This document shows positions 1-64,000 of a stretch of 64,000 nucleotides of DNA, piece by piece. Source of the DNA: a virus. Where the stretch lies: IMG/VR virus record IMGVR_UViG_2920962495_000002, positions 2,873 to 66,872 of that record; one strand, given 5' to 3'. The notes beneath the pieces were generated by a model. The model worked only from the letters and a program-made list of their open reading frames with translations, was not told the origin of the DNA and made no database searches. Position 1 is the stretch's first letter; every line of letters begins with the position of its first letter. The translations under genes and the position numbers were made by a program.

Positions 1-96
1 GTAGTATTCAGCCTTGCCAGCGCTGGCTTGATTAGCCTTGCGCTGTGCTACCTTCTTGCGCTTATCACGGTTTTTAGCTTTAGCCATTGGTTGCTC

Positions 97-495
97 CTAT
101 GCAAACATATCCATTTGCTTTTTTGTTTTTGCACTCGACGCTAAGCTTTTGTAGTGCTTGTAAATAGATTGTGCGTCGCGCTGATCGATCCACGCGCAGT
201 TGGTCAAGACATTGACCTGTACTTTCGACAAAGCTTCATCGACAACGTGCATATTTTCGATATAATCATCAACTGTTACCGTCACGCTATCTTGCATCTC
301 GCTGTGCCAAGAGTTTGAAAAGTACCGCCATAACGACACCCTTACCTTATCTTCGTCGCACAGATGAAAGTAAAGATCGTACTTATAACTACTGGTCGGC
401 AGGTGCAGCAAGACACTACCGATATCACAAGGTGGTTTTTTAAATAAAACCAAGTGACTAAACTTCGAGCATTCCAACAACTTATCGCTATCCAT
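97..495 (-). CDS. Hypothetical phage protein with C-terminal clamp-binding-like motif (QMDMF)
   Basis: 132-aa ORF overlapping the next gene in the leftward operon; ends KKQMDMFA. Confidence 0.55.
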   Translation of the reverse strand: MDSDKLLECSKFSHLVLFKKPPCDIGSVLLHLPTSSYKYDLYFHLCDEDKVRVSLWRYFSNSWHSEMQDSVTVTVDDYIENMHVVDEALSKVQVNVLTNCAWIDQRDAQSIYKHYKSLASSAKTKKQMDMFA

Positions 496-1087
496 GCACC
501 ACCTCCAAACTTAACTCATACCAATCCTGCATCGTGTGCAGGCCATTTAAGATGCTGACTTGCTTAAATACGTGACGCATAAACCCAATGTCGTGACGGC
601 CATGCCAGTTGTGCGGCATACAAGCGATAGCGGTGTTTTCGCAAAACTCATAAATCAGCGTCGGTATCGTGTAGCTACCAAGTTTTGGATAAAGCTTTTT
701 GGTGACCGATGACATGCAAATAAAATCAAAAGCATCGACCGGCACGCCAGCGTTAGACAATAGCTGCATGATCTGCTTTGCGTCGTGACAGACGATATAG
801 TCTGTCTCAACCTTGGCCATAACGTCACTTAAGACATTTTTGTAGTAGTCAGCACCGTCCAGCTCTCTGTGATGAATGCCGTACAAGCCTTTTTGCTCGC
901 TTGTGATTGAGCGCCTTACATAACAGAGATGATGGCTTTCTTCCCAAGGCTTCTTGGGGTTTACTTCAATAACGCCCTGATTTGTATCAGTGAACATGAT
1001 CTGCGACGATGCCACCTGCGTCGCTTGGGCGTACCTGGTTGTGTCGGTCGCCTTGATGTCGATAATTGTTGCCGTTTTTGTGTTCAT
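488..1087 (-). CDS. DnaQ/DEDDh-like 3'-5' exonuclease-fold protein, possibly degenerate
   Basis: IMFTDTNQG, YIVCHDA and WHGRHD sit where ExoI/II/III motifs are expected, but the acidic residues are non-canonical. Confidence 0.45.
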   Translation of the reverse strand: MNTKTATIIDIKATDTTRYAQATQVASSQIMFTDTNQGVIEVNPKKPWEESHHLCYVRRSITSEQKGLYGIHHRELDGADYYKNVLSDVMAKVETDYIVCHDAKQIMQLLSNAGVPVDAFDFICMSSVTKKLYPKLGSYTIPTLIYEFCENTAIACMPHNWHGRHDIGFMRHVFKQVSILNGLHTMQDWYELSLEVVHG

Positions 1088-1300
1088 AGTATTTTTTCCG
1101 TAGCAAGCTAAGTAGGGACCGCTTACGGCGGTGAGTCGGATTTAGAATTTACTCGCATACGAGATTCGCTTTCGGCTTGTCTGCCTCTTACTATTACGGT
1201 ATGCCGAGAGATAGTTAGCAGTCCTCATATCTCCAAAGCATTCTAGGCTTGCGCCTGTGCTGCTGCCGAACTGGTTATTCCAATAAGTTAAAACTGACCG

Positions 1301-1789
1301 TCAAGCCAGCTTGCGCTCGTCACAGTAAATAGGCGTGTTATCTTTGTGCCAAGCCTTATGACACGGATCGCATAACCACATAACATCCAGCGGCTTGTTG
1401 TAGTCGCAATGATGGCCGTGTAGGGCTGACTCATTGCTGCATAACTCGCATTGACTGGGCTTATGCAATCGACCATCACGGACAGCGTTGTTTACTAGGT
1501 CGTGAGCTTTATAGCTACTAGAGTTTCGCTTTCTCCACTCCTTAACACTTGCTTGTTGCCTATCTTTGCCTTGCTCGGTTTGAGCGTACTCTTTGCGAGC
1601 TTGCACACGATGCGGTAGGTTAGCTCTGTCACGGTCAAACTGCTTATAGTAATCGGCGTTTTTAGCTCGATTGGCTTTAACCCTGCTGCGTATGCACTCT
1701 TTACAATCGCCAGTGCCATTTTTACGAATAGCCGATTGGTAAAATTCATCGGTCGGCTTGTCGGTTTTGCAGTATCTACAATTAATCAT
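1301..1789 (-). CDS. Zinc-finger/HNH-like phage protein
   Basis: CxxC pairs (CRYC, CKEC, CELC) and HHCDYNKPLDVMWLCDPCH. Confidence 0.6.
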   Translation of the reverse strand: MINCRYCKTDKPTDEFYQSAIRKNGTGDCKECIRSRVKANRAKNADYYKQFDRDRANLPHRVQARKEYAQTEQGKDRQQASVKEWRKRNSSSYKAHDLVNNAVRDGRLHKPSQCELCSNESALHGHHCDYNKPLDVMWLCDPCHKAWHKDNTPIYCDERKLA

Positions 1790-1798
1790 TACAGCCTC

Positions 1799-2572
1799 CT
1801 AGAATGGGATTTGTTCATCTACTGGACCACCGCCATTCATGGCAGGGTTGTTGGCTGGCGCGTTGTTCTGGTTTTGATGCCCCTGCTGGTTCTGAGTAGA
1901 TCCGCCACGCTGATAGGTGACGCCGTTATTCTGCTGACCGCCTTGTGGCTGGCTAGTACGTTGATTGTTATAGCCGCCTCGATTGCCGCCCATCTGTGCA
2001 TCAACTTCCTTTTCTGACTTCTGCGAGTAACCAATCAGGCGCTCCATCTGCACCTCAATCTGCTGTGGCGGTGCCTGGTCCTTTTGTTCTTGCAAAGTCT
2101 GGCGCTTCTGATTGAAGGCGGCGAACAGCTGCGTCTTCTTGCGCTTCTCACCGTTGTAAATTTCAAACTCATCAATAAACAGACCAGTGAAGTGCTTGCC
2201 CATTAATTCATTGGCCACCGTCATCTGAGTTGGGACCACCTTGCCAGCCGCAGCATCGTACTTGTCGATATTAGCTTGCGTTGGGGTGAGTGTCGTAACG
2301 CCAGTGACCGCCATAATGCTTTGTAGCTGGTTGTAAAAGCCTTCGATATAACTGCCGTCTTGCTTCATAAACCAAAGAGTGAAGTAACCTTTCTGACCAT
2401 CTTTGTTGAACACATCAAAAGCCATGCCGGTTGTGCCAGTGTTGTTTGATACAACAAACTCAGCGCGGCCAATTTTGACTAGCTGCTCAGTATTGCCATC
2501 AAAAAACATACCGCCACCGGTGTTGGCTTTAAGGGCTGCTGTTTCGTTTAGCTGGATAGTAGGGAAGTTCAT
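1799..2572 (-). CDS. Phage single-stranded DNA-binding protein (DUF669-like)
   Basis: G/N/Q-rich linker and acidic-aromatic tail DEQIPF; adjacent to the AAA ATPase. Confidence 0.65.
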   Translation of the reverse strand: MNFPTIQLNETAALKANTGGGMFFDGNTEQLVKIGRAEFVVSNNTGTTGMAFDVFNKDGQKGYFTLWFMKQDGSYIEGFYNQLQSIMAVTGVTTLTPTQANIDKYDAAAGKVVPTQMTVANELMGKHFTGLFIDEFEIYNGEKRKKTQLFAAFNQKRQTLQEQKDQAPPQQIEVQMERLIGYSQKSEKEVDAQMGGNRGGYNNQRTSQPQGGQQNNGVTYQRGGSTQNQQGHQNQNNAPANNPAMNGGGPVDEQIPF

Positions 2573-2593
2573 AAGTAAATCCTTAAATTAAAG

Positions 2594-3253
2594 TTAGGCT
2601 GTTTGCGCCTGTTGATTAGGGTTTTTTGCAATGCCATAGAAGTCGCAGATTGCGTCATCTACAGCGTTTAAATCATTCGGTATCAACTCACTGTTAAACA
2701 TTTCATGCGGCGTTTTAACAGTGGTGGTGCCGTCATTCTTGGTCATAAAGTAATGTTCGCCATTACGAATGGTGGTTTGCAGTACGATAGTCACCATGCC
2801 TTCAAGTACAATCTTTTCATCGAGCATCTTGCCCATCGTTTTAATCTTCGTCTTGCCTTCCACCTCTTCGATATGCGATAAAATGTAGATGCGTTGGTCA
2901 GGGTGCGTATTATTGATAGCCGTGTTCAGAATGTTCCAAGCGTTCTGACCAATCCGATTAAAGCGCTGGAATACTGAGTTGCCACCACCTTCATCGGTCA
3001 CACCGCGCATAAACTCATTGGCCATGATGTACTGGAAGTCATCGATAATCACGATAGGCGCTTGAAAGGTTGGCAAACGATCATTAATCTCGTAAGCATT
3101 ATCCGTGTTCAGCTTTCTAAATTGCTTGCCGGCTCGAAAGGGTAGCGGCTTACCCATGACGTTGATAACGCCACATAGCGACGGGTCGAGATTTTGCATA
3201 CTAAAAGACTTGCCCGAACCGCTATTACCTAGAATTAAAGTCACGATAGCCAT
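2594..3253 (-). CDS. AAA-family ATPase, Sak4-like recombination protein
   Basis: Walker A GNSGSGKS, Walker B IVIIDD; paired with the SSB-like gene. Confidence 0.75.
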   Translation of the reverse strand: MAIVTLILGNSGSGKSFSMQNLDPSLCGVINVMGKPLPFRAGKQFRKLNTDNAYEINDRLPTFQAPIVIIDDFQYIMANEFMRGVTDEGGGNSVFQRFNRIGQNAWNILNTAINNTHPDQRIYILSHIEEVEGKTKIKTMGKMLDEKIVLEGMVTIVLQTTIRNGEHYFMTKNDGTTTVKTPHEMFNSELIPNDLNAVDDAICDFYGIAKNPNQQAQTA

Positions 3254-3423
3254 TAGTTACTCTCCTCACTAAGACCAAACACGCTATCAAACTGCGCTAG
3301 CATCTGGCCCATCATTTGTTTTTCATCTTCACTGGCTTGCTCGCTGATATTGTTCGCGAACCAGTGCTGCTCTTCCTGATCCATCCATTCCCATGAGGCT
3401 TGATCTTGTTGATACTCACTCAT
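3253..3423 (-). CDS. Small acidic hypothetical protein (56 aa; not in ORF track)
   Basis: Hand-translated MSEYQQDQASWEWMDQEEQHWF...LSEESN; fills the gap with overlapping stop/start junctions. Confidence 0.55.
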   Translation of the reverse strand: MSEYQQDQASWEWMDQEEQHWFANNISEQASEDEKQMMGQMLAQFDSVFGLSEESN

Positions 3424-4031
3424 AATTGGCACTCCATCTTATTCGCATGCCATGCAATGCTTTCTGTGAGTAATATCGACTTATTGAGGTCGCTATTTTG
3501 TGTATTGGCTGGATTGCGATTATTGACTATTGAATTAACCGCACGCGGTATAAGCATCAAGTTGTCGATATTGCAATTAGTTCTATCGTTATCCAGAAAC
3601 CGCAAGTTATAACCCTTCTTTAGCTTTCCGTGATGCGCTTCCCAAACCACTAACTGCTTGAGGCGGAATTTGTTAGGCTCTGCGACTTTCACTGTGACAT
3701 AGCCGTCATCTCTTATTCGTTCGTAGCCCACAGGCTTATGGTTGTGAGGCACGCTTCCTTTTTTGAATGAAGTTTTGTTAGCACCCATGTAACCAGTAAC
3801 GCCTTTATTCCATGACTTCTGACCTTTCTTCATGCGAGTATCGCGGCCATTTGCCCATTTATTTCTTTTGCAAAGACCAGTGATGTTTTGCTGAGCAACA
3901 TTGCGATTAAATTTTGCATTAAACTTTTGAGACAGCTCTTTTCTGCTGATACCTGCCTGATTAACTTCTATCCATGCCAGCTCAATATCAGAATAAGCAA
4001 TAGGGGCGCGTTTGCGACTATCATGGCTCAT
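3420..4031 (-). CDS. HNH endonuclease (HNH_3-type phage family)
   Basis: KTSFKKG..PHN.KPVGYER..DGY..VK and VWEAHHG...FLDNDRTNCNIDNL. Confidence 0.8.
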   Translation of the reverse strand: MSHDSRKRAPIAYSDIELAWIEVNQAGISRKELSQKFNAKFNRNVAQQNITGLCKRNKWANGRDTRMKKGQKSWNKGVTGYMGANKTSFKKGSVPHNHKPVGYERIRDDGYVTVKVAEPNKFRLKQLVVWEAHHGKLKKGYNLRFLDNDRTNCNIDNLMLIPRAVNSIVNNRNPANTQNSDLNKSILLTESIAWHANKMECQL

Positions 4032-4272
4032 AGGTAACTCCTTGCGGCATCAAATACTCTTCGAGTTTTGCGGGAGCATGGTCTGCTATCAACTTGGCGC
4101 GTTGATTAACCACTCGCTCACCATCAATAATTTGCGCTGCAATCAAAGCAACCGCCTTGCTTTTCTTAACCTCTAAATCCAAGTCTTTCTCTTCCATATC
4201 TGGATTTAAAAGGCGTTCCAACTGGTCGTGCAAGTGGCCATTTAAGGCATTGGTACTTCTGTCCTTACTCAT
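4021..4272 (-). CDS. Small phage protein of the type found upstream of HNH_3 genes
   Basis: LNGHLHDQLERL...EVKKSKAV; overlaps both neighbours. Confidence 0.65.
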   Translation of the reverse strand: MSKDRSTNALNGHLHDQLERLLNPDMEEKDLDLEVKKSKAVALIAAQIIDGERVVNQRAKLIADHAPAKLEEYLMPQGVTYEP

Positions 4273-4535
4273 GACTTTCTCCCATACGCTTCCGCGATAA
4301 CCTTGTTTGCATGTGCCGCTGTTTTGGCTTTGTCTGACATCTCGTATTCAACATCATTCAAATCAGCATCAAAATCACTGTCCTCGTAGTAACCCGCCAG
4401 CATCAACTTGTGACGCTCGACTTGTGCATCTTGATTTGCAAATTCGCTGTCTACAGCGTTTGGCGCGACTGCAAAAGCAATGACTGACCATGTTCCAACG
4501 GCTGCCAGTAATAGGCTGGCTAGTAACTTGCTCAC
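4269..4535 (-). CDS. Hypothetical protein with hydrophobic N-terminus
   Basis: 88 aa; 4-nt overlaps with both neighbours. Confidence 0.6.
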   Translation of the reverse strand: MSKLLASLLLAAVGTWSVIAFAVAPNAVDSEFANQDAQVERHKLMLAGYYEDSDFDADLNDVEYEMSDKAKTAAHANKVIAEAYGRKS

Positions 4536-4828
4536 ATTGCTCTCCTTAATTCACTACTGGTTAATGGGTTGCCTGTCTCGCTGACTGGCACTGCGTATAG
4601 GTGCGGCACACCAAGGTCGGATATAAACTGCGTACCGTGAAAGCAATGAATGTACGTGACAAACATTTCATCAATTGCATCTGCATCACTAACATCTGAC
4701 ACAGCGCATAAAATCAAACTGTCATCATGGTTGCGGCCACGTAAGGCGTCTTTTGCTAATTCTGAACCTGATAGTTCGATTGGGCTGGCGTGTCTGCCAG
4801 TGTTGATTCGTTCTAATAAACCTGTCAT
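4532..4828 (-). CDS. Hypothetical phage protein
   Basis: 98 aa; SD-like ACGGAG upstream. Confidence 0.6.
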   Translation of the reverse strand: MTGLLERINTGRHASPIELSGSELAKDALRGRNHDDSLILCAVSDVSDADAIDEMFVTYIHCFHGTQFISDLGVPHLYAVPVSETGNPLTSSELRRAM

Positions 4829-4889
4829 AATCTAATTACTCCGTAGTAGAGTGTTATGCCCCGATCAGTTCATGCTGATTGGGGCTTTT

Positions 4890-5134
4890 TTATGCCTGAA
4901 TTTTGACGTTAAGCGCAGCGATTAAAGCGTCGGCGTGTTGCACTGCTGACAGCGCTATCTGAACGCTACTCACTTGCTTGCCAGCGTGGGCTTGAATAAG
5001 TCCTTGCATTGCTGATGCGGCTAACTGGTCGCTAAACTCTGCCCCATATCCTCTATTGCTGCTTTTACCGCGTTGACTGTGTAGATTGATGTTGCTCTAT
5101 ACGCGTTAAGCACCCTTATATCTACTTCGCTCAT
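4890..5134 (-). pseudogene. Small phage gene split by a 1-nt frameshift in a G4 run
   Basis: Adding one G at ATGGGGC (5042-5045) gives an 81-aa ORF ...MGAEFSDQLAASAMQGLIQ...HADALIAAL. Confidence 0.45.
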
Positions 5135-5289
5135 GCGTTCTCCTGATTCAAAGGCTTTGCTCTAACAGCGTGGCAATCTTCGCCGTATTGTTCGCGCAAA
5201 TCCTCCATGCGCTCATCAACATCATGAACCCATTCAGTTGTGGTAATTTCTTCGCCGCTATCAAGAAATACCGTAAATTCAAATTCCAT
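5131..5289 (-). CDS. Small acidic hypothetical protein (52 aa; first gene of leftward operon)
   Basis: MEFEFTVFLDSGEEITTTEW...; SD-like ACGGAG upstream; ATGA overlap with next gene. Confidence 0.5.
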   Translation of the reverse strand: MEFEFTVFLDSGEEITTTEWVHDVDERMEDLREQYGEDCHAVRAKPLNQENA

Positions 5290-5408
5290 GCTTTTATCTC
5301 CGTAGTAGTGGTCATAGACCGTTGGTTAATTCAGCATTGACAGCTAGTGATCGCTGCGTCGTCTGCGTTTTGCCTTGCGATGTGGTTGTTCTTAACCAGT
5401 AACGCTAT

Positions 5409-5459
5409 GTTCGCATATACGAACCAAACTGTCAAACACTTTTGTTCTAAAAAGCGAAC
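5409..5459 (-). promoter_or_regulatory. Left operator/promoter region (OL/PL-like)
   Basis: GTTCG-CATATA-CGAAC (5409-5424), GTTCT-AAAAAG-CGAAC (5444-5459), TTGACA on minus strand (5430-5435); the -10 is weak. Confidence 0.6.
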
Positions 5460-5522
5460 TATTTTCACATAGGCAATAAAAAACCCCGATATACGGGGCT
5501 TTGAGTGTTAAATTATTTTAGC

Positions 5523-6203
5523 TTATCTATAACGAGTATATTTACTATCTACAACGCCAACCAAGTTGCACTCGGTCATGGGCTGCATTTTTTGGTCAGG
5601 CCAATCAGGGTTAAGTGGTTTTAAGTACATATCATCATAACCATTGCCCATAACAAGCTGCTTAAACGTGGCTTCCGTATCGTCGTTACATTGCACAATG
5701 ACCAGATCGCCGTCTTTTAAATCCCAAGGTGTTATGTTTGGCTCAACGTAAACAATTTCGTCAGGCTTAAATTCAGGCCACATACTACGACCTCGAACCA
5801 CTAATCCAAACGCCATATCAGATAAATGCGCGGGCTTTGGAATCCAGTCTATAACATCATCTAACGTGGTCGGCATAACCTCCGCCCAGTTTCCCGCGGC
5901 TACCCAACTGATAACTGGCACCTCGCCATTCATAGCATGGTCAACATCGACACGCTCAGTGCCTAGTGGGGTTAATCGCTCGCTAGGCGCGTTATTCATG
6001 CTACCCACACCTGTTAGCAGCCAATCAGTATTGCAGCGCAAATATGCCGCTAATTTGCTCGCATACTCGCCTGATGGTTTGGTGCTGCCATTAACCCAAC
6101 TGCTAATAGTCGCCTTACCTGCGCCAGTCGCCCTCTTTATGTCAGCTTGGCTTACTTTTAGCTCCGACATTCTTTGATTGATTCTATCTGCTGCGCTATT
6201 CAT
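5523..6203 (-). CDS. cI: CI-like repressor (HTH plus S24 autopeptidase)
   Basis: N-terminal HTH, VPVISWVAAG cleavage site, VRGRSM.PEF Ser motif, ATFKQL Lys motif; start taken at ATG 6203 with GGAGG SD. Confidence 0.92.
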   Translation of the reverse strand: MNSAADRINQRMSELKVSQADIKRATGAGKATISSWVNGSTKPSGEYASKLAAYLRCNTDWLLTGVGSMNNAPSERLTPLGTERVDVDHAMNGEVPVISWVAAGNWAEVMPTTLDDVIDWIPKPAHLSDMAFGLVVRGRSMWPEFKPDEIVYVEPNITPWDLKDGDLVIVQCNDDTEATFKQLVMGNGYDDMYLKPLNPDWPDQKMQPMTECNLVGVVDSKYTRYR

Positions 6204-6220
6204 AAGTATTCCTCCTGTTT

Positions 6221-6293
6221 GTTCGCATATCAAAACATAAATGCTTGACATATTCTCGAACAATGTGTTCTAATATACGAACATTAAGCGAAC
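6221..6293 (+). promoter_or_regulatory. Right operator/promoter region (OR/PR-like)
   Basis: GTTCG-CATATC-AAAAC (6221-6236), TTGACA (6245-6250), GTTCT-AATATA-CGAAC (6267-6282), further CGAAC half-sites. Confidence 0.65.
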
Positions 6294-6305
6294 GGGAATA
6301 CGAAC

Positions 6306-6506
6306 ATGACTTTCGATGATTTATTAGATTACTTCGACGGTCAGAGCTATAGAGACATAAGTAAGCAACTTGGCGTCCCTATCGGGCAACTGACCTATTA
6401 CAAACAAAACGGAATCCCTGAAGGACGGCAAGCAATTATCGAACTTCAAACCAACGGCGATTTAAAGGCCGATATTCCAAAACTTATAAAGCTAGAGGAG
6501 GCCTAA
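6306..6506 (+). CDS. cro: Cro-like repressor
   Basis: 66-aa HTH protein divergent from cI; GIPEGRQAIIELQTNGDLKAD tail. Confidence 0.8.
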   Translation: MTFDDLLDYFDGQSYRDISKQLGVPIGQLTYYKQNGIPEGRQAIIELQTNGDLKADIPKLIKLEEA

Positions 6507-6508
6507 CC

Positions 6509-6709
6509 ATGTACGACAACCCACGACACATCAAAGACCACAGGGTCAATGCTCGCTTTAATGATGATGAAATTGAAGCGATAAACAGCGTAGCGAACCT
6601 AACCGGATTACAAAAAAGCACTTTAGTCCGTAAAGCCACGCTACGTCTGGTCGAAGAACTTAAAGCAGAGTTTGAACGAAATCTATCAGGCATGGAAGAC
6701 GCAGTTTAG
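6509..6709 (+). CDS. Small DNA-binding protein (RHH-like, cII position)
   Basis: HRVNARFNDDE...QKSTLVR ribbon-helix-helix-like pattern. Confidence 0.6.
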   Translation: MYDNPRHIKDHRVNARFNDDEIEAINSVANLTGLQKSTLVRKATLRLVEELKAEFERNLSGMEDAV

Positions 6710-6738
6710 GCGTTTTTAGGTAACCGAAAGGAGGGCTT

Positions 6739-6921
6739 ATGCCTGATATACCAACACATTTTAAGGAAGACGAGATAGACGACATCAAATGGGCGGCAAA
6801 CCAACTTGGCATGACGGTAGATGAGTTTACTGCTCACGCAGCCAATCAACTTGTTAAGAAGTCAAAAGAAGATATGCGTAAGCGTATCGAGAACCCTAAA
6901 TCAATAAGGATCATCGAGTAG
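6739..6921 (+). CDS. Small hypothetical, possibly DNA-binding protein
   Basis: 60 aa with GGAGG SD. Confidence 0.55.
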   Translation: MPDIPTHFKEDEIDDIKWAANQLGMTVDEFTAHAANQLVKKSKEDMRKRIENPKSIRIIE

Positions 6922-6943
6922 ATGATTTTCGGTAACCGAAAAG

Positions 6944-7447
6944 GTGACAAAAATGGAACTAATACTAAGCGATTTATTTAGCAGCAACGAAGCCAAGATG
7001 ACCAGTCTTGATATTGCCGAGTTGGTAGGCAGTCGTCACGACAAGGTTAAACAGAGTATTAAGCGGCTATCAACCAATAACAAGCATCGCAACGCGATTA
7101 TATCCCAACCCCCAATGGTGGATGGGATTAAATCAGCAAATGGCGTGGTGACTCAAGTGTATGTTTTCCAAGGCGAAAAAGCCAAGCGCGACAGTCTTGT
7201 AGTAGTTGCTCAATTATCCCCTGAATTTACGGCCGACATTGTTGACCGCTGGATTTATCTCGAAAAGCAAAACCTATCATTAACCAAGCAGCTTGAATAT
7301 TGGCAGAGAAAAGAAATGGTCGATTTTGCAGAAGGCTCCTTCCACGGCCACGGTCTAGCCAAGCGCAAAGAAACCAAGAAGTTAAACAACGGCAAGATCG
7401 AAGAAATCAAAATCAAGATGCAACCAAGACTGGAGGGTATGAAATGA
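6944..7447 (+). CDS. Rha-family phage regulatory protein
   Basis: MTSLDIAELVGSRHDKVKQSI and VAQLSPEFTADIVDRW. Confidence 0.8.
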   Translation: MTKMELILSDLFSSNEAKMTSLDIAELVGSRHDKVKQSIKRLSTNNKHRNAIISQPPMVDGIKSANGVVTQVYVFQGEKAKRDSLVVVAQLSPEFTADIVDRWIYLEKQNLSLTKQLEYWQRKEMVDFAEGSFHGHGLAKRKETKKLNNGKIEEIKIKMQPRLEGMK

Positions 7448-7592
7448 CTGAGCAAGACATTCAGGCGTGGGAGCGTGAAATCAAACACGCTGAGAAGATG
7501 CAGGAGCAGCGCAAAAGGCAATAAAAAACGCTCATCAGGGCAAACTGAGAGCGTTTCAACAAAACTAAACCTAGAAATTGGAGTATATATCT

Positions 7593-8342
7593 ATGAACAA
7601 CATTATGCAAGTAACTGACATTAGCAAAACAATGAGCAGTCGTGAAATCGCAGCGCTCACCAAGAAAGATCACTCGCATGTCATACGCGATATTCGGTCA
7701 ATGCTATCACAGATAGATGATCCATCTATGGATGATGCTGATTTTAAAGAGGTTTTTGATAGTCGCGGCTATACGTCAGAGATTAGTTTAAACAAAGACT
7801 TAACGCTCACTTTAGTCGCTGGCTATAACTCACGTTTTAGATATACGGTGATTAAGCGCTGGCAAGAACTGGAGGCGCAAGCTAGCCAACCGGTCATGCC
7901 AGCACTACCTAACTTTACTAATCCAGCAGATGCAGCGATTGCATGGGCAGAAGAATATAAAGCTAAAGAAGCGGCACAAGCTCAGGTCACAGAGTTAAAG
8001 CCTAAAGCAGCGGCATTAGACACGCTCAGTCACGCTAAAGGCTCTCTTGGCATACGTGAGACAGCAAACACGGTTGGCATACCAGAGCGCAAGTTTATAG
8101 CGCGTTGTACCGATGAAAACAAGCCAGTGTCATCAAGGTTTATGTACCGCGATGACAAAGGCAAGTTAAGGGCTTACTCGCACCGTATCAAGCAAGGCTT
8201 TATGACTCAAAAAATCACAAGCTATGCAGGCAAGAACGGTAAAAACCTTGTGACAGTGCAGGTTAAATTTACTGCAGCAGGCGTGGCTAAGATTGCAGAG
8301 ATGCTTGAGAAAGAGCGCAACAAAGAATTGGAGGCGGTATGA
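7593..8342 (+). CDS. Rha-N/KilAC (ANT) antirepressor
   Basis: MSSREIAALTKKDHSHVIRDIR, LVAGYN...VIKRWQELE, FTNPADAAIAWA, VKFTAAGVAKI. Confidence 0.85.
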   Translation: MNNIMQVTDISKTMSSREIAALTKKDHSHVIRDIRSMLSQIDDPSMDDADFKEVFDSRGYTSEISLNKDLTLTLVAGYNSRFRYTVIKRWQELEAQASQPVMPALPNFTNPADAAIAWAEEYKAKEAAQAQVTELKPKAAALDTLSHAKGSLGIRETANTVGIPERKFIARCTDENKPVSSRFMYRDDKGKLRAYSHRIKQGFMTQKITSYAGKNGKNLVTVQVKFTAAGVAKIAEMLEKERNKELEAV

Positions 8343-8833
8343 GATTCAGAGACTACCAAGCCGAACAACAAGAAAAATCCATTCACGTTGATACAAGGCA
8401 GCCTATTGGTGAGATTACACCAGCAACTATCTGCAATGGTGTTATTAAGTGCCAGTTATGCGACCAAGATGCGAATAGCGACTACATAGATCAGGATGTT
8501 TTTGTTTGTTTGCGCTGTGCAGACTTAATTAGCAATATTTCTGCATCAGACTTTGGCAGAAGCTCTTTTTCGTTAGCCACATGGGATAGAAATGATTTAT
8601 TTGGGCGTGGCAATCATAGAGAGAAGCTAAAGGATTCTGTTAAGAGGTCTGTGCTTGAAGCTAGCGACTATCGCTGCATTGCTTGTGGTGCAAGTAAGAA
8701 CCTATGTATCGATCATATTATGCCGGTAGCAAAAGGCGGTAGTAACGATATAGAAAACCTGCAAACACTTTGTCGGTCGTGCAACCGACAAAAAGGCACC
8801 AAGACTATGCAGGAATGGGAGGCCTCGAAATGA
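8339..8833 (+). CDS. HNH endonuclease
   Basis: CIACG...IDHIMPVAKGGSNDIENLQTLCRSCN. Confidence 0.9.
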   Translation: MRFRDYQAEQQEKSIHVDTRQPIGEITPATICNGVIKCQLCDQDANSDYIDQDVFVCLRCADLISNISASDFGRSSFSLATWDRNDLFGRGNHREKLKDSVKRSVLEASDYRCIACGASKNLCIDHIMPVAKGGSNDIENLQTLCRSCNRQKGTKTMQEWEASK

Positions 8834-9753
8834 GATACCACGGTCGTATTAACTATGTTAAATGCCACGAGTGGGGTTTAAACGTCGCTCAAGGCGCTTT
8901 GTTTGACTTGCTTAACGAATCTAGCTCATGGGCTAAAACGCATATCGTAGGCGAAGATGTTTACTACTGGGTTTCACGAAACAAGGTACTGGATGAACTG
9001 CCAGTCGTCTATAAAAAAGCCGACACTGTTTATCGTAATTTAAAAGTTTTAGAAGAAAAGTGCTTAATTGTGTACATCAAAGAAGGCGTAAAAGACCTTG
9101 TTATGTTGACTGAAAAAGGTAAGACATGGAACGCAAAAATCAACTCGGATTTAAATCCGAGTAACGGTGAAACGGACAAAAACACGGATATAAATCCGAG
9201 TAAGGTCGGAAATAAATCCGAGAATACAGGTAAAAACACGGATGTAAATCCGACAGATAAGGATACCAATATTAATAAGGTTACCAGTAATAAGAATACC
9301 AGTGACAGTGATAATTCAGGTGATTGGATTGATGAAAGTTTTGAAGAGTTCTATGAACTTTACCCAAACAAGAAGGGCAAGGGACAAGCAGAGAAGACTT
9401 GGAATAACGTATTCACAGGTAAAGGCAGCCACAAGAAACCAAGCAATCCAGTTGAGCTTTTTGAAACGATCATGATTGCTGTAAAAGCACAGACACCCAT
9501 CATTCTTGCTTCAGAACCACGTTATAGAAAACATCCTAGCACTTGGTTGAACGCTAAGGCGTGGCTTGATGAGATAGAACACCCACAGCCAACAAACAAC
9601 TTTCAGGGGAACGGATATGCAAACAACCAATCAGCTAACAACAAACCTCGCAGAGAAACTACAGAAGAATACAAACAGCGGATGCAGCGAGAGTTTAACG
9701 AAGAGTTTGGAATCGAAGTACAGCCCGACAGCCATACAGACTGCTACAGCTAA
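8830..9753 (+). CDS. Lambdoid replication initiator (O-like)
   Basis: N-terminal wHTH-like region, internal iteron block, FEEFYELYPNKKGK and YRKHPSTWLN motifs; ATGA overlap with the HNH gene. Confidence 0.8.
   Translation: MRYHGRINYVKCHEWGLNVAQGALFDLLNESSSWAKTHIVGEDVYYWVSRNKVLDELPVVYKKADTVYRNLKVLEEKCLIVYIKEGVKDLVMLTEKGKTWNAKINSDLNPSNGETDKNTDINPSKVGNKSENTGKNTDVNPTDKDTNINKVTSNKNTSDSDNSGDWIDESFEEFYELYPNKKGKGQAEKTWNNVFTGKGSHKKPSNPVELFETIMIAVKAQTPIILASEPRYRKHPSTWLNAKAWLDEIEHPQPTNNFQGNGYANNQSANNKPRRETTEEYKQRMQREFNEEFGIEVQPDSHTDCYS
9144..9253 (+). repeat. Iteron array / putative replication origin inside the O-like gene
   Basis: Four CGGA-N2-TAAATCCGA units (9146, 9185, 9207, 9239); the first lies in the perfect palindrome CTCGGATTTAAATCCGAG. 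Confidence 0.8.
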
Positions 9754-10315
9754 AGTTTTAAATCTTTTTGCAGAACTCAAAGAAGAGTACGGCGCATTGT
9801 TTGACAACAAAGAACATCGTTACACGCCAGCCAAGGCACGCGAATGGGCAGTTGAGCTACTAGAGTCAGGTATCAACGGCGAACAGTACCAACGTGGACG
9901 CTGGCAAGCAATGAAGCAGCAGGATTATCCAGTAGAGCGAGCTTACAAGTTTATCAAGCTATGCAAGCAAGGTGAGATTGATACGTACCCCTCAGCCACA
10001 GAAGCTTTTGATAACGCTTGCAGTCAAAGCGGCTTGATCGAAGACAAGTACGTCAAGCGTCAGTGGCTCCACGATGTCGTACAGCTAACAGCGCACAGAG
10101 TTGGCATGGGTAGGCTCAAAACCGCAGACAACAAGTTTCTGAGCTATTTCAGCAAGGTTTATGAGCAGGTTTGCAGCGAGCATGAGGCTGGCACGTTGTC
10201 TTTAGTGCCAGTAGAGCGTCAGATTGCACACAGTCATCATCCAGTGCAGGCAGGTAGTGAGGTGGATAAGAAGATCAGTGAGCAGTTGGCAGAGTTGCGG
10301 AGGGTGGCGGTGTGA
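9617..10315 (+). CDS. Replication protein P-like / helicase-loader-position protein
   Basis: Directly follows the O-like gene; YPSATEAFDNAC...WLHDVVQL pattern. Confidence 0.55.
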   Translation: MQTTNQLTTNLAEKLQKNTNSGCSESLTKSLESKYSPTAIQTATAKVLNLFAELKEEYGALFDNKEHRYTPAKAREWAVELLESGINGEQYQRGRWQAMKQQDYPVERAYKFIKLCKQGEIDTYPSATEAFDNACSQSGLIEDKYVKRQWLHDVVQLTAHRVGMGRLKTADNKFLSYFSKVYEQVCSEHEAGTLSLVPVERQIAHSHHPVQAGSEVDKKISEQLAELRRVAV

Positions 10316-10782
10316 AGCTAATACTAGACCCTTGTTGCGGCAGCAGAATGTTTTGGTTTGATAAAAAGGATGAACGAGCGGTGTTTACAGACAAACGCAG
10401 TGAGCAGCACACGCTATGCGATGGCCGCGAATTGATTATCGAGCCAGATATGGTAATGGATTTTACCGACCTGCAGTTTGATGATGAGCAGTTTCACATG
10501 GTCGTTTTTGACCCGCCTCACTTGCGTAAAGCTGGCAAGGATTCATGGATGGCACTCAAGTACGGCAAACTCGATGAAACTTGGCCAATTATGATCAGAG
10601 ATGGTTTTGCGGAATGTTTCAGAGTGCTTAAGCCCAACGGCACATTGATATTCAAGTGGAATGAAGATCAGATTCCAGTAAAAGACATTTTGGCACTGAC
10701 AGACCAAAAGCCAGTAGTCGGGCATCGTAGCGGAAAGCGCTCAAACACTCATTGGATATGTTTTTTGAAGGAGGCAGTGTGA
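10312..10782 (+). CDS. Small SAM-dependent (DNA amino-) methyltransferase
   Basis: ILDPCCGSRMFW SAM motif, VVFDPPHL catalytic motif, FRVLKPNGTLIFKW. Confidence 0.85.
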   Translation: MKLILDPCCGSRMFWFDKKDERAVFTDKRSEQHTLCDGRELIIEPDMVMDFTDLQFDDEQFHMVVFDPPHLRKAGKDSWMALKYGKLDETWPIMIRDGFAECFRVLKPNGTLIFKWNEDQIPVKDILALTDQKPVVGHRSGKRSNTHWICFLKEAV

Positions 10783-11165
10783 AGGCGATAATACTAAATG
10801 ATGCTGAAAAAATAGGCGTCATTACTGGCAGAGTAACTCAGGCAAGAATGCCGATACCGCCTGATAAATACCCTAGTAGCGGATTGCACCACCCATCATT
10901 GGGGATTGATAGCAGGGTAGGTATTGGTACTGGTTTAAATATCAAAGTAACTGGCATTAGGATTGAGCGCATACAGGACATAAACGAGCAGGACGCTAGA
11001 GCTTGTGGATACCCTAAGCGCAAGGGCAGAAAAAGCGACCAGTCTCAGTTAAGCCTTGTGGATGATGTTCGTTATTTTGATGATGTGTGGGACGAAAAGT
11101 ACGGTCTAGGTGCTTATAAGAACAATGATTGGGTCTGGGTTATTGATTTTAAGAAGTGGGGTTAG
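10779..11165 (+). CDS. ASCH-related phage protein
   Basis: TGIRIERIQDINEQDARACG and W...YG...NDWVWVIDF. Confidence 0.6.
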   Translation: MKAIILNDAEKIGVITGRVTQARMPIPPDKYPSSGLHHPSLGIDSRVGIGTGLNIKVTGIRIERIQDINEQDARACGYPKRKGRKSDQSQLSLVDDVRYFDDVWDEKYGLGAYKNNDWVWVIDFKKWG

Positions 11166-11167
11166 GT

Positions 11168-11431
11168 ATGAGTAAACCAGACAGACACTTCATTGCCTTC
11201 GTGCATATCGACATGCCTTGGTGCAGCAGCCCGAAAGCATGGCAGCCAGTTTCTAACGATATTGTCTTATTTGAGCAGCCGGACATGCCAGCCTATGACG
11301 ATATTGTGAGTGCCGTTAAGCAGGCGTGTCCAGCAGCGGTTGGCGTCGTGCTGAATAATTTGCATGAGATCAGCCACACGGATTTTTTAAGTTTTATTAA
11401 GGGTAGCAAGGATTGGGAGGTGAGTGCGTGA
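11168..11431 (+). CDS. Hypothetical phage protein
   Basis: Tightly packed ORF in the early rightward operon. Confidence 0.55.
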   Translation: MSKPDRHFIAFVHIDMPWCSSPKAWQPVSNDIVLFEQPDMPAYDDIVSAVKQACPAAVGVVLNNLHEISHTDFLSFIKGSKDWEVSA

Positions 11432-11733
11432 AGAAGGACCCAGCCGACTACACGCCAGGCGAGCAGAAGTACCTAGCTCGCCAGCAAGCGCTCAAAGCTG
11501 GCAAGCCGAACGCCATGACGTACTTTAAAAACGTCGCAGTGACCAAGGCAGGAGATTTCGTGATTGGTTTGACATACAACATCGATTTACAGCGTTACTC
11601 ATGTAGCGCGATTGAGATTGACGGGGTGAGATTTAATGATCCGTGTCGGTGGGGTAAAGACGGTATCGCATTAGATAGTGATTTAAGCGACTTGGTGACG
11701 GGTTCGGTACATACATCAGTCAGAACGATTTAA
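11428..11733 (+). CDS. Hypothetical phage protein
   Basis: GTG start overlapping the previous stop, GGAGG SD. Confidence 0.55.
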   Translation: MKKDPADYTPGEQKYLARQQALKAGKPNAMTYFKNVAVTKAGDFVIGLTYNIDLQRYSCSAIEIDGVRFNDPCRWGKDGIALDSDLSDLVTGSVHTSVRTI

Positions 11734-11747
11734 AGACGAAGGAGGGT

Positions 11748-12224
11748 GTGAAATTGGCACGTAAAGCAGCAATTAGATGGTCGAATATCACTGAAAGTAA
11801 GGTTGGTCAGGCAAACGCTGCAAAAATAGCGCGATTATGGCCCGCAAAAGGCGCTAAAAAATCTAAGCATAATAATATTCCAGTCGTCATCGACGGCATA
11901 AGATTTGATAGCACGGGTGAAGGGGACCGCTACTGTCACTTAAAGCGATTTGAGAGGCAGGGACGGATCAGAGACATACGTTTGCAAGTACCGTTTGAGC
12001 TGACCCCTACGATGCGTGATGAGGCTGGCAAGATAACGCACAGGGCTATGAATTATATCGCTGACTTTGTTTATTTTAATATCGAAAAAGATTGCGAGGT
12101 GGTAGAGGACTTTAAGGGCAGGCGCACTAGAACTTATATCGATAAATCAAAACAGATGGCCCATAAGTACGGGATCATCATTTACGAAACCACGGTTAAA
12201 AACAATAAGGAATTTATTTTATGA
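11748..12224 (+). CDS. DUF1064-family PD-(D/E)xK nuclease-like protein
   Basis: SKHNNIPVVIDGIRFDS..E...QVPFEL...YIADFVY...VVEDFKG. Confidence 0.85.
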   Translation: MKLARKAAIRWSNITESKVGQANAAKIARLWPAKGAKKSKHNNIPVVIDGIRFDSTGEGDRYCHLKRFERQGRIRDIRLQVPFELTPTMRDEAGKITHRAMNYIADFVYFNIEKDCEVVEDFKGRRTRTYIDKSKQMAHKYGIIIYETTVKNNKEFIL

Positions 12225-13570
12225 GTGATGTTAAGAGGGGTTTTAGCTTTAACGTAAATAATTCGCCAATAACTACGGTTGTGGCAGATGGCAAGTTGTG
12301 GTTAGCGTTCTACCAGCTTGGTGAAGCGTTAGGGGTGGGTAATTTGCGTAAATCATTAACCAACCATGTGACTGACAGTGATCTGACTTACTTTTTGATG
12401 GAGAACGAGCATAGCGGCTTAAACCGCCATAGATTCATATCTGAAAAAGGGTGTTTCAGCATATTGCAAGGGCGGCGTGATGGTAAGACAGACAGCTTGA
12501 GATTGGCTATTAGGGATAGCATTGTGCCAGCGCTTAAAGCTGATCGGTTAAATATTGATCCTATTGATGTCGATAAAGATGCTGATTTAAACATCTATTA
12601 TTTTAATCTTAATAAAAAAAGATTAACGGCTGTCTTTATAGATAACGATATTTATTTTAGGAAAGGCGATGTGGCAGAGATTATTAAGATACACCAACCC
12701 GCTTTTGATAAGTATGTTAGAGAGCATGCCACTAAGAAAAGTGCTTGTTTATTAAATATACCTAACAAGGTCAATGTAACTACTAGAGCGTCTTTTGTAA
12801 GCAATAACGGGCTACGCCGCATTTTGATAGATAGGGGTGGCCAGCTTTGTGATGACTTGCGACAGTTTATCGCTATGACTGTTGTGCCTAAGATGACGCC
12901 CGCTATACCTGAGTCGCTGGCTAATGATAGCGAAGTAAAGACAACTATACCAAAAAAAGACTGCACAGCAACGTCTTGCCCGCTATGTGAAAGTCGGTGT
13001 CAGGCTGGCTCGACGGATAGCGGGTTTATTACGAATAACGGTGCTTGTTTAAGGTGTTGTTTTGGTAAAGGCAAGGAGGAGATTCAGGTAATGCTATTGG
13101 CTAAAGAAAAATTGAAAGACGACACATTCAACGATGACACGCCAGCGCAGACGTTTGGTCAATCGCTCAATGTTAGGTTTGATGCTGCTGTGGGTAGTGA
13201 TAGAGGTGCGGCGTTTTTCAATAAGGCGTATGACGCTGCAAGCGAGCGCATGAACGAGCACCAGTTGAGCGTGGAGTGTGATGCGCCCAAAGCCGCGCAG
13301 ATACTCAATGAGGCAGTGGCAACAATGGTTGAACGTGGCAAGTCATACGATAAAAATGGCAATGGTGCTGAACGTAGCATGGATAAGATTGTAGCTATGT
13401 TTGAGGCGTTGACGAGTATCAAGATGACACCAGCACAAGGTTATAAGTTTATGGCGTGTCTCAAGCTGGCAAGGTCAGAGCAGGGCGAGCACAAAGAAGA
13501 TAATTATCTTGACGGTGCCGCTTACATGGCGCTGGCAGGTGAGGCGTCTTGTAGCGAGGTGAGCGCATGA
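12221..13570 (+). CDS. Tandem BRO-N domains, Cys-rich linker and DUF6378-like C-terminal domain
   Basis: Two BRO-N-like starts (FSFNVNNSPITTVVADGKLW; YYFNLNKKRLTAVFIDNDIYF) and C-terminal ERGKSYD...LKLARS...DNYLDGAAY. Confidence 0.65.
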   Translation: MSDVKRGFSFNVNNSPITTVVADGKLWLAFYQLGEALGVGNLRKSLTNHVTDSDLTYFLMENEHSGLNRHRFISEKGCFSILQGRRDGKTDSLRLAIRDSIVPALKADRLNIDPIDVDKDADLNIYYFNLNKKRLTAVFIDNDIYFRKGDVAEIIKIHQPAFDKYVREHATKKSACLLNIPNKVNVTTRASFVSNNGLRRILIDRGGQLCDDLRQFIAMTVVPKMTPAIPESLANDSEVKTTIPKKDCTATSCPLCESRCQAGSTDSGFITNNGACLRCCFGKGKEEIQVMLLAKEKLKDDTFNDDTPAQTFGQSLNVRFDAAVGSDRGAAFFNKAYDAASERMNEHQLSVECDAPKAAQILNEAVATMVERGKSYDKNGNGAERSMDKIVAMFEALTSIKMTPAQGYKFMACLKLARSEQGEHKEDNYLDGAAYMALAGEASCSEVSA

Positions 13571-13797
13571 ATAAATTAATCACCAAAAGCTTGATAGCGT
13601 CAATGCCCCGCTGGGTTAAATGCTTAACTGTAGATAGTAACGGCAAGTTATGGGGTCACGAGGCTAGCAAGGCAGATTTGGAGTGCAACAAAGCTCGCCA
13701 TTATTGCGTTGATATGAGTAAGCGTGAGCAGTGTTTTGGACAAGGGTTTGACCGTAGGGATTGGCAGCACAGGGTTTTTGCGGTAGCACATAAATAA
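13567..13797 (+). CDS. Hypothetical phage protein
   Basis: 76 aa; ATGA overlap. Confidence 0.5.
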   Translation: MNKLITKSLIASMPRWVKCLTVDSNGKLWGHEASKADLECNKARHYCVDMSKREQCFGQGFDRRDWQHRVFAVAHK

Positions 13798-13924
13798 AAA
13801 ACGTCCAAGCTGGCAGGCAAGGACGTTTGGATATTACATAAGTTTTTGATCTGAACAACGATAGCGAGTTGATTATATCTGCATTGCAAAGTGGCTGCAA
13901 TGTTCATTATCTCAGGGATGCACT

Positions 13925-14647
13925 ATGGCTAAGCGACTAGGTTTTACTAAGCGTGATTTAAAAAGTATTAATGTGACTGTCGGTCTAAACTTGGCAGCGG
14001 CAAGGCGTAACGCTGGCATGAGTCAAACAGAGGTCATGCAAGCGGTATGGGGTGTGTCAAACAATCGCAATCGCATCAGCGAGATTGAAAACGGCAAGCA
14101 CAATCTATCGCTGGCAGACCTTCTTATTTTTCAAGATTTATATGGGCAATCAATGGATTATATCCTAGGCTTATCATGTGAGCCTGAGCTTGATATGCTG
14201 GCAGGTACGGTCAATCATGTGGTTAATCAGTCTCAAAGTCTTATTCAGATGCTAACGACTGAGCTTGCCAGCGTCATGGTGACTCATGTTAAATCTATCT
14301 GTAAAAACGACCACGAAGCATTGCTGGCCAGCGCAAAAAGGCTTTGCCAGACTGCTAAGACTGATAGCGCTAACACGGTAGTGGGTAGCCCTACTTATCA
14401 GGCGATAGGCGATGTTATGCAGGTTATTAGAGATATCGAGGTTAAGCAGGCAAGACAGGTGCAAGCCGTTGATATGCAGATGGCACAGATAGCCGCGCGT
14501 GTCGATAAAGAGGATCGACATAGATTGCTTGCAGATCGTGATAAGCATTATCAGTACAGCATACCGCTAGCCAAGCCTAAGACCTTGAATGACGATAGCT
14601 TTACCGCTAACCCTGACGATGTGTTTGTGGGGGTGGATTGTGGCTGA
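13925..14647 (+). CDS. XRE-family HTH regulator (candidate late-gene activator)
   Basis: LAAARRNAGMSQTEV...ISEIENGKHNLS HTH; last gene before the packaging/late region. Confidence 0.7.
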   Translation: MAKRLGFTKRDLKSINVTVGLNLAAARRNAGMSQTEVMQAVWGVSNNRNRISEIENGKHNLSLADLLIFQDLYGQSMDYILGLSCEPELDMLAGTVNHVVNQSQSLIQMLTTELASVMVTHVKSICKNDHEALLASAKRLCQTAKTDSANTVVGSPTYQAIGDVMQVIRDIEVKQARQVQAVDMQMAQIAARVDKEDRHRLLADRDKHYQYSIPLAKPKTLNDDSFTANPDDVFVGVDCG

Positions 14648-15497
14648 TTATATTACTGATGATGTTTGGGAGTCGGCACAATTAATATGGGAAAACACAC
14701 CAATCATTACTGACAGAGAGCTTGCTGACCAGCTTACCACTCATTTTGGTGAGGATGCGCCTAAGTCTCATACTTCGGTTGGTAGGAGGCGACGCAAAGA
14801 AGAGTGGGTTAAAAACAACCTCGTATCACCTAAAAAAAAGAGCATCAAAGGCAATAAAAAACACGCACCAAGCGAGCAAAACAAGCAGAATACTACGCAC
14901 CAAAAAGCACAAAAAACAAAGTTGGTGCGCTCTAAAACTAATAAAGCACAAAATGACCAAAAACCACGCACCAACGCACCAAAAAACGAAGTTATTAAGA
15001 AAATAACCGACAATATTGTCATGAGCGCAAAGCAACGCGCCACCATGATTATTAAACACCGTAAAAGATGGGAAAAACAAGGCGATATTCAAGACAATGT
15101 GGTTTCACTTTCGCTCAGTTTGCTTGATGATTTAGAGGACATAGACGCTGATCCTGAGACCATACAAAAAAAGATAGCAGTGATAAATATTTTGGCCAAC
15201 GCGCTCGATGTGACCACTCGTGCTTCAAAGACAATAAGCGAGGTAGAATTGCCTTTATGCGGAATCACCCCAGAGGACTTTAGCCAGTCCGATCAAGAAC
15301 GTCGCTTAGGAGCGCTTGAGGCATTGGGTGATATTGACGGGCAAGAACGAGAAGCAAGGGATAGATTGAAGGCTGAGCTTGATGATAGGCTTGAGTGGAT
15401 TAAGGAGACAGCCAGTAGCGGCGACTTTGGGCGCACGCCTGAGCCAGACGATGACGACGACATAGAAGAGATAGACTATACGCAAGTTGACGACTAA
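14640..15497 (+). CDS. Putative terminase small subunit (PacA-like)
   Basis: N-terminal HTH-like segment, basic repeat-rich linker, acidic tail. Assignment is by architecture and position only. Start may be 14589. Confidence 0.45.
   Translation: MADYITDDVWESAQLIWENTPIITDRELADQLTTHFGEDAPKSHTSVGRRRRKEEWVKNNLVSPKKKSIKGNKKHAPSEQNKQNTTHQKAQKTKLVRSKTNKAQNDQKPRTNAPKNEVIKKITDNIVMSAKQRATMIIKHRKRWEKQGDIQDNVVSLSLSLLDDLEDIDADPETIQKKIAVINILANALDVTTRASKTISEVELPLCGITPEDFSQSDQERRLGALEALGDIDGQEREARDRLKAELDDRLEWIKETASSGDFGRTPEPDDDDDIEEIDYTQVDD
14863..14982 (+). repeat. ACGCACCAA repeat cluster (candidate pac site)
   Basis: Direct copies at 14863, 14895, 14966, 14974 and an inverted TTGGTGCG at 14922, in A-tract-rich DNA. 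Confidence 0.5.
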
Positions 15498-15536
15498 GGA
15501 ACACCAAGGCGCTTAAACGCTGGCAAGTGCGATAAT
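15498..15536 (+). promoter_or_regulatory. Late promoter motif GGAACAC-N26-GATAAT
   Basis: One of 11 fixed-spacing copies; upstream of the tape-measure gene. Confidence 0.75.
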
Positions 15537-15569
15537 TGAGTGACTTAACACACATACAGGCACTCAATT

Positions 15570-18065
15570 ATGACTACCCTAAATTACGATGCTAACGGCT
15601 TTATCGTTGGCATTAATCGCATGAAGGACGGGATTGATAACGTCCATGATGATACGCAAGAGATCATTCAGATACTCAAGAGCCAAAACCAAATTGGCAA
15701 CACACGAATGCGAGAGCTTACCCGCGCTGTTAAATCCGCAAACTATCGTAGCGAATCACAAGCCAGCGCAAGCATAAGTCGCACGCGCTCAAGCTCGCTC
15801 GATAGACGCCCGCGTATACCCTCTTCAGCTAGTACCGATGGCACCAATAACCGTAATAGCAATAGATCATCTAGCGGTTCAGCTAGTCGCTCAACGATTA
15901 GCCGTGCCAGCTCAAGCGCAGCTGATCGTGGTAGCAATTCATCCGGCTCAAGTAATCGCAGTACAAGCTCAAGCAACAACTCACCCGATAATGCTCGACG
16001 TGAGCGTGATGCCAATGGGCGCTTTATATCGGATGGTAGTAATAGCAAAAGAGGTTTTGGCTTGCCTGGTGGTATGGGCGGCCTTAGTAATGATGTTAGC
16101 GGCATGGATCCGATGCTTGATAGTATTAGAGAGGCTAAAGAACTGCTATCTCCTATCGGACGCGCTGGCAAGCTTGCCGGACGCGGTGCTAAGTTCAGTT
16201 GGTCAAAGTTTAAGTCAATGAAGCGCCGAGAGCCATTGCCTAACGATGAGACGCGCCACAATCGTGAGAATGAGAAGTTATTAGATAAAATATGGAAGGC
16301 GATTAAAAAGCAAGGCAGTGGTGGTTCTGGTGGCGGCTTACTGGGTGGCTTACTGGGTGGCGGTGGTCGCAACAGACGCGGTGGTCGTGGTCGTCGCGGG
16401 CTTCTTGGTAGACTAGGCGGGTTAGGTGGCGGCTTAGTAAGAGGATTGGGTAGAAAGCTACCTTATATTGGGGCAGCGATTGGGGCAGGTTCGCTTGCTA
16501 TGGATTGGGACGGCCTCAATCACAAGGAGAAGAGCGCAGGTGTGGGCGGTGTTGCTGGTGGTGCTGGCGGCGCATTGGCAGGGGCAGCAGCAGGCGCGAC
16601 CATAGGTTCGGTTGTGCCAGTTATTGGCACGGCTATTGGTGGCATTATTGGCGGTGGTGTTGGTTACTGGCTTGGTAGCGGTGCAGGTGAAGCATTAGGC
16701 GCAGCGGCATCCCCTTATATTGAGGATTGGACGAACTCTATTACTGCTTATAACTTGCCTAAGAAAATGAGTGATACGTGGAATAATGGGGTTAAGCCGT
16801 TTTTTTCTAAGATATTAAAGACGGCTGGTGACTTTGGATCGTGGGTTAAGGACTTGCCGGCAGGTATTAAAGACTTCTTTGGGTTTGATGGTGGCGGCAA
16901 TGGCGCTCCAGCAGGAGAGGCGTTAAGGGCGGCAGACTACGCTATAAAAAATGCGGCTAATGAATCACTTGGCAAATGCGCTGAGTATGTTAATAACGCT
17001 TTTCAAGCGCAAGGATTAAAAGCTAGCGGCCACGGCGTTGATGTAGCAACAAATCTACGCAAGGGCAATGAAGGTAAGTTTGAGGACGTGGCCTATGATG
17101 AAAACTACCAACCGCAAGTTGGTGATGTTATGAGTATGCCATCAAGCAAGAAGTCTAAGCATAACTACGGTCACGCCGCGATCTACACTAAAGACGGTTG
17201 GGTTTCGGATTACAAGCAAGGCGAGAAGTACGGCAATACCGCAGCGCCTAACTCCGATTACTACGAGGATATCCAGTCAGGACGCATCAAGCCAACTATT
17301 AGCCGTATGATTAATAGCGAGGCTGTAGCAGCACCCAGAAGCTCGTCTACTATCGCTAAGAGTAACCAAGCGATGGACTTCTTTATGAGCAAAGGGTGGA
17401 CGAAAGAGCAAGCCGCTGGACTCGTTGCTAACTTACAAAAAGAAAGTCAGTTCGATCATAAGGCAAGTGGTGATAGTGGTAAAGCTTATGGCGTGGCTCA
17501 GTGGCATCCAGATAGACAAGCTAATTTTAAGAAGAAGTACGGTAAGAATATCAAACAAGCAACCTATGCCGAACAACTAGATTTTGTTGACTATGAGTTG
17601 ACTAAGGGCACAGAGCAGGCTGCTGGCAAGCGATTACGTAAGGCCACTAATGCGGCTCAAGCGGGTTCGGTGGTATCGCAGTATTATGAGCGCCCAAAAA
17701 ATGTAGAGAGTGAAAAAAGAGAACGTGCCGCGATTGCTGCTGGCATTGCCAATAGCCACTCAGTAAATACCAGTATTGCTAATAAGGCGAAGCCTAGTAG
17801 TAGCGCCACAGGCTTTAGCCTTGGTGGTATGACCAGTGCAAGCAGTCTTGCATCAACCGGTAGCTACAAACCTGCTAACTTGCCAGCCACACCCGTGCTA
17901 AAAATACCCGCCATGCCTAAGATTAAAGAACGACTAGACAGTGGTGGCAGCAATAAACCTGTTATATTGCAATCAAGTAATGATACAATTAATCAAAATT
18001 TGTCGGATAGAGGGTTAGCACATGCGGTTACAGGCGGCTTTGGTCAAGATAGGATGTGGGGTTAG
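15570..18065 (+). CDS. Tape-measure/structural lytic protein (P1 Sit-like) with CHAP-like and phage-tail-lysozyme domains
   Basis: Ser/Arg- and Gly/Ala-rich segments; GKCAEYV...YGHAAIY (Cys/His); GWTKEQAAGLVANLQKES...GVAQWHPDR...QLDFVDYEL. Confidence 0.75.
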   Translation: MTTLNYDANGFIVGINRMKDGIDNVHDDTQEIIQILKSQNQIGNTRMRELTRAVKSANYRSESQASASISRTRSSSLDRRPRIPSSASTDGTNNRNSNRSSSGSASRSTISRASSSAADRGSNSSGSSNRSTSSSNNSPDNARRERDANGRFISDGSNSKRGFGLPGGMGGLSNDVSGMDPMLDSIREAKELLSPIGRAGKLAGRGAKFSWSKFKSMKRREPLPNDETRHNRENEKLLDKIWKAIKKQGSGGSGGGLLGGLLGGGGRNRRGGRGRRGLLGRLGGLGGGLVRGLGRKLPYIGAAIGAGSLAMDWDGLNHKEKSAGVGGVAGGAGGALAGAAAGATIGSVVPVIGTAIGGIIGGGVGYWLGSGAGEALGAAASPYIEDWTNSITAYNLPKKMSDTWNNGVKPFFSKILKTAGDFGSWVKDLPAGIKDFFGFDGGGNGAPAGEALRAADYAIKNAANESLGKCAEYVNNAFQAQGLKASGHGVDVATNLRKGNEGKFEDVAYDENYQPQVGDVMSMPSSKKSKHNYGHAAIYTKDGWVSDYKQGEKYGNTAAPNSDYYEDIQSGRIKPTISRMINSEAVAAPRSSSTIAKSNQAMDFFMSKGWTKEQAAGLVANLQKESQFDHKASGDSGKAYGVAQWHPDRQANFKKKYGKNIKQATYAEQLDFVDYELTKGTEQAAGKRLRKATNAAQAGSVVSQYYERPKNVESEKRERAAIAAGIANSHSVNTSIANKAKPSSSATGFSLGGMTSASSLASTGSYKPANLPATPVLKIPAMPKIKERLDSGGSNKPVILQSSNDTINQNLSDRGLAHAVTGGFGQDRMWG

Positions 18066-18372
18066 TTTGTCATTGAGCTTATTCACGCCAGCGCTGGCAA
18101 GTGATGACTACAACTGTACGCAGTTAATGTATGAGCATGGGTTGGCTACTTCAGCGCAGCTATATTGTGGATATGAAGATTACAGTGAGGCTGTAATTAG
18201 TAAAGCCAGTCAATGTATGGCACTCGCAGAAGATCATGGGGAGTCAGATCGATTGAAAGAAACTTTAAAAGAAGGGTTGGCTGATTTTCAGGCAGAGTAT
18301 GAAAATGCCAGTAATAAAAAAGAGATATGTAGTGTGTTTGCCGATCAGTTTCCACTATTTGTAAGACCGTAA
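18022..18372 (+). CDS. Secreted four-Cys small protein
   Basis: Signal-peptide-like N-terminus ending FTPALA-SDD; four Cys in the mature part. Confidence 0.6.
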   Translation: MRLQAALVKIGCGVSLSLSLFTPALASDDYNCTQLMYEHGLATSAQLYCGYEDYSEAVISKASQCMALAEDHGESDRLKETLKEGLADFQAEYENASNKKEICSVFADQFPLFVRP

Positions 18373-18391
18373 AAATATAAGTTTATGAAGA

Positions 18392-18425
18392 AGGGCTTGC
18401 GTTTAAGGCGCAGCCCTATTTTTTT
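18392..18425 (+). terminator. Intrinsic terminator
   Basis: AGGGCT...AGCCCT stem followed by a T run. Confidence 0.6.
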
Positions 18426-18446
18426 AACTAAAATTAAGAGAGTCCA

Positions 18447-19589
18447 ATGAAAGGTTCTTCAGATATGCCACCTTTTGGTGACATCCTCAACGCGGGTATT
18501 CAGGCAGTTAAGCAATTATGCAATCGAACCAACGGTATTACTCCTAAAGCTTTTGATAAGAAGGTAGAAGAAATTACGGGAATTACAGGCGAGCATTTAA
18601 AAATATCTTTTGTGAATCCTGAGTTTCCTATACATGCAGACGATGAAGATGAGGACATGGTTGATTCTTGTTATGCGTATTTAACCGAGATAATGCTATC
18701 TTGCCTAGTGGCAATAGGCGCGATAAAAAGTGAGGTTTTCAATATTGAAGCGAATCTAGGGCAGTCTTCTATTCACCTTATCCCCTTCAATAGCAGGATT
18801 ACGCCTGAAAATTTAATACAGATAGATCCCTTTGGTAAGATTTATTTTTGGCTGGCAGGCGATAATTTTGCAAATTACCGACACTCTGATGTTTCTTCTA
18901 ATACATACCAGTCGAACCTAGGTAGATTCGATTCTAAGAGCTTCCGAGTCTTGCGCGAGGTTAATAAAGCTGCTTATGGGGAAAAAGGCGACCCTTTAAT
19001 TAATCATTTAATTAGCGAAACGATGCGCCGTACTTCTGTATTTATGAATAACTATGCCAATGTAATTGCAGCGAACGACCATGTAAAAGTGACGCCAAAA
19101 ATGATACTGGATGAGGTTTTTCATTTAACCCCATTACAGTTTGAGCATCTTTGTTTGAGTGTGGTTGAGGCCTCGTTAAAGCGAGAGGATCCAAATGCCA
19201 TTTTCAGCGCAAAGCATACAGGACAGAGTAATGACGGTGGTATAGACGGTATTATCACGCAAGACTGTGGCGCTGATGATATTCATACTTATTATATCCA
19301 AGCTAAGCAGTACAGCGAAGGTAATAATATATCAAACAGAGAACTGCGCAATTTCGTTGGTGGTTTTACACCTGATACTAAGTATCATCATGGTATATTT
19401 ATTACTACAAGTGATTTTACCAAGCCAGCACTGGATTATGCTCAAAACCTAAATAGCCATAGTTTAATTTTAATTAATCAGATGGCTTTATTGGATTTGA
19501 TGCTAGAGCATGAAATAGGTTTAGAGAAAGTACAGACAGAAACGTTAGTTATGAATAAGTCGTTCTTTAAAAAATTACGAAAGCATTAA
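18447..19589 (+). CDS. Mrr-type (type IV) restriction endonuclease with uncharacterised N-terminal domain
   Basis: LTPLQFEHLC...TGQSNDGGIDGII...YIQAKQY...LRNFVG...GIFITTSDFT Mrr_cat motifs; AT-rich. Confidence 0.85.
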   Translation: MKGSSDMPPFGDILNAGIQAVKQLCNRTNGITPKAFDKKVEEITGITGEHLKISFVNPEFPIHADDEDEDMVDSCYAYLTEIMLSCLVAIGAIKSEVFNIEANLGQSSIHLIPFNSRITPENLIQIDPFGKIYFWLAGDNFANYRHSDVSSNTYQSNLGRFDSKSFRVLREVNKAAYGEKGDPLINHLISETMRRTSVFMNNYANVIAANDHVKVTPKMILDEVFHLTPLQFEHLCLSVVEASLKREDPNAIFSAKHTGQSNDGGIDGIITQDCGADDIHTYYIQAKQYSEGNNISNRELRNFVGGFTPDTKYHHGIFITTSDFTKPALDYAQNLNSHSLILINQMALLDLMLEHEIGLEKVQTETLVMNKSFFKKLRKH

Positions 19590-19659
19590 TATGTAATAGC
19601 GCTTTCCTATATCTCTAACTAACGGTTGTTAGTTATGCGCTGGCAAGAATACAGCGCTA

Positions 19660-19699
19660 GGAACACCCCAGCCAGCACCCCAGCAAAGCCCCTTAAACT
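19660..19699 (+). promoter_or_regulatory. Late promoter motif GGAACAC-N27-TAAACT
   Basis: Fixed-spacing copy upstream of the protease gene. Confidence 0.75.
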
Positions 19700-19736
19700 A
19701 AGTATATTAACTATGCTTACTTAAGGGGCTTTTTTC

Positions 19737-20663
19737 ATGGCTAAGAAAACAAAACTGATTACTTATAACTTGAGTGATCGTGGTCGCTCAAAAGATATCG
19801 GTACAGATAGATCAGACGTAAGCGTTCAGTCGATGGTTGATAACATCAACTCAAGCCGCACACAAGAGCTGGTCAATAGCGGTGATATGTACGGCTATTA
19901 TGGCCATGAGTTGCGTGGACGTTTCGGTATGAATCCGCCAGACGTTTGGGTAAACCCTAATACTAATGAAACAATCCGCATTGAACCAGCTATCCGCACT
20001 ATCAAGTTATCGGCTGATAATAGTGGCAATGTCTCAACGCAGCATGAGTTTTTAGACACTGATAGCGGTAAATACTCAGAGCGCCTATATGCCAACAAAG
20101 TAGGCGGCTTTTCTAGTGCTGTCATGCGCAAACGTGGCGCTGGCGGGTTGTATGATGTCACAGGCTTTTACGGCTATGACTTTGTGCGCCAGCCAAACTA
20201 CAACACCAATCGCGGTGACGGACTTTTTGACGCGCTATTCATCGAGCAAGAGGATGGTGAATTTGCATTTGATAGTGTCGCTGGCATGACCTCGCAGCAA
20301 TCCGCTATCAAGTCAGCATTAGAGACAGCCATTGTCCACCAGTACGACAGTATCTTAACGGCTATTCAGTCGGACGCTATGATTAATCACTACCAGAATG
20401 AAGTGGTCGCCGCTCAAGAAGAGGCGATTAATCGTGAGTTGCGTCAAAAGAACATCCAAGCCAAACGTGCCAGCCGCAAAGAAGTGCTATTTGACAACCT
20501 TGTCTGCCCGTCAGTGCCATTTAGTGAGATTGCCGCGCAATGGGATAGCTTTAACGATCAAGGTACTAGCGACAAAGATTTACGCACGACTGAGAGCGCT
20601 AAAAAAACGCACTTGGATAGCGAGCGTAAGACTGAGCGTGTTTTCTTATTTGGTAATCGATAG
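19737..20663 (+). CDS. Prohead maturation protease (P1 Pro-like)
   Basis: GDMYGYYGHELR and VGGFSSAV motifs resembling P1-type Pro. Confidence 0.7.
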   Translation: MAKKTKLITYNLSDRGRSKDIGTDRSDVSVQSMVDNINSSRTQELVNSGDMYGYYGHELRGRFGMNPPDVWVNPNTNETIRIEPAIRTIKLSADNSGNVSTQHEFLDTDSGKYSERLYANKVGGFSSAVMRKRGAGGLYDVTGFYGYDFVRQPNYNTNRGDGLFDALFIEQEDGEFAFDSVAGMTSQQSAIKSALETAIVHQYDSILTAIQSDAMINHYQNEVVAAQEEAINRELRQKNIQAKRASRKEVLFDNLVCPSVPFSEIAAQWDSFNDQGTSDKDLRTTESAKKTHLDSERKTERVFLFGNR

Positions 20664-20671
20664 GGGTGGGT

Positions 20672-21562
20672 ATGAGCAACAACAGACTACTATCACCCCT
20701 TGAGTCTATGCAAGTGGCGTGGGGTTTGGTGCTACGTGACTTTAGACAGTGGTGCTCACCGTCTGGTCAAAAGTCTATCCGCGACTGGAAAACGCGCCGC
20801 ATCGAGGGCGCTATTATTGTCTCAAAGTCTGAAATGGTCGATGATGCTGAGGCTATGTTAAAAGCGATACAGCAAAACGAGAATGCCAAGGCAATGGGTG
20901 ATACTACTAACAGTGGGCCATCTGTCTATCTGCCTATCATGGTCACAGCCATTAGTGCTATTGAGTCACCACCTGAGCGTGACATTGTGCAGCCTAACGC
21001 CAACTGGCTAAATGTCATCGTGCCAGCGGACCCATTGCAGCGTGTGGTGCAACTTCGTACCGCTGCTATTGCTTATCGCTGTCAAATTGCCTTTTTTGCC
21101 GCTGATCCTCACGCCGCCTCATCTATTGCCAAGCAGTTTGTAAACTTTTGGACACATGAGGGCAAGCGTAGTTTTGACGTGGCTTATGAGCTTGGTTTTG
21201 CTGGCACGTCTATTGTCAAAGACAAATGGAACTTTAAGGTCGTTGAAAACACGCTTTATCCTGACAAAATCGATGTCGGCATTAAAAACATTCATGGTGC
21301 TACGGTTGATTGTGTGGTCGTAGGACTTGAGCCTACGGTGGTTGGCTTAGGTCATCTTGACGACGATATAACGGACACGGGAGAGCCAGACGGAAGTATT
21401 CCACCAGGCTTGCCACCAGTGCAAGGCCATCGTGACCCACCAGAGTCGCTAAATGGCGTGGTTATTGAGGCTGATGTGATTGACAAAGCCGCTGGCAGGC
21501 ATACGCGGGTTAATGCTGATCCTGACACTGGGGTTATTACTCAGAGTGAGGTTAAAGACTGA
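20672..21562 (+). CDS. Conserved late/morphogenesis protein, function unclear
   Basis: About 296 aa in the protease-terminase operon. Confidence 0.6.
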   Translation: MSNNRLLSPLESMQVAWGLVLRDFRQWCSPSGQKSIRDWKTRRIEGAIIVSKSEMVDDAEAMLKAIQQNENAKAMGDTTNSGPSVYLPIMVTAISAIESPPERDIVQPNANWLNVIVPADPLQRVVQLRTAAIAYRCQIAFFAADPHAASSIAKQFVNFWTHEGKRSFDVAYELGFAGTSIVKDKWNFKVVENTLYPDKIDVGIKNIHGATVDCVVVGLEPTVVGLGHLDDDITDTGEPDGSIPPGLPPVQGHRDPPESLNGVVIEADVIDKAAGRHTRVNADPDTGVITQSEVKD

Positions 21563-21564
21563 TT

Positions 21565-22110
21565 ATGACCAACACGCCAGCCAAGCCCACCAATCCCAAC
21601 CTAGTTACTATTGACGCACGAGCCGCAAGCTATGACGGTGATCCGGTGCGCATACTTGCAGTGACATCGGCTGACAGTGGCAAAATATTAGTCGCCAAGC
21701 AAGATCACTGGAAGGATCAGCCAAAAGCCAAAGAGAATACGATTGTCGTTACTGATACGCCTAATCTTTTTGGACATTGGGGCATGGCGTTTAATGAGAA
21801 GGAGCAGATGAGTACGGTTATGAGTGCTTACAAGGCGGCTAATGCAGCAGGTCTTTTAAGCATTGATGACTCGCTGGCACGTTATGATCCAAAAAATGTT
21901 ATCCAGACGCGCAAGTTTGACGAGCGCGGGCGTGCCCTTGACTTTGACAGCATGGGGATGAATAACGGGCATATCGCGGTACTTCTTGCTATTTGGGCAG
22001 CAAGACAGGCACATGGGGGTTATGTTATTACACGCCAGCCTAGTGACGATGGTGAACCGCTAGAGGATGATGATGACAGTGAGTTTGAAATGATGCCGTT
22101 TAGCATCTAA
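21565..22110 (+). CDS. Hypothetical late protein
   Basis: 181 aa with acidic tail, upstream of the terminase. Confidence 0.6.
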   Translation: MTNTPAKPTNPNLVTIDARAASYDGDPVRILAVTSADSGKILVAKQDHWKDQPKAKENTIVVTDTPNLFGHWGMAFNEKEQMSTVMSAYKAANAAGLLSIDDSLARYDPKNVIQTRKFDERGRALDFDSMGMNNGHIAVLLAIWAARQAHGGYVITRQPSDDGEPLEDDDDSEFEMMPFSI

Positions 22111-22119
22111 GGCTTTTTA

Positions 22120-23670
22120 GTGATTGAGAATCTATATGAGCTACCAGAGTGGCGTGAGGTATGTAAGCGGTATCGCTATGACATAACACGCTTTGCCGTC
22201 GAAGCGTTAGGAATGACTTATGCCAATGGTCAGGGCGTAACCCCGCAGCAAGAAACGCTTTTTAAGTCGATTGTCGTGCCTGGCAGTCGAACCACTGTGG
22301 CGTCTGGTCATGGTACAGGTAAATCTAGGTCGGCTGGCATCGTCGCTTTATGGCATCTGCTGTTTTATCCTGAATCAGTCATGCTATTCACAGCACCGCA
22401 AATTGGACAGCTACGCACAGTCGTATGGAAAGAGATTAATATCTGTTTGCAGCGACTCAAGAATAATCCCGCAGTTGGCTGGCTTGCTGATTTTGTGGTG
22501 GTGCTCGCTGAAAAAATCTACATTAAAAACTTTAAAGATACGTGGTTTGTGTTCGCTAAAACCGCGCCTAAACACTCGCCAACCAATATCGCTGGTCAGC
22601 ATGGCGATTACTACATGGTATGGGGTGATGAAGCGGCTGGTATTGATGACGAGGTGATGGAAGTCGTTATTGGGGCATTGACGCATGAGAATAACCGCGC
22701 TGTACTGACTAGCCAGCCCGCCACCAGTACGGGGTTTTTCTATGACACGCACCACAGTCTGAGCCTCACCAATGGCGGTATATGGGTAAATCTTATATTC
22801 AATGGTGAAGAGTCGCCGCTAGTCAGCAAAACAAAGCTGATCGAGGCATTATATCAATATGGCAGCCGCGATCACCCAGGCTACTTAATCCGCATACGTG
22901 GTCTATTCCCCGAACTCAAAGGCAAATACTTACTCACTCGTACTGAGATCACTAACATGCTGGCACGTAAGCCTGCTGTGACTGAGGATGACGAGTACGG
23001 TTATATTGTGACAGTCGATGTGGGCGGTGACGTTGGACGAGATCATAGCGTTATCACGGTGATGAAAGTTGTTGATAAAGACTATAACGGGCGTATTGAG
23101 CGTCATGTCCATGTGGCTGATATACCGCTGTTTAGCAATCGCGCTAATATCAATGAGCTAAAAGCCAATATTTATAGCGTCATGGCTGAGTATGCAGGGG
23201 CAACGCTAGTTATTGATCCAATGGGTGCTGGCATGGGATTGTGTCAGCTACTCAAGTCTGAAGGCTTGTACTTTGAAACGGTCAACTGGGGCGTGCCTTG
23301 TTTTAACAATAACTTGAAAGCGCTGTACTTTAATAAGCGTGCTCACGCCTATGTCAGCATGGCGAAAAGCGTTGAGCGCGGCATCTTTAGTGTGAGTGAT
23401 AAGGTGCGTGCTCAGTACCAGATGATTAAGGATATGGAAACACAAATGAGCCGCTTACCGTACTTCTTTGATGAGCGTTCACGCTGGGGCATTGTCAGTA
23501 AAAAAGACATGGCAAAAGACGGCATCACCTCACCCGATTTAGCAGATACTTTTGCTTTTGGCTTTATGGAGCGGATTAGTTATTCACCAGTCAACAAGGC
23601 GGAGTTTGTCGGTAGCGTGAAGGATAAAGAGCAGTGGGAGGATTTAAACGAGCTGGCAGCTATGCTTTAG
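22120..23670 (+). CDS. pacB: Terminase large subunit (P1 PacB-like)
   Basis: VASGHGTGKS Walker A, VWGDEAAG Walker B, RNase H-like VTVDVGG, IDPMGAG, SPDLADTF; N-terminal WREVCKRYRYD. Confidence 0.9.
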   Translation: MIENLYELPEWREVCKRYRYDITRFAVEALGMTYANGQGVTPQQETLFKSIVVPGSRTTVASGHGTGKSRSAGIVALWHLLFYPESVMLFTAPQIGQLRTVVWKEINICLQRLKNNPAVGWLADFVVVLAEKIYIKNFKDTWFVFAKTAPKHSPTNIAGQHGDYYMVWGDEAAGIDDEVMEVVIGALTHENNRAVLTSQPATSTGFFYDTHHSLSLTNGGIWVNLIFNGEESPLVSKTKLIEALYQYGSRDHPGYLIRIRGLFPELKGKYLLTRTEITNMLARKPAVTEDDEYGYIVTVDVGGDVGRDHSVITVMKVVDKDYNGRIERHVHVADIPLFSNRANINELKANIYSVMAEYAGATLVIDPMGAGMGLCQLLKSEGLYFETVNWGVPCFNNNLKALYFNKRAHAYVSMAKSVERGIFSVSDKVRAQYQMIKDMETQMSRLPYFFDERSRWGIVSKKDMAKDGITSPDLADTFAFGFMERISYSPVNKAEFVGSVKDKEQWEDLNELAAML

Positions 23671-23681
23671 CTATGAATGTC

Positions 23682-23690
23682 TGTTATAAT
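23682..23690 (+). promoter_or_regulatory. Extended -10 sigma70 promoter (TGTTATAAT) for the tRNA-like RNA
   Basis: Perfect TGnTATAAT about 100 nt upstream of the tRNA-like element. Confidence 0.55.
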
Positions 23691-23786
23691 TATTGTGCTA
23701 GCAGATTGTATCGAGCAGGGGTTCCTATTTGATGTGCACAGCATGAAACTAGCTGACTAACAAAGGTTCGCGTAAGGCGTAAACTA

Positions 23787-23858
23787 GGTTGTGTAGCTCA
23801 GTCGGTAGAGCAATTACCATCGTATAATGTGGCGTTGGTTCGAGTCCAACCACAATCG
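23787..23858 (+). tRNA. tRNA-like gene with atypical anticodon arm (identity undetermined, possibly pseudo-tRNA)
   Basis: Acceptor GGTTGTG/CACAATC, D arm GCTC-AGTCGGTA-GAGC, T arm GTTGG-TTCGAGT-CCAAC; anticodon arm only ATTA/TAAT with an 8-nt loop; no encoded CCA. Confidence 0.6.
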
Positions 23859-23859
23859 C

Positions 23860-23892
23860 AAAGCCCATCTATTAATTTAGGTGGGTTTTTTA
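23860..23892 (+). terminator. Intrinsic terminator after the tRNA-like gene
   Basis: AAGCCCATCTA...TAGGTGGGTT stem plus T run. Confidence 0.7.
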
Positions 23893-23894
23893 AT

Positions 23895-23966
23895 GTCTAA
23901 AGTTGGTCTAAAGTTAGACGTGAATGTCTAAATTACACCGCAAGCTACACCTCGATGTCTAAAGTT
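23895..23966. repeat. GTCTAAAGTT repeat cluster
   Basis: Copies at 23895, 23906, 23957, variant GTCTAAATT at 23926; GTCTAA-AG-TTAGAC palindrome at 23906-23919. Confidence 0.7.
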
Positions 23967-24063
23967 ATCTCACATCATTTTGTGTTTTCTCGCTGATTAA
24001 AAGACGTTTATACACCCATAAAGCAACGTCTTACGACCTATATCAATAGGTCTATCGCACACT

Positions 24064-24102
24064 GGAACACCACCCACCGTACTTGCCGGCACACGTTAAA
24101 CT
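24064..24102 (+). promoter_or_regulatory. Late promoter motif GGAACAC-N26-TAAACT
   Basis: Upstream of the tail fibre gene. Confidence 0.75.
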
Positions 24103-24138
24103 AATACTCATTACTATACTGATTATTGGATTAAAACA

Positions 24139-26469
24139 ATGGCAGACCCTATTATTTTTACGATCACCGAGGCTGGCAAGCAAGCCGCCTTCGCTGCTAA
24201 TGCAGATTCAGCACAACTCAAAATCAATCTAACACAAGTAGCAGTCGGCACCAAAAAGCGCGCCGTGACAGGCAATGAGACCGCACTCACGACTGAGTTT
24301 AAGCGCGGTAGTATTGTGTCAGGGGATGTTGAGGCTCAAAGCAATACCTTGCGCTTTACCAGCTCGATGACGGCGAATGTTATAACCGATATTTACGAGA
24401 TTGGCTTGATGACCGATGACAACGTATTGTTTGCGATTGCAGGCTCGAATGCTGCGCCTTTGTTTAGCTTGCACCCTGATGTCACTTTTGTTATTGCCCT
24501 TGGCTTGTCGCTAGATGATATTGATGCCAGTAATATAACAGTCACCACCGATACCAATGGGGCGCTATCCATTGTAATGATGGAGAATCATTTAGCCGCG
24601 CCAGATCCTCACCCGCAATACTTGAATAAAAACCGTTTCCAACTTGCGATGCGTGCGCTTTACCCGATGGGTTATCAGTACCATTCACATGAGCCAGTCA
24701 ATCCTAAGCCTATCTTTGATGACATTCTTGGCTTAGATACCGCTTGGCGTCGAGTTACGGGCAAGATCTTTGTGTCGTCAGATCCTAGTGATCCATTTAT
24801 TAATACTTACGGCCTTGTTTTAGGTCAAAAAGGCATGACAGAGGTACTAGCCAGCGGCGCACGCCCTCACGTCTACCCATTGCAAACAACACATACGTTT
24901 GAGCGCTACAATCCAGACGATGTTATTGCGACAGTATGGAATGTAAAAGCCAGTAAGACCTCGATTAATGAAGGCGGTGCAGTGCGATTTACGGTAACGG
25001 CTAACAATCTACCAGACGGTCAAATACTTAACTGGTCGGTAAAAGAGGGTGCTTTAAACGGCAGTAATAACGATATAACAAGTCCAGATAAAACCGATAG
25101 CGGCACGGTCATACTCAGAAACGGGCAAGCGGTCATCGACTTTACTACTACGCCCGACGATAACGTGGCAGAACCGCAAAAGCATGTCCGACTAACGGTG
25201 GGCGCACCAGCGAACCTATCAATAAACGTGCCGGTCAATGATGCTGGACATAATGAGACAGCCCTACACATAACGCAAAGTACCACTAATGGTATTGATC
25301 TGGCTGAGTATTACAAACAGCAAAACGGCTCATACCCAACAGCAACCGATAAGATACGTTTTATTGTTGATGCTGGCGTGGACATTATCGCGCCCAATAC
25401 GAGCACGCCAGCCATGATAGAAGGTAGTAACTGGACTAGCGGTGCTGAGATTGTCGTGGAAAATAGAGGTCGTATTTTAGGGCGTGGCGGTGATGGTGGT
25501 ATGGGGGCAGTCACCCTTATTGATAGCTATAATCGCAATAGTTTCTCAGTATCGGATGTGGCTACAGCGGGCAAAAACGGCGGCACAGCCATTAAGGGTA
25601 GTATCGAGGTCGATAATTATGGCGTTATTGCTGGCGGCGGTGGCGGCGGTGGCGGTGGTGGTGCTTGGAGTTACAATGAGGTTGAAGGAGAAGGTTCCGC
25701 TATAGTGGGTCAGCAAAACGGTACAGCGTCAGGTGGCGGTGCGCCTTATGGCTTAGCGACTCTTAACGCGGGTTCAGCAGAATGGTTTTTAGCTGATAAT
25801 AGAAACCCTGATTTAAACCTAATTAAATCAGCGCTTGAGGCTATGCCTAATAACGCTACCATCAAAATAACACCCAGTGCTGAAGTGCCTTCCGTAATTT
25901 TAGAGAGCACCAGTCAATCCGTAGTCACCCTAGAAAACTTCAATTTTCGCCCAGCACTCAAAGTACCAACAACACTCCCCAAGGCTGTATCAGCCATCCC
26001 TAACGGGGAGGTTTATGATTTATATAAATCGGATATTGATTCAGATACACAAGACAGGGTATTTTTTCAATACATTTGGTCTGATTCAGTGTATGAGCGC
26101 TACAATTTATCAGGGCTTTGCAAAAGAGCACTTAACGGTGGCGTTACGTCAGGTGGTGTGGGTGGGTACAGCGTAGGCTCGTATTGGCCGTTCCATTTTT
26201 ATAAAGCCAGCGTTAGGCCTAACCTATCTAAATCGCGGGGTGGTAAAGGTGGTGATATTGGTGAAAATGGTGAAAATGGCATAATTGAATCTTTGATCGT
26301 GCAAGATACAATTATGCAGCCGCCAACTTTCCGACTTTTCCCGAAGCCCGAGACAACCGATAGTAACTATAAGGAGTCTTCACCAGCCAGCGGCGGCCTA
26401 GCAGGTTACATAAAAGAAGGTAGCGTGACCATCAATAACCTATCAGGCGGCACAACCAAAGGGCGCTAA
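24139..26469 (+). CDS. Tail fibre / receptor-binding protein with gp38-like Gly-rich adhesin tip
   Basis: Fibre N-terminus (ITEAGKQA...LTQVAVG), HLAAPDPHPQYL, Ig-like SKTSINEGGAVRFTVT, and VENRGRILGRGGDGG / NYGVIAGGGGGGGGG motifs. Confidence 0.8.
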   Translation: MADPIIFTITEAGKQAAFAANADSAQLKINLTQVAVGTKKRAVTGNETALTTEFKRGSIVSGDVEAQSNTLRFTSSMTANVITDIYEIGLMTDDNVLFAIAGSNAAPLFSLHPDVTFVIALGLSLDDIDASNITVTTDTNGALSIVMMENHLAAPDPHPQYLNKNRFQLAMRALYPMGYQYHSHEPVNPKPIFDDILGLDTAWRRVTGKIFVSSDPSDPFINTYGLVLGQKGMTEVLASGARPHVYPLQTTHTFERYNPDDVIATVWNVKASKTSINEGGAVRFTVTANNLPDGQILNWSVKEGALNGSNNDITSPDKTDSGTVILRNGQAVIDFTTTPDDNVAEPQKHVRLTVGAPANLSINVPVNDAGHNETALHITQSTTNGIDLAEYYKQQNGSYPTATDKIRFIVDAGVDIIAPNTSTPAMIEGSNWTSGAEIVVENRGRILGRGGDGGMGAVTLIDSYNRNSFSVSDVATAGKNGGTAIKGSIEVDNYGVIAGGGGGGGGGGAWSYNEVEGEGSAIVGQQNGTASGGGAPYGLATLNAGSAEWFLADNRNPDLNLIKSALEAMPNNATIKITPSAEVPSVILESTSQSVVTLENFNFRPALKVPTTLPKAVSAIPNGEVYDLYKSDIDSDTQDRVFFQYIWSDSVYERYNLSGLCKRALNGGVTSGGVGGYSVGSYWPFHFYKASVRPNLSKSRGGKGGDIGENGENGIIESLIVQDTIMQPPTFRLFPKPETTDSNYKESSPASGGLAGYIKEGSVTINNLSGGTTKGR

Positions 26470-26470
26470 C

Positions 26471-26776
26471 ATGCTAACCAATATCTACCTAAACGCCGTC
26501 CGATCTCACGTTGACCTTCTGGTCAGGCGTGGGCGTACCGACAAGCTCATTATCTGGGACGTGGGGCGTGACGAGATACACGACCCAACGCTAATCGCCT
26601 ACCGCGCCTATGGCAACCGTGATAATGCAGATGTCGTCATGCTATGCGCTGGCACGAATAGAGTAGGTGAGGCGTTACCCAATCGCCGCATCTACTTGCC
26701 ATTACCCGCCAGCCTAGCGCAAATCAAGCGTACTTACACCAATAGCGGACTGATAGACGGGGTAATTAATGGCTGA
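26471..26776 (+). CDS. Small baseplate (tail-X/LysM-like) protein
   Basis: DPTLIAYRAYGNRDNADVVMLCAG...IYLP pattern. Confidence 0.55.
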   Translation: MLTNIYLNAVRSHVDLLVRRGRTDKLIIWDVGRDEIHDPTLIAYRAYGNRDNADVVMLCAGTNRVGEALPNRRIYLPLPASLAQIKRTYTNSGLIDGVING

Positions 26777-27959
26777 ACCTACCGATTATCTCAGTGAAGA
26801 GCGTGAGGACTCGACAAGCTGGCAGGATCGCAAAACCAATGCCATGACGCTTGACGAGCTTAGACAGTGGCGATTGCGTACTGGTAAAAGCGTGGGCGAT
26901 CAGCGTAAACATGCCAGCACTCATAACAAGTACCTCAAAGAAACGATGCAGGATATCGAGGCTGGCAAGCGGCTAAATAATCGCCAACTTGCCTCGCTTA
27001 TCAAGTCCGCAAAAAGCCGTGCTGGTATCAGTGCCAGCGAGCTACTTGAGTTCACATTAGGCGATACCAAGCGTAATAACGAGCTTAAGAAAACCATGAA
27101 CGCGGCGGTGCTTGATGCCTACCTTGCCAATGTCAAAGCCGCATCAAGCAAATTTTTAGGCGGCATAACCCCAACCGATGTTATCAATCAATCAAGGCGT
27201 GAAGATATCAACCGCGCCAATACTCAGATATTTCTAGCCAGCGTTTTTAAGCGCCAGGGTAACATAATTAAGTTTGTTACTAATGCCGGTATTGGTAGCC
27301 CAGACACGCATCATTATGTCTCAGTGCAATTACTAGATTATCCTGAGCTACTACTAGGCCGTACCCGTGCGCCTAGTGTGGTCGATGTCAAAAAAGCGGT
27401 CATTGATGGTAAGATTAACTTTGATTGCGATTGTGGCCGTCACCGCTACTGGTATCGCTACCTTGCCACTGTGGGCAAATATAACTTTGGCATAGACGAG
27501 AACCGCTACCCCTCAACTCGCAACCCTAAATTAACGGGCGTGGCTTGCAAGCATGTCTTGCGAGTCATGAAGCACTTGACCAGTCCGCACATGATTGCCA
27601 AGGTGAAAGGGTACGCCACGGACGATATTGCCAAGGCCAGCAACAAGATCAAGCCTCACCGTCAAACGTCTAAGCAATTAGAGCGTGAAGCAGCAAGGCA
27701 GACCGAGGCGCTTAACAACTGGAATGGTCGCCTTCACTGGTCTAAAAAGATTAAGCAAGCAGCAATTAAGGCTGAGAAACAGATCAAGGCTGAGCAAAAA
27801 CGCGCGCAAGCTAAGTCACCCAATCAGCCGACACAAGCAGAACGAGCCAGCTACCAGTACGCGAAAGGGCAGATAGGCAAAAAAGGCGTGCCAGACAACT
27901 TTAAAGAGATATATCAAACCGAGATTAATACCTATCAAGGTAAGTGGGGTAATACGTGA
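26769..27959 (+). CDS. P1 PmgB-like morphogenesis protein with SWIM-type Zn finger
   Basis: FDCDCGRHRYWYRYLAT...RNPKLTGVACKHV. Confidence 0.65.
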   Translation: MAEPTDYLSEEREDSTSWQDRKTNAMTLDELRQWRLRTGKSVGDQRKHASTHNKYLKETMQDIEAGKRLNNRQLASLIKSAKSRAGISASELLEFTLGDTKRNNELKKTMNAAVLDAYLANVKAASSKFLGGITPTDVINQSRREDINRANTQIFLASVFKRQGNIIKFVTNAGIGSPDTHHYVSVQLLDYPELLLGRTRAPSVVDVKKAVIDGKINFDCDCGRHRYWYRYLATVGKYNFGIDENRYPSTRNPKLTGVACKHVLRVMKHLTSPHMIAKVKGYATDDIAKASNKIKPHRQTSKQLEREAARQTEALNNWNGRLHWSKKIKQAAIKAEKQIKAEQKRAQAKSPNQPTQAERASYQYAKGQIGKKGVPDNFKEIYQTEINTYQGKWGNT

Positions 27960-28522
27960 GTTTAAGAATAGAAAACGAGCTGGTCGCAAGCGGGCAAGCG
28001 CTCACCAATCGCATCATTACCTTGCGTAGTCAGTCGGTGATACCTGTTTTTGCCTTCAGGCGTGTGGTATTGCCAGTCAACACTGGTGATGATAGCCGTG
28101 ATTTTGTCACCTGGTCAGGACTTGGTACAGTGAGCGACAGCGATGAGCACGCCATTGATTATGAGCCACTAGGCCATGCCATGGTATTGATACTTGATAG
28201 CTTAGGCGGTGCGTTTCACGATGGCGGTATGTTTGTCACCAGTGAGGAGTTGTCTTCAATGGCACTCGTTGAGCCTTACGACATATCGCTAGAAGGTGAT
28301 GATCGCATTAAACTTAAGCCAAACTGGACGCCTGAGAAGGGCGATTTATTCTGCTTTATGCTTAACAACCACAAGGAATATCATGAGGTTACTGGTATAA
28401 TGGGACAGTCGATGCTGGCAAGTCAGGGTAAAAAGTACGCCTTAGCTCAGCGTTTTGACTTGAATTATCTTGATGCGTTTGATGAAGAAAGTGTTGTTGA
28501 TGTGGCAGTGCCTTATAAGTAG
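27956..28522 (+). CDS. Putative head-closure/tail structural protein
   Basis: 188 aa, GTGA overlap; WTPEKGDLF motif; position in late operon. Confidence 0.5.
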   Translation: MSLRIENELVASGQALTNRIITLRSQSVIPVFAFRRVVLPVNTGDDSRDFVTWSGLGTVSDSDEHAIDYEPLGHAMVLILDSLGGAFHDGGMFVTSEELSSMALVEPYDISLEGDDRIKLKPNWTPEKGDLFCFMLNNHKEYHEVTGIMGQSMLASQGKKYALAQRFDLNYLDAFDEESVVDVAVPYK

Positions 28523-28570
28523 CAATAACTGGTTATAATAATAGAAATGAAAAATTAAGATTAAGGATGG

Positions 28571-28936
28571 TTGACTATGATTAACTATATCGAGGTTGGC
28601 AAGTTGGTTCCCGCTAATAAAAAGATCACAAAGCACAAGTGTTGGGGTGTGTTTGATACGTTGTGGGATGAAGTGCAGCGCAATTATGCCAATAGAGAAG
28701 ACTTGGCAGGTTTTAGCAAAAACGACTGGCGCAGCGCTTATGATCGCGCCTTGCATTTTGACGGCTTAGACAGCTTTTCTATAATCCCGCCAAGTCTTGT
28801 GGTACTGGACGTGATCGTTAATAATTTTTTACTGGGTTATTGTTATCACGAATGGGTTAAGCACTTTGACCGCGCAGGGTATATAAGCGCGTCACCGCCA
28901 AGTTATGACCTGACGCAATTCCGCAACGAAAAATAA
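28571..28936 (+). CDS. Accessory hypothetical protein
   Basis: 121 aa in an AT-rich block. Confidence 0.6.
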   Translation: MTMINYIEVGKLVPANKKITKHKCWGVFDTLWDEVQRNYANREDLAGFSKNDWRSAYDRALHFDGLDSFSIIPPSLVVLDVIVNNFLLGYCYHEWVKHFDRAGYISASPPSYDLTQFRNEK

Positions 28937-28957
28937 TAATTAATAAGTGAGTAATCT

Positions 28958-29284
28958 ATGAAGCAGTATGTAGAGGGTGCGACTTATATTGTTTATGTTC
29001 GCGAGTTCGGACTGCCTGCCAGCGACAAGACGCGTTACCATGTTCGCGCTAAGTGCGTTGGTGGGAACGATTTAGACGTGGGGTATTTTGTTGATGCAGA
29101 GGGTAATAGTTTTAATAGCGGCGTACAGTCTGCTACACTTGAAAACGAGTTTATTTGGGATAGGGAAATAGTAGATAAGTATCCTTTTGCAATGACAAGG
29201 ACAGTGAATAATGAAAATGCCGCCCTACGAGTTAATGCCAGTCAATGTGTATCTGCGTCAAGAACAATTCATGTTTCAGCATAG
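28958..29284 (+). CDS. Accessory hypothetical protein
   Basis: 108 aa; leader GAGTAATCTATG. Confidence 0.55.
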   Translation: MKQYVEGATYIVYVREFGLPASDKTRYHVRAKCVGGNDLDVGYFVDAEGNSFNSGVQSATLENEFIWDREIVDKYPFAMTRTVNNENAALRVNASQCVSASRTIHVSA

Positions 29285-29693
29285 CTATGCGCCGCAAATA
29301 GTAGCCACACTTACCGAAGATGGTAGGCTAAAAGAGCTTGAGCCGCTTATTGGTACTGAGAATTTTGAGATACCTGAAAATATAAAAGAACTGGCTATTC
29401 GTGAATTTAGCCAGTCGCTTAATGCTCATGGCTTTGATGTAAAAGATACCAATCAAGACTACTTAGAGATTACTAAGGGCGCGTTTAACATGCGCCTAGA
29501 CACTAAAGATCAACTACCGTTTAGCGATGTTACGCTACATCAGATAGGCATGGTTTATAAAAACTTTGTAGCTGAGCGTAATGATACTAGCCAGCGTGCT
29601 ATGGAAATGGCTATTCAAAACATGGATAGAGCGGAGAAATTCACTCAAGAAGATGCTGATTTATTTAGACGTGCTATAGAAAGAGACGCCTAA
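29211..29693 (+). CDS. Accessory hypothetical protein
   Basis: 160 aa; overlaps the previous ORF by 74 nt, start uncertain. Confidence 0.55.
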   Translation: MKMPPYELMPVNVYLRQEQFMFQHSYAPQIVATLTEDGRLKELEPLIGTENFEIPENIKELAIREFSQSLNAHGFDVKDTNQDYLEITKGAFNMRLDTKDQLPFSDVTLHQIGMVYKNFVAERNDTSQRAMEMAIQNMDRAEKFTQEDADLFRRAIERDA

Positions 29694-29750
29694 TGAGCTT
29701 CTGTCAAAAGTATGTTTATTGAGTCACCGGACTTTATTAGCGAGTAATCT

Positions 29751-30071
29751 ATGAAAACTGACATTCATGAAATTTGGAATTTCAATAACGAGATACCTAA
29801 AAGCTTTGGGCTTGTTAAGGTTAATTCTAACAATTACGCAAAAATCAAAGACGCTAAAAGGCTTGATGTTATTTATCACGAGATAACCGACACGCTGTTA
29901 CTTGGTGATAATGTGGTTATGATTGATGATAGCCTTGCCGATGATATAGCTATGTATCGTGATAACTTTTTGCCAGCGCCAAAAGAAGAAGGTAGCTTCA
30001 ACCTCTTTTGTAATCCAATGCCAATGCCGCCAATTCGACCTATAGAGCTACTTAATCTACCTATGATATAA
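29751..30071 (+). CDS. Accessory hypothetical protein
   Basis: 106 aa; same GAGTAATCTATG leader. Confidence 0.6.
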   Translation: MKTDIHEIWNFNNEIPKSFGLVKVNSNNYAKIKDAKRLDVIYHEITDTLLLGDNVVMIDDSLADDIAMYRDNFLPAPKEEGSFNLFCNPMPMPPIRPIELLNLPMI

Positions 30072-30087
30072 ACAATAACCAACCATC

Positions 30088-30113
30088 AAGCCAGCCTAAC
30101 CGCTGGCTTTTTT
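30088..30113 (+). terminator. Intrinsic terminator
   Basis: AAGCCAGC-CTAACC-GCTGGCTT-TTTT. Confidence 0.8.
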
Positions 30114-30130
30114 GCGTTTAAAAGCTGTAT

Positions 30131-30170
30131 GGAACACCCCTAAACGAGCCGTTTGGCTAGGCATTACTAT
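30131..30170 (+). promoter_or_regulatory. Late promoter motif GGAACAC-N27-TACTAT
   Basis: Upstream of the capsid gene. Confidence 0.75.
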
Positions 30171-30237
30171 AAGCATATCAGTATTGGTATTTATATTAGT
30201 AATCACCTGACCAACCCAACCGTATAGGATTATCCCC

Positions 30238-32055
30238 ATGCAAGAGAAACAAGCACGAGAGTTAAACGATGCCGCCCATAAAGAGGTGCAAGCCACGCGC
30301 GGTATCATGCACATCTTCACCAATAAAGCGAATGCGGGTCAAGAAGTCGCCGCGTTTGACTCTATGCTAGCTCAGAACGAACATTCTGATCGCAGCGTAG
30401 GTTTTAGCAAGCTACCTTCTTCTATGCAGCGTATGCTTAGCCATGCTGTTATCAAAGATCATCCTGAAGCGATTTTTGATGGTATCAGTGAAGGTATTAT
30501 TGAATATAAGCGCCGTAACGGTGGTGAAGAGCCGTCAGCTTATGTTGTGGCCGCCGCATTAGCAACTGCTGCTATGCCTTTTGGTGGTGCTGACCAGTAC
30601 GATTCAACCGTAGAACCTACTTTTGATAGCTTGTCACTAGGTCATCACGAAGCGTTATCAGTCGTGCCAGCCGCAACACAAGTGGTTATCACTTATGGTA
30701 TCGCTAACAGCTTGCCGCTAGTGTCTATGCTACCTAACCCTATGGGATCAAACGAGCTACCTATCGTATTCGGTACGGCGGTAGCTGGCATGAACATGGG
30801 CGTTATGCGTAAAGGCGACGCGATGGACGGTGACAAGGCGGGTATGCCTTACACTGAAAACCGTCATATCTTAACGATGGACAAAGGTGCTACTGGTGCG
30901 TTTAGCTTAACCTCGCATGTGGCCTACACTGCCAGCGTTAAAGCGGATAAGACTACCCAGTTTAAAGTTGATACCTCATCTACCAAAGCGCCATTCTTGG
31001 GTGGCCGTGTTTCGGTATTTGTAAAAGGTATTAAGATTGGTAGCGACGAAAGCCGTCGTCATCCAACAACTTCTGGTATCAGCACCCTTCAGCCGATTGA
31101 TGAGATTACTATTGGCTCCGATACTTATATCTTAACCAGCGCAACCGCTGATCTTGATACTCACGAAGTTAAAGTACAGTTCGATATCTCTGCTGGTGCT
31201 GAGCCTGCTGAAGACGACGTAACGGTTGAATTATTCTTTGACTATGAGCGTAAAGACGACAATGGCAATCAGATTTTACGTGAGCCATCAATCGACATGG
31301 AATTTGGTCATCGTTCAATCTACGCCTTCCCAAGCCGTTCGCGCTCAGTCGCTACTATCGATGCGATCACCCAGCTTATGAATGAGCTTGGTTTATCTTG
31401 GTTCGGTGCAGTACAAACTATCGCCATGCAGAAACAGTATTTTGAGCAGACGGGTCGCTTACTTCGTACCGCTATCAATATGTGTCTGTCTAACCAAGAC
31501 CCTGAAACTGGCCGTGTGGTGACGTTTGACTTCACCAAAGGCGGCGTATCACCGACTAATATCGCTGATGCTTTTGCCAACATTAACATCACTCTTGGTA
31601 TGGCGCGCACTCGCTTGTCAACGGCTATTAACTTAGCGGTCGGCGGTTATGACTTGTATGTCTCAGATCGCGGGCAAGCATTCTTCTCAGGCTTAAGTGG
31701 TGAGAACTACACATCAACAGGTCAGAGTGCAGGCGATCAAACCAGCATCTACCGTATCGGTACACTAAAAACCAGCGGTGCTAACGTCTATTATGTGCCT
31801 AAGTCTATGGGCGTATTTAACGAGACGGGTTCATCTACCACGGCTCATGCTTTACTGGTGCCACGCGCTATCAGTCCAGCACAAGCACCGTTTGTTGGTA
31901 TGGTTGCTGTACCGCCAATGGTTATGACTTCTAATGGTAACGCTTACGAGAAAGACGTGGCTATCTATAGCCGTACTGCTGCTGAAACGAACCCAATCCC
32001 TCGTTTTGCCAACCAGTTCATGCTTATTGAGATGATTAACTTGCCAGCGCTTTAA
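30238..32055 (+). CDS. Major capsid protein precursor (P1 gp23-like)
   Basis: 605 aa, strongly biased codon use, own late promoter; LPNPMGSNELPIV, FFDYERKD and ETNPIPRFANQF segments recall P1-type capsids. Confidence 0.7.
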   Translation: MQEKQARELNDAAHKEVQATRGIMHIFTNKANAGQEVAAFDSMLAQNEHSDRSVGFSKLPSSMQRMLSHAVIKDHPEAIFDGISEGIIEYKRRNGGEEPSAYVVAAALATAAMPFGGADQYDSTVEPTFDSLSLGHHEALSVVPAATQVVITYGIANSLPLVSMLPNPMGSNELPIVFGTAVAGMNMGVMRKGDAMDGDKAGMPYTENRHILTMDKGATGAFSLTSHVAYTASVKADKTTQFKVDTSSTKAPFLGGRVSVFVKGIKIGSDESRRHPTTSGISTLQPIDEITIGSDTYILTSATADLDTHEVKVQFDISAGAEPAEDDVTVELFFDYERKDDNGNQILREPSIDMEFGHRSIYAFPSRSRSVATIDAITQLMNELGLSWFGAVQTIAMQKQYFEQTGRLLRTAINMCLSNQDPETGRVVTFDFTKGGVSPTNIADAFANINITLGMARTRLSTAINLAVGGYDLYVSDRGQAFFSGLSGENYTSTGQSAGDQTSIYRIGTLKTSGANVYYVPKSMGVFNETGSSTTAHALLVPRAISPAQAPFVGMVAVPPMVMTSNGNAYEKDVAIYSRTAAETNPIPRFANQFMLIEMINLPAL

Positions 32056-32169
32056 GCCGCTAGTAAGCAGTAAAACGGTATAGCCACTAAAACCTTGTTG
32101 TCATAGCTGGCAGCAAGGTTTTTTAACTAAATACATTAAGATTTATTACCCATTACAAGGATCAACCTC

Positions 32170-33012
32170 ATGTCAGAAGCAAAGGCACTACCCAATAATA
32201 TTAAAGCGCTTGAAAAAAATCCTGAATTTAAAAAAGTGTACGACAACAACACTGTAGACAAGCTTGAAATGCAGCTTATAGAGGCCGACGTTGAGTTCTT
32301 GAGCGCAGACAATAAAGCCGCCCTAGTGTGGCGCTTACTTGACCATCAAGGCACGCTTGAGAGTGACAATGACACAGAAACTAAAGACGATACTAAAGAA
32401 GCTGTTAATGGCGCTCAGACTACTGATAGCAGCGCTGATGACGATGTTAGCGTTGACGCTGCTACTAGCGGTAACAGCGGTGGCGATAGCGATACTGGCG
32501 ACGCTGATGAATCAGTAACCTCAATCAACAAAGGCGATAGCAATGAAAATGCACAGACGGCTCAAGACGATACTAGCGATAAGCATAGCGCTCAGGTCGA
32601 TGGTAAAGCAAACACCGATGCCGGCTCCGATAGCGCAAGCACGGACGACAGCGAAAAGTCTGATGAAGTGGCTGACACTGCCGACAGTGATGCGCCGTCG
32701 AATACTGGTAACAGCAATGACATTAGCGCAGACGAAGCTAACCAGCCAGCAAAAACAGGCGATAAAGCAGCCGATAGTAGCTCAGTACCCACTGAAAAAG
32801 CGCCTACCAAAACGGCCGTAAGTGAGCTTGAATATGTGTCAGTCAAAAATAATGGCGGCTTTAATATGCTAGAGCCTGCTACTAGCACGCTGGTTAAGGC
32901 TGGCAAGATCACTAAGATTTACATCAAAGGCTATGCCACTAAAGATCAGGTATTGCGCAATATTGCTCAGTACAATCATACACGCGGCGAAAAATTGACC
33001 GTCACCAACTAA
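32170..33012 (+). CDS. Acidic low-complexity virion-associated protein with LEM/SAP-like N-terminus
   Basis: Short helical N-domain, long D/S/T-rich linker, compact C-domain; follows the capsid gene. Confidence 0.55.
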   Translation: MSEAKALPNNIKALEKNPEFKKVYDNNTVDKLEMQLIEADVEFLSADNKAALVWRLLDHQGTLESDNDTETKDDTKEAVNGAQTTDSSADDDVSVDAATSGNSGGDSDTGDADESVTSINKGDSNENAQTAQDDTSDKHSAQVDGKANTDAGSDSASTDDSEKSDEVADTADSDAPSNTGNSNDISADEANQPAKTGDKAADSSSVPTEKAPTKTAVSELEYVSVKNNGGFNMLEPATSTLVKAGKITKIYIKGYATKDQVLRNIAQYNHTRGEKLTVTN

Positions 33013-33085
33013 GCGCCATTTTATTGAGTGGCTGCTGGCTTGTGGTCACTCACTATAATTAGCTATTTCACTTTAAGGATTTATC

Positions 33086-34279
33086 ATGATTGAGAGTAAT
33101 ATTTTAGGCGCAGCGGTTGGCATCCAAAACCAAGGCGTTATAGATAAAAGCGAGGGCACAGCATTGCCTTCTACCGTTAATGGCGTGATCGCTGGCAAGT
33201 TTAAGCGTGGACGCATGGACAAACCATTTAAAGTGACCGCCAGCAATTACAAAGCGCTGCTAGGCCATGACCCATCAAACCCCAGTTATTTAGCCGTTGA
33301 GGACGCGTTCAAGCGAGGTATTAGCGAGGTAAGTATCTTGCGTACTGGTGGCATAGGTGATGCGGCTATTAAATGCGTCGCAAACTTTGCAGAAATGTCG
33401 CTACCGTCGTTCGACCGCGAAGTAGTGCCCGATTATTTTGTGACAGTGAGTCGCAATGGCGGCGAATTTAAGACTTATAAATTGAATCCCTCCATGGAGG
33501 GCGCAGACTTTTTTGCAGAAAACTTTTTTAGCTCAGATGGTAATAAGGTTATATTTTTTGATTACCCGTACGGGGCGGAGCAGTTGCATGATTCCAACAA
33601 AGGAGCTATATGCGGCATTGATAGCGAGGGTATGATTTTAACGCCCGACCAAGGCGCTATTAACTTGATGGATTTAGAATTGCTTGTCGCCCATAGAAAA
33701 ATCACACCGCCTTACGTTCTAACCAAGCAGCATAACTGGCTAACCTTTAAGCCGACAGACGGCGTTAGCCCCGCAAACGATGTGTTTTTTAGCATGATAG
33801 GCGGTGATAGCGGCGCGTCCACGATAACCGTTCATAGTTGCGCGGTGATAGAAAAATATATCGACCCTAATGTCTGTATGCCTACCAGCGCAGAGATTTT
33901 ATATATGAACGGACAAAACGAGCCGACAGGCGACCTATACGGCCGATACCGCGTTGATGGCGGCGAATGGGTGGATTATACCGCGCCAGCAAACTACTAC
34001 CTTGTTAATGAGTTTTTGAGCCATACGGGCGTTATGCAACCCCAAGGCGGCGGCGGGATTAGTCCTTTTCAGTTTAACGTAAATACCCGTGGCGGCTATA
34101 TCAACGGCGCGTCCGCCCAAGAGCCGTATGTAGATGGCCAAGATGGCGTTTTAGAGATCAAGCGCACAACCGTTGATTTTGAGCTAACCGACGGCGGTGC
34201 AAATGACCTTGTGCAATTACTGTTTGGCGGTAACATGAGCGTAAGTTCGTGCGCCGTTGGAAGTTGGTACGGCGTTTAA
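33086..34279 (+). CDS. Tail-sheath-N-domain protein A with two Cys-bounded passenger domains
   Basis: First 88 aa 69/88 identical to ORF 34359; GKFKRGRMDKPFKVT...YLAVEDAF.RG...ILR resembles sheath N-termini. Confidence 0.6.
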   Translation: MIESNILGAAVGIQNQGVIDKSEGTALPSTVNGVIAGKFKRGRMDKPFKVTASNYKALLGHDPSNPSYLAVEDAFKRGISEVSILRTGGIGDAAIKCVANFAEMSLPSFDREVVPDYFVTVSRNGGEFKTYKLNPSMEGADFFAENFFSSDGNKVIFFDYPYGAEQLHDSNKGAICGIDSEGMILTPDQGAINLMDLELLVAHRKITPPYVLTKQHNWLTFKPTDGVSPANDVFFSMIGGDSGASTITVHSCAVIEKYIDPNVCMPTSAEILYMNGQNEPTGDLYGRYRVDGGEWVDYTAPANYYLVNEFLSHTGVMQPQGGGGISPFQFNVNTRGGYINGASAQEPYVDGQDGVLEIKRTTVDFELTDGGANDLVQLLFGGNMSVSSCAVGSWYGV

Positions 34280-34285
34280 CCAGCT

Positions 34286-34325
34286 GGAACACCGCTAAAA
34301 CCACAAACCAAACCAAGCCTATACT
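34286..34325 (+). promoter_or_regulatory. Late promoter motif GGAACAC-N27-TATACT
   Basis: Upstream of sheath-N protein B; 13-bp inverted repeat over the -10 and SD. Confidence 0.8.
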
Positions 34326-34358
34326 GAGTCATAAACCACTCAGTATAGGCATTTTGTT

Positions 34359-34742
34359 ATGATCGAGAGCAAAACATTAGGTAGCGCCGCTGGTATCCAG
34401 TATCAAGGCGTGATTGACAACTCAGAGGGCACCAGCTTGCCGTCATTGGCCAATGGCGTGATTATCGGTAGCTTTAAGCGCGGTCGCATGGACAAGCCTT
34501 TTAAAGTCACGTCTAGCAACTATCAAGCGCTGTTAGGCCGAGATCCAACCAACCCAAACTACTTGGCGGTTGAAGACGCTTTCAAACGTGGCGTTAGTCA
34601 AATTAGCATCTTGCGTACTGGTAATAGTGGCGGTGGATCATCCGCGCCAGTTGAGCCAGTGGCTGACTTAAGCTACGTCAAGATTACTAAAGTGGACAAT
34701 CCGGTATTTGCGGGCGAATACTCAATCATAGAGGAGTTGTAA
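34359..34742 (+). CDS. Tail-sheath-N-domain protein B (short)
   Basis: Paralogue of the 33086 N-terminus plus a 39-aa tail. Confidence 0.6.
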   Translation: MIESKTLGSAAGIQYQGVIDNSEGTSLPSLANGVIIGSFKRGRMDKPFKVTSSNYQALLGRDPTNPNYLAVEDAFKRGVSQISILRTGNSGGGSSAPVEPVADLSYVKITKVDNPVFAGEYSIIEEL

Positions 34743-34744
34743 TA

Positions 34745-35446
34745 ATGGACGAAGTAAAAGCATGTTTAAAAGTCAAGGTGAATAACAACCCTAGCGTGAT
34801 AGAAACTGTTTTTGATGCTGAACCACGGATACCATCGAACATAAGCATGGATCAGTCAGTAGTAGCTTCCCTTCTAAGTGGTTATTTCTCAGAAATAAAC
34901 CCTTGGGGTGATTTCATAGCAAACCAAGGGTTTATTAGGATGGATGAAGATGGCGAAACCAGCACTAAAAATCTACTAGGTCGATACGATCAGGTTTTTA
35001 CATCAGGTGGTTACGCCTACCCATCAGAAATCGGCTATGTTGGCTTTAATGATCTTTTATTAAAAACAGCCTTGAAAAATGACCTTATAGGTGCGGGGCC
35101 ATTATCAGGATGGAGTGCGTGGGAAGAGTTAGTTGATATATCATCTATGGATAGTTTGCAGGATATTTTAGATGCAAATATAAACGCAGGTAACGTTACA
35201 TACACTATCTACGCTGAACCAAGTACGCTTACTATCGAACGATGCACCGAAGAAGATATTATAAACTCTTCTATGGGCCAGCCATGGAATATTGATGCTT
35301 TTGATTTGGTGAAAGACATGCTGGTAGGTCATCTTGATGATAGAGATAAAGAAGGTTACGCGCCCGCTAGCTATGATCCCGTTGCGGACGTTATTACTAT
35401 CAAGTCTAACTACCGACTGGAAAGAAAAGAAAAGTTCCTAACGTAA
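34745..35446 (+). CDS. AT-rich hypothetical protein, possible detached passenger of protein B
   Basis: Starts 2 nt after the stop of 34359..34742. Confidence 0.55.
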   Translation: MDEVKACLKVKVNNNPSVIETVFDAEPRIPSNISMDQSVVASLLSGYFSEINPWGDFIANQGFIRMDEDGETSTKNLLGRYDQVFTSGGYAYPSEIGYVGFNDLLLKTALKNDLIGAGPLSGWSAWEELVDISSMDSLQDILDANINAGNVTYTIYAEPSTLTIERCTEEDIINSSMGQPWNIDAFDLVKDMLVGHLDDRDKEGYAPASYDPVADVITIKSNYRLERKEKFLT

Positions 35447-35465
35447 TCAGCGCGCCATTAACTAT

Positions 35466-35505
35466 GGAACACCCCTAAAACGCTAAAGTAAATCCTGCCT
35501 ATACT
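35466..35505 (+). promoter_or_regulatory. Late promoter motif GGAACAC-N27-TATACT
   Basis: Upstream of the sheath gene; paralogous to the 34286 leader. Confidence 0.8.
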
Positions 35506-35538
35506 GATGTGATACCAACACAGTATAGGCATTTTATT

Positions 35539-36915
35539 ATGAGCGCTCAGACCCTTTATTTAAGTATTCTAGCGTCTTCTATGACGCTGACGGAATCACC
35601 TGATCCCGCAGCGCTGGCAAGCGTAGAGTTTGTCACGGAATACGCTTTTGATTCAAACGTTGTGGCAAAAGTCATGGCGGTTGATCAAAAAACCCTTACT
35701 ACCGCCGCTGATCCCTTGGACAACCTTGTTTTTAAGATCAGCTTTAATGACAAGATCGACGGCAGTACGATAACGGAATTAAAAGGCCGTTTATACACTG
35801 GCGGCGGCGTTGAAGCACTAGAAGAACAGCACGCCGATAATTTTGGTTATATCACAAGCAAGCTAGACTTTTACGGCGCATTGGATAGCCAGTACGACTT
35901 TTTCGAGTCCGTCACGACCAGTTATAGCGCAAGCAAGGCGGCAGCGATCAAAACAGCGCTTGAAACCATGGGCGCATTAAACGAGCTTGGCGCTTATCGC
36001 ACCAAACAAGTTGAGTTGGCCGTACCAGCCAGCACCGTAACCGACCTGACACCAACAGAGCTTAAAAATTCGTTGTTAGACATGCGCGATCGTCCACGCT
36101 ACCTAGTCACTTGTGACGTGGCCAGCCTACCTCATATTGAAGCGCTGGCCGAGGTGATGGGTAAAATCAACTGTCATGTATTGCTCGATATCGGCAATAT
36201 CACCGACTGGCAATCAGCCGTAGCGTTAACTGAAACACTAAGCATTAATGACCATCGTTTTTGGGTATTTTGGAACCCTAACAAGTCACGCCCAAGCAAT
36301 GCGACAACCGTGCTGGCGCGTAAAAAATGGCGTCCATGCGTTGGTGATCTACTAGCCCAAACGCTACTACGTAATGCTCGCACCAACAGCTCAGGCATAC
36401 CGCCTATCAATAGACCGGTTGCTGGTTACGACTTCCCTGTGGCATTTCGTGACATGGAAAAAATGGCAGGCGTATCGCTTGATGAAGAGGCGCAAAACGC
36501 ACTTGCCAGCGCTGGCGTGAACGTGGTTATCAATGAACGCTTTGAAGGTGGTGATCGTTGGATCTATGGTGACGCGCTCACTCAGTACGATAGTAAAAAT
36601 AGCGCCTTACGTTTAACCAATAGCGCCGAGATTGAGACTTATACGACCAATCTTGTGCTATCTATCGTCAAAAAACACTTACTAAAAGGCATGACCAGCT
36701 TTGTGCGTGATGCTCAGGACGAATGTAGCCGTGCCCTTGATGCGTGCGTGGCAGCAGGATTACTGGTTCAGCCGTCTGAGCTTGGCGGTCTGTATTATCT
36801 ATTGCAAATCACGCCACGCGCTGATGACCCGTTTAGTAAAGCAGATATTAAGTTTAGCCGCCGTCCTGAAGGATGCGCCCGTCAAGTATTCTTTGAAGGC
36901 ACTGTTACTAAGTAG
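35539..36915 (+). CDS. Contractile tail sheath protein (P1 gp22-like)
   Basis: C-terminal ALASAGVNVV...IYGDALT...LRLTNSAEI...ALDACVAAGLL sheath pattern. Confidence 0.7.
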   Translation: MSAQTLYLSILASSMTLTESPDPAALASVEFVTEYAFDSNVVAKVMAVDQKTLTTAADPLDNLVFKISFNDKIDGSTITELKGRLYTGGGVEALEEQHADNFGYITSKLDFYGALDSQYDFFESVTTSYSASKAAAIKTALETMGALNELGAYRTKQVELAVPASTVTDLTPTELKNSLLDMRDRPRYLVTCDVASLPHIEALAEVMGKINCHVLLDIGNITDWQSAVALTETLSINDHRFWVFWNPNKSRPSNATTVLARKKWRPCVGDLLAQTLLRNARTNSSGIPPINRPVAGYDFPVAFRDMEKMAGVSLDEEAQNALASAGVNVVINERFEGGDRWIYGDALTQYDSKNSALRLTNSAEIETYTTNLVLSIVKKHLLKGMTSFVRDAQDECSRALDACVAAGLLVQPSELGGLYYLLQITPRADDPFSKADIKFSRRPEGCARQVFFEGTVTK

Positions 36916-37000
36916 TTATTAAGCCTTATTTATTAGCGTCATCGCATGGCGCTAGTCACAACCTTGTTTATTTATAACCCCACACTGAAAGGATTAAATT

Positions 37001-37915
37001 ATGTCACGCGATTTTATTACCCAGCGCCGCCTTAACCGTCAACACGACCAAGCGCAAGCACAATTTGACGCACTAACCCCGCAAGAAGCCGCCGATAAGA
37101 TGGAGCTTGACCCTATCTCTGAACGCATGGCGATTACCGCGACCAGCCAGATGCGCCTTGCTGCTTTAAATGTCGCCTTTATGCTATCCGCTGTACTAAC
37201 GGATGGTGAGTATGACGATGAAGAGCTGCTACCTAGTGAAGTGCTAGACGGCCTTATGATCGAAGCATTTACCGATGATGACGATGATGATAGCGACATG
37301 GACGAGATTGACGAAAACGTCCGTATCACCTTCTCAGCTCACGTATCAGATGCGTTATCAACGCTAGGCGTTGAAGATGCGGTTATCGCTGATCTATTCG
37401 ATGACGAGATTGAAGTGGCTGATGCCGCTTGCTTGGCTGCCGCTGAAACGGTGCTTGAGAACATGCCAGATGACGGTGAAGCGTTTGATGAATTTGTCGC
37501 AGGCTTTGCTTATAGCGACGACGAAGGCGATGATGAAGACGAAGAAAGCTTTGATAGCATGAATGAGGAATACCAGTTTGATGCCGCTAAGAAAAAATTG
37601 CGTGCTGGCAAGAAAACGGTCAAAAAGGTCAATGGCAAGACGCTTATCTATAAAGCCGTTAAAGCCATTCGTAATGGTGAAAAAGTTACGATCAATAAAC
37701 GTATTAGCGGTAAAGTTAAACTGAACGCAGGACAACGCGCAGGACTTAAAAAAGCACGTCGTAAGGCTGGCACGGCTTCAGCCATTCGTAAGCAGATGCG
37801 CTCGTTTGGTAAGGGTATGCGAGCCAATATTTATAAAGGCAACCCAAACCGCCTAAAGGCACTTAAAAATGCAGGTTATGCGCGTAGCACGAAGGCTAAT
37901 TTTGGTAAGAACTAA
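37001..37915 (+). CDS. Prohead core/scaffold-like protein
   Basis: Highly acidic N-terminal two-thirds, strongly basic C-terminus (LKKARRKAGT...RSFGKG); three FD[SA] motifs. Confidence 0.6.
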   Translation: MSRDFITQRRLNRQHDQAQAQFDALTPQEAADKMELDPISERMAITATSQMRLAALNVAFMLSAVLTDGEYDDEELLPSEVLDGLMIEAFTDDDDDDSDMDEIDENVRITFSAHVSDALSTLGVEDAVIADLFDDEIEVADAACLAAAETVLENMPDDGEAFDEFVAGFAYSDDEGDDEDEESFDSMNEEYQFDAAKKKLRAGKKTVKKVNGKTLIYKAVKAIRNGEKVTINKRISGKVKLNAGQRAGLKKARRKAGTASAIRKQMRSFGKGMRANIYKGNPNRLKALKNAGYARSTKANFGKN

Positions 37916-37924
37916 GGATTGACC

Positions 37925-38161
37925 ATGAACCAATTAATTGCTTCTTTAAAGAAAAATGGCTTTGATATTAGCAGCGAGCTTGGCTCACTAAAGCTCAATT
38001 TTTTAATATCTCAGCTTATCATTATGGCACTACTTCTGATTAACACTGATTTCTTAGGGGATACGGTTTCTAGTATCGTGCTAAAGCAGTGCGTCTCGAT
38101 GGGAATTGTTGTGATGCTGATTGTTAGTTGCTACTCAATAGGCAGTAGGTCAAAACAGTAG
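37925..38161 (+). CDS. Small two-TM membrane protein
   Basis: Two hydrophobic stretches; followed by a terminator. Confidence 0.55.
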   Translation: MNQLIASLKKNGFDISSELGSLKLNFLISQLIIMALLLINTDFLGDTVSSIVLKQCVSMGIVVMLIVSCYSIGSRSKQ

Positions 38162-38180
38162 TCCAAGCCATTAAGTCACA

Positions 38181-38209
38181 AAACCCAGTCAGCAATGGCT
38201 GGGTTTTTT
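38181..38209 (+). terminator. Intrinsic terminator
   Basis: AACCCAGTC-AGCAAT-GGCTGGGTT-TTTT. Confidence 0.75.
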
Positions 38210-38224
38210 GCCATTTACCGCAAT

Positions 38225-38263
38225 GGAACACACCAAACAAGCCAGCACGGACAGCGATACAAT
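38225..38263 (+). promoter_or_regulatory. Late promoter motif GGAACAC-N26-TACAAT
   Basis: Upstream of the Hdf-like gene. Confidence 0.75.
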
Positions 38264-38301
38264 GGATAGATTAGAAACTACTTATCTAAGGCTATTATAA
38301 A

Positions 38302-38847
38302 ATGAAATTATCCGATATCACCGAAAAAACACAACTGGTCAAAGACTTCGTTAATCAACTTAAAAAATCCACCAAGCAAGCCATCCCTATTGTTGAGGTA
38401 GGTAAAACCGCGCGCGTATCGGGTGCTAGTGCGCGTCCCGTTAATATGGTACTTGAGAACGGTCAGACCATTAAGCTGTTTTTGCGTGTCGTGACCGCAA
38501 AAGACGACAAAAACAAGGATATCGAGCGCTTTGACATCTTCCGTATTGATATCAACGGCAAGGCGCAGCCGCTATCGGGCGACTACGATAACAGCTACCG
38601 ACCTGCTTTTGACGCTTCGGTCAAAGCGCTTGGTAATATGCTACGCACAGGTCAAGCCGCTTTCGATAAAAAACGTGCCAAACAAAAAATCCGTAAGCCG
38701 CGCACTGGCGCCGCACCTAAAAATAAAACCCAACAGCTTAACGAGCTGGTGAATGACGCGGCTGACCTTGATAAAACCATTGAGTCCAAGACCAAGGAGA
38801 AAGAAGGGCTTGAGCAACAACTCAATAATTTGACGAGCCAGCCGTAA
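38302..38847 (+). CDS. Hdf-like protein (DarA-N-related domain plus coiled coil)
   Basis: RVSGASARPVNMVLENGQTIKLFLR...DIFRIDINGK followed by a basic/coiled-coil tail, the same layout as the DarA-N domain. Confidence 0.55.
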   Translation: MKLSDITEKTQLVKDFVNQLKKSTKQAIPIVEVGKTARVSGASARPVNMVLENGQTIKLFLRVVTAKDDKNKDIERFDIFRIDINGKAQPLSGDYDNSYRPAFDASVKALGNMLRTGQAAFDKKRAKQKIRKPRTGAAPKNKTQQLNELVNDAADLDKTIESKTKEKEGLEQQLNNLTSQP

Positions 38848-38879
38848 GCTGCCATAAGCCAAGGGTTGTAAGGATTGTT

Positions 38880-39296
38880 ATGCAAAACAGTTATATTGTC
38901 GATGCGTTTTTATCTGGCACCGTTTGGGTGTCGCTTATCTATCTATACTTTGCTTGCCGGACACGGGTCATCGAGCTTAACGCTTTGGTCACGCCTGAGA
39001 TATTCCTAATGGCGATAACCAAGTTATTAAAATCGTCCATTATTATTGCCACGCCCTTTGTCGCCATTCTTAGTTTTATGCTATGGCGCTTTTATGGGCT
39101 AATGCTGGCAAGTGAAGCGTGGGGCGCGGGCGGTATCGGGCTTTTGGTTATTATGTTTGGTATAGGCGCTCCTATGATATGGCTATACGTGCTACTGGTG
39201 TGCGTTAAACATAGCCGCTTTATCGGTTCTGTTGAGGTAGCCGCTGATGACAAGCTAATGCCGCAGCCAAGCCAAGCAAGAGGCGCTTACTCATGA
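38880..39296 (+). CDS. Multi-pass membrane protein
   Basis: Three to four hydrophobic segments in 138 aa. Confidence 0.6.
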   Translation: MQNSYIVDAFLSGTVWVSLIYLYFACRTRVIELNALVTPEIFLMAITKLLKSSIIIATPFVAILSFMLWRFYGLMLASEAWGAGGIGLLVIMFGIGAPMIWLYVLLVCVKHSRFIGSVEVAADDKLMPQPSQARGAYS

Positions 39297-39622
39297 TTGA
39301 TGCAGATAAAATCAAAGCGATGGTCAATCATTGGCTGGACACGCCGCCAAACGGCTATTTTGGTCAAAGCTATGGTGCTGATTTGCGCAATATGCTGCTA
39401 CGTGAGCTGTCTAGCGACAATGCAGACAAGCTCCTTAAAAAGCTACGTCTTGATATACCGCTACTCAATCAACTTGATGACAGCCAGCTTAGTATTAGTA
39501 CCGAGACCCGTGGCTTTGACAAGCTCTACGTGTACCTATTTATTGGCAACATTGCGATAGATTTAGGTGAAGCCAAAACCGAAAATTCAGATCAGGATTA
39601 TTACGATGTCCGAGCGAAGTAA
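39293..39622 (+). CDS. Baseplate wedge gp25/GpW-like protein
   Basis: HWLDTPPNGYFGQSYGADL...KLRLDIPLL; precedes the J-like gene. Confidence 0.65.
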   Translation: MIDADKIKAMVNHWLDTPPNGYFGQSYGADLRNMLLRELSSDNADKLLKKLRLDIPLLNQLDDSQLSISTETRGFDKLYVYLFIGNIAIDLGEAKTENSDQDYYDVRAK

Positions 39623-41069
39623 TATATTAGCCAGTATTAACAGTCATATTAACGACTATCCAGAGATAGCCGAGCGCTGGCGAGCAGGTGATCCTACCGT
39701 CCGCGCCATGCTAACCTCAATCGTTGAGGCGGTCGTCTTTTTAAAGCGTGACAATGATGTTAACGCTATCGAGCCGTTTATCAAGTCAAAAAACCGTACC
39801 ATCATCGCTGACGCCATCAATAAAGGCATACTGCCGGTAGCCACGCCTTGCCAGCACAAAATCACCGTTGAGAATAGCTCAGCGGTCACACTTACCTTAT
39901 CGCAAGGGCGACTGATTGAAGATGGTACGGGTAGGCAGTGGCGACTGCTAGCAGCGGTTACTGTGGCAAGCGGTGAGGCTAAGGTGGTATTGGCTGAGCA
40001 AAGCGTTATTAATCGTGTTGATATGACCGTACCGCTTAACGAGCCATTCTATACCGCCGCCTTATCTACCACAGATGACGCTTACTTTGCAGGTATTAGT
40101 GTCGTTAATACCACCACAGGCGAGGTTTATCAGCACACGCCAAACTTTATGAACGCAGGCATCAACATGCCAGCCTACACGCTGCAAAGTGACAACCTAA
40201 CCAATATTAATGTGATATTTGGTGCAAGCGATAGAGCTGGCAAGACGGTGCAGGCAGGCGAGGTGTACCAAATTGCAATTACTCAGTGCTACGGAGAGGT
40301 TGATCCTAGCAGTTTAAGACAAGCCGCGCTTAGTGAGATCAATGTCAGTGACGAGAGCCAGTTAAACCTATATTTTAAAGCGGGTGACATGGTGCGGGCA
40401 GGGGCTAACCCTTTGACTATTAATCAGCTAAGATTGCTTGCCAGCTTCCCATCTATGTATGACCGAAACGCGGTCTTTATGGGTAACTTTACCTTTTTGG
40501 TGATGCAGCATTTTATGAACCGTTTTGACTATATGGCGATATGGAATGAAACCATCCATGAGCGCTACTATGGCGTGAATGTGAGTAACATTAACCACTT
40601 AAACCTAACGGTCGTTGCTAAGTCTGGCAATGCGGGTGAGCGTGAGCAGCTTATCACCGACATCAAGCAATTAGTGGCGCGTGCTGACAGCTTGCTTGAT
40701 GGTCGCGTCAGGGTGAAGGCGGTGGTGGAACGTCCTTATCAAATTAGCATTACAGGTAGGCTTGCCGCTGTACATGATATTGACTCAGTACGCACGCAGA
40801 TCAAAGAGCTATTATTGGCGGAGTATGGCAAAGGCTCATTGGCTGCTATTCACCATAATGCAGATGGCTTTAACTTGCAGGAGATTGCTACGCGCATACG
40901 CTCAACGATAAGCGCCTTTCAAGATCGCATTAGTGATTTTACGGTCAGTGGTGAGGATGTGGCAAGCCAGCCCGTAAAGCCGCATGAATGGGCATTTTTA
41001 GATACCGATAGCATCACCATCAACTTAACCCGTACTGCTGATAGCGGTAATGCTATATGGACGATGTGA
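39606..41069 (+). CDS. Baseplate J-like protein (P1 BplA-like)
   Basis: About 487 aa after the gp25-like gene; wedge-protein size and position. Confidence 0.6.
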   Translation: MSERSNILASINSHINDYPEIAERWRAGDPTVRAMLTSIVEAVVFLKRDNDVNAIEPFIKSKNRTIIADAINKGILPVATPCQHKITVENSSAVTLTLSQGRLIEDGTGRQWRLLAAVTVASGEAKVVLAEQSVINRVDMTVPLNEPFYTAALSTTDDAYFAGISVVNTTTGEVYQHTPNFMNAGINMPAYTLQSDNLTNINVIFGASDRAGKTVQAGEVYQIAITQCYGEVDPSSLRQAALSEINVSDESQLNLYFKAGDMVRAGANPLTINQLRLLASFPSMYDRNAVFMGNFTFLVMQHFMNRFDYMAIWNETIHERYYGVNVSNINHLNLTVVAKSGNAGEREQLITDIKQLVARADSLLDGRVRVKAVVERPYQISITGRLAAVHDIDSVRTQIKELLLAEYGKGSLAAIHHNADGFNLQEIATRIRSTISAFQDRISDFTVSGEDVASQPVKPHEWAFLDTDSITINLTRTADSGNAIWTM

Positions 41070-41070
41070 T

Positions 41071-41700
41071 ATGGACAATACAACCCTTAGCGCTAGTGAC
41101 TTTTTAGCGCCACTTGCCTTTACTCATAAGGCGGGCGAGCTTGAGCGGGCAATGGCAGGTGTTTTTACTGCTGTGGTTCAAGAGTATCAAGTAAACCAAC
41201 TCAATGATATCTATAGTTATGGTGTGCCGTGGCTTGGTAGCGCCACTGTGGTTGAGCGTTTTACCAAGCTTAACGGCTTGGCAGTGCTACGTCGCAATGA
41301 CGGGGGCTTGTCCGATAAACTTATGAGCACTATTTATGCCAACTGGGGGTCGATGGCAAGCGAGCGCGGACTGGCTTTTTTGCAATTCATGCTTGATATG
41401 CTGTACCCAAATCAGAATAAAATAGTTAGGCTTTGGCACTCGATAGCGCAGGCAGGTAGCTATCCTTTGTATTTAAGTGAGTCGCAAGGGGTGCGAAAAT
41501 TTTTGACCAGCCGCATTCGCATCAAGATTGACTCTGATACTGACATCACTGAGCTATCAGAGCTTGCACCCACGCTATCTCGCTTGGTGCCGTGGCAGAT
41601 TGTGCCAGAGGTGGCTGTTAGTATCGATACTGAAGACATGGGCGTTCAGGTTGCGCTGGCAGGTGAGATATTTCAAGTCGCTAACTTTTCGCCTTACTAA
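41071..41700 (+). CDS. Baseplate I-like protein
   Basis: SERGLAFLQFMLDML motif; follows the J-like gene. Confidence 0.5.
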   Translation: MDNTTLSASDFLAPLAFTHKAGELERAMAGVFTAVVQEYQVNQLNDIYSYGVPWLGSATVVERFTKLNGLAVLRRNDGGLSDKLMSTIYANWGSMASERGLAFLQFMLDMLYPNQNKIVRLWHSIAQAGSYPLYLSESQGVRKFLTSRIRIKIDSDTDITELSELAPTLSRLVPWQIVPEVAVSIDTEDMGVQVALAGEIFQVANFSPY

Positions 41701-41706
41701 ACCTAT

Positions 41707-41746
41707 GGAACACCCCTAAACCCGCCCGCCCAAAGCACGTCAAAAT
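41707..41746 (+). promoter_or_regulatory. Late promoter motif GGAACAC-N27-CAAAAT
   Basis: Upstream of the tube gene. Confidence 0.7.
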
Positions 41747-41779
41747 AGCCCTATTACTTATCATCTTATAGGGCCGATC

Positions 41780-42406
41780 ATGAAAACCAAAACTCCTAGC
41801 GCTCAGGCGTACCGCAAACAGTACGAAACCGCAAAATCACTAGGCGCGGCTATGCTGGCGTGTAACGCCGTTTTAGTGCCAGAGGGCTACAACAACCTAT
41901 ACTTGCTTACTCAAAACTTTCAGCGTCCTATCGTCAGTCACAATGATAGCGCTGATGTTGACTATGCGCGCGGTCTACAAGCACACGTAGCAGGTACGGT
42001 TAAAACCAACTTTGAAGGTCAGTGGACGCTAATTGAAACAGAGTCCGGCGCGATCTCAAAGTTTGCAGAAGACATCGCGGTTAAACATGGCGGTATTTTG
42101 CCACTCGTTCGCATCTATGACGGTTTTGTCGGTGACGGCGATAACATCAAAGGCAGCCGTGAGTATGAACTGATTGATTGTGCAATCACCTTTACCGATG
42201 GCGGCGGTGAAATCGATGCGGCCAGCCGTAGTCAAATCTTACAAGTGCAAGCGTCATGCCGTTATAACTATTTTGGCCAAAGCGGTAAGATTGGCGCAAC
42301 CGGTAGCGGCGCGGATGTATTCGCTGACACCTTGACCAATGCGCTCGGCAGCCTTAGCAGTTTAGTACCGCAGGGTGGTTTAGACGGCGTGACTATCTTC
42401 GGTTAA
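41780..42406 (+). CDS. Tail tube protein (P1 Tub-like)
   Basis: 208 aa, own late promoter; GLQAHVAGTVKTNFEGQWTLIETESG recalls P1-type tube proteins. Confidence 0.6.
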   Translation: MKTKTPSAQAYRKQYETAKSLGAAMLACNAVLVPEGYNNLYLLTQNFQRPIVSHNDSADVDYARGLQAHVAGTVKTNFEGQWTLIETESGAISKFAEDIAVKHGGILPLVRIYDGFVGDGDNIKGSREYELIDCAITFTDGGGEIDAASRSQILQVQASCRYNYFGQSGKIGATGSGADVFADTLTNALGSLSSLVPQGGLDGVTIFG

Positions 42407-42441
42407 CCCCTAATCTTAATTAATACAGCCAAGGCTAAGTT

Positions 42442-42948
42442 ATGAGCACCACTAGCACAGACGCCCATCATGTTATCGGATCGCTGCAAGATGCCGCCGA
42501 GGAGCTTTACGAAGAGCTAGTAACGACTGGCTCTTCGGTCATGCTTACCGATGTCGTTAAGATCATGATCGTGAATACTAAGAAGTATGCTGGCTGGTCA
42601 GGTGAGTTGCAGCATTGTCCAAAAGACGACGCCTCGTGTGTTAAGCCGCTACTGGTGATTGACGCAAGTACCGTTTTAGGTGTGGATGACTGGCTGATTA
42701 TTGAGCCAGTGGTTCGCGCTCATTGCGACCTTGTGCAAGCCCGCCGCATGGAGGGAGCACAGAATTTAGGCGTACAACCCGCTGGCATGTTATCAAGCGA
42801 GGCGCTGCAATATTACAAAGATTCGCTTGAGTTGATGAAGCGTGAGGCATTCCAGTGTCAGCCGTTTAGTGTTGAGGTTCCCGAAAATAACGCCTTAGAC
42901 GAGTTTTTTAAAGATAAATTTTGGAGTACAACATGGCAGAAACTATAG
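42442..42948 (+). CDS. Putative head-tail connector / morphogenesis protein
   Basis: 168 aa after the tube gene. Confidence 0.45.
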   Translation: MSTTSTDAHHVIGSLQDAAEELYEELVTTGSSVMLTDVVKIMIVNTKKYAGWSGELQHCPKDDASCVKPLLVIDASTVLGVDDWLIIEPVVRAHCDLVQARRMEGAQNLGVQPAGMLSSEALQYYKDSLELMKREAFQCQPFSVEVPENNALDEFFKDKFWSTTWQKL

Positions 42949-43202
42949 AGGTTTTAGTAACTCGTGAATGGGTGCAGTTAGCGCCCAGTCAGTGTGAGGT
43001 GCAGTCGGTCAACGATAGAGATGCCTACAATAAGACATTTTTTGACTTGGTGGTGGGCGGCGCAGAACCTGCTAGCGACACAGATGTTTTCATGCGTATC
43101 ACCCTTGCTGAGCACGCTAATTTTCATAGAGACGCGCCAGTATGGTTGCGCCTTAATGCGCTTAATGCTGACGCCGATCAATCGGTTGTTGTTATTAGAT
43201 AG
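42933..43202 (+). CDS. Small virion-associated hypothetical protein
   Basis: 89 aa preceding the repeat protein. Confidence 0.55.
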   Translation: MAETIEVLVTREWVQLAPSQCEVQSVNDRDAYNKTFFDLVVGGAEPASDTDVFMRITLAEHANFHRDAPVWLRLNALNADADQSVVVIR

Positions 43203-43211
43203 GGGTTGGTT

Positions 43212-44543
43212 ATGGCTCAGCATTTTGGCAGTTTGGATTTAAGAAGCGGCATATCTCTAAGATCGTCGCAACATTTTGGTAGCCTAGTGCTAAAAAATGA
43301 CAATCTTTTATACCTATTTGCAGACGGGCAGCAAGGCGCATGGTACGACCCATCTGACAAGTCAACGCTATTCCAAGGCGTAGCAGGTACAGTGCCAGTC
43401 ACTAAAGATGGCGACCCTGTGGCATTGATGTTAGATAAATCAGGCAACAACAATCACGCTACTCAGACGGTAAGTGCTGCTAGACCTGTTTACAAAGACA
43501 ACCTTGCCAGACTGTCACTGGATAAAGTGGACGATGCGATTGTTATCAATCTACCAACCCGCTTGGTGGGTACGATGACGATAGCGTCAACAACAGGTAC
43601 AGCAACTTATGGTGTCGATATACCAGCTGGAAACTTTACTTTAGGCGGTAGTTATTTCTCATCAAACAATATTGTAGGTCTAATATTAAGAGAAGGGGAG
43701 TTGTCTGCTGATGATGAGAGCAAGGTAGATTCTTATTTATTGAGTAAAGGTGCTGTTAAGAGCTTTGTAGGGATTACTGATTTCGCTACTGCTTGGTATA
43801 ACAACAACTTAACATCATTTCCCTTGATTGACACAAGTAGTGGTACTAATTTCTCTTATGCTTGGCATGGAAACAACTTAACATCATTTCCCTTGATTGA
43901 CACAAGTAGTGGTACTAATTTCGCTACTGCTTGGTATAACAACAACTTAACATCATTTCCCTTGATTGACACAAGTAGTGGTACTAATTTCTCTTATGCT
44001 TGGCATGGAAACAACTTAACATCATTTCCCTTGATTGACACAAGTAGTGGTACTAATTTCGCTACTGCTTGGTATAACAACAACTTAACATCATTTCCCT
44101 TGATTGACACAAGTAGTGGCACTAATTTCTATCGTGCTTGGCATGGAAACAACTTAACATCATTTCCCTTGATTGACACAAGTAGTGGTACTAATTTCGC
44201 TACTGCTTGGTATAACAACAACTTAACATCATTTCCCTTGATTGACACAAGTAGTGGCACTAATTTCTATGGTGCTTGGTATAACAACACCTCCCTAGTG
44301 GATTTCCCAGAAAATATGTTTGACAATATAAAGGGTGGTAATTTTACTTACACCTTCACTGACACAAACCTGTCTCAATCTAGCATTGACGGTATATTAG
44401 CATCACTGGTTGCGTCAGGTATTGCGTCAGGTACACGAGCATTTGACCAGTCCGGCGGTAGTGCCCCGTCTGCTACAGGGCAAGCGGCGATTGATACATT
44501 GCGTAGTCGTGGTTGGACAGTTACCGTAACAGGAGGGTATTAG
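43212..44543 (+). CDS. Putative fibre/spike protein with 23-aa LRR-like (BspA/DUF285-like) repeats
   Basis: N-domain GAWYDPSDKSTLFQ...PVTKDGDPVALMLDKSGNNNHATQ, then 7+ repeats of FxxAWxxNNLTSFPLIDTSSGTN. Confidence 0.7.
   Translation: MAQHFGSLDLRSGISLRSSQHFGSLVLKNDNLLYLFADGQQGAWYDPSDKSTLFQGVAGTVPVTKDGDPVALMLDKSGNNNHATQTVSAARPVYKDNLARLSLDKVDDAIVINLPTRLVGTMTIASTTGTATYGVDIPAGNFTLGGSYFSSNNIVGLILREGELSADDESKVDSYLLSKGAVKSFVGITDFATAWYNNNLTSFPLIDTSSGTNFSYAWHGNNLTSFPLIDTSSGTNFATAWYNNNLTSFPLIDTSSGTNFSYAWHGNNLTSFPLIDTSSGTNFATAWYNNNLTSFPLIDTSSGTNFYRAWHGNNLTSFPLIDTSSGTNFATAWYNNNLTSFPLIDTSSGTNFYGAWYNNTSLVDFPENMFDNIKGGNFTYTFTDTNLSQSSIDGILASLVASGIASGTRAFDQSGGSAPSATGQAAIDTLRSRGWTVTVTGGY
43782..44288 (+). repeat. 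69-bp coding tandem repeat (7 full units plus a partial)
   Basis: Units start at 43782, 43851, 43920, 43989, 44058, 44127, 44196, 44265; near-identical DNA, alternating A/B types. Confidence 0.95.
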
Positions 44544-44544
44544 T

Positions 44545-44949
44545 ATGAGCCAATACACACACAGAATTACTTTAGTAGTGCCCGAGCTACTTATGCCACA
44601 AGCTAATCAACTTGCACTCATAGCAGGGGAGAGCCTTGCTGATGTTAATACATTTACACAAGCAAACTATCAAGACGCAGACGGCAATCTCTATGCTGTA
44701 TGTTCAGCAGTCATTAAACCTATTGTGTTATCACTTGCTGATGCACCGCTTGCAGACACCCCTCTAAAAACTAAAGGTGCTGATTTAGTATTGGCACAGC
44801 AAGCGATGGATAAAGTAGTCAAGTATCAAAAAGGCGTAACGGTTACGCCTGATAATATTTATATAGGGATTGATATTGACCCGTTTAAGTTTTTTGAATC
44901 AATAGGGCTAATAAGCGTTGTCATTGACGATGTGGGTGCGCCAATCTAA
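44545..44949 (+). CDS. Hypothetical protein accompanying the repeat fibre
   Basis: 134 aa immediately downstream. Confidence 0.55.
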   Translation: MSQYTHRITLVVPELLMPQANQLALIAGESLADVNTFTQANYQDADGNLYAVCSAVIKPIVLSLADAPLADTPLKTKGADLVLAQQAMDKVVKYQKGVTVTPDNIYIGIDIDPFKFFESIGLISVVIDDVGAPI

Positions 44950-45836
44950 TGAATATTCAGCTCGAAGATGGCAGTCAAATCGGCACCAATCTAATTAGCG
45001 CAATCTATCGCACTGATCTTGTGCCCGTACCTGTCACCATTGAGCTTGTCGTCAAAGCGGATGATCGATTGCATAAGCTATTATTAATTGATAAGACGCT
45101 GACCACCCCTAAAGACGTGTCGCTGACCATCGTTAAATCACAAGTTATCAATGAGCAATCTATCAAGGCTGGCAAGCGCATTGCCGCGCTGCATATCATT
45201 GCTGTCTTATCAGGATGCGAGCCACTGCTAGGCGTCACCAAAAAGGCAGTCAGCCTAGATAATACCAGCTTTAACGAGGTGTACCGCGCATTGGGCGCTA
45301 AAGTCCGCATTAAAAAAGACATCAAACTTGCCAGCTTTATTTGCCTGAAAGGTCAGATGCCAACCGTGGCCATTGCTAAAGCACTGCAAAAAGAGTCGGC
45401 GGTTATTTGTCATACTAATAACGGTTTGTCAGTCATTCGCCTAAACGAGCTAATGATAGGCGCGGCGACCTTGTTTGATAAAAGCGCCGTGCAATGGATC
45501 AACAATCCCAATGCTATCCGGCACGGCAACGTCAATTATCTGTCTATCGATGACAATGGCTCAGATATATTAGGGTCAGCACGGACTGAGCGCTCAATAG
45601 AATACTACCCACGAGCAGACAACCGCGAGCTACAGAACTTGCGGCGCATACTTATCACCAAAGCCACTATTACTCGCCAGCTCGACGAGCGCTTGGACGC
45701 AGGCAAGCTTATAACGGTTGACAACAAAACATTGGTAGCCTTAACCGCCGCGCACCGATTCGAGTCAGGAGCGTTAGGCGGTCCCGCTGTTATGGCAACA
45801 AAAGCGTGGCTTGCTGGCGTGGAGGATAGATCATGA
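44949..45836 (+). CDS. Baseplate hub (GpD/gp27-like) protein
   Basis: 295 aa directly before the spike gene. Confidence 0.55.
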   Translation: MNIQLEDGSQIGTNLISAIYRTDLVPVPVTIELVVKADDRLHKLLLIDKTLTTPKDVSLTIVKSQVINEQSIKAGKRIAALHIIAVLSGCEPLLGVTKKAVSLDNTSFNEVYRALGAKVRIKKDIKLASFICLKGQMPTVAIAKALQKESAVICHTNNGLSVIRLNELMIGAATLFDKSAVQWINNPNAIRHGNVNYLSIDDNGSDILGSARTERSIEYYPRADNRELQNLRRILITKATITRQLDERLDAGKLITVDNKTLVALTAAHRFESGALGGPAVMATKAWLAGVEDRS

Positions 45837-46486
45837 GTCTTGTATCACCATACATACACCCCGCCAAACTTATCAGCTACGACAACACCAATCGCACGGC
45901 TAAAGTTTCTATCGCAGGGCTTACGGATGGCGTAGAAGAAGGCATCACCGCCATGATTGCCTACCCGATAGGCGATGATGACATGGACACAGAGCGCGAG
46001 CTGATAGCTGGTGCTGATGTGTGGGTGTTCTTTGAGCAAGGCGACACCTCAATGCCAGTGATTGCTTTTTACCGTCGTCACGGGCAAGGGCGAGCGGTGG
46101 TGGATGTTCGCCGCATACGTCAAGAAAATATCGAGCTACTAGCACGCACCAGAATAACCTTGGACGCTAAAGACTTGGTACATATTAAAGCCAAAACCAT
46201 CACTATTGATGCAACCACCGTCAATCTTAATGCCAGTAACTTTAACGTCACCGCAGAAACGAGCGTTAAAGGCAACATCGGACAAGTGGGCAACTACTCA
46301 ATGCAAGGCAATCAGTCAATCACTGGCAGCCATACCGTCAACGGCAATAGCACCTCTTACGGCAACCAGACAATCAATGGCAGTGTGTCTGCCACAGGCG
46401 ATATCAAGGCGGGCGGCATATCGCTTAAATCTCATAAACATGGCGGCGTTGATACTGGCGGCGGCTCAACCAGCGGCCCACAATAA
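45833..46486 (+). CDS. Baseplate central spike (GpV/gp5-like)
   Basis: OB-fold region (GADVWVFFEQGD...PVI), beta-helix repeats, tip GISLKSHKHGGV with an HxH metal motif. Confidence 0.85.
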   Translation: MSLVSPYIHPAKLISYDNTNRTAKVSIAGLTDGVEEGITAMIAYPIGDDDMDTERELIAGADVWVFFEQGDTSMPVIAFYRRHGQGRAVVDVRRIRQENIELLARTRITLDAKDLVHIKAKTITIDATTVNLNASNFNVTAETSVKGNIGQVGNYSMQGNQSITGSHTVNGNSTSYGNQTINGSVSATGDIKAGGISLKSHKHGGVDTGGGSTSGPQ

Positions 46487-46521
46487 CATTTGCTAGAACA
46501 CAGCATTAATAGGCGTAAAAC

Positions 46522-48150
46522 ATGAAACTACTTAATACCATGGCAAACATGCTGATTAGCAATCGTGAGATGAAACGGTCTGCCACGCCAGCGGGCATTG
46601 GCGATGTCAATCGCCAGTATGAAGCGCTTAATCAGATGGAGCTTGGCACCTTTAACAGCCCTGAAAACGCGCCGCGAACCCGTCAAGATATCTACTCAAC
46701 GTGGGAGCTGATGCAAAAGGACCCACAAATAGCAGAGGCATTAAGCTTGCATGTTACGGCAGCACTCGGCGGGCATGAAACCACGGGTGACATGATATTT
46801 ATTACCCCGCATGAGCGCGTGCGTGGTAAAGGTCGACGAGCAAAAGAGTTGCGCGATAGGGTGGAGCGTGAGGCATTGCATATTGCGCCCATTATTAACC
46901 GTTACGCCTTCACCTTAGCGCGTCAAGCCATCGCCTATGGGGACAGTTACGCACGTATCTATACTGACAAGCGTAAGGGCGTGGTAGGACTTATGAACAA
47001 TCGCCATACCGCGCCATCGCTTATTATGCCGTTTGAGCAGGCAGGCGAGACAGTCGGCTTTCATGGGTTAGAGGAAGAGGACTACGAGCGCTCTATTGCC
47101 AAGCTTACTCCTAGACAGCTATTGCGCGTCAAGATGCAGCGCATCGAGGTGATACCGCAGATGACCATGCAGGTATGGCAAGACAGAAAAACGCTGATCT
47201 ATGATGAGCGCTGTGACAATCCCATCTTGCCAGCGGAAATCGGTGGCTCATTCCTCTATCCAGTAGAGAAGCCGTGGAAGGATGTTGTTATTAGCCTTGC
47301 AGGACTGAACAATCAGCAAATAGCCGATAGTGTCAAGCAAGCCTTTTTAACCGTCAACATGGAGGGGATGCCGCCCAGACAACAGACAAAGTATAAGAAA
47401 TCCATCACCGATATGCTGACCAACTACCGCGATCAGATACAAGAGGCGTTTAAAGGCGGTGAGGCATTACACGGCACCAAATATCATGTGTTGCCGCAAT
47501 GGGGTGATAAGCAGATATTGCAATCAGTAGGGGATTTATCACAGCGCAATATGCCACTAAACCCTGAAACGCTCATGCTCAACCTTCGCCGCGTGGCAGG
47601 TGGTCTGGGGATTGATTTATCCTTAGTCGGTTGGGCGGATATGCTGGCAGGCGGACTGGGTGATGGCGCGTCTTTTCAAACGTCCGCACAAATTATGCGT
47701 CGATCTAACCTTATTCGCACCTCGTTAATTGATGCCTTTAATCACTTAATGAGCATTCATTGGGGTATCAAGTACGGGGAATATTTTGATGCTAAAGAGT
47801 ACCCGTGGCAGTTTGACTTCTTCTCAGATGCTGGAGCCGCTACCGCGCAAGCACTAAGCAATAAGCAAAACAAAGCCAACACACTGACTATCGAGATGCA
47901 GGCAGTACAGATGATAAAGGACTTGGGACTTGGCAAAGAGGCGACACAACTCATGCTTGAAGACCGCTTGGACTACGACTTATCTTTTGCAGAGAAGGTC
48001 GCTATTGCCATTACCGCGCCACCAATGGGCGAAGAGGGCTTGCCAGCAGGGATGCCGCAACCTCCTAGTAATGCCGATATGAGCAATAATCCTGAAGACG
48101 ACGACTTGCCAGATGGCCTAGACGATATGGAGGATGACTATGAGGACTGA
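46522..48150 (+). CDS. Portal protein (P1 Prt-like)
   Basis: 542 aa; YSTWELMQKDPQIAEALSLHVTAALG, GWADMLAGGLGDG, acidic tail. Confidence 0.75.
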   Translation: MKLLNTMANMLISNREMKRSATPAGIGDVNRQYEALNQMELGTFNSPENAPRTRQDIYSTWELMQKDPQIAEALSLHVTAALGGHETTGDMIFITPHERVRGKGRRAKELRDRVEREALHIAPIINRYAFTLARQAIAYGDSYARIYTDKRKGVVGLMNNRHTAPSLIMPFEQAGETVGFHGLEEEDYERSIAKLTPRQLLRVKMQRIEVIPQMTMQVWQDRKTLIYDERCDNPILPAEIGGSFLYPVEKPWKDVVISLAGLNNQQIADSVKQAFLTVNMEGMPPRQQTKYKKSITDMLTNYRDQIQEAFKGGEALHGTKYHVLPQWGDKQILQSVGDLSQRNMPLNPETLMLNLRRVAGGLGIDLSLVGWADMLAGGLGDGASFQTSAQIMRRSNLIRTSLIDAFNHLMSIHWGIKYGEYFDAKEYPWQFDFFSDAGAATAQALSNKQNKANTLTIEMQAVQMIKDLGLGKEATQLMLEDRLDYDLSFAEKVAIAITAPPMGEEGLPAGMPQPPSNADMSNNPEDDDLPDGLDDMEDDYED

Positions 48151-48760
48151 TCTAGTGCAAGGGCTAATCGCTAGCAAAAATGATGTTGGGCGCGTAAAAG
48201 TAGGTACGGCAACCAATTCGCAGTACATGCAGTCTTTACAGTTACTCTATGGTAAATTACGGGTACATGAAGCGTTATTGCAGTGTATGTATGTGGTCAA
48301 GATTGAAGACATATTCGGCAATGGCCCTAACATTCCTTGGTTTAGAGATAAAACATTATGCTACCTAGCAACTGAGGCGGATATGTCGCTAGGCAGTGCT
48401 GAGAGTGAGTCATTCTATGCAGGCGCATATCAAGCCAGCTATTTGACGCAAAAGTCATCGGACGATATGGACATGACCTTTATTGAAACCCTTAATGCTG
48501 ATATCTCTAATTCATACCGCGCCTGTCACAAACTAGCGTTTAATGACGATGGCACGATGAATGAGTCGAAAAAGTACGCTTTTAAATTAAGCGTTGGGCT
48601 TATCAATCATAAGAAACCCAATAGCGAGCCAGTTATCAATAGATCGTGGCTCGTTGGTGCCAAAAGCGCCCGTCCTGAGATTAGTAGTACGGGGCGTAGT
48701 GAGATTGTCAAAGTGCCAGTAACCTTTCAGAAGCTCAGGCCACTTATGTTTGAGCGATGA
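48134..48760 (+). CDS. Tube-fold/baseplate-tube initiator-like protein
   Basis: 208 aa; MDMTFIETLN...VKVPVTFQ tube-like pattern. Confidence 0.45.
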   Translation: MTMRTDLVQGLIASKNDVGRVKVGTATNSQYMQSLQLLYGKLRVHEALLQCMYVVKIEDIFGNGPNIPWFRDKTLCYLATEADMSLGSAESESFYAGAYQASYLTQKSSDDMDMTFIETLNADISNSYRACHKLAFNDDGTMNESKKYAFKLSVGLINHKKPNSEPVINRSWLVGAKSARPEISSTGRSEIVKVPVTFQKLRPLMFER

Positions 48761-48775
48761 TATCTCTTAGCTAAT

Positions 48776-48804
48776 AACCCACTCTTTGAAGTGGGTTTTT
48801 CTTT
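48776..48804 (+). terminator. Intrinsic terminator
   Basis: AACCCACT-CTTTGA-AGTGGGTT-TTT. Confidence 0.75.
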
Positions 48805-48818
48805 GCCTAACATTCAGC

Positions 48819-48858
48819 GGAACACCCCCGCTGCATAGCCGCCAAACCTTGTCACAAT
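48819..48858 (+). promoter_or_regulatory. Late promoter motif GGAACAC-N27-CACAAT
   Basis: Upstream of the darA-like gene. Confidence 0.75.
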
Positions 48859-48899
48859 AAACCTATCTTATTATCCCTAACAAACATAGGCGTCCTGCA

Positions 48900-51800
48900 A
48901 TGGCATATATCACACTCAATAAAGCGCATACTCACCATAAAACAACTATCAATGGTCAGCCTACTAGCCAGTATAGCCGCTACGAAACAGGTTTAATCAC
49001 TGGCAACAAGCGAGACTTGCCAGCCATTCTAGCGGATAGTACGGGCAGTGACGGCTATAGTTTTGATAGTGCAGTCGGTAGTGCTGATGATAGCTGGCAC
49101 GTATTAAACGCCTTTGATAAACAGGGCTTGTATGTCGATAGTATTGCGGTTGGCGGCGCTATGGATGCCGATCACGCTACCGTGGTAGCGCGCACCCAGC
49201 TTGACAGCCTAGGCGCAGCTAACCTAAAAGTGATTGGTGAGGGATTGGTTCAGTTTGACAGTATCAATCAATCGAACGCTGGCACGTTTTCAGTTGACGC
49301 CATCAACAAGCTTATGGACAACCCTTCGCAGGATAAAAACTACCTACCGATCATTACCGCCTCAGAGCTTGCTTATGAAGCTGATCGCGTTACCTTTGAC
49401 AGTGTGGAGTGGGGCGAAGGAGCAGAGCTATTAAGCCATGACGGGCGTGATAGCACACTCATGCTAGACATGACTCGTGCCGATACTCGCAGCGACTTAG
49501 TAAACGAATTTGAGCTTGCAGACGTACTCGACTTGCTGGGCGCTGAACCTGAGCAGAGCTTTGATGCCTTGATGGACACCAAAAACCGTTTAGGGCTATT
49601 GAAAGATCGCTTATATAACGCGATGAGCCGTGCCGGTAACGATACGGTATCAGTTACTAATGTCACTGAAACCAAGCCATTTAAGCGCCAGGGCGTGACT
49701 AATATTGCCTTTGTGTTTGATCTATCAGACGGTCAAAAATTGTCTATCTGGTTCCACAATCCAGACAGTACGCCATCCAAGTTAATGCCAAGCGATATCA
49801 TGATTAGCTGGAAATGGATGTTAAACAAGCGTGATGTGACCGCCGCATTATCACCAAAACAAGGTGATAACGTCCAGTTGCCTGCGCTGGCTAGTCGAAT
49901 CATGCGCGTAGCTGCCAAAAACTCTATGCCATTTAAGCGTACACAAGCCAAGCGCTTAAAGCTAGATAATGAGCTAGCAGAAGCAAAAATGACGATTGAA
50001 AATAAGACTGCCACTATCGAGCAGTTGGATCAAGATATTGCCAGCCTAAATAGCCAGATTGATGCGGCTATGAAAGCGCCTAAAGTTGAGCTTGTGGTTG
50101 AGCCGGTCGTCGAACCTGTTATAGAAACGTCGGTAGTTGACGAAACTGTAGCAGAGCCAGCTGGCCAAGACAGCACTACGCAAGATGACACCGATGTCGC
50201 AGCACCTATCACTATCACAGGTAAAGAGATTGACGTAAGTGAGGATGTTGATTTTAAAACAGCAAAAAACAATGCGATGGCATATTTTGACAACAATTTA
50301 AAAGATAAGGTTGTTTTCTGTCCTGCCATTGACAGTGATGTTTTGTTGAGACGGCGCGGTGGTAAACATATTGCTAAAGCAAATCATACGTTTCGTGAAA
50401 AACTAAAGCTGGTGGCCGCTATTCCTGAAATGATTAAACAGGGCAAATATGGGCATTACACTGCTTTGAACAAAGAAAAAGGCTCTAATATCGAAGGGTA
50501 TTATGTATTGAATGTTGCAGTGGTAGTAGGTGGCAATCTAAAAGCAGCAAGAGTCGTACTGGAGAAGAATAACGAAGGCGAGGTTTTATATGACATAGGT
50601 ATAGACAAAAAAGAAGCCTTAGCAGCTCTAGGGGATACTATCACCAAAAATACATTTGATGGGTTCACCGGATCTAGCCAATACCAAGACTTCTTAGATG
50701 AATCTTACCAAGCGGATGACAGTGATGTCAACCAGTTTGACAATGTGCTTGAAACAGCGATCCCTGATAACTATTCAGGGGTTGCTTCAAGCACACTTAA
50801 TATTAAAGCACCAAATAGTGAGGATGTCAACCAAGATCAAACTATGTTCGATAAGGCAGACCTTGCAACAGTCGATGGGGTGCTGAATATGTTTATTTTA
50901 AACGAGACATCTATCGAAGATACCGCAAATCACAACACTGATAACGAATTAGCTGATACTAATCCTAATGAAAATACTAGTACCTATGTTGCTGATTCGT
51001 TTAGCGAGCTGAGCTATATATCAGTTACTAAAACCGATGATAACCAGTACGAGGCATCAATAAAATCAATAAATAACGATAGCAAATTATCCGGCAGCTT
51101 AACCGAGATTAAAGGCTTTATCTCTAACTACTTAGAAGGCTTAGGCGCGGATATGTCAGTTTTGTCCCTAACTAATGGCGCGGATGTTTTGAAAACCGAC
51201 ACCGATCCAGATCACACCCCAACCAACCCCAACAACAAAAAAATCACCAAAGGCAAATCCAATAAGGCCAAAACCCCTAAAGGCACCAAAATTGAAAGCG
51301 TCTTTGCTTTAGTTGATGCTAAATTCTTGATCGCCTCGCATACCGCGAACGGCAGCAAAAACCCTAAATACCCACAAGAGCTACAGCCGCGTGACCGTGC
51401 GCGTGAATCCTCTATTGCTTGGGTACAAAAAACCTCAAGAGAACTTGATCCTGAGAGCTTAGGTCGTACTGGCCGTGTTGATACCGGCGCGCCTATCGTG
51501 GGTGATGACCTAGTGGTAGAAAGCGGCAACGGTCGCACTATTGCGATCAAGATGGCCTACGCCAATGGCGATGCTAGCGAGTACAGAGAATGGCTTGCTG
51601 AGAACGCTGATATGTTCGGTATGACCGCTAAGCAAGTAGAGAGCTATAAGCAGCCTATCCTTGTGCGTATGCGTACCACGCAAGTGAACCGTAGTGAGTT
51701 TGCAGTAGAAGCGAACCAAGACGACAAACTAAGCTTTACCGCCTCAGAACGCGCCAAATCAGATGCTAAGCGTGTTAATGCTGGCATGTTAGAGCTATTC

Positions 51801-53165
51801 GATCCTAGCGAGTCAGGCGACATCTTAGCCGCCAGTAACCGCCCATTCGTAAAATCGTTTCTAGCCAGCCTAGGCGCGACAGAAGCGGCGCAATATACCG
51901 ACAGTAACGGCAATCCAACTCAAGCGCTAGTCGCTCGCATTAAAGGCGCATTGTTCAGTAAAGCCTATGACGATGACCGCTTGCTTGAGATGATGGCAGA
52001 TCAAACAAAGCCTGAGCTACAAAACACCCTAAACGCCCTAACAATGGCCGCGCCTAAGTTTGTAGCAGCACAAGCGGTCAACCGTAGTGACGCGCAGGAC
52101 TTGGCTGAAAAAGTGGTTGATAGTGTCGAGCAGTCGCTAAGCGACGAGGTTAAAAACGCCATTGTTGATGCCACCAACATGATTATGAACGCCAAGCTTA
52201 GCAATCAAGATATTAAAGAATACGTGCTGCAACAAGGGTTATTTGAGCAAGTGGACGATGCCACCGCTGAACTTGCGGTATTCCTAGCCGCTAATGCTCG
52301 CAGTGCTAAGAAGATGACCGATTATTTCAATGCAATGGCAAGCTATATCGAGCAGGACAGCGTAAGCCGTCAAACACTAGATATGTTCGGTGAGCCTGAG
52401 CCGCTATCACTCGCTGATGTTATCGCACACGCCAACAACCAAGTTAATGATAATACCGACACTATAGGGACGCTTGATATGTTTAATGAGACGGTAGTAG
52501 AAGAAGCGGTAGTGACTGACAACCAAGCTACCACAAGCGACAAGAATTACTCATCCAGCAACCCTTATGCTGCTTACGCTAATGATGACGAAGATGCTAT
52601 GAATAACGCCGACCAATGGGAGGCCAGAGAGCCGCTAACAGAAAACCGTTTGGATCAGCTTAACAAAATGGCAGAATCGCTTGGTTTTAGCACCTTTATC
52701 GAATCAAGACATGCAGGCTTAGGGGTATTCCAAGCAGCCAAAGAAGTATCTAATCGCAAGGTCGAGATTGACGGTAAATTCAAAAACAATGACGGCCAGT
52801 CATCAAAAGAAGCGCCTAGAGACTTCACTATCGAAAAATCTGAAAACGGAAACATTGTTGATTACCAGTACACCAACGACTTATCAGATTATATTAAAAA
52901 GGCGAACGACTGGCTAAATCAAGCCAGCCCACTTGACGACTTCAACACAGCCAACCTAGCCGCCAAAGTCGACGGCATAGTCAATGAGATAAACTCAAGC
53001 GACTTTGACCCAGAGATTTTTGATGTTGATGCGCTAAGCGCTATTGCTGAAGAAGCTGAGGGCAATAGCGAGCTTACCGCAAAACTTGAGGCTGCAAGTG
53101 AGGTCTATCAAAACAAGTTGATGACTATCGCCATGCAAGCGATGTCTGACATGGCAGGCAACTAA
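48900..53165 (+). CDS. darA: DarA-like large polyvalent virion protein (DarA-N, LPD3-like and DdrB-like ParB domains)
   Basis: KPFKRQGVTNIAFVFDLSDGQKLSIWFH (DarA-N), ITITGKEI...RRGGKH...EVLYD (LPD3-like), PQELQPRDR...GAPIVGDDLVVESGNGR (DdrB/ParB-like). Confidence 0.75.
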   Translation: MAYITLNKAHTHHKTTINGQPTSQYSRYETGLITGNKRDLPAILADSTGSDGYSFDSAVGSADDSWHVLNAFDKQGLYVDSIAVGGAMDADHATVVARTQLDSLGAANLKVIGEGLVQFDSINQSNAGTFSVDAINKLMDNPSQDKNYLPIITASELAYEADRVTFDSVEWGEGAELLSHDGRDSTLMLDMTRADTRSDLVNEFELADVLDLLGAEPEQSFDALMDTKNRLGLLKDRLYNAMSRAGNDTVSVTNVTETKPFKRQGVTNIAFVFDLSDGQKLSIWFHNPDSTPSKLMPSDIMISWKWMLNKRDVTAALSPKQGDNVQLPALASRIMRVAAKNSMPFKRTQAKRLKLDNELAEAKMTIENKTATIEQLDQDIASLNSQIDAAMKAPKVELVVEPVVEPVIETSVVDETVAEPAGQDSTTQDDTDVAAPITITGKEIDVSEDVDFKTAKNNAMAYFDNNLKDKVVFCPAIDSDVLLRRRGGKHIAKANHTFREKLKLVAAIPEMIKQGKYGHYTALNKEKGSNIEGYYVLNVAVVVGGNLKAARVVLEKNNEGEVLYDIGIDKKEALAALGDTITKNTFDGFTGSSQYQDFLDESYQADDSDVNQFDNVLETAIPDNYSGVASSTLNIKAPNSEDVNQDQTMFDKADLATVDGVLNMFILNETSIEDTANHNTDNELADTNPNENTSTYVADSFSELSYISVTKTDDNQYEASIKSINNDSKLSGSLTEIKGFISNYLEGLGADMSVLSLTNGADVLKTDTDPDHTPTNPNNKKITKGKSNKAKTPKGTKIESVFALVDAKFLIASHTANGSKNPKYPQELQPRDRARESSIAWVQKTSRELDPESLGRTGRVDTGAPIVGDDLVVESGNGRTIAIKMAYANGDASEYREWLAENADMFGMTAKQVESYKQPILVRMRTTQVNRSEFAVEANQDDKLSFTASERAKSDAKRVNAGMLELFDPSESGDILAASNRPFVKSFLASLGATEAAQYTDSNGNPTQALVARIKGALFSKAYDDDRLLEMMADQTKPELQNTLNALTMAAPKFVAAQAVNRSDAQDLAEKVVDSVEQSLSDEVKNAIVDATNMIMNAKLSNQDIKEYVLQQGLFEQVDDATAELAVFLAANARSAKKMTDYFNAMASYIEQDSVSRQTLDMFGEPEPLSLADVIAHANNQVNDNTDTIGTLDMFNETVVEEAVVTDNQATTSDKNYSSSNPYAAYANDDEDAMNNADQWEAREPLTENRLDQLNKMAESLGFSTFIESRHAGLGVFQAAKEVSNRKVEIDGKFKNNDGQSSKEAPRDFTIEKSENGNIVDYQYTNDLSDYIKKANDWLNQASPLDDFNTANLAAKVDGIVNEINSSDFDPEIFDVDALSAIAEEAEGNSELTAKLEAASEVYQNKLMTIAMQAMSDMAGN

Positions 53166-54007
53166 TGCCAAACGCGCCAGCCACCAACAAAAACAAGACT
53201 ACCAATGGCAATACCATTGGTAGCACCTGGGGCGAGAAGGGTTTAAATAAAAACCTTGTCGTCAAAATACGGCCCGTGATCGAAGGGAATATTGAGGGCG
53301 GGCAAGGGGCACAGACTTATGAGGTTGATACCAACCAGCCTACGGTTGAGTCTATCTTTGAGGATGCTGAATTCACCATCGAGTCGCAGTACAGCACCCC
53401 TTTTGAGTCCTCAAACCCAGAGGGTCGACTACCTAACTTAATGGGTATGATTCAGTCAGGGCAGGCCGCTGCTGCTGGCTACAGTTTGTTTGCTGCTGGT
53501 GGTGGCGTAGTCGCTGACGCGGCTGATGCGGCTGCTAGCTTCATCGGCGCCAAAGGTATTGTTGAAAAAGGCCAAGCTGAACTAGAGGGACTGCTGGGTA
53601 AATCCAACTTTACCAAGCTCAATAGCCGCCAAATTTTCACCTCGTCAAACTCAGTACGCATCACTGGTAGCCTTGTCTTTCAAGCATGGGCTGATGCCGC
53701 AACCGAGGTTGAGGCAGCGGTGAGTCAGTTGCAGCGCTGGGCGTCCGCTAAGAGCTTATCAAACACATCGCTGATTGTCGGTGCGCTTGATGAGGGATTA
53801 TCAGCCATGTTCCCGTCAGAGATACCGCCAATGGTTCAACTGCAATACGGCGGCAAAACCTATAAGCCACTGGTGATTGAGAGCGTATCAGCACCTATTA
53901 CTGCGCCAATGACCAAGGACGGCAACCGTATAGCTGTCAAAGTGCAAGTCACCTTCTTATCCCTCACCGCATGGGACCAACAAAATATTATAGATATGGG
54001 TCGTTAA
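53165..54007 (+). CDS. Baseplate/tail-tube-junction protein (putative)
   Basis: PPMVQLQYGGKTYKPLVIESVSAP...VKVQVTF pattern. Confidence 0.5.
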   Translation: MPNAPATNKNKTTNGNTIGSTWGEKGLNKNLVVKIRPVIEGNIEGGQGAQTYEVDTNQPTVESIFEDAEFTIESQYSTPFESSNPEGRLPNLMGMIQSGQAAAAGYSLFAAGGGVVADAADAAASFIGAKGIVEKGQAELEGLLGKSNFTKLNSRQIFTSSNSVRITGSLVFQAWADAATEVEAAVSQLQRWASAKSLSNTSLIVGALDEGLSAMFPSEIPPMVQLQYGGKTYKPLVIESVSAPITAPMTKDGNRIAVKVQVTFLSLTAWDQQNIIDMGR

Positions 54008-54022
54008 CCCCAAAGGATAAAC

Positions 54023-54763
54023 ATGGAAACTACTTTAGACGTACAGCTTTTAGAGACCAATGTATTGCTGCCCGACCTTCAGATAGGGCAAGCAATGGAT
54101 ATTGCCAAGATACCCGTGGCATTCAATGAAAAACGATTAAGCGCCATGATCTCGCACTTAACGGGCAATCCTAGCTTGGCTGGCAAGTTAACCGCACAAG
54201 AGCGTTATTTTGTCCTACTTAATCACCAAGCGATATCGCAAAGCCAGCATATCGGGGACAGTGATATTGATGGTTACGCCCTGCCTACTATTCAGTCAGA
54301 TGTGCCAAAGTGCCACCAAGTGGGTGATATGTATGTTAATCACTTGCTAGGCGCTCATGTCGTCGTACTTGAGGGTCTTTGTGAGAATGTCTACGACTGG
54401 ATTGTCGGACAAATGGCCTGCCAGCTTAGTGGTGATATCTCATCCGTGATTGGCGGCGACAGTAGCGACGATCTCAAGTGGGACGTGATTGATGCGGGCA
54501 TGACTGATAACGAGATTAACGAGGCGATACAAAGCCGTATCAAGATTATCGATAGATTGGATGCTAACGGCAACTTTAATATATTGCATGATGCCTATAG
54601 CGTAGGGGTTGATGCACTATCTCACTTCGTAGTGCTGGGCTGTGAAAACAAAGGTTTAACCGTTATTAGTCAAGGAGGTGATGGCAGCAATGAGCCGTCA
54701 CGATTTCTCACCCTTGATAGCTTACAAGGGATCGCCAGAGTTATTGCAGAGTGCGTTGCTTGA
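54023..54763 (+). CDS. Tail/baseplate assembly protein (putative)
   Basis: 246 aa in the late operon. Confidence 0.45.
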   Translation: METTLDVQLLETNVLLPDLQIGQAMDIAKIPVAFNEKRLSAMISHLTGNPSLAGKLTAQERYFVLLNHQAISQSQHIGDSDIDGYALPTIQSDVPKCHQVGDMYVNHLLGAHVVVLEGLCENVYDWIVGQMACQLSGDISSVIGGDSSDDLKWDVIDAGMTDNEINEAIQSRIKIIDRLDANGNFNILHDAYSVGVDALSHFVVLGCENKGLTVISQGGDGSNEPSRFLTLDSLQGIARVIAECVA

Positions 54764-54962
54764 TGATGCGTTTGTGATGGTGGAACACGGCAATATGAGC
54801 TTGCCAGAAGCGCTTAAAATAGGACTATCTTTTTTAACAATGTACAAAACATCGTCAAGTTTTGATTTAGTGTCTAAGCGCCTAGAAAGCGAGCATCTAC
54901 ATAAAATTGCTGTTATTAGTCGTCTTGATGCCATCATTAAAACCAATCAGATACGCAGATAA
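54690..54962 (+). CDS. Small hypothetical protein overlapping the previous gene
   Basis: AGGAGG upstream; start at 54681 or 54690. Confidence 0.5.
   Translation: MSRHDFSPLIAYKGSPELLQSALLDDAFVMVEHGNMSLPEALKIGLSFLTMYKTSSSFDLVSKRLESEHLHKIAVISRLDAIIKTNQIRR
54782..54820 (+). promoter_or_regulatory. Late promoter motif GGAACAC-N26-TAAAAT inside a CDS (lysis cassette promoter)
   Basis: Same motif and spacing as the ten intergenic copies; about 200 nt upstream of the holin-like genes. Confidence 0.65.
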
Positions 54963-55018
54963 CGCAATCAGATCACGACAGTGATTATATTTAATCATCA
55001 ATTTAATTGGGATAGACA

Positions 55019-55495
55019 ATGCCAGACAAATACTATTCAGCTGTGCAGACAACCAAACTACTGGCATTGTCAGGTAGCGGTACGGTTATTAGCGCAGTCA
55101 GTGTGATGGTACAACTCAATGAGCCTCACACCTTTTTATATCTAAGTTTACCGTATTGGTATTTTTTAGTAGCGACAATTTTACTGGTTTTTGTGGGCGC
55201 AGGGCTTGCAATGACCAACGATTACATGAAGAAGCAAGGCACATTTTGGGGCAATCTGCTGCTAGCGATAGTGGTTGGTTTTATCATCTCATTCGTTATC
55301 TTGCCAGCAATCAATGACAAGCCAACGGTCGCCATTATGATGCTAACCGCTTTTTTTGGTGGACTACTTGGTACGATATTTTTACGCATGATACTAGAAT
55401 TGTCAGCAGATGACGATCTCAAGGTGGGTGTTCAGTCTATTGTTAAAAACCTTATCCTAAAATGGATCAATAGATTCTCAGGGGGTGATAAGTGA
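55019..55495 (+). CDS. Holin-like multi-pass membrane protein
   Basis: About four TM segments; first gene of the lysis cassette. Confidence 0.6.
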   Translation: MPDKYYSAVQTTKLLALSGSGTVISAVSVMVQLNEPHTFLYLSLPYWYFLVATILLVFVGAGLAMTNDYMKKQGTFWGNLLLAIVVGFIISFVILPAINDKPTVAIMMLTAFFGGLLGTIFLRMILELSADDDLKVGVQSIVKNLILKWINRFSGGDK

Positions 55496-55797
55496 TACCT
55501 ATCATCAACACATTATTAGCTTTTACTGGCCTCATGATATGCACCTGTTGTTTATTGTCAGATCGATTCAATACAACATCAAAAGAAACCCTTGGACAGT
55601 TGGGCGGCTGGATTATCGTATGGATATTCTTAGTCTCAGCGTCACTACCAAGCAGTAGTTTTGAGCCGTCGTGGTCTACCACAGCAGCTCGAACAATCGT
55701 TTTGATTTTAAATATTTGGCACTTTAAAAAGTTGATTATTAGGCGATGCAAAAGAGCGCACGGCCTACGCAAACCAATTAAACAAAAAGAGGTGTAA
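55492..55797 (+). CDS. Holin/antiholin-like three-TM protein
   Basis: Three hydrophobic segments, basic C-terminal tail, directly before the endolysin. Confidence 0.6.
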   Translation: MIPIINTLLAFTGLMICTCCLLSDRFNTTSKETLGQLGGWIIVWIFLVSASLPSSSFEPSWSTTAARTIVLILNIWHFKKLIIRRCKRAHGLRKPIKQKEV

Positions 55798-55799
55798 TC

Positions 55800-56528
55800 A
55801 TGGCAATTATTGAAATGCAAAAAGAGCTGGGCGTACTTGCTGATGGTTGGTGGGGCGGTGACTCGCAACGAGCCTACCTAGCACAAGGCAAACAGCTTGA
55901 TTTTAACTGGGCTTATCTGAGACGCAAGCTAGCAGGCTCTTTTAGTCAATCTCAAGTAGATGGCTTTAACCGTATTATGGCAGCTTGCAACCGTGCCAAG
56001 CTGTCGCCGCAGCACGCCGCCTATATTCTAGCGACTGTATGGCATGAGAGCGCCACAACCATGACTCCTATTAATGAGTATGGCAAGGGTCGCAAAAAGC
56101 GTTATGGTCAATGGTTTAAAAACAGCAAAGGGGTTGTTTATGGCATTCGTAATGGCAATCTTAGCCGTCCGGCTTACTTAAAATCTGATTATCCTCACCT
56201 ATTTTTTGGGCGCGGGGATTGCCAGCTTACGTGGCTCGATAACTATATCAAGTTGGGGTTAATACTAGGCGTAGACCTTGCTAACAACCCCGATCTTGCG
56301 CTTGAACCCGATATTTCAGCCGACATATTAGTAACCGGATCAATGCAAGGTCTGTTTACCGGCAAAAGTATTCCGCATTATGTTACGTTTGGCACTTTTA
56401 ATGAGTTTGTGCTGGCGCGTTATGTCATCAATGGACGTGATAAGCGCGATCTTATTGCTGGATATGCTAAAACTATTATGACTGCCATACAGTTTACGGA
56501 TGATAAATCCGATATGCTTGCAGCCTAA
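55800..56528 (+). CDS. Glycoside hydrolase family 19 endolysin
   Basis: AYILATVWHES..M.PINEYG, FGRGDCQLTWLDNY, NPDLALEP motifs. Confidence 0.85.
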   Translation: MAIIEMQKELGVLADGWWGGDSQRAYLAQGKQLDFNWAYLRRKLAGSFSQSQVDGFNRIMAACNRAKLSPQHAAYILATVWHESATTMTPINEYGKGRKKRYGQWFKNSKGVVYGIRNGNLSRPAYLKSDYPHLFFGRGDCQLTWLDNYIKLGLILGVDLANNPDLALEPDISADILVTGSMQGLFTGKSIPHYVTFGTFNEFVLARYVINGRDKRDLIAGYAKTIMTAIQFTDDKSDMLAA

Positions 56529-56551
56529 AATCAACTAAGAAAGGATTAATC

Positions 56552-57214
56552 ATGGCAGACATGAAACGATTTAACGCACTAAAAAAAGTAAATGCCAAGC
56601 CAATGAGCCGTCAAGAGTATAACGACTTGCGAGGCTGGCGTTTACCGGCAGATGAAGATGGTAGCGATAAGGGGTATTTGATTGAAGATATCAATAGTTC
56701 GCCTAATACTTTGGAGTTTGACGGTTATGTATCGTGGATGCCCAAAGAAATGTTTGATGACCAGTTTTATGAATGTACTGCAGGACAAACAGGCGACTTA
56801 CCAGTTAAATGCACCGCACCTTCTGATCCCGAACACGAATTAACCGAAGATGAAATCGCTACGCTGGCAAGTGGCGGCTCTTTATGTGATTGCTGTGAGT
56901 TTGTGGAAGGTGGAAGCGAACACCCAATCAAAGAAGGTGATCTTGTTGACTTTGGCACAGCCCTACACCTGATGGAAGTGGGCGAGCGTGTGCAGCGTGA
57001 AGGCTGGAACGGCAAGGGTATGTTTGTGTATATCGTGCCAGCCGCAAGCTATCCAGCACAGCGTAACACCAAGGGCGTGTTAGTGGGCGACTATCCTGAT
57101 GACATGGTGCCATACGGTGCGTATATCGCCCTTAAAACCGCAAGCGGCGAAGTTGTACCGTGGACTATCAGCCAGTCGGACGCACTTACTACGGACTGGA
57201 TGCTGGCTGTCTAG
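56552..57214 (+). CDS. DUF2829/Tad2-like protein with an extra N-terminal domain
   Basis: FGTALHLMEVGERVQREGWNGKGMF...VPWTISQSDALTTDW; N-domain AKPMSRQEYNDLRGW...YVSWMPKEMF. Confidence 0.8.
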   Translation: MADMKRFNALKKVNAKPMSRQEYNDLRGWRLPADEDGSDKGYLIEDINSSPNTLEFDGYVSWMPKEMFDDQFYECTAGQTGDLPVKCTAPSDPEHELTEDEIATLASGGSLCDCCEFVEGGSEHPIKEGDLVDFGTALHLMEVGERVQREGWNGKGMFVYIVPAASYPAQRNTKGVLVGDYPDDMVPYGAYIALKTASGEVVPWTISQSDALTTDWMLAV

Positions 57215-57243
57215 TACAGTAAGTAATTGCCTTGCCTCTTACC

Positions 57244-57272
57244 AAGCCCTATCAAAAAGATAGGGCTTTTTT
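57244..57272 (+). terminator. Intrinsic terminator
   Basis: AAGCCCTATC-AAAAA-GATAGGGCTT-TTTT. Confidence 0.85.
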
Positions 57273-57274
57273 GT

Positions 57275-57314
57275 GGAACACACTAAAAGCTGGCAAGTCG
57301 TTATACCTCATAAT
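57275..57314 (+). promoter_or_regulatory. Late promoter motif GGAACAC-N27-CATAAT
   Basis: Upstream of the darB-like gene. Confidence 0.75.
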
Positions 57315-57347
57315 AAGGAATCGATAACACCAACCAGGCCACCAATT

Positions 57348-60300
57348 ATGAAAGAGAAACTTGCTATATTAAAAAGACTTCGGACCGCGCTTGCCAGCTT
57401 CAAGGCGTCTGATAATATTCAAAGCCGCGCAAGCACTGCTAAAGACTTGTTATCTGTCTTAAAAGAGCTGGGTGCGTTCGCCAAGTTAAAAACAGACAAC
57501 ACGGTGCAGTCGAACACAGGTACTAAAGATCAGTCCAGCCAAATGGTTGACCGATCTAGTATTGCGGTTCCTGAAAAGGCGGCCGCCCGCCAAAAAGCCA
57601 ATGACGCCGCTATCGAGTTGCTGGCAAGCATTAAAGAGCAAGGCTTAACCCGTGACGACTTAACCGATGAGCAGTTAGAAACACTTGCTAAATATACCGG
57701 TAGTGGTGGCGGATTAAAGGCTAAAGCCGATGAGAACGGTAAGCGGCTTCGTGGTAGTCAGTACGAGTATTATACGCCGCTAGATGTTGCTAGCGCCTTG
57801 TGGGACTTAGCAAGCGAGACGGGGTTTAGTGGCGGCAAGGTGCTTGACCCAAGTGCGGGGACCGGTGTGTTTGCAGCGACTAGCCCAGAAAGCGCTGTTA
57901 TTGATAGTATCGAGCTTGATGAGACATCGGGGGCCATTGCTCAATTACTGAATGATGGTGAGCGCAGTAAAACGATTATCTCTCCTTTTGAGGCGCAGGC
58001 CAAAATCATGGCGAACAATAGCCTTGATATGATTATTACTAACGTACCGTTTGGTGGTAACAAGGTGCGCGGTGACAATCCGAAAGAGGATGACTGCTAT
58101 AGAAAAGAGTCGCTTGAGAATTACTTTATTTTAAGATCACTTGAGAAGCTAAAATATGGCGGATTAGCGGTATTTATCACGCCCACTTCGGTCGTATCAG
58201 GACGCGCGAACGATAAGAAAAAACTACGCAAGCTCACCAGCCTAAAAGCCGACTTCTTGGGGGCATATCGTATGCCAACAGAGGTTTTTGATCAAACTGG
58301 CGCAAGTGTTGTGACTGATGTTGTTATCTATCGCAAACACAGTAGCGATGCCACAGATCAGATAATGGACCTATACAATGGCGGCGGTATTGATACCCTT
58401 GCTCAATCAAAAGTATTTTGGGATGACTACCTAAGCGGTGATTACTTTAAAAAAGCTGAACATAAAAAATTCATCTTAGGTGACGAAACTACAACCATAA
58501 ACCAATGGGGTAAAGAGATTGAGACCGTTAAGGAGAATAAGAAAAACCCTAAAGTGTCAAAAATGCTTAAAAAGTTTGGTGACAGCCGTATCGACTGGGA
58601 TATGTTGGGTTCGGCAGGTGTTGAAATTATTGATTACAAAAACGGCGATGTCGTATTTCAAGATGGCAAGCAATTAGAGTATCAAGACGGACGCTGGCAG
58701 GCGATAGAAAAAGAAGTGACTAGCACTGAGCTTGAGATACAAAAACAACTTGCCAGCATGGGTAGTGCTATCGACATGGTGATGGCTCGCGTGACCTATG
58801 AGCAGATAAGCGCCACGTTTGAGTATAGCCAAAAAACGGGTCAAGCAGGATTAATCCCTAGCGATGCTTTGTCCATGTTAGATCGCGCCTCAAAAAGTGC
58901 CATCGCTGATCGCCCCGCTGCATGGAATTGTGTATTGTGTGCGCAAGCTATCCGGGAGGCTATTGAGCTACATGAATATGGCTATGACTTTAAGAATGGC
59001 GAGCCTGAAATCACAGATTTTATGAAATACGCCTTTTTAGATGGCAAAAACGCTAAGTTATCTGGTGACGCCAAGCAAGATCATAAATTCGTAGCACTGT
59101 ATTATGCCAATGGCAAGTATAACGACGCTTGGCTTGGTAATATAAATAGCGAGGTTGTCGATAATGGCGCCGCTAAGAGTTATCAAAGCGTTATTGCACG
59201 TATTCAGTACGAAAATAAAAGCCTTCATATCACGCCTGAGCAGCTAAAACAGATTGATCCTACCGCTGATCCTATCAATAACGATGACTGGTTTGTCAAT
59301 CATGATGGCAGCCAAATTATCGCCGCTAATGACTTCTTAGTCGGTAGTTTGTCGGACCGCTTAAAAGATATTGATAAGCAGATTGAACTTACTAATAATG
59401 AGCAGATTAAAGCCAAACTTATTAAGCAAAAATCTATTGCCCGTGACAGTGTGGCGCGTATCGATGTTAAGCGCCTTGAGCTTGATCTTCGTACCCCGCT
59501 TATTAGTGCTGAAGACAAGGTAAGGTTTTTAAAGCAAACGGTCCATAAAGACGCTTTTGTCGCTTATAACGCACAAGGTCGCGGCATTGCAGATATCGAT
59601 ATTAAAGGCAGTAGCACCAAAGACAGTCTTGAGAAAAAAGACAAGGACAAGCTGTATAATCGTATCGGTGATTGGCTTGGCAAAGGAACCGTCACGCTAG
59701 GCAGCGTTAAGCTTGAGACTATGAGCCAGCGTGAGGCCCTAAACTGGATGACGGAGCAGATCAATACCGCTAACATCAAGTTTAATTCATGGGTTAAAGC
59801 CAATAAAAACATCATGTCAGGTCTTGAGGATATGATGACCAATGAAGACAATTTATATTTCACTCAGAATGCAGATGAGACGCCGATTGATATTGCTGGC
59901 ATGAACCCCGAACTTAGCTTGCATGGCTATCAGAATGCCGAGGTGCGCAAGCAAGGCCGCTTCTTTGGCGGTATTAACGGCTTTGGCGTCGGACTTGGTA
60001 AAACCTTCACCTCACTTGCCAGCGTCCAGCATGTGCATAATATTGGCGTTAAAAAGAAAACAATTTTTGTGGTTCCTAACAGCGTGTTGTCCAACTGGCG
60101 CAAAGAGGCTGCTTTTGCTTATCAAAATACCGATGATTGTATTTTTGTGGGCCTACGTGAGGATGGTGAAAAATTCCGTGTCATGTCAAACAAATATGAC
60201 GAGGACTTACTAAGCGCTATCGATGGCAAGTACCGCAAAATATTCATGACGTTTGAGGCGTTCAAGCGCATTCGCTTAAAGGACAGCACACTAGGCGATT

Positions 60301-63300
60301 ATGCGGACTACATCAAACAAAACGATACCGCCTTTTCAGAAAAAGAGTTGCAAAAAGACAATGAGAAAGTAAATGGTTTAACCGCTGATCTTATCGAGCG
60401 TTTGACGATGAACAGTAACGCGCCATTTTTGGAAGATATGCGCGTAGATAGCGTGGTGATCGATGAGGCCCACGCCTTTAAAAACTCGATTACCGCACCT
60501 AACACTGACGACCGCATTAAATACCTATCACAGCCTGGTCAATCAGCGCGTGGTGAGGATGCGCAAGCCAAGCTTTGGTATGTGCGTGGCAGCACGCCTA
60601 ATAACGATGGTGTACAGCTACTCACAGCGACGCCTATCACCAATAGTCCGCTTGAGATTTACTCTATGTTATCGCTGGCAAGCGGCCGTGATACGATTAA
60701 TAAAATGTGCGGCGGTATCAATGGCGCTGATGACTTCATTCAGATCATGTGCCAGATTCAAGAAGAGGTGATGCCCACTATTGATGGCGGCGAACGCTCG
60801 CAAAACGTCTTTACCGGTATTCGCAACGCTAATATCTTGCGTACTGTCATTGGATCAAATGCGGTTATTAAAGACGCGCAAGATGTCGGTATGTCGGTGG
60901 TTATCCCAGATCGTGAAGAGGTCGCCGTTGAGGTTAATTTAGGCGAAGGCGTAACGGATCAGCTGCGTATGTTCCAAGATGCTTATACCATCGCTAAACA
61001 GGTTGAAAAAGATCAGCTCGATAATGAGCTTAACAACCCCAATCACCCGCAAAGCCCGTTTAACCCCAATAGCCCGTTTAGTATTATTCAAAAAAAGTAC
61101 GGCGAAGAAGTGGAGTTGATGGCTCACCCGTTTAACCTCATTCGCAAGATGGATGTCATGATTGCTGATAGCGAGTTTAGCGAAATGGCAACCTTCTACG
61201 ACTTTGAGAAGTCACAAGAAAAGCTTGCGCAATCAGTGATTGATAAGTTTAATAAAAAATCTTATTCAGATAGCCGTAAGCGCCTAAGCCCTTATACCAA
61301 TGAGGATAATGCTAAAGCGGTCTACACTAAAGACGGTGATACAAAGGTTTTTAAAGAATATAAAATCACGGTTGAGGCTAAGATAGTGTTGCACGATGGT
61401 CGAAAGCGCATTGTCGTCGACACACTAAACGGTAAAACGCAATCAAGATTTGAAGATATCGCAGATAAAGACAAGCTTAATCTTGATGTGACCACTTCAG
61501 CAAAAATCGCCGCCATGCTTGAGAATTTTAAGACCGAACAAGCAGAGCCGCGCGGTGCCAATGCAGACGGTACGACTAGCACTATCGTTAAGCAGATTGT
61601 CTTTTGCGACCATCTGTTTTTGCACAACAAGATTAAAAAGTTGATTGCTAAGCGTGCAGGCGTGCCAGCCAGCAAAATCGCGATCATTACCGGTCAGATT
61701 AACAATGAACCGGATGAGATGATCGATATTCAAGATGGCTTTAACGCTGAGAGTGACGACAATCAGTATCAGGTGATTATTGCCAACAAAAAAGCTGAGG
61801 TCGGTATTAACTTGCAGCGTGGTACGCAGGCAATCCACCATTTAACAACCGGTTGGACCCCTGATAGCTTAGAGCAGCGTAACGGGCGCGGCGCGCGTCA
61901 AGGTAACAAAACGCAAAAGGTGGCTATTTATCATTACGATGCTGATGGTACGTTTGATGAGTTTAAACGCACGATGATTGATAAAAAAGACGAGTGGATC
62001 AGTAGTGTATTAAAAGACGATGGTAAAAACACCATTGAGGTCACAGGTAGTATTTCGCGCACTGAACAGGACGCGCTTATCTCCACAATGGGCAATAAAG
62101 ACGCTATGCGTGAGTATCAGGCCACCAAAGACGCCAAAGAGAAGGAGGTTCGGTACAATGCCGCCGTTAAGCGTCAAAGTATCAATATGGACGTAGTGAA
62201 TGAGCAGGCTAGCATGATGGCAAACCTATCTCTTGATAAGTTTTATGAACAGGCTGTTATCAATGTGGTCAGCCTTATTCGTGACAATAGAAAGCTTCTC
62301 ACTAAAAATGAGAAATCTACTGCCAAGGCAGACACCCGCAAAAAGAACGAGCTGCTTTATGAGAACTCAAAACAGATCGCGCTTGACCAGCTAAATGATA
62401 TTTTAGACTCGGTGAGTGTGCAGCGTTATGAGCAGGCTGAGGATTGGAATAAAACGCACAAGTATGTCCCTGTCGGTGGTATTGCTAGCCCTGATACCAC
62501 AGCAGACAGTATTTATGACAGCATAATGAATGATACTACTGAGTACCCACCAAGCAAGACGGATGAGTGGGCTAAGACCTTTACCAATAAACAGGTGCTA
62601 GGCAGCCCTTATAGCTTCAGTAACGATAAACTTATTATCAACGAGGGCGGTATCTATCAAGCGGCTTATGACGAGGTTAAAGAAACCGCTGAAGGGCTTA
62701 TTAATCAGTCCGTTATTGCAGCAAACTACATTGCCGAAGAGACAGGCATTGATGGTATTAGCTTGCCCGCTGATGCTGGCGAGCGGATTGCTAGAAAAGA
62801 GGCGGTTATTGTGAATGGCGTTTACATTCAGGTGGGTTCAATCGTTATTAAACCGCAAGCTGGTGATAGGCCAGACGCTATTTACGTGGCTCGCATGGAT
62901 AGCGGTAAGCTGACGCTAAGTAAGATTGGCAAGGATCGATTTAGTGGCAGTAACGGGGTTTATTCTATCTCTAATAACACGCCAGCAGGGGTTATCTCTA
63001 GTACAGATAAAGTTATTAACAAGGGTAGTGGTGATTACTTGAGTGCAATAAAGCAAATGGCCGCCTTTGAGGACAACTTGCACCTACAAGGCGCTTTAAA
63101 ACCGCTGGCAACCAAGTATAGCGATATGATACCAGAGGTGGCAGAGTACCGCGATGATAGCATTAGACCCGTATGGACCATGAGCGCTGACTTCGGTGGC
63201 AGTCATGCCAATATTGAAAATAGTCCTATCGCTATCGTGTTACCCTTGTTTGTTTTAAACGCTGGCACGCCGTTTGCTAAAGCGATGTTGGTTCAGTATG

Positions 63301-64000
63301 AAAAACAAGGCTTTGAGATTAACCTTGATAACGGAACCTTTATGGCTAAGGACGATGTTACTGTTAAGCGCAATCACTACTACCCAGGGCAGACCGATTA
63401 CTTTAATGCCGTTACTGATCTCATTAAAAATAGCGGGGTTAAGATTGCAGCAAGCGATAAAGAAGTCGTTGATAATGACCGTATTCTTTATAGCCTGCTA
63501 AAAGAGAATGGCGCCGCTACTTTTGACGCTGTAAAATCCGCTAAAGAGTCGATAACGGCTGAGACTGACCCAGCAAGCTTTGAAGGTATTGCGACCGCTA
63601 TTTTTGACAATCACCTATACGATGACAAGTATATCGATAAAGATATTGGCGACGATGTTAAACTAGCATTAATCAATACTGCCTACAAAGATGCTTCACC
63701 TACCTACATTAGATCGTTTGATGTGATTGAGTATTTTACCGAAGCGTTAAAAAAAGCTGTTATCAGTGAAGCGGCAAGCAAGGCGGCAAAAAATGGTGAT
63801 AGCGTCGAGCAGTTTTCAGAAAATCTAGGTTTGGATGGATCAAAACTGCAAGCGATTTTAGATGGCGGGGCGACTGAGCATAATATCAATGAGTTTGGAC
63901 GTTTTGATGACCTAAAAAGCACGGTAGATAAAGAAAAGGCGAAGGCGTATTTTGAGGCTTTTGAAGGTGGTAGCATTACCGCGCTTAAGGCCAATATGAA
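57348..64000 (+). CDS. darB: DarB-like N6-methyltransferase plus SNF2 helicase, >2200 aa, 3' truncated (absent from ORF track)
   Basis: Hand-translated spot checks all in one frame: VLDPSAGTG (D at 57846), NVPF (58041), GLGKT (59991), DEAH (60462), QRNGRGARQG (about 61875), open at 64000. Full continuity was not checked codon by codon. Confidence 0.88.
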   Translation, partial: MKEKLAILKRLRTALASFKASDNIQSRASTAKDLLSVLKELGAFAKLKTDNTVQSNTGTKDQSSQMVDRSSIAVPEKAAARQKANDAAIELLASIKEQGLTRDDLTDEQLETLAKYTGSGGGLKAKADENGKRLRGSQYEYYTPLDVASALWDLASETGFSGGKVLDPSAGTGVFAATSPESAVIDSIELDETSGAIAQLLNDGERSKTIISPFEAQAKIMANNSLDMIITNVPFGGNKVRGDNPKEDDCYRKESLENYFILRSLEKLKYGGLAVFITPTSVVSGRANDKKKLRKLTSLKADFLGAYRMPTEVFDQTGASVVTDVVIYRKHSSDATDQIMDLYNGGGIDTLAQSKVFWDDYLSGDYFKKAEHKKFILGDETTTINQWGKEIETVKENKKNPKVSKMLKKFGDSRIDWDMLGSAGVEIIDYKNGDVVFQDGKQLEYQDGRWQAIEKEVTSTELEIQKQLASMGSAIDMVMARVTYEQISATFEYSQKTGQAGLIPSDALSMLDRASKSAIADRPAAWNCVLCAQAIREAIELHEYGYDFKNGEPEITDFMKYAFLDGKNAKLSGDAKQDHKFVALYYANGKYNDAWLGNINSEVVDNGAAKSYQSVIARIQYENKSLHITPEQLKQIDPTADPINNDDWFVNHDGSQIIAANDFLVGSLSDRLKDIDKQIELTNNEQIKAKLIKQKSIARDSVARIDVKRLELDLRTPLISAEDKVRFLKQTVHKDAFVAYNAQGRGIADIDIKGSSTKDSLEKKDKDKLYNRIGDWLGKGTVTLGSVKLETMSQREALNWMTEQINTANIKFNSWVKANKNIMSGLEDMMTNEDNLYFTQNADETPIDIAGMNPELSLHGYQNAEVRKQGRFFGGINGFGVGLGKTFTSLASVQHVHNIGVKKKTIFVVPNSVLSNWRKEAAFAYQNTDDCIFVGLREDGEKFRVMSNKYDEDLLSAIDGKYRKIFMTFEAFKRIRLKDSTLGDYADYIKQNDTAFSEKELQKDNEKVNGLTADLIERLTMNSNAPFLEDMRVDSVVIDEAHAFKNSITAPNTDDRIKYLSQPGQSARGEDAQAKLWYVRGSTPNNDGVQLLTATPITNSPLEIYSMLSLASGRDTINKMCGGINGADDFIQIMCQIQEEVMPTIDGGERSQNVFTGIRNANILRTVIGSNAVIKDAQDVGMSVVIPDREEVAVEVNLGEGVTDQLRMFQDAYTIAKQVEKDQLDNELNNPNHPQSPFNPNSPFSIIQKKYGEEVELMAHPFNLIRKMDVMIADSEFSEMATFYDFEKSQEKLAQSVIDKFNKKSYSDSRKRLSPYTNEDNAKAVYTKDGDTKVFKEYKITVEAKIVLHDGRKRIVVDTLNGKTQSRFEDIADKDKLNLDVTTSAKIAAMLENFKTEQAEPRGANADGTTSTIVKQIVFCDHLFLHNKIKKLIAKRAGVPASKIAIITGQINNEPDEMIDIQDGFNAESDDNQYQVIIANKKAEVGINLQRGTQAIHHLTTGWTPDSLEQRNGRGARQGNKTQKVAIYHYDADGTFDEFKRTMIDKKDEWISSVLKDDGKNTIEVTGSISRTEQDALISTMGNKDAMREYQATKDAKEKEVRYNAAVKRQSINMDVVNEQASMMANLSLDKFYEQAVINVVSLIRDNRKLLTKNEKSTAKADTRKKNELLYENSKQIALDQLNDILDSVSVQRYEQAEDWNKTHKYVPVGGIASPDTTADSIYDSIMNDTTEYPPSKTDEWAKTFTNKQVLGSPYSFSNDKLIINEGGIYQAAYDEVKETAEGLINQSVIAANYIAEETGIDGISLPADAGERIARKEAVIVNGVYIQVGSIVIKPQAGDRPDAIYVARMDSGKLTLSKIGKDRFSGSNGVYSISNNTPAGVISSTDKVINKGSGDYLSAIKQMAAFEDNLHLQGALKPLATKYSDMIPEVAEYRDDSIRPVWTMSADFGGSHANIENSPIAIVLPLFVLNAGTPFAKAMLVQYEKQGFEINLDNGTFMAKDDVTVKRNHYYPGQTDYFNAVTDLIKNSGVKIAASDKEVVDNDRILYSLLKENGAATFDAVKSAKESITAETDPASFEGIATAIFDNHLYDDKYIDKDIGDDVKLALINTAYKDASPTYIRSFDVIEYFTEALKKAVISEAASKAAKNGDSVEQFSENLGLDGSKLQAILDGGATEHNINEFGRFDDLKSTVDKEKAKAYFEAFEGGSITALKANM

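Follow-up and report, generated by a model that had tools for sequence, protein, structure and literature searches.

Eleven probable activator-dependent late promoters sharing an asymmetric GGAAC box in a temperate Psychrobacter phage

What turns on the late genes of the temperate Psychrobacter phage whose DNA we analysed? This phage joins a lambda-like early region with P1-like virion genes. A preliminary description of the 64-kb stretch of DNA studied here (the window) had proposed a late regulon built on the heptamer GGAACAC, and a motif search of both strands returned exactly the eleven plus-strand positions that it gave (15498, 19660, 24064, 30131, 34286, 35466, 38225, 41707, 48819, 54782 and 57275), with no copy on the minus strand. 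Shuffled versions of the window contained a mean of 4.8 copies on both strands and a maximum of 9, and none of 100 shuffles reached at least 11. The whole genome (3.7 Mb) contains 131 copies on both strands, which corresponds to approximately 0.7 expected in 42 kb of one strand.

Each copy is followed by the −10-like hexamer, and at the spacing of 26 or 27 nt, that had been assigned to it. All 11 hexamers are of the sigma70 type, carrying A as the second base and T as the sixth. Hexamers with these two bases and at least four of six matches to TATAAT are found, at either spacing, for only 4% of positions overall and 7% of those in intergenic DNA, so finding one at the right spacing in 11 of 11 cases is far beyond chance. 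As had been claimed, there is no −35 consensus: a consensus scan called none of the eleven sites a canonical −35/−10 promoter. Box variants with one mismatch followed by a −10 hexamer yielded no convincing extra promoter in the window.

A logo built from 37 sites in four phages showed an invariant box, C at box positions 8–10, A at positions 12–14, invariant A2 and T6 in the hexamer, and T(−1)A(+1)T(+2) located 7 nt after it. The upstream element, (T)GGAACAC followed by C-rich bases and an A-run, extends from about −46 to −32, with its A-rich part at about −35 to −32; the spacer between this element and the −10 is unconserved, and the −10 takes the form (T/C)A(A/T)A(A/C)T. The box is asymmetric, and the logo contains no conserved dyad. 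Past most hexamers, the A at 7 nt is flanked mostly by T on both sides and is our predicted start. The leader counted from this base is often exactly 27 nt long, and such leaders fold at 0 to −1.8 kcal/mol and are predicted to be unstructured. With the hexamer at −12 to −7, the box would lie at about −46/−45 to −40/−39, provided that transcription starts at the conserved A. If the predicted start is right, this position fits class II activation, in which the activator site adjoins or overlaps the −35 position (centre about −41 to −43). The eleven sites are most likely activator-dependent late promoters of the class II type.

Many ECF sigma promoters have a −35 core similar to GGAAC, a likeness that would suit a different reading, namely that the box serves an ECF-type or phage-encoded alternative sigma factor as its −35 element. 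This reading is very improbable, as GGAAC lies 28–29 nt from the hexamer rather than the 16–17 nt of the ECF type, no bases are conserved where a CGT-type ECF −10 would fall, and the hexamer is TAnAAT-type with the sigma70 signature A2/T6. In addition, we detected no sigma-family domain among the conserved early proteins, and the host genome outside the prophage was not enriched in the cassette of box and hexamer. Both the ECF-sigma and the sigma54 readings were rejected on the basis of the spacing and because no bases between box and hexamer are conserved.

The predicted promoters, all on the plus strand, head blocks for tail-lysozyme, packaging, fibre, head, sheath, Hdf/baseplate, tube, internal-protein, lysis and DarB-like functions. 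The first (15498–15543; box 15498–15504, −10 GATAAT 15531–15536, predicted +1 A 15543) precedes a gene for a CHAP/tail-lysozyme protein (ATG 15570), and the second (19660–19706; TAAACT 19694–19699, predicted +1 A 19706) precedes the operon at 19737, the last gene of which encodes a PacB-like large terminase. A tail-fibre operon (ATG 24139) follows the third (24064–24109; TAAACT 24097–24102), and the fourth (30131–30177; TACTAT 30165–30170, predicted +1 A 30177) heads the gene at 30238 (phrog_1014). The fifth (34286–34332; TATACT 34320–34325) heads 34359–34742, which encodes a sheath-N-domain-like protein, and the sixth (35466–35512; TATACT 35500–35505, predicted +1 A 35512) heads the tail sheath gene, whose start codon we corrected to ATG 35539. 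The seventh (38225–38270; TACAAT 38258–38263, predicted +1 A 38270) serves an Hdf-like and baseplate operon (ATG 38302), the eighth (41707–41753; CAAAAT 41741–41746, predicted +1 A 41753) the tail tube operon (ATG 41780), and the ninth (48819–48865; CACAAT 48853–48858, predicted +1 A 48865) the gene of a 1421-aa protein (ATG 48900) and a PmgG-like gene. The eleventh (57275–57321; CATAAT 57309–57314) heads a DarB-like gene with a corrected start codon at ATG 57348.

The tenth promoter (54782–54827; TAAAAT 54815–54820, predicted +1 A 54827) is the one that had been placed inside a coding sequence ahead of the lysis genes, and its box indeed lies within codons 2–4 of a conserved small ORF that starts at ATG 54777, in frame with ORF 54678–54962. 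A holin-like gene with four transmembrane segments (55019) lies 192 nt beyond this promoter, and the endolysin gene is at 55800. This promoter is kept in the related prophage G323 and, with the lineage variant GGAACAT, in G150. Four copies also directly follow terminator-like hairpins, in line with the number reported. A terminator scan found those upstream of the fourth (30088–30109), seventh (38189–38202) and ninth (48776–48797) promoters, and a terminator-like hairpin with a T-run upstream of the eleventh (57245–57267) was recognized by reading the sequence.

Bare repetition of the motif is all that would speak for a non-transcriptional role, such as a packaging, replication or recombination signal, or for a chance or compositional repeat. 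We give such explanations almost no weight: the distance to the −10 is fixed, the strand bias is strict, the sites are intergenic (the lysis copy apart) and lie 60–75 nt before operon starts, and orthologous positions are kept across genera.

Several of the promoters are overlaid by predicted hairpins, with z-scores of −3 to −7 at 15498, 19660, 34286 and 35466. At the first promoter, an 11-bp inverted repeat (15532–15571) spans the −10 and the ATG (z = −3.1); at the second, a terminator-like hairpin with a T-run (19686–19731) contains the −10 (z = −7.1), as do a hairpin with a 13-bp stem at the fifth (34317–34350; z = −6.9) and a hairpin at the sixth (35497–35530; z = −5.8). At the tail tube promoter, a hairpin (41748–41774) begins at the predicted start site. 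At five to six promoters, such a hairpin covers the −10 and the start site and contains the Shine–Dalgarno sequence; the three strongest are followed by a T-run or T-rich tail, and a significant hairpin is absent from 5 of the 11. At the sheath promoter, pairing of the Shine–Dalgarno arm is kept by differing 5′ arms among phages. Such hairpins can form only on RNA arriving from upstream, that is, on read-through transcripts. We infer that they may terminate read-through RNA or leave it untranslatable, and that transcripts begun at the promoter itself would escape them.

The resemblance of several hairpins to intrinsic terminators, with T-runs right after the hexamer, and the location of the candidate regulator gene in the place that Q occupies in lambdoid phages could also be accommodated by lambda-Q-like antitermination, in which the hexamer would be a sigma-dependent pause, the hairpins terminators and the box the loading site of an antiterminator. 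This is highly unlikely, given that no unit has a promoter-like −35/−10 pair upstream of the hexamer, that the hairpin shifts between −8 and +9 with respect to the hexamer whereas the box–hexamer distance is fixed, and that there are eleven units rather than one, 5 of them without a significant hairpin. Moreover, the candidate regulator, P0001, matched no Q family in Pfam or PHROGs.

Predicted promoters of this design are common to related Psychrobacter and Acinetobacter phages. A motif scan of related prophages, proposed earlier as a check, showed that G323, G183, G327 and G253 carry the cassette in front of orthologous genes and that its spacers have diverged. In a count covering 13 phages, 131 boxes lie on the late-gene strand with an ORF after them, compared with 4 on the other strand, and the distance from GGAAC to the hexamer is 28–29. 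One of the 13, the isolated Acinetobacter phage vB_AbaM_ABMM1, carries 11 boxes. GGAAC is invariant across genera, and the next two bases depend on the lineage. Megablast of 12 kb from the late region against phage and plasmid collections gave no match, and a literature search that included the ABMM1 paper found no description of a GGAACAC or GGAAC phage late promoter class. Together, the −10 hexamers, the lack of a −35, the fixed box, the predicted A start, the operon-head locations and the conservation at orthologous positions support the late regulon that had been proposed.

Which protein reads the box? Only two early genes, P0001 and P0002, are conserved in the Psychrobacter relatives. P0001 (13925–14647, plus strand; 240 aa) has an XRE/HTH_3 domain at residues ~20–80 followed by two long helices. 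Its match to Pfam HTH_3 scores 27 bits (cut-off 23), and its only Pfam matches above noise are of this type (HTH_3, HTH_31 and HTH_19). In Foldseek searches, its AlphaFold model matched ImmR, C.BclI, C.AhdI and lambda cI N-domains, with TM scores by target of 0.73–0.87 for the DNA-binding domains of ImmR, C.BclI and BldD; the matches include 1rio, the complex of the cI N-terminal domain with sigma region 4 and DNA. By profile and predicted fold, P0001 thus classes as an XRE/HTH_3 transcription factor. A search of 1.8 billion representatives found only about 70 clusters of P0001-type proteins (50% identity).

P0001 homologues are present in 26 of 401 genomes of the host family, 20 of which also have a sheath homologue, on the same strand and 25–57 kb downstream. 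Among the nine Psychrobacter genomes richest in one-strand box plus −10 matches, seven have P0001; in two motif-rich genomes, G420 and G408, this query found none. G289 is an uninformative remnant that has a P0001 homologue but lacks both late genes and boxes, and the distant homologue locus L098 has no GGAAC box within the 1.6 kb downstream that was examined. In relatives with tabulated boxes, the helix core NR(I/M)SE(I/M)ENG is kept, as is GGAAC. Box position 6 is A where the recognition helix of P0001 reads R-x-N-R, and is T or C, or mixed in one lineage, with (H/Q)-K-N-R. This covariation tracks phylogeny and is not clean, as G238 combines a QKNR helix with a mixed position 6. XRE proteins usually bind palindromes as dimers, and the asymmetry of the box is a point against P0001. 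The probable reader of the box is a helix-turn-helix protein of the phage that has no relationship to P1 Lpa.

The neighbouring gene, P0002 (14640–15497, plus strand), begins with a GTG that overlaps the P0001 stop codon, and the two are translationally coupled. Its product begins with a highly conserved three-helix N-domain, continues with a basic, disordered linker and long helices, ends in an acidic tail, and may be a small terminase or a co-factor. It had no Pfam, NCBIfam or PDB match (the latter by profile search) and no significant Foldseek hit in BFVD; its look-alikes in the Atlas are TerS clusters (0.92, with 156 shared features, below the guide value of 170; a lead only). The distance from P0002 to the large terminase gene is 6.6 kb. 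We consider it unlikely that P0002, or only a P0001–P0002 complex, reads the box instead of P0001 alone. Such a heteromer would suit an asymmetric box, and all relatives examined, ABMM1 (gp69) and two distant loci among them, have P0002 together with P0001. Because the two genes are always found together and the N-domain of P0002 is itself helical and conserved, co-occurrence cannot separate them as reader. However, the N-terminal DNA-binding domain, linker, oligomerization helices and acidic tail of P0002 resemble those of a small terminase, the order of regulator and then TerS mirrors P1 lpa–pacA, and P0001 is better conserved (59–71% identity compared with 32–44%).

We think it probable that the eleven sites are the late promoters of this phage, at which a box-bound phage activator, with P0001 as the best candidate, recruits sigma70 polymerase. 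Host sigma70 RNA polymerase alone would presumably be unable to use them because they lack a −35. A phage protein made from the end of the rightward early operon would bind the box beside the −35 position and recruit or stabilize polymerase in class II fashion. Like lambda cI at PRM, P0001 may exert its effect on sigma region 4 from about −43, and P0002 possibly joins it in activation. The late timing of this switch is likewise predicted.

Late-gene control is known in detail for few model phages, and here a stereotyped regulon of 11 promoters per genome recurs across genera. A broader reading, which we put forward only tentatively, is that P0001 represents an undescribed family of late activators (an XRE HTH with a long helical hairpin) in P1-like temperate phages, with an asymmetric GGAAC box near −43 as the only upstream element and promoters set inside terminator or Shine–Dalgarno-masking hairpins. 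This reading spans the host family, the genus names seen being Psychrobacter and Acinetobacter. If it is true, each late operon would be insulated from upstream transcription and obey the activator alone, and one protein and one box would form a compact, portable switch in a range of hosts, A. baumannii among them. If the placing of promoters inside terminators is real, it would be a compact form of operon insulation. The regulon makes testable predictions about starts, essential bases, spacing and one candidate gene, and the isolated phage vB_AbaM_ABMM1 with its A. baumannii host offers a usable test system. It would also aid the annotation of prophages and phage-plasmids in Psychrobacter, Acinetobacter and their relatives, and could supply an orthogonal set of inducible promoters for these bacteria.

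At T4 middle promoters (MotA box at −30, with AsiA) and P2/P4 late promoters (Ogr/Delta site at −55), phage factors take the place of −35 recognition. These systems likewise control many promoters of one temporal class, but their site positions, sequences and protein families are unlike those here; among the conserved early genes we saw none resembling that of AsiA or of the zinc-finger protein Ogr. For lambda cI at PRM, the likeness lies in the fold class of the DNA-binding domain and in the predicted box position: this XRE-type HTH activates from about −42 through sigma70 region 4. However, cI is chiefly a repressor and occupies its 17-bp pseudo-palindrome as a dimer, whereas P0001 has a different C-terminal part, two long helices, and would serve an asymmetric site at 11 promoters. 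The Mor- and C-dependent middle and late promoters of Mu have a recognizable −10, no −35 and an activator site at about −43 by sigma region 4 (PMC2582627). The promoters described here are similar in having a −10 without a −35 and a predicted activator site near −43, but Mor and C are dimers of another protein family on dyad-symmetric sites; here there is no dyad, and P0001 is HTH_3-type.

P1 has 11 late promoters with a 9-bp inverted repeat bound by Lpa (PMC10695390), and its annotation places this '−22 region' 4–9 nt upstream of the −10. Its Lpa system, which acts with host SspA, resembles the present regulon in having many promoters, a sigma70 −10, no −35 and a phage activator (here predicted). 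The virion, Dar and Hdf genes of our phage are also P1-like, and just as lpa lies directly before pacA, the activator candidate gene lies before a terminase-small-subunit-like gene. No homology was detected between P0001 and Lpa (BLASTP E = 81; hhalign probability 0.2%) or between P0002 and PacA, and Lpa as query had no match in the window's own genome at E ≤ 1. The logo contains no 9-bp inverted repeat near −22, its sole conserved upstream element being the GGAACAC box. As the preliminary description had argued, this box differs from the Lpa operator: it is asymmetric and lies 26–27 nt from the −10, about 20 bp further upstream. Despite P1-like virion genes, the box position and probably the activator family differ from those of P1, Mu, P2, T4 and lambda, which points to non-orthologous replacement of the late switch.

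The eleven copies of GGAACAC (the box) that the preliminary description had claimed were found in the window at exactly those positions (15498, 19660, 24064, 30131, 34286, 35466, 38225, 41707, 48819, 54782 and 57275), every time on the + strand. Dinucleotide-preserving shuffles of the window (n = 100, both strands counted) averaged 4.8 copies, without a single shuffle reaching 11. The host genome is a stronger control than the shuffles: its 3.7 Mb carry 131 copies on both strands, a rate that predicts approximately 0.7 for a single strand of the 42-kb span. The hexamers named as -10 elements were confirmed 26 or 27 nt after the box at all 11 sites. Hexamers that match TATAAT at four or more positions and have A second and T last occur, at either spacing, after 4% of window positions and 7% of intergenic positions. 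A hexamer after 11 of 11 boxes cannot be chance. As also described, there is no -35 element, as a scan for canonical -35/-10 pairs detected none of the eleven sites, and one-mismatch variants of the box in the window yielded no convincing additional site. Separately, we observed that canonical sigma70 promoter-like sites are depleted in 35001-55000, with 20 present versus 32.9 ± 6.4 expected from shuffles.

A logo built from 37 sites in four phages resolved the anatomy of these predicted promoters. GGAACAC is invariant and frequently preceded by T; C predominates at positions 8-10 and A at positions 12-14, for a consensus of GGAACACCCCTAAA, after which approximately 19 bases show no conservation before a -10 with the consensus (T/C)A(A/T)A(A/C)T, in which A2 and T6 are invariant. 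An A, mostly with T on either side, lies 7 nt past the hexamer, and this A is present at eight of the eleven window sites. Sigma70 start sites usually lie at this distance and have this composition. Relative to the predicted start, with the hexamer set at -12 to -7, the box would span -46/-45 to -40/-39 and the A-run approximately -35 to -32. At nine sites the start codon comes 30-41 nt after the hexamer, and five sites have a predicted leader of exactly 27 nt.

The window DNA is an integrated prophage, with its integrase gene just outside the window (C220:67752-68999) and Psychrobacter as the host genus given by database sources. Its left 15 kb are lambda-like, with a minus-strand CI-type repressor followed by a rightward early operon encoding Ant-like, replication O/P-like, methyltransferase, RusA-like and Bro genes. 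From 15.5 kb on, every gene points rightward and the content is P1-like: a CHAP/tail-lysozyme protein, a PacB-like large terminase, fibres, sheath, tube, baseplate and portal, together with PmgG-like, Hdf-like and DarB-like proteins and a lysis cassette. A domain of approximately 90 amino acids at the N terminus is common to the ORFs at 33086-34279 and 34359-34742; it weakly matches the N terminus of sheath profiles, a part that the sheath gene itself lacks. Within 33086-36915, the promoters at 34286 and 35466 have almost identical -10, hairpin and leader segments, and this promoter unit looks duplicated.

Scanning related prophages recovered the cassette, as the preliminary description had proposed to check. 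Sheath homologues were present in 24 of 401 sampled host-family genomes. Four Psychrobacter relatives with 59-87% sheath identity carry 7-11 copies of GGAACAC per prophage, nearly every one followed by a -10 at 26 or 27 nt and almost every one on the late-gene strand before orthologues of the same genes; the spacer sequences are not alike among relatives. More distant relatives retain GGAAC and the spacing with the following two bases altered, to GGAACA(T/A/C) in one lineage (G150, G209 and G229) and to GGAAC(T/C)N in others, including Acinetobacter-type phages. Pooling 13 phages, we counted the boxes that have both a -10 and an ORF after them: the late strand holds 131 and the opposite strand 4. 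The isolated temperate Acinetobacter baumannii phage vB_AbaM_ABMM1 (ABMM1) has 11 such units, and its published description does not mention promoters.

One site does lie inside a coding sequence, as claimed: 54782 occupies codons 2-4 of a small ORF (54777-54962) whose product starts MVEHGN. The site is kept in the relative G323, and in G150 it appears as GGAACAT, the form of that lineage; the small ORF and this late promoter are conserved jointly in both. Such conservation, including in a lineage-specific form, argues that the site is functional rather than a by-product of coding, and the stretch 54777-54962 would thus double as coding sequence and predicted promoter.

Several boxes are accompanied by inverted repeats, which are very stable at 15498, 19660, 34286 and 35466 (z = -3 to -7 versus shuffles) and moderate at 41707 and 30131. 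The 5' arm includes or directly follows the -10, and the 3' arm holds the Shine-Dalgarno sequence; at 19660, 34286 and 35466, a T-run or T-rich tail lies between the 3' arm and the ATG. A terminator scan scored one of the hairpins as terminator-like. At the tail sheath promoter (35466), a single Shine-Dalgarno arm is paired with 5' arms at differing places in different relatives. The 5' arm or the loop holds the predicted start, so a transcript initiated there would lack the hairpin; such a transcript folds at 0 to -1.8 kcal/mol. The hairpin would instead form on RNA coming from upstream. Four sites (30131, 38225, 48819 and 57275) lie just after a separate terminator, as previously noted, and at these sites hairpins are weak or absent. 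We infer from these predicted folds that the hairpins may act as insulators that stop or silence read-through.

As for what reads the box, the only early genes common to the window and its Psychrobacter relatives are P0001 (13925-14647) and its neighbour P0002 (14640-15497), whose GTG start overlaps the stop codon of P0001. Of 401 family genomes, 26 contain a P0001 homologue, and 20 of these a sheath homologue as well; where the genome is complete, the sheath gene follows P0001 on the same strand, 25-57 kb downstream. The pair is found in the same gene order in two distant loci, and ABMM1 carries it as gp68 and gp69, directly after RusA. The P0001 family is small: among 1.84 billion representatives, 72 clusters match at E <= 1e-10. 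P0001 scores above the cut-off for the Pfam HTH_3 domain, and in its model two long helices come after an XRE fold that resembles ImmR, restriction-modification C proteins and lambda cI. In relatives with tabulated boxes, the recognition-helix core NR(I/M)SE(I/M)ENG is retained, as is GGAAC; R-x-N-R ahead of this core goes with A at box position 6, and (H/Q)-K-N-R with T or C (mixed in one lineage). This covariation is suggestive of P0001 being the reader, with phylogeny as a confounder.

As an independent check, we scanned 126 Psychrobacter genomes for the box plus -10. P0001 was present in seven of the nine genomes with the top one-strand counts, and the two motif-rich genomes without it are fragmented assemblies. 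Many Psychrobacter genomes also carry several copies of an approximately 40-nt repeat that starts GGAACACCTTACGCTTATTCAC and ends CACACT, often at contig ends (for example, on contigs C121 and C414 of genome G000). This sequence, probably the terminus of an IS or similar element, matches the box pattern by accident and so inflates genome-wide background counts. A solitary P0001 homologue with 62% identity (G289:C1:2071985-2072659; loci L049 and L089) stands without P0002, and the 68 kb after it hold no late genes and no boxes; the locus looks like a prophage remnant. We also observed an orphan extended box, GGAACAC followed by CCCCTAAA and GATAAT 26 nt after the 7-mer, at L096:3679-3717 on the 7.4-kb, plasmid-like contig C60 of G000. 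It comes after a T-run, has only a very short ORF downstream and shares the contig with a MobA/MobL relaxase, a PAAR protein and a RelB/YafQ toxin-antitoxin pair. This box could be chance, or a mobile element responding to the phage late activator.

P0002 combines a conserved N-domain of three helices with a disordered basic linker, long helices and an acidic tail. Small-terminase clusters are the closest to it by language model, a lead only. The annotated terminal repeats of ABMM1 adjoin the large terminase gene rather than lying inside gp69, and so lend no support, in that phage, to a proposed pac site of direct repeats within P0002 (14863-14982). Co-occurrence, synteny and helix-box covariation point to P0001 as the candidate activator, and the candidate readers of the box are P0001 alone or P0001 plus P0002. 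Between a small ORF and the P0001 start (13798-13924) there is a hairpin (AAACGTCC ... GGACGTTT) together with a possible -35/-10 pair, so P0001 may be controlled separately where the early operon ends.

Activator-dependent late promoters without a -35 are a well-known kind, exemplified by P1 Lpa, Mu Mor/C, P2 Ogr and T4 MotA. In P1, lpa lies directly upstream of pacA (PMC10695390; P1 annotation), a gene order that P0001-P0002 mirrors, but the proteins are not alike: we found no significant similarity between P0001 and Lpa or between P0002 and PacA. The difference from P1 in the preliminary description held, as these promoters have no inverted repeat at -22 and a search of the window's own genome found no Lpa homologue; they fall outside the P1 family by its defining features. 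The dyad-symmetric site of Mu and its Mor/C protein family are both missing here. Our literature search found no published description of the GGAAC box. Mechanistically, an XRE-type protein that would act from approximately -43 has its nearest parallel in lambda cI at PRM.

What the first reader, a model, noticed from the sequence alone, without database searches (positions are those of the whole stretch)
33086..36915. Split, duplicated tail-sheath N-domain used as a carrier for variable passenger domains
ORFs 33086 and 34359 share an 88-aa N-terminus (69/88 identical) resembling the N-terminal segment of contractile sheath proteins (G.F.RG..DKP..VT...Y..LLG...Y.AV..AF..G...ILR). The main sheath gene (35539) lacks this segment. 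After ILRTG they diverge: A carries two domains that each start near a Cys and end in SCAV; B has a short tail followed 2 nt later by a separate AT-rich ORF. The leaders of B and the sheath gene are paralogous (GGAACACC.CTAAAA...GCCTATACTGA...CAGTATAGGCATTTT.TTATG). Hypothesis: the sheath N-domain is supplied in trans and serves as a modular anchor displaying exchangeable domains along the tail.
Basis: partly seen in the sequence, partly recalled or inferred. Interest (0 to 1): 0.72.

Follow-up and report, generated by a model that had tools for sequence, protein, structure and literature searches.

The report
Two-piece phage tail sheath
This Psychrobacter P1-like prophage encodes its contractile tail sheath as two proteins, as bacterial type VI secretion systems do, and it keeps spare copies of the small piece that carry variable surface domains, so the tail may serve as a display scaffold.

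Summary
ORFs 33086 (A) and 34359 (B) share 69/88 N-terminal residues, and the sheath gene at 35539 lacks that segment.

The tail-sheath profile PHROG 1036 (P1 gp22 type) is divided cleanly. A and B cover positions 6-91, and the 458-aa product (SheC) covers 105-531. On the solved P1 sheath, the small piece is the N-terminal "handshake" arm plus the first segment of domain II. The break falls where the outer domain III begins.

The split is old and maintained:
- 113 of 121 homologue clusters lack the segment, and all 8 of 544 aa or more have it.
- Every split-sheath genome or locus with enough sequence to judge has a small-piece gene.
- Acinetobacter phage ABMM1, a viable myovirus, has the same split.

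At least 293 protein clusters carry the module at their N-terminus. It is followed by flexible linkers and about 52 unrelated passenger types (Ig, PKD, LRR, lectin).

New here:
- B plus ORF C are collinear with a single fused protein in relatives.
- B and SheC share a late-promoter-like motif and hairpin leader.

This scan found the same system before on other DNA. I found no paper describing it. It is a new variant of a known kind.

The parts
33086..33349 (+). Small sheath subunit module of ORF A (residues 1-88): N-terminal handshake arm plus the first segment of domain II.
   Evidence: Matches PHROG 1036 positions 7-91. It is 69/88 identical to B. Against B, synonymous differences are saturated (pS 0.78) while pN is 0.14, so both copies are old and under purifying selection.
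33350..34279 (+). Passenger part of ORF A: two roughly 125-155-aa Cys-bracketed modules (C97...C252 and C265...C389).
   Evidence: Weak internal repeat, E 0.002. The same module, single or double, follows the anchor in P0004, P0016, P0021, P0022, P0026, P0028 and P0132. It has no Pfam or NCBIfam family. The single-sequence AF2 model was unusable, pLDDT 33.
34285..34299 (+). 15-nt late-promoter-like motif (TGGAACACCgCTAAA), 74 nt upstream of the ATG of B.
   Evidence: The window has four + strand copies, upstream of the major capsid gene, B, SheC and the tail tube gene. In relatives the motif sits in the same place upstream of capsid, SheC and tube genes.
34317..34350 (+). Leader hairpin ending 8 nt before the ATG of B. 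No canonical Shine-Dalgarno lies outside the stem.
   Evidence: 13-bp stem, -21.7 kcal/mol, z -7.05. It is paralogous to the SheC leader.
34359..34742 (+). ORF B, the short small subunit: module in residues 1-88 plus a 39-aa tail.
   Evidence: Matches PHROG 1036 positions 6-89, E 9e-10. It aligns to P1 gp22 residues 8-88 (hhalign E 2.6e-5). Residues 1-121 are collinear with P0010 residues 1-128. Short versions of 92-130 aa are present in most related loci.
34745..35446 (+). ORF C, companion of B, translationally coupled to it (GAGGAG Shine-Dalgarno inside the end of B).
   Evidence: Residues 1-226 are collinear with P0010 residues 131-345, where the domain is fused to the module. A C-like ORF follows the short small-subunit gene in L005, L009 and L015, and weakly in L018. 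It has no known family.
35465..35479 (+). 15-nt late-promoter-like motif upstream of the large-subunit gene.
   Evidence: Exact copy, 74 nt from the ATG. It is conserved upstream of SheC in L005, L009, L011, L012 and L015-L018.
35497..35530 (+). Leader hairpin of the large-subunit gene.
   Evidence: -22.9 kcal/mol, z -5.8. The arm sequence CCTATA...TATAGG is conserved upstream of SheC in all relatives examined.
35539..36915 (+). Large sheath subunit (SheC, 458 aa): outer domain III-like region, second segment of domain II, domain I and the C-terminal arm. It lacks the N-arm and the first segment of domain II.
   Evidence: Matches PHROG 1036 positions 105-531, E 3.4e-63. Over 100 homologue clusters of 456-462 aa share the same N-terminus. 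Residues 28-458 are 37% identical to residues 130-546 of the fused relative P0253. The P0253 model matches the P1 sheath at Z 25.5.

Best explanation
The sheath protomer of this P1-like Psychrobacter prophage is made of two polypeptides.

The small subunit (B, and its paralogue A) supplies two things. One is the N-terminal arm that forms the inter-subunit 'handshake' beta-sheet. The other is the first strands and helices of the middle domain (domain II of P1 gp22). The large subunit (35539 product, SheC) supplies the outer domain III, the rest of domain II, the tube-facing domain I and the C-terminal arm. One small chain should dock onto one large chain to rebuild a gp22-like protomer, which then polymerises around the tube.

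The small chain ends where the one-chain protein leaves domain II for the outer surface. Anything fused to its C-terminus through a flexible linker would therefore point outward. Duplication of the small-subunit gene has used this:
- A carries two Cys-bracketed modules.
- B carries a short tail and is followed by a coupled companion gene, C, which is covalently fused in relatives and so probably docks on B.

The tail would then be a mosaic of differently decorated protomers, with ratios set by expression. B and SheC share the same promoter-like motif and hairpin leader.

Shown here: homology, the break point, conservation, co-occurrence and passenger diversity. Inferred: heterodimer formation, incorporation into virions, outward display, and an adhesive or host-range role for the passengers.
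For: 1. Clean division of the sheath profile: A and B match PHROG 1036 positions 6-91, and SheC matches 105-531.

2. Natural one-chain relatives are collinear with the two pieces. P0253 residues 3-87 match B (45% identity), and residues 130-546 match SheC (37%). The relative L006 has one 657-aa sheath in the same gene neighbourhood.

3. The AF2 model of P0253 has pLDDT 85.4 and pTM 0.83. Residues 30-92 are confident (86-95). Residues 1-29 (the arm) and 93-102 (the linker, which corresponds to the break point) are disordered. The model matches the P1 sheath at Foldseek E 4.5e-19 and VIA Z 25.5 over 459 residues, with model residues 27-535 aligned to gp22 31-518.

4. The P1 structure paper gives gp22 as N-terminus 3-34 (handshake), domain II 35-99 plus 243-425, and domain III 100-242 on the outside (PMC10304247). 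The break is therefore at the domain II / III boundary.

5. Conservation: 113 of 121 SheC homologue clusters (430-500 aa) lack the module, and all 8 of 544 aa or more have it.

6. Co-occurrence: the 11 loci with enough flank, and 5 of 5 further genomes or plasmids, hold at least one module gene. Some lie downstream of SheC or 27 kb away, which excludes a simple frameshift or intron.

7. ABMM1 has the same split (431 aa plus 92 aa) and is a plaque-forming myovirus with relaxed and contracted tails.

8. A and B have saturated synonymous differences but pN of 0.14.

9. 293 clusters carry the module at residues 1-90. Of the top 150, 29 are module-only and 121 carry passengers in 52 similarity groups. 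The passengers follow Gly/Ser/Asp- or Pro-rich linkers and include Ig, PKD, BspA-type LRR and ConA-like lectin domains.

10. B and SheC share the motif-plus-hairpin leader. In relatives L005, L009 and L015 at least one small-subunit gene also carries the SheC-type leader.

11. TssB/TssC has the same chain topology (PMC5807055).
Against: There is no direct evidence that A, B or C are in virions or bind SheC.

SheC and the A/B/C proteins themselves were not modelled with confidence. The structural argument rests on a fused relative that is only 37-45% identical.

Sequence links to solved sheaths are weak on their own: module profile against gp22 E 0.039 (hmmsearch) and 2.6e-5 (hhalign), and SheC profile against gp22 hhalign probability 21%.

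The leader is not a consistent marker of the short form. In L009 the 303-aa passenger form has it and the 117-aa form does not. Which small subunit is the major one is therefore open.

The passengers of A and C have no recognised fold, so a display or adhesion role is extrapolated from other family members.
Confidence: 0.75

Rival explanations
1. The sheath gene is simply broken by a frameshift, nonsense mutation or assembly error in a decaying prophage. On this view A and B are leftover fragments.
For: Split-looking sheath ORFs elsewhere have proved to be frameshifted genes (earlier scan note e1-438703). The genome is a 419-contig draft.
Against: - The N-less 456-462-aa form is conserved in over 100 clusters down to about 33% identity.
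- Whole genes, promoter-like motifs and hairpins separate the pieces.
- The module gene lies downstream of SheC in ABMM1 and L010, and 27 kb away on the A. defluvii plasmid.
- Both module copies are under purifying selection.
- ABMM1 is viable.
Confidence: 0.02
2. SheC alone builds the sheath body. The module proteins are accessory: used only at special positions (first or last ring, collar), or acting as assembly chaperones or polymerisation regulators rather than stoichiometric subunits.
For: No stoichiometry data exist. Handshake strands are also donated by non-sheath proteins at the sheath ends; the P1 terminator gp24 does this. Several paralogues with bulky passengers might not all fit on every protomer.
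Against: The module contains not just the arm but an integral part of domain II, confidently packed in the fused model (P1 domain definition). SheC without it would lack core strands. Every split-sheath genome or locus with enough sequence to judge retains a module gene. B and SheC share the leader used for the most abundant virion genes.
Confidence: 0.12
3. The two-chain sheath is real, but the passengers are not outward display or adhesion domains. They could be enzymes, anti-defence factors or assembly aids, or be removed before or after assembly.
For: The passengers of A and C match no family. The language-model look-alikes for A's passenger are only weak leads (scores 0.82-0.87) pointing to sheath beta-sandwich domains.
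Against: Where passengers are recognisable, they are classical extracellular binding folds: Ig, PKD, LRR and lectin. Flexible linkers follow the anchor. The attachment point is where the outer domain III begins in P1.
Confidence: 0.15

Closest known systems
Bacteriophage P1 tail sheath gp22 (PDB 8JAN, 8JAJ, 9AY3; PHROG 1036)
   Same: Same sheath lineage and fold: PHROG 1036 matches, and the fused-relative model gives Z 25.5. Same gene order, capsid - sheath - gp21-like. Same domain plan: N-arm, domain II in two segments, outer domain III, domain I and C-arm.
   Different: gp22 is one 529-aa chain. Here the chain is broken at the domain II / III boundary, the N-terminal piece is a separate gene in two copies, and that piece carries extra C-terminal domains. 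Sequence identity to gp22 is very low, about 12-14% in structural alignment.
Type VI secretion sheath TssB/TssC (VipA/VipB)
   Same: Two-chain protomer with the same topology. The small chain gives the N-terminal handshake strand and two strands of the middle-domain sheet, and its C-terminus goes to the outer layer. The large chain gives the rest and the C-terminal strand (PMC5807055).
   Different: No detectable sequence membership: no TssB or TssC Pfam hit. There is no ClpV-recycling context. This is a virion tail. The small chain is multiplied and fused to variable domains, which is not a T6SS feature.
Acinetobacter phage vB_AbaM_ABMM1 Gp12 and Gp14 (OQ471969), both annotated 'tail sheath protein'
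   Same: Same split: a 431-aa large subunit and a 92-aa small subunit as separate genes in a viable contractile-tailed phage.
   Different: ABMM1 has a single bare small subunit located downstream of the large one, with no passenger-bearing paralogues. In the passages of the paper retrieved, both are listed as sheath proteins and the split is not discussed.
Multi-paralogue sheaths of AFP/PVC (Afp2-4, Pvc2-4) and decoration proteins such as T4 Hoc
   Same: Several sheath-family genes contribute to one tail. Ig-like and similar domains are displayed on virion surfaces. This comparison rests partly on established knowledge; the P1 paper notes the multi-protein AFP/PVC sheaths.
   Different: AFP/PVC paralogues are complete sheath proteins, not complementary fragments. 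Hoc binds the capsid as an accessory protein, not as an integral half of a structural protomer.

Membership tests
P1 gp22-type contractile tail sheath (PHROG 1036) | N-terminal handshake arm plus the first segment of domain II | tested here: met
   A and B match profile positions 6-91. The module profile aligns to gp22 residues 8-88 (hhalign E 2.6e-5) and 8-66 (hmmsearch E 0.039).
P1 gp22-type contractile tail sheath (PHROG 1036) | Second segment of domain II, domain I and the C-terminal arm | tested here: met
   SheC matches profile positions 105-531, E 3.4e-63. It is collinear with gp22 residues 275-521, though weakly.
P1 gp22-type contractile tail sheath (PHROG 1036) | All elements on a single polypeptide | tested here: not met
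   The elements lie in separate genes, separated by ORF C and intergenic leaders. 113 of 121 relatives are likewise N-less.
P1 gp22-type contractile tail sheath (PHROG 1036) | Sheath fold | tested here: met
   Tested on the natural fused relative P0253, not on the window's own chains: Foldseek E 4.5e-19 and VIA Z 25.5, rmsd 5.3 A over 459 residues against 9AY3.
P1 gp22-type contractile tail sheath (PHROG 1036) | Presence in virions and contraction | not testable with these tools
   Indirect only: ABMM1, which has the same split, shows contracted tails by TEM.
T6SS sheath TssB/TssC | Two-chain protomer broken after the first strands of the middle domain | tested here: met
   The break maps to the gp22 domain II / III boundary. 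TssB topology is taken from PMC5807055.
T6SS sheath TssB/TssC | Sequence membership in the TssB and TssC families | tested here: not met
   No Pfam or NCBIfam hit for A, B or SheC other than a sub-threshold Gp18_domIII_N match.
T6SS sheath TssB/TssC | T6SS gene context (Hcp, VgrG, ClpV, membrane complex) | tested here: not met
   The context is a phage morphogenesis module: capsid, baseplate, tube and portal.
Pfam PF22671 Gp18_domIII_N | Score at or above the gathering threshold (27 bits) | tested here: not met
   16.5 bits for A and 17.9 bits for B. The position and orientation are consistent, so this counts as a lead only.
Virion surface display / decoration domains (Ig, PKD, LRR, lectin) | Recognisable binding-fold domain in the passenger | tested here: inconclusive
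   Such domains are found in other members of the module family. They are not found in A or C of this window.

The most novel reading that the evidence does not exclude
The sheath is a programmable, multivalent display scaffold. P1-type tails have about 300 protomers (53 rings of 6 in P1). Each takes one of several interchangeable small subunits, so the phage would coat its tail with a tunable mixture of binding modules, attached covalently as in A or non-covalently as in B plus C. Exchanging these cassettes among relatives would change adsorption or environmental adherence without touching the contractile core. The same chain break as in T6SS would have arisen independently, or mark a shared evolutionary route.
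Probability: 0.4. Interest if true: 0.8.

Novelty: new variant of a known kind. Interest (0 to 1): 0.7.

Why it matters
Phage sheaths are textbook one-chain proteins. Two-chain sheaths are regarded as a T6SS peculiarity linked to recycling. A widespread phage lineage (Psychrobacter, Moraxella, Faucicola, Acinetobacter) with the same chain break has three consequences:
- It shows that the sheath fold tolerates, and stably keeps, this split outside T6SS.
- It gives a natural system for asking why sheaths are split.
- It reveals a conserved 88-residue anchor that nature already uses to attach dozens of unrelated domains to a contractile tail. This matters for phage host-range biology and for engineering tails, tailocins or eCIS particles as display platforms.

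It also corrects annotation. Hundreds of 'hypothetical' proteins with this N-terminus are probably sheath small subunits.

Tried and rejected

Uninformative results:
- The single-sequence AF2 model of A was unusable, pLDDT 32.6.
- phmmer of B and SheC against PDB sequences found nothing.
- The SheC profile against PDB sequences gave only chance hits.
- Megablast of the region against phage genomes found nothing. tblastn found only ABMM1 and Xanthomonas Rb1.
- The search for related loci with the broad alignment A2 failed for lack of a conserved stretch. The narrower A3 worked.
- Composite alignments A6-A8 misplaced split-sheath residues onto the module columns and were discarded in favour of A9.

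Ideas tested and not supported:
- A programmed frameshift joining B and C was considered and rejected. There is no slippery site, a canonical GAGGAG Shine-Dalgarno precedes the ATG, and in L005 the pair is 49 nt apart.
- A's passenger and C show no similarity to SheC's outer region, so they are not obvious copies of domain III.
- A's passenger and C are unrelated to each other.
- The Atlas search gave only weak leads for A's passenger and nothing for C.
- A tree of the conserved C-terminal core could not settle whether split or fused is ancestral. Deep branches are unsupported and the outgroup branch is very long. One origin of the split is not excluded.
- P1's annotated late promoter LP23 (AAGTGACTT, 4-nt spacer, TAAAAT) has a similar two-part layout but no sequence similarity to the motif here.
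- Literature searches found no description of a split phage sheath.


Full report
**Setting.** The window is the late-gene region of a P1-like prophage or phage-plasmid in a Psychrobacter draft genome (contig C220). The gene order is:
- major capsid protein (30238, phrog_1014)
- an acidic protein (32170)
- A (33086)
- B (34359)
- C (34745)
- sheath (35539)
- a gp21-like protein (37001, phrog_1053)
- an Hdf/DarA_N-like protein
- baseplate
- tube (41780)
- portal

P1 itself has capsid gene 23, then sheath gene 22, then gene 21 in the same order.

- A and B share 69/88 N-terminal residues.
- PHROG 1036 'tail sheath' is divided between the genes. A and B match positions 6-91, and the 458-aa product (SheC) matches positions 105-531 at E 3.4e-63.
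- The leaders of B and SheC are both 74 nt from a 15-nt motif to the ATG and are 55/74 identical. Both have strong hairpins.
- A's passenger is two Cys-bracketed modules.
- ORF C starts 2 nt after B's stop codon and has lower GC.

**Where the break lies.**
- Natural one-chain relatives exist. P0253 (546 aa) matches B over residues 3-87 (45% identity) and SheC over residues 130-546 (37%).
- I modelled P0253 with a clean alignment (A9), in which split sheaths align only from about residue 100 onward. The model has pLDDT 85.4 and pTM 0.83. Residues 30-92 are confident. Residues 1-29 and 93-102 are disordered.
- The model matches the solved P1 sheath best: Foldseek E 4.5e-19, and VIA Z 25.5 over 459 residues, with model residues 27-535 aligned to gp22 31-518.
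- The P1 structure paper defines gp22 as N-terminus 3-34 (handshake arm), domain II 35-99 plus 243-425, outer domain III 100-242, domain I 426-516 and C-terminus 517-528 (PMC10304247).
- The small piece is therefore the arm plus the first segment of domain II. The break falls in the disordered linker where the chain leaves for the outer domain.
- This is the same topology as TssB/TssC. There, TssB supplies the handshake strand and two strands of the middle-domain sheet, and its C-terminus goes outward (PMC5807055).

**The split is a maintained state, not damage.**
- Of 121 SheC homologue clusters, 113 (430-500 aa) lack the module and all 8 of 544 aa or more have it.
- In 11 loci from Psychrobacter, Moraxella, Faucicola and Acinetobacter with enough flanking DNA, at least one module gene accompanies the N-less sheath. 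Five further genomes or plasmids where it was not nearby have it elsewhere. These include sites downstream of SheC and a site 27 kb away on a 77-kb plasmid.
- That variety of positions excludes a frameshift, an intron or an intein as the cause.
- A and B differ at saturated synonymous sites (pS 0.78) but pN is only 0.14.
- Acinetobacter phage ABMM1 has a 431-aa large and a 92-aa small 'tail sheath protein'. It forms plaques and shows contracted tails.

**The module as an anchor.**
- A search of 1.8 billion representative proteins found 293 clusters with the module, in nearly every listed case at the very N-terminus. Their lengths run from 69 to 1106 aa.
- Only 2 of the top 150 also contain the sheath core.
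- Among those 150, 29 are module-only and 121 carry passengers. The passengers fall into 52 similarity groups and are usually preceded by Gly/Ser/Asp- or Pro-rich linkers.
- Recognisable passengers are Ig-type, PKD, BspA-type LRR/DUF285, BiPBP_C and ConA-like lectin domains.
- Close relatives differ in the number and type of passenger genes. The window has a 397-aa and a 127-aa form. L005 has 349, 415 and 114 aa. L009 has 117 and 303 aa.

**New points from this window.**

1. B and C are collinear with one protein of relatives. B residues 1-121 match P0010 residues 1-128, and C residues 1-226 match P0010 residues 131-345. The pair 'short small subunit followed by a C-like ORF' recurs in L005, L009 and L015, and weakly in L018. 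By Rosetta-stone logic, C probably associates with B, so B may not be a bare subunit here. Truly bare forms of 92-95 aa exist in ABMM1, L010, L016 and L017.

2. The motif TGGAACACCCCTAAA has four + strand copies in the window, upstream of the capsid gene, B, SheC and the tube gene. In relatives it sits in the same place upstream of capsid, SheC and tube genes. The hairpin that follows (conserved arms CCTATA...TATAGG, then a T-run, then ATG, with no free Shine-Dalgarno) precedes SheC in all relatives examined. It also precedes at least one small-subunit gene in L005, L009 and L015. This fits co-regulation of the two sheath chains. It is not a reliable marker of the short form, because in L009 the 303-aa form carries it.

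**Limits.** Co-assembly, stoichiometry and outward display are inferences. The window's own chains were not modelled with confidence. The tree cannot say whether split or fused is ancestral.

**Prior knowledge.** Searches of the held literature found no description of a split phage sheath. A 2022 survey of sheath evolution has no occurrence of 'split' in its text and names two-protein sheaths only for T6SS. This scan had already reached the same reading on another genome (e1-3721084 and e1-3726630). My analysis was done before I saw those notes, and it agrees with them.

Noticed in passing
window 30130-30144, 34285-34299, 35465-35479, 41706-41720: A 15-nt motif, TGGAACACCCCTAAA, lies 74 nt (108 nt for the capsid gene) upstream of the start codons of the major capsid, small sheath, large sheath and tail tube genes. 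It is conserved at the same place upstream of capsid, SheC and tube genes in related Psychrobacter and Moraxella loci. It is likely a late promoter with a P1-like two-part layout but a different sequence.
   Followed up: partly
window 34317-34350 and 35497-35530; relatives L005, L009, L011, L015-L018 upstream of the sheath gene: A sequence-conserved hairpin (arms CCTATA...TATAGG) is followed by a T-run and then directly by the ATG, with no free Shine-Dalgarno. It could be a 5' stabiliser, a terminator for the upstream operon, a protein-binding palindrome or a translation control element.
   Followed up: partly
window 32170-33012: A 280-aa protein, very acidic and rich in Asp/Ser/Thr low-complexity sequence, lies between the capsid gene and A. 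Only its C-terminal 70 aa or so is conserved (phrog_5216/5312). That part matches the 100-aa protein between the capsid and sheath genes in the fused-sheath relative L006. It may be a head or neck decoration or scaffold-like protein.
   Followed up: no
window 33374-34252 (ORF A residues 97-389) and proteins P0004, P0016, P0021, P0022, P0026, P0028, P0132: A recurrent module of roughly 125-170 aa begins 'C-[TIS]-P' and ends '[SA]-C-A'. It occurs once or twice per protein. The paired Cys suggest a disulfide clamp between the first and last strands. It has no Pfam family.
   Followed up: partly
window 34745-35446: ORF C has clearly lower GC (0.40) than its neighbours (0.48-0.49) and matches no known family, yet it has conserved homologues after the short small-subunit gene in relatives.
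   Followed up: partly
P1 gp22 (L029:5418-7007, - strand), P0253, SheC: The P1 gp22-type sheath lineage matches no Pfam model, and the window's proteins and P0253 match no NCBIfam model. Only PHROG 1036 recognises it, which explains the 'hypothetical protein' annotations.
   Followed up: yes
A. defluvii plasmid NZ_CP029389.2, 54449-55858 against 5299-6588: On this 77-kb phage-plasmid, the two small-subunit genes (open frames of 251 and 357 aa) lie about 27 kb from the large-subunit gene. Linkage of the two chains is therefore not required.
   Followed up: partly

Follow-up and report, generated by a model that had tools for sequence, protein, structure and literature searches.

Does the domain that a temperate phage of Psychrobacter carries in front of a Tad2-like sponge merely assist that sponge, or is it a counter-defence module in its own right? 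The gene that raises this question, P0001, encodes an N-terminal domain (the N-domain), a Cys/His connector and a Tad2-family domain, and lies in a 64-kb window (the whole stretch of DNA analysed here) between lysis genes and a giant DarB-like gene. Nucleotide sponges are among the chief means that phages have of evading CBASS, Thoeris and Pycsar immunity, and a late-2026 review counts seven families of them. We propose that P0001 is a modular counter-defence protein directed against nucleotide-signalling immunity in which the N-domain acts independently, and we put the probability of this statement as a whole at about 0.55.

Organization of the locus

The window, part of a roughly 74.5-kb contig from a Psychrobacter-type genome, is otherwise that of a temperate myovirus, with genes for terminase, portal, sheath, baseplate and tape measure proteins, and it also encodes a PmgG-like protein, an anti-repressor and a replication initiator. 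An earlier reading of the letters alone (the sequence-only reading) had placed the gene between endolysin and darB, and had given it an extra N-terminal domain fused through an acidic, Cys-containing linker, and each of these points holds. The upstream gene matches phrog_181, and the downstream ORF matches phrog_11801 (E 0), phrog_10089 ('DarB-like antirestriction', E 1.4e-70) and the helicase family phrog_62. The extra N-terminal region is a separate conserved domain, as seen from phrog_872, which spans P0001 residues 2-218 (E 2.9e-48), and phrog_9467, which spans residues 4-74, and the linker contains Cys87, Cys112, Cys114 and Cys115. An AF2 model of the full-length protein, built with 95 sequences in the alignment, has a mean pLDDT of 88.4, and by GC content the gene does not stand out as foreign. 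The features of the locus are listed in Table 1.

Table 1. Features of the P0001 locus, with positions in the window.
Feature	Position	Strand	Remarks
Lysis cassette membrane proteins	55019-55495 (158 aa) and 55492-55797	+	158-aa protein has weak membrane-family matches only
Endolysin	55800-56528	+	phrog_181, E 1.1e-32; borderline Glyco_hydro_19
Shine-Dalgarno AGGA	56542-56545	+	ATG at 56552 is 6 nt further on; read directly from the sequence
Sponge ORF P0001	56552-57214	+	Uninterrupted, 220 aa; N-domain, Cys/His connector, Tad2 domain
N-terminal domain, residues 4-75	56561-56776	+	'N4 gp49 N-terminal' family
Acidic connector, residues 76-129	56777-56938	+	Conserved Cys/His tetrad
Tad2-family domain, residues 130-219	56939-57208	+	PF11195 match; putative sponge domain
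Intrinsic-terminator-like hairpin and T-run	57244-57275	+	10-bp stem with 5 G-C pairs; hairpin 57244-57268
DarB-like giant methyltransferase/helicase ORF	57273-63998	+	>2242 aa; runs off the window

The endolysin stop codon and P0001 are separated by just 23 nt, and no promoter-like site was found between the two genes; co-transcription with the late lysis genes is therefore the simplest reading. A strong terminator-like hairpin with a T-run divides P0001 from the DarB-like ORF and is predicted to end the transcription unit. A word resembling a P1 late promoter (ACACTAAAAG) is present beside the DarB-like gene and was considered as a signal, but it is not enriched, with 8 matches in the window, a number reached in 19 of 100 shuffles.

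The same neighbours are found together in two other prophages, G072 and G109, as read from genomes of the genus Psychrobacter. The window has the order lysis cassette, sponge gene, terminator and DarB-like gene. In G072 a giant ORF with a DarB-like C-terminus comes first, next an Acb4-Sequestin gene and, sharing 4 nt with it, an N-domain-connector-Tad2 gene, and then a gene for a membrane protein, a small ORF and the endolysin gene; in G109 the giant ORF is followed by an Acb4-connector-Tad2 gene, two small ORFs and the endolysin gene. Because the trio of lysis, sponge and DarB-like genes recurs amid unrelated flanking DNA, we regard the site as a hotspot, like that of the N4-like phages. The window's own genome contains no match to PF13876 (Acb4) or PF21825 (Sequestin). 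The suggestion that a place in the late lysis operon is unusual for an anti-defence gene is weakened by these comparisons, in that a sponge gene lies between the DarB-like gene and the lysis cassette in both of the other prophages. Nor would late expression be out of keeping with a role against Thoeris. According to published accounts, side tail fibre proteins determine whether a phage is sensitive to type II Thoeris, and escape from type IV Thoeris arises by phage mutations in the capsid vertex protein; with defences that depend in this way on late structural proteins, a late-expressed sponge is not implausible. Candidate targets are present in potential hosts, ThsB-type TIR and SMODS cyclase (CD-NTase) domains each occurring in 22 of the 154 genomes of the genus.

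The Tad2 domain and the connector

The third module has the Tad2 fold, and the assignment of the C-terminal 90 or so residues to Tad2/DUF2829, first made from a sequence motif, is borne out by the profile match, the fold and the ligand-contact residues. Residues 133-218 align to positions 2-72 of the 73 in the Pfam profile PF11195 (Tad2-like), scoring 73.5 bits where the cut-off is 25 (E 2e-20). The motif is present in both its first part (F134, G135, A137, L138, G144, R149, and G151, W152, N153, G154, K, G, M, F158) and its second (P203, W204, S207, Q, D210, L, D215 and W216). A phmmer search of the PDB recovers the solved Tad2 proteins at E values from 3e-18 to 9e-10, with ModTad2 9eib and Tad2 8v3e at 3e-18, HgmTad2 at 1.8e-12 and SPO1 Tad2 at 1.5e-11. 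The AF2 model has a pLDDT of about 95 across residues 131-220, and in the comparison of predicted structure with Tad2 that the sequence-only reading had proposed, all Foldseek matches at E<=1e-6 are Tad2 structures (target TM 0.63-0.86). The best of these is ModTad2 9eib with His-ADPR (E 9.5e-9, 42% identity, TM 0.79-0.86).

The solved Tad2 proteins (ModTad2 9eib and 8v3e; SPO1 Tad2 8sme/f/g; HgmTad2/AcrIIA7 8kbi-m) have in common with P0001 the fold and the WNG and W..SQ(S/T)D motifs, but they are single-domain proteins of about 90-100 aa whereas P0001 is multi-domain. The residues of HgmTad2 that contact gcADPR, W21/N22/G23, W87 and S90/T92/D93 (Li et al.), correspond in the phmmer alignment to W152/N153/G154, W204 and S207/S209/D210, with a single T to S change, and 17 relatives all have G151, W152, N153 and D210. 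HgmTad2 has a second pocket, for cyclic dinucleotides, that needs a 41-residue insertion together with R31 and N85 (Li et al.). In pockets of this HgmTad2/SptTad2 type the insertion after beta2 is of 35-41 aa and is accompanied by R31 and N85; in P0001 the insertion is 27 aa (residues 163-189; it is 24 aa in SPO1 Tad2), V162 stands in the place of R31, and N85 faces a gap in the alignment. With the short beta2 insertion and the HgmTad2 cGG residues missing, a cyclic-dinucleotide pocket of the HgmTad2 type is therefore not expected.

Sequence and model together make it very probable that the C-terminal module is a Tad2-type sponge, an addition to a sponge family already described. The ligands of the solved proteins are His-ADPR for ModTad2, the nearest solved relative, which fails on type I Thoeris, and gcADPR for SPO1 Tad2. 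By homology the P0001 module would form a tetramer, which in the Tad2 family has its pockets between protomers, and would sequester TIR-made ADP-ribose-derived signals (1''-3' gcADPR and/or His-ADPR), and the Thoeris effector would then never be switched on.

The connector that precedes the Tad2 domain is conserved at C87 (89%), H95 (87%), C112 (98%) and C114 (96%) in 117 connector-bearing sequences, and its Cys-His-Cys-Cys tetrad suggests a small metal site. It is modelled with a short helix at residues 99-106 and a pLDDT of 61-90. On its N-terminal side this connector may have the N-domain, Acb4, a WDGH domain or no module, and on its C-terminal side Tad2, Acb4 or Sequestin; we picture it as a reusable joint between modules in this phage lineage, which may bind metal.

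Comparisons among close Psychrobacter relatives show that whole modules have been exchanged about this connector. The last 141 residues of P0001, comprising connector and Tad2, are up to 92% identical in these relatives, and the first module is the N-domain, Acb4 (as in P0060) or the WDGH domain PF25311 (as in P0106), with Sequestin inserted in some (P0064 and P0085). P0060, for example, shares 92% identity with P0001 over everything from residue 79 on, and has Acb4 in front instead of the N-domain. At the nucleotide level, similarity to the Acb4-bearing gene of G109 extends from nt 56786 (codon 79) to 57199, and to N-domain-bearing relatives from 56561 to 57199, and in no blastn relative does it reach into the flanks of the gene. 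Given the internal start of similarity and its end at the gene borders, we take the gene for a cassette that has a module junction inside it. Locus DNA has no relatives in the plasmid collection, and only the endolysin and a 72-bp piece are matched in the phage collection. We read the gene as a cassette at a hotspot between lysis genes and the giant DarB-like gene, where it is probably transcribed with the late lysis genes.

A widespread family of N-terminal domains

The N-domain of P0001 belongs to a recognised and very widespread family that still lacks a name or a characterised role. It scores 119.5 bits against the family profile (built from alignment A4) and contains the motif R..YN..RGW.LP..E...D.GYL ... 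N ... GY.SW.P..F. Conserved positions include R20, Y23, N24, R27, G28, W29, P32, E35 and D39, and further along G41, L43, N52, G58, Y59, W62, P64 and F68. When modelled alone it has a pLDDT of 95 and the order strand-helix-strand-strand-helix; in the monomer model, residues 1-12 are unpaired and not packed into the sheet. By residue count its net charge is about -5; known sponges use positively charged pockets, and the acidity of the domain counts against its being one.

Searches of reference collections with the domain return little. There is no Pfam match to the N-terminal region (residues 1-86) even at E<=10, PF13876 and PF21825 included, and none to the N-domain in NCBIfam; PHROGs place it only in 'unknown function' families (phrog_872 and phrog_9467), and the protein atlas yields only unnamed viral clusters. 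Foldseek finds nothing below E 1 in a copy of the PDB without the RyR Tad structure, and the best match in a wide VIA-align search (Z 3.4; DUF1653, chromo/Tudor/CarD-like) is below the noise level stated for that tool. Identity with several described families was considered and rejected. The N-domain is not a divergent Acb4: PF13876, although called 'N4 Gp49', matches N4 gp48 and not N4 gp49 or the N-domain, and the Pfam search that missed PF13876 in P0001 does find it in P0060 and in N4 gp48. Nor is it Sequestin, as there is no PF21825 match and the fold is of mixed strand and helix whereas Sequestin is an all-helical domain of 60-80 aa. Lockin, a beta-rich hexamer absent from complete phage genomes, and TadIV-1, a two-helix protein confined to Straboviridae, are both rejected by their published descriptions alone.

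The extent of the family depends on how it is sought. A phmmer search with residues 1-77 gives 1,257 representative clusters at 50% identity (E<=1e-3), and among proteins of 36-188 aa a profile search gives 6,934 or more clusters (90% identity), whereas a single-sequence word-indexed search returns only three short proteins. Among phage records, whether complete or partial, 124 contain the domain, and many of these are N4-like; across its thousands of clusters it is represented in N4-like and P22-like phages and in phages of Vibrio, Klebsiella, Bacteroides and Psychrobacter. A hit to the 1,980-aa protein P0166, with 8 matched stretches, was discarded as a false positive, this being a repetitive surface protein.

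The N-domain has a narrow range of recognised partners. Partner statistics cover the closest 134-150 of the 1,257 representatives, and the Pfam partners in 134 of these are Tad2 (47), Sequestin PF21825 (39), Acb4 PF13876 (17) and the Acb2/Tad1 hairpin (3), with none else; all are nucleotide-signal sponges. About 30-40 further N-domain proteins have partner regions with no Pfam match. The placement varies, the N-domain being N-terminal, between Acb4 and Sequestin, or C-terminal. It also occurs by itself: stand-alone proteins of 73-99 aa account for 24 of the 120 best short matches, several of them encoded inside contigs of 25-44 kb, and the viral clusters in the protein atlas are of 67-93 aa. 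Twenty key residues are 83-100% conserved in each of the Tad2, Sequestin, Acb4, unknown-partner and stand-alone groups (at least 12 sequences each), and in the smaller Sequestin+Tad2 group (7 members) A15 and E45 are down to 57%. Among the twenty are the polar or aromatic residues R20, Y23, N24, R27, W29, E35, D39, N52, Y59 and W62, and this motif is kept in the sequences whatever the partner.

A member from a model phage is gp49 of Escherichia phage N4 (YP_950527, 'DUF2829 domain-containing protein'), which like P0001 has an N-domain followed by Tad2. The two proteins are 30% identical in full-length BLASTP (E 2e-32), with the N-domain aligning to gp49 residues 14-73, and the N-domain alone is 43.9% identical in a tblastn comparison with N4. 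N4 gp49 differs in that its domains are joined directly within 160 aa, whereas P0001 has the extra 54-residue Cys/His connector. They also differ in genomic context, as gp49 adjoins the Acb4 gene gp48 by the virion RNA polymerase, in the published anti-signalling hotspot of N4-like phages, whereas P0001 belongs to a temperate myovirus and has lysis genes on one side and a DarB-like gene on the other. In G072 the N-domain shares one locus with Acb4, Sequestin and Tad2, and in N4 it adjoins Acb4 (gp48) and Tad2 (within gp49); it is therefore not a mere replacement for one of them.

A more distant relationship is seen with RyR Tad, gp68 of Pectobacterium phage CB1, a new sponge described together with the N4-like anti-signalling hotspot (Fedorova et al., bioRxiv 10.64898/2026.06.04.730250). 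The N-domains of gp68 and P0001 are distantly homologous (BLASTP E 4e-5; 20.8 bits for gp68 against the profile), and that of gp68 likewise precedes a Thoeris sponge domain, but the C-terminal sponge has an RyR-repeat fold and not that of Tad2. In the RyR Tad crystal structure the N-domain forms a strand-swapped dimer with a five-stranded sheet, and as an isolated fragment, gp68_N, it showed no activity towards type I Thoeris in the work of Fedorova et al. However, the gp68 N-domain keeps the hydrophobic core and is without R20, N24, R27, W29, P32, E35 and N52; as it is without the conserved polar motif, the published negative result covers a degenerate member and one defence system only. No paper in our literature search gives the canonical N-domain a name or an assay, and none has functional data for N4 gp49.

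Joining of sponges in one polypeptide has precedents in the Acb4-Tad2 and Acb4-Sequestin fusions (Pasteurella phage Pm86; Pseudomonas phage Ab09 gp59), which follow the same 'beads on a string' logic as P0001. The first module of P0001 is not Acb4, unlike in those fusions, although in near-identical Psychrobacter relatives the arrangement is Acb4-connector-Tad2. Fusions of Acb4 with Tad2 counter CBASS as well as Thoeris, and it was through its fusion to Acb4 and Tad2 sponges that Sequestin itself was discovered (Tal et al., bioRxiv 10.1101/2025.07.12.664507). As that survey was built on Pfam families, it was blind to the N-domain, which has no Pfam model.

Possible roles of the N-domain

We favor the interpretation that the N-domain is an independent anti-signalling module, because it is found in the company of sponges only, has stand-alone forms, keeps its polar motif independently of the partner, and is interchanged with Acb4; that it acts in this way seems to us somewhat probable. 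It would have its own ligand or target, so that more kinds of signalling defence are blocked. Its working form is probably a strand-swapped dimer, and any ligand would be a signal other than that taken by Tad2, Sequestin or Acb4. The sequence-only reading had raised the possibility of a second sponge, and the evidence on this narrower point is divided. Partners from four sponge families, the stand-alone forms and the swap with Acb4 speak for it, and the inactivity of gp68_N and a role in dimerisation speak against it. We therefore keep the suggestion that the N-domain is itself a small-molecule sponge as possible but somewhat doubtful. In similarly tentative terms, and with chances a little short of even, the gp49-type N-domain may constitute a new and very abundant phage anti-signalling family, of sponges or inhibitors, that acts on something other than the targets of Tad2, Sequestin and Acb4.

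The main rival is that the N-domain is a helper without a ligand, which by strand-swapped dimerisation or stabilisation raises the valency, solubility or local concentration of the attached sponge, such that P0001 would be functionally a single Tad2 sponge. This fits with RyR Tad, in which the N-domain contributes a domain-swapped five-stranded sheet in dimerisation and the isolated fragment is inactive, and the unpacked residues 1-12 of the P0001 monomer model are as expected of a swapped strand; the acidic character of the domain, and its attachment to four or five unrelated sponge folds, are likewise explicable by a generic helper. However, stand-alone genes are common and offer nothing for a pure helper to help, and Tad2, Acb4 and Sequestin all oligomerise without aid. 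Moreover, polar or aromatic residues in loops (R20, Y23, N24, R27, W29, E35, D39 and N52) make up most of the conserved positions, irrespective of the partner, and the conserved polar residues are exactly those lost in the inactive gp68_N, in which the core is kept. On balance we think a helper role rather unlikely.

It is also conceivable that the N-domain binds a protein, either blocking a defence sensor or effector, as Tad3 reportedly does, or shielding the phage from guards such as Panoptes that sense sponges. Association with sponges alone would be expected of a module that makes up for what a sponge costs its phage (Panoptes is triggered by Acb2, Tad1/2 and Acb4), and an acidic surface with conserved aromatic residues would suit a protein interface, as would the weak likeness in fold to chromo, Tudor and SH3-like binders (Z about 3). 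These arguments are purely circumstantial, however, with the fold matches below any meaningful threshold, and we consider protein binding improbable. A role outside signalling altogether, for instance as an anti-CRISPR or as an accessory protein of lysis or the virion, could be entertained from the annotation of homologues in phages Huey, Louie and phi1_146050 as 'anti-CRISPR protein' and from the position just downstream of endolysin. But the AcrIIA7 activity of HgmTad2 was not reproducible and its sponge activity has been shown structurally (Li et al.), the Tad2 ligand-contact residues are conserved in P0001, DNA similarity ends at the gene borders, and N4 and other relatives carry the gene in non-lysis contexts; such a role is thus very improbable indeed.

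Returning to the N-domain as an independent anti-signalling module, we note that phages attach it almost only to sponges, which makes it a good candidate for a new anti-immunity module. The fusion logic that led to Sequestin, when applied here, leads to a much larger family, one without a name and invisible to a survey based on Pfam. The family offers a tractable member in N4 gp49 and a clear mutational target in its Arg/Tyr/Trp/Asn motif, and either outcome would be informative: if the N-domain binds a signal it would represent one more sponge family, and perhaps a new signal, and if it only dimerises it would show how phages build multivalent sponges. The locus itself shows that sponge modules are shuffled as cassettes at a single hotspot beside anti-restriction and lysis genes. 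If the N-domain is indeed anti-signalling, then such a module has been present all along in the model phage N4, overlooked by fusion-based searches for want of a Pfam model, and to the same modular toolkit one could add the uncharacterised Cys-His-Cys-Cys connector and WDGH domain.

Module combinations around the N-domain

The connector between the N-domain and the Tad2 sponge domain of the 220-residue protein has the appearance of a linker, but each member of its Cys87/His95/Cys112/Cys114 tetrad is kept in 87-98% of connector-bearing proteins (n=117), and from this conservation the four residues may form a small metal-binding knuckle. Another arrangement is seen in genome G072 of the genus Psychrobacter, in which a 4-nt overlap joins an Acb4-Sequestin gene to an N-domain-connector-Tad2 gene, such that the two coupled genes together encode four modules. 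They are flanked by a 2,209-aa ORF with a DarB-like C-terminus and by a lysis cassette.

Other relatives, outside the window, carry a WDGH domain (PF25311, E 4.7e-43; P0106, P0086, P0094 and others), which fills the slot of the N-domain or of Acb4 ahead of the same connector and Tad2. Because the same fusion logic applies, the WDGH domain is a further candidate anti-signalling module; a literature search on this domain found no paper. In about 30-40 relative proteins the N-domain is fused to 60-200 extra residues without a Pfam match, and these regions may hide additional unrecognised sponge families.

Other genes of the window

The gene for the 1,421-aa protein has the portal region on one side and a PmgG-like gene on the other, and the protein matches two families of large phage proteins of unknown function. 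Its N-terminal part also matches phrog_1926, annotated as 'released from the phage upon host infection', and this match, taken with the DarB-like gene, points to a group of proteins delivered by the virion. The 158-aa and 101-aa membrane-protein ORFs overlap by 4 nt and presumably encode a holin and an antiholin of a kind not described before; PHROG and NCBIfam searches of both gave no match, and Pfam matches of the 158-aa ORF are only weak, sub-threshold ones to membrane families.

Features of the window and of related loci
Feature	Position or protein	Strand	Remark
1,421-aa protein	48900-53165	+	phrog_5143 (E 4e-182), phrog_2299
Membrane-protein ORF pair (158 aa; 101 aa)	55019-55797	+	directly upstream of endolysin
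Connector tetrad	56810-56893 (codons 87-114)	+	conservation
Acb4-Sequestin and N-domain-connector-Tad2 genes	L012 6954-8257		G072, contig C56
N-domain with unmatched partner region, examples	P0125, P0157, P0199, P0225, P0253, P0275, P0280		relatives
Phage N4 gp48 and gp49	L001 2591-3444		PF13876/RefSeq name conflict

Naming of the phage N4 proteins

In the RefSeq numbering of phage N4, gp48 is the PF13876/Acb4 protein and gp49 the N-domain-Tad2 protein, which conflicts with the Pfam name 'N4 Gp49' for PF13876. This name could misdirect annotation.

Follow-up and report, generated by a model that had tools for sequence, protein, structure and literature searches.

A DarB-like prophage protein carrying the tail of a type I restriction subunit suggests a decoy or docking way of disarming type I enzymes

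The DarB-like gene and its neighbourhood

The window analysed in this study is a 64,000-nucleotide stretch of viral DNA. It belongs to an integrating prophage, whose tyrosine integrase adjoins a large DarB-like gene. The features of the locus are as follows:

48900..53165 (+), upstream neighbour, a DarA_N, LPD3 and DdrB-like ParB fusion protein of 1421 aa, belonging to a Dar-like anti-restriction set (PHROG "released from the phage upon host infection")
56552..57214 (+), Tad2-like (Thoeris anti-defence 2-like) domain protein, immediately upstream of the DarB-like gene
57273..64000 (+), DarB-like methyltransferase-helicase gene as far as the window reaches, 2242 of its 2338 codons, by similarity to P1 DarB
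57957..58235 (+), N6-adenine DNA methyltransferase domain, residues 229-321 (Pfam Eco57I, E 4.3e-6, 27.3 bits, above the cut-off)
59727..61904 (+), SNF2-type SF2 translocase, with SNF2-rel_dom at residues 819-1073 and Helicase_C at residues 1442-1544 (Pfam)
63282..63452 (+), LPD18-like stretch, residues 2004-2060, a hint only (sub-threshold, 15-20 bits against a cut-off of 26.8)
63726..64000 (+), running on to window-equivalent position 64043 (L002:6454-6771), HsdR-tail module, residues 2152-2257, by homology to HsdR C-termini

The longest open reading frame of the DarB-like gene starts with GTG at 57273 and encodes 2338 aa; the gene call on the record starts with ATG at 57348 and gives 2313 aa. 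The preliminary description of this DNA had noted that the window truncates the frame. Recovery of the rest of the gene gave the 2338-aa product, with 96 codons beyond the window and the stop 289 nt past its end (L002:1-7017).

The DarB-like identity proposed earlier was borne out by the Eco57I methyltransferase, SNF2 and Helicase_C domains and by 29% identity to P1/P7 darB over residues 165-1583 (tblastn, E 3e-54). The N6-adenine methyltransferase precedes the SF2 (SWI2/SNF2-type) helicase in one chain, which is the order of the methylase-helicase dyad, and P1 DarB is the archetype of this dyad among polyvalent proteins (Iyer 2017, PMC5512222). The catalytic-motif region of the methyltransferase also aligns with a type I HsdM. 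A Pfam scan of the protein found no HSDR_N nuclease, type I SWI2_SNF2 motor or T1R_D3, and its helicase is of the SNF2-rel_dom/DarB type. By its predicted domains, the prophage gene product is of the DarB type and joins a DNA adenine methyltransferase to an SNF2 translocase.

P1 DarB, for defence against restriction B, was reportedly described by Iida in 1987 and Piya in 2017. The prophage protein resembles it in domain order and in length (~2300 aa), and the two elements share a ulx-like gene directly downstream and DarA/DdrB-type genes elsewhere in the same element. However, P1 is a plasmid prophage and its DarB lacks the HsdR-tail module. In the present element the downstream gene is Ulx-like by PHROG, in the same order as in P1, and the dar locus is syntenic in an orthologous prophage. 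The surroundings of the DarB-like gene form an anti-defence cluster made up of the DarA_N/DdrB fusion, Tad2-like and Ulx-like proteins.

Homology of the C-terminal module to HsdR tails

The module separates the DarB body from a small conserved end domain and lies some 600 residues downstream of Helicase_C. Its last 15 residues lie past the window, and it ends 43 nt beyond the window end. The peptide quoted in the preliminary description is the exact translation of window 63780-63998 (+), which corresponds to residues 2170-2242 of the frame starting at 57273. This segment had been taken as the end of the protein, but the frame continues for 96 codons past the window and a separate C-terminal domain (~70 aa) follows the module. 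The homologous unit also begins before the segment noted earlier, at window 63726.

A likeness of this segment to HsdR C-termini had been proposed earlier, with a sequence or profile search named as its check. Such searches returned significant matches to type I HsdR C-termini, and tblastn, BLASTP, phmmer and profile comparison all upheld the likeness. First, the C-terminal 189 aa of the DarB-like protein matched 74 plasmid records (tblastn, 72,556 plasmids), all 74 in genes annotated as HsdR or restriction subunit R, the best at 49-52% identity (E 1e-13). Secondly, a Shewanella baltica HsdR of 1061 aa aligned through its extreme C-terminus, residues 983-1056, with 50% identity over 74 aa (pairwise, E 4e-19); EcoR124_C spans 764-1048 in this protein. 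Third, phmmer against 1.84 billion representative proteins gave 357 matches at E<=1e-3 and 74 at E<=1e-10, and in most of the best 150 of the 357 hits the match ended 15 or fewer residues from the C-terminus. Lastly, a profile of HsdR C-terminal domains matched residues 2152-2257 with a probability of 99.5% (hhalign, E 4.4e-23), a match limited to the last ~95 columns of the HsdR domain. All nine of the full-length or long-fragment tail-end hits that were scanned are HsdRs, with T1R_D3 and/or EcoR124_C, and the complete ones also have HSDR_N and SWI2_SNF2. The residue pattern given in the preliminary description agrees with the family consensus, GxDExKLRxxMxxxxTExNINEFGRFDxLKxTVDKxKAKxYFExxEG. 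These comparisons identify the module as a homologue of the very C-terminal end of HsdR subunits in a large type IC-like subfamily.

Several other searches gave no match. Pfam PF12008 (EcoR124_C), of whose 260-position model about one third is represented in the module, did not match even at E<=10 with residues 2100-2242, 2140-2338 or 2170-2338. A PDB sequence search with the module alone gave no match even at E 10. A comparison of the module profile with the PDB gave beta-lactamase matches, which were rejected as chance (E 0.013). The gene's 3' end had no megablast match among phages, and no relative of the C-terminal 689 aa was found among genome contigs.

The nearest structural reference is the C-terminal domain of EcoR124I HsdR (PF12008; 6H2J, 7BST), and the HsdRs whose last ~95 residues are homologous to the module score as EcoR124_C. 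However, the module is the terminal third of this domain only, the nuclease, motor and domain 3 are absent, and its tail subtype differs in sequence from the tail of EcoR124I itself. An AF2 model shows the module as a leading helix and a five-helix bundle, with pLDDT > 95 for residues 2177-2256. A search with a 199-aa model by Foldseek and VIA-align gave nothing above background for the module (best Z 4.9, model residues 33-119). The modelled C-terminal region of a module-type HsdR was colinear with EcoR124I HsdR 732-1029 (6h2j_B, Z 9.3; 7bst_C, Z 8.0), at a high rmsd of 10-15 A. By residue count the module has about 10 K/R against 11 D/E and is neither basic nor markedly acidic.

Distribution of the module and of module-type HsdRs

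Three orthologues retain the module and its consensus residues, even where identity in the C-terminal region falls to 50%. P1 DarB gave no Pfam or hhalign match to the module. Its C-terminal 706 aa had no significant similarity to EcoKI HsdR (best E 0.074, in a coiled-coil-like stretch), and its end gave no BLASTP alignment with the small end domain of the prophage protein. The closest phage relative, from Xanthomonas phage Rb1, matches the prophage protein in its body, at 40% identity, and in its end domain, at E 8e-10, and lacks the module. Because the module is absent from P1 DarB and from a relative that shares body and end domain, these comparisons make it an add-on and not part of the DarB core.

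Apart from HsdRs and DarB relatives, the module was found in other proteins of mobile elements. In a conjugative-element protein of 2527 aa it comes straight after EcoEI_R_C, which is the tail of a different type I HsdR family. Further carriers are a DarA_C/SNF2 protein of 4398 aa and a Zeta-toxin fusion in which no helicase was detected. Two hits labelled "Bacteriophage sp." were considered as further phage polyvalent cases and rejected; they are ordinary HsdR-sized frames of ~1000 aa with the module at the end, on unverified contigs. The best tree of the module needs five changes and its well-supported branches force only one, which leaves both one and several captures from HsdR compatible with the tree. 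In Enterococcus faecium, an IS-flanked 395-aa HsdR C-terminal remnant occurs on 58 plasmid records. Our literature search found no prior description of an HsdR-tail module in a DarB-like protein.

The HsdRs that end in the module are relatives of EcoR124I HsdR (E 1e-79). In all five examples examined they pair with an unusually long HsdM of 858-926 aa, which has a C-terminal extension of ~430 aa with no counterpart in DarB. The lysogen has two type I systems of its own, and the HsdRs of both end in a tail of the EcoR124I type, in which no similarity to the module was detected (BLASTP, E 1.6; hhalign, nothing). Module-type HsdRs are rare among the relatives of the host: among species representatives they were found in none of 16 in the genus, 3 of 150 in the family and 1 of 300 in the class.

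What the captured tail may do

The presence of a piece of HsdR tail in a DarB-like protein suggests a decoy or docking way of disarming the type I enzyme. The best reading, which we hold tentatively, is that the module docks on the host methyltransferase core by subunit mimicry. According to this docking reading, the final ~95 residues from a type IC-like HsdR would have been inserted near the DarB C-terminus in this lineage. By analogy with P1 DarB, the DarB-like protein probably travels in the capsid and is delivered into the cell together with the DNA. The captured tail would then take the place on the methyltransferase core where the HsdR tail normally binds. Two outcomes may follow: the nuclease-motor subunit could be kept off complexes sitting on the incoming DNA, or the methylase and translocase of DarB itself could be brought to those complexes. 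P1 Dar acts in cis on injected DNA, for which a freely diffusing decoy would be insufficient as an explanation by itself.

The literature agrees with the earlier statement that the HsdR C-terminal region is implicated in assembly with HsdM and HsdS (PMC2878639; PMC5248579). In the EcoR124I family, the tail falls inside the C-terminal domain that is reportedly required to build HsdR onto the HsdM2-HsdS core (M2S). In addition, HsdR mutants that are cleavage-dead and assembly-competent lower restriction in trans (PMC5248579), so that restriction can demonstrably be relieved by taking up the docking site. The competition of such trans-dominant mutants with wild-type HsdR is the logic of the proposed decoy (PMC5248579), although they are full-subunit laboratory mutants and the module is a natural, isolated tail in an unrelated and probably injected protein. 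The preliminary description had offered the module as a concrete mechanism for Dar antirestriction. It cannot be "the" Dar mechanism, because it is lacking in P1 DarB and in the closest phage homologue of the prophage protein, that of Rb1.

The following observations stand against docking. First, the lysogen's own HsdR tails are unlike the module and module-type HsdRs are rare near the host. Secondly, the EcoR124I equivalence rests on a colinear alignment (rmsd 14.7 A) and Pfam coverage, with no residue-level match. Third, going by the title of Grinkevich 2018, the EcoR124I HsdR C-terminal domain reportedly takes part in complex assembly and also in DNA binding.

This last observation also favours an alternative that we consider unlikely, in which the module is a generic nucleic-acid or translocase accessory domain. 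It would do the same job of DNA holding or motor regulation in HsdR and in DarB-like proteins, with no host protein targeted, and would be shared since both are dsDNA translocases. The helical C-terminal region of HsdR affects ATPase and translocation (PMC5248579), SF2 helicases are found in DarB-like proteins and in the module carriers P0042 and P0135, and the scarcity of module-type HsdRs around the host weakens targeted mimicry. However, the module lies ~600 residues from Helicase_C in DarB, it is not basic, and the remainder of the HsdR C-terminal domain was not transferred with it. The DarB-like proteins of P1 and Rb1 have the same motor and no module, whereas the Zeta-toxin fusion has the module and no detected helicase.

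The absence of the module from P1 and Rb1 likewise counts against a second alternative, which is rather less probable still: the captured tail would dock on the HsdM-like methyltransferase of DarB itself and tie motor and methylase into a single-chain type I-like enzyme. The DarB methyltransferase is HsdM/Eco57I-like by group, with an alignment to a type I HsdM that spans the catalytic motifs, and the methylase-helicase dyad resembles R-M enzymes (Iyer et al. 2017, PMC5512222). However, carriers P0100 and P0042 have no detected methyltransferase domain, and DarB lacks the ~430-aa HsdM extension of module-type systems.

It is improbable that the module instead recruits or titrates another host factor that normally reads the HsdR tail (a regulator, a localisation factor or a protease adaptor, for instance) and leaves the methyltransferase core alone. 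As indirect support, type I enzymes are controlled post-translationally through HsdR in restriction alleviation (PMC11109961). The occurrence of the module in functionally unrelated polyvalent proteins would fit a protein-binding adaptor, but our data point to no such factor. We know of no tail-binding factor for type IC-like systems. Least probable of all is a neutral leftover, functionless in DarB, of a recombination event that involved an hsdR gene: hsdR fragments are common on mobile elements, as in the E. faecium plasmids, but the insert is domain-exact and in frame between two conserved DarB parts, is modelled as a compact bundle at high pLDDT, recurs in other polyvalent proteins and keeps its consensus residues in four orthologues, whose adjacent tail has meanwhile drifted apart to 44-54% identity.

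Subunit-mimicking docking also allows a wider and more doubtful claim, that HsdR-tail capture is a general, so far undescribed anti-type-I strategy, used by phages and conjugative elements in proteins that arrive together with their incoming DNA. Polyvalent proteins would carry the docking tails of one HsdR family or of several, and these tails would occupy or take over the methyltransferase core. Examples would be the IC-like module alone in the prophage DarB and the tandem of EcoEI_R_C and module in the conjugative-element protein. Ocr and ArdA are DNA mimics that sit in the DNA-binding groove of M2S. Together with ArdB/KlcA they share with the module a presumed target class, type I R-M, and are early-protection proteins borne by phages or conjugative elements. 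Unlike Ocr and ArdA, the module is proposed as a mimic of the HsdR subunit, has no sequence relation to them and is not markedly acidic. If true, HsdR-tail capture would be a mechanism distinct from their DNA mimicry.

To our knowledge, the means by which DarB-type proteins overcome type I restriction have been a question since 1987. In the present case, a relative of DarB contains a clearly identifiable piece of the enzyme it presumably counters, drawn from an HsdR region implicated in assembly. This turns a vague idea of cis-protection into the specific question of whether a ~100-residue module competes with HsdR for M2S. If the module binds something else, it would still be a portable, autonomously folding domain that ends a large HsdR subfamily. 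Its recurrence in unrelated polyvalent proteins, once beside the tail of another HsdR family, gives a hint of a broader class of anti-restriction domains that mimic subunits and that current anti-defence catalogues and Pfam do not flag.

The DarB-like carrier and its prophage end

The window belongs to a 70.9-kb contig in an assembly of 3.7 Mb and 419 contigs. The HsdR-like peptide quoted in the preliminary description is the exact translation of window positions 63780-63998 on the + strand. Contrary to that description, this segment is not the protein's end, since the ORF continues for 96 codons beyond the window to its stop, giving 2338 aa in total (P0002).

Features of the darB-like gene, its product and adjoining genes
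Window 48900-53165: DarA_N, LPD3 and DdrB-like ParB fusion, 1421 aa
Window 56552-57214: protein whose C-terminal domain is Tad2-like (Thoeris anti-defence 2-like); immediate upstream neighbour of the darB-like gene
Window 57273 (GTG), running off the window, +: DarB-like ORF (translation)
Window 57348 (ATG), +: start of the gene called on the record (P0159, 2313 aa)
Window 63726-64000 plus 43 nt beyond, +: HsdR-tail module (homology to HsdR tails)
P0002 residues 229-321: Eco57I-type N6-adenine methylase domain (Pfam)
P0002 residues 819-1073: SNF2 domain (Pfam)
P0002 residues 1442-1544: Helicase_C (Pfam)
P0002 residues 2268-2334 (L002:6802-7002): small alpha/beta end domain (low-confidence model)

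The methylase and helicase domains, the similarity to P1 DarB and the gene neighbourhood together make the DarB-like label sound. P1/P7 DarB aligned at 29% identity over residues 165-1583 (tblastn, E 3e-54), and a protein of Xanthomonas phage Rb1 at 40% identity over residues 10-1698. The carrier falls within the family of DarB-like methylase-helicases and is not an HsdR; by analogy with P1, it would be packaged and injected. Directly downstream, just beyond the window, is a gene for a 141-aa Ulx-like protein, matching the darB-ulx arrangement of P1, followed on the opposite strand by a tyrosine integrase gene that marks the prophage end (both within L002:7028-8855). Upstream genes encode the Tad2-like protein, an endolysin-like protein, a PmgG-like head protein and the DarA_N fusion; darA and ddrB are separate genes in P1, whereas here the DarA_N and DdrB-like domains are fused. 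An orthologous prophage in another genome (L021) has an identical gene order and abuts bacterial recC; it also encodes the fusion (L021:1-1702). Since the Tad2-like protein adjoins the darB-like gene, an anti-defence cluster seems to occupy this prophage end.

Homology of the module to HsdR tails

The similarity to HsdR C-termini, noted in the preliminary description, was confirmed. The last 189 residues of the DarB-like protein matched 74 records among 72,556 plasmids (tblastn), all 74 under genes annotated as HsdR or restriction subunit R, with the best matches at 49-52% identity over about 70-80 residues (E 1e-13). For example, in a Shewanella baltica plasmid the matched gene is third in an hsdM-hsdS-hsdR operon and the match stops two codons before the gene's stop. 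Pairwise, residues 2185-2258 align without gaps to residues 983-1056 of the 1061 in Shewanella baltica HsdR at 50% identity (E 4e-19). phmmer, run exhaustively over 1.84 billion representative proteins, gave 357 hits at E<=1e-3, 74 of them at E<=1e-10. For the majority of the 150 best hits, the C-terminus was at most 15 residues from the match end, and the full-length proteins among the scanned hits were canonical HsdRs with HSDR_N, SWI2_SNF2, T1R_D3 and usually EcoR124_C. A profile of the HsdR C-terminal region matched residues 2152-2257 (probability 99.5%, E 4.4e-23) and nothing in the protein upstream of residue 2152. From the profile match and the tail-end alignments, therefore, the captured unit is the last ~95 residues of HsdR. 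AlphaFold2 predicts a compact five-helix bundle for residues 2177-2256 (pLDDT above 95).

Sequence comparison within the lineage identifies the module as an add-on. No trace of it was found in P1 DarB by Pfam or profile alignment. Both the body and the ~67-residue end domain (37% identity, E 8e-10) recur in the Rb1 protein, with only a short low-complexity linker in place of the module. The end domain also occurs in a 318-aa protein, P0056 (E 9e-12), and BLASTP found nothing comparable in P1 DarB.

HsdRs that end in this tail

Over nuclease and motor, module-type HsdRs, which end in this tail, are related to EcoR124I HsdR (E 1e-79), and the Pfam EcoR124_C model extends to their ends. Judged by sequence, their tail is a distinct subtype. 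The module alone had no match in Pfam or among PDB sequences, and similarity to EcoR124I-type HsdR tails was not found. Having just the last third of EcoR124_C, the DarB-like protein does not reach the gathering threshold for this domain. The C-terminal domain of EcoR124I HsdR was reportedly solved by Grinkevich et al. in 2018. For one module-type HsdR, taken from the family to which the host belongs, the whole C-terminal region was modelled and is colinear with EcoR124I HsdR 732-1029 (Z 9.3 with 231 residues aligned to 6h2j, and Z 8.0 to 7bst, both with high rmsd). The colinear model and the Pfam coverage, reasonable evidence though short of residue level, suggest that the module corresponds to the end of this domain.

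In 5 of 5 module-type hsdM-hsdS-hsdR loci examined (L003:1-6240, L004:1-6264, L012:4881-12059, L013:4122-11361 and L024:98-7222), HsdM is unusually long at 858-926 aa. HsdM_N and N6_Mtase stop near residue 486 and are followed by a ~430-aa helical extension without a Pfam family; tail subtype and extension may co-vary because they are in contact. The lysogen has EcoR124I-type hsdM-hsdS-hsdR loci at L015:9635-15358 (C385) and L016:11071-15984 (C383), whose HsdM has a normal length (at least 497 aa, the gene running into the contig end). These loci are nearly identical, on separate contigs of the same assembly, with hsdS of 379 and 397 aa, and may represent two systems or two strains. Also, over 100 protein clusters, 1300-1485 aa long and mostly from metagenome assemblies (P0163-P0278), were called as single proteins; most contain Methylase_S (HsdS) and all HsdR domains with the tail module at the end, and represent HsdS-HsdR fusions or else gene calls that read through. 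The query further matched 58 Enterococcus plasmid records, and 21 of 21 among the matches listed were E. faecium. In plasmid NZ_LR135373.1 the match is the C-terminal part of an HsdR, a 395-aa ORF (L023:6137-7324) annotated 'restriction endonuclease subunit R', with T1R_D3 from model position 95 and EcoR124_C including the module. An ISL3 transposase gene is ~1 kb away, and the plasmids are large and mostly conjugative. The ORF is probably an IS-truncated HsdR remnant which, if assembly-competent, could be trans-dominant over resident type I systems.

Possible roles of the module

The best-supported reading, a tentative one, is that the captured tail would be a docking element or decoy mimicking HsdR at its HsdM2-HsdS site. 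Older work attributed HsdS-HsdM binding to the HsdR C-terminal region (PMC2878639; PMC5248579), and assembly-competent, cleavage-dead HsdR mutants reduce restriction in trans (PMC5248579), an experimental precedent for the decoy principle. DarB with an HsdR tail, arriving together with incoming DNA, could exclude HsdR from complexes on that DNA; it could also exploit the bound core to place its own methylase and translocase. The preliminary description had offered such mimicry as a possible mechanism for Dar antirestriction. The HsdR-tail homology and the DarB-like carrier stand, but the module, lacking in P1 DarB, does not explain P1 Dar, so this broader claim is only partly supported.

Several points argue against docking. 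First, the HsdR tails of the lysogen's two type I systems are EcoR124I-type. Secondly, module-type HsdRs are rare near the host (0 of 16 species representatives in the genus, 3 of 150 in the family and 1 of 300 in the class). Third, DNA binding too is reportedly ascribed to the HsdR C-terminal domain by Grinkevich et al. in 2018. A general accessory function for DNA or the motor is unlikely; the module is about charge-neutral by count from the sequence, which is mildly against DNA binding but proves nothing. Intramolecular coupling to the HsdM-like methylase of DarB itself is rather less probable, and binding to another host partner is improbable. That the module is a neutral remnant is very improbable; it is kept with its consensus residues in three orthologues (75%, 58% and 50% identity in the C-terminal region), where the tail after it is more diverged, although these are close relatives and so give only weak evidence of selection.

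Other proteins carrying the module
P0042, 2527 aa (L017:8001-15584): MuF_C, nucleotidyltransferase, EcoEI_R_C 580-680, module 690-771, YodL, helicase
4398-aa protein: DarA_C, module, SNF2 helicase
Zeta-toxin fusion, 1026 aa: module 151-226
454-aa protein of no known family: module

The neighbours of P0042 (SSB, HicAB, topoisomerase and a DUF3991-Toprim-LPD3 protein) resemble a conjugative-element setting. Its residues 580-771 are a tandem of two HsdR tails of different families, EcoEI_R_C forming the tail in a separate family of type I HsdRs, and decoy logic fits such a tandem in a conjugative-element protein better than housekeeping. In the module tree the copies from the four DarB-like proteins group in a single clade (100/98) lying inside the HsdR tails; the four from the remaining non-HsdR proteins are scattered, but a single origin may still apply. 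The work in which polyvalent proteins and the DarB dyad were defined, Iyer et al. 2017 (PMC5512222), does not mention EcoR124 or EcoEI HsdR tails, and full-text literature searches returned no paper connecting HsdR C-terminal domains with anti-restriction proteins. With no prior description found, the HsdR-derived tail module is a new component of DarB-like and other polyvalent proteins.
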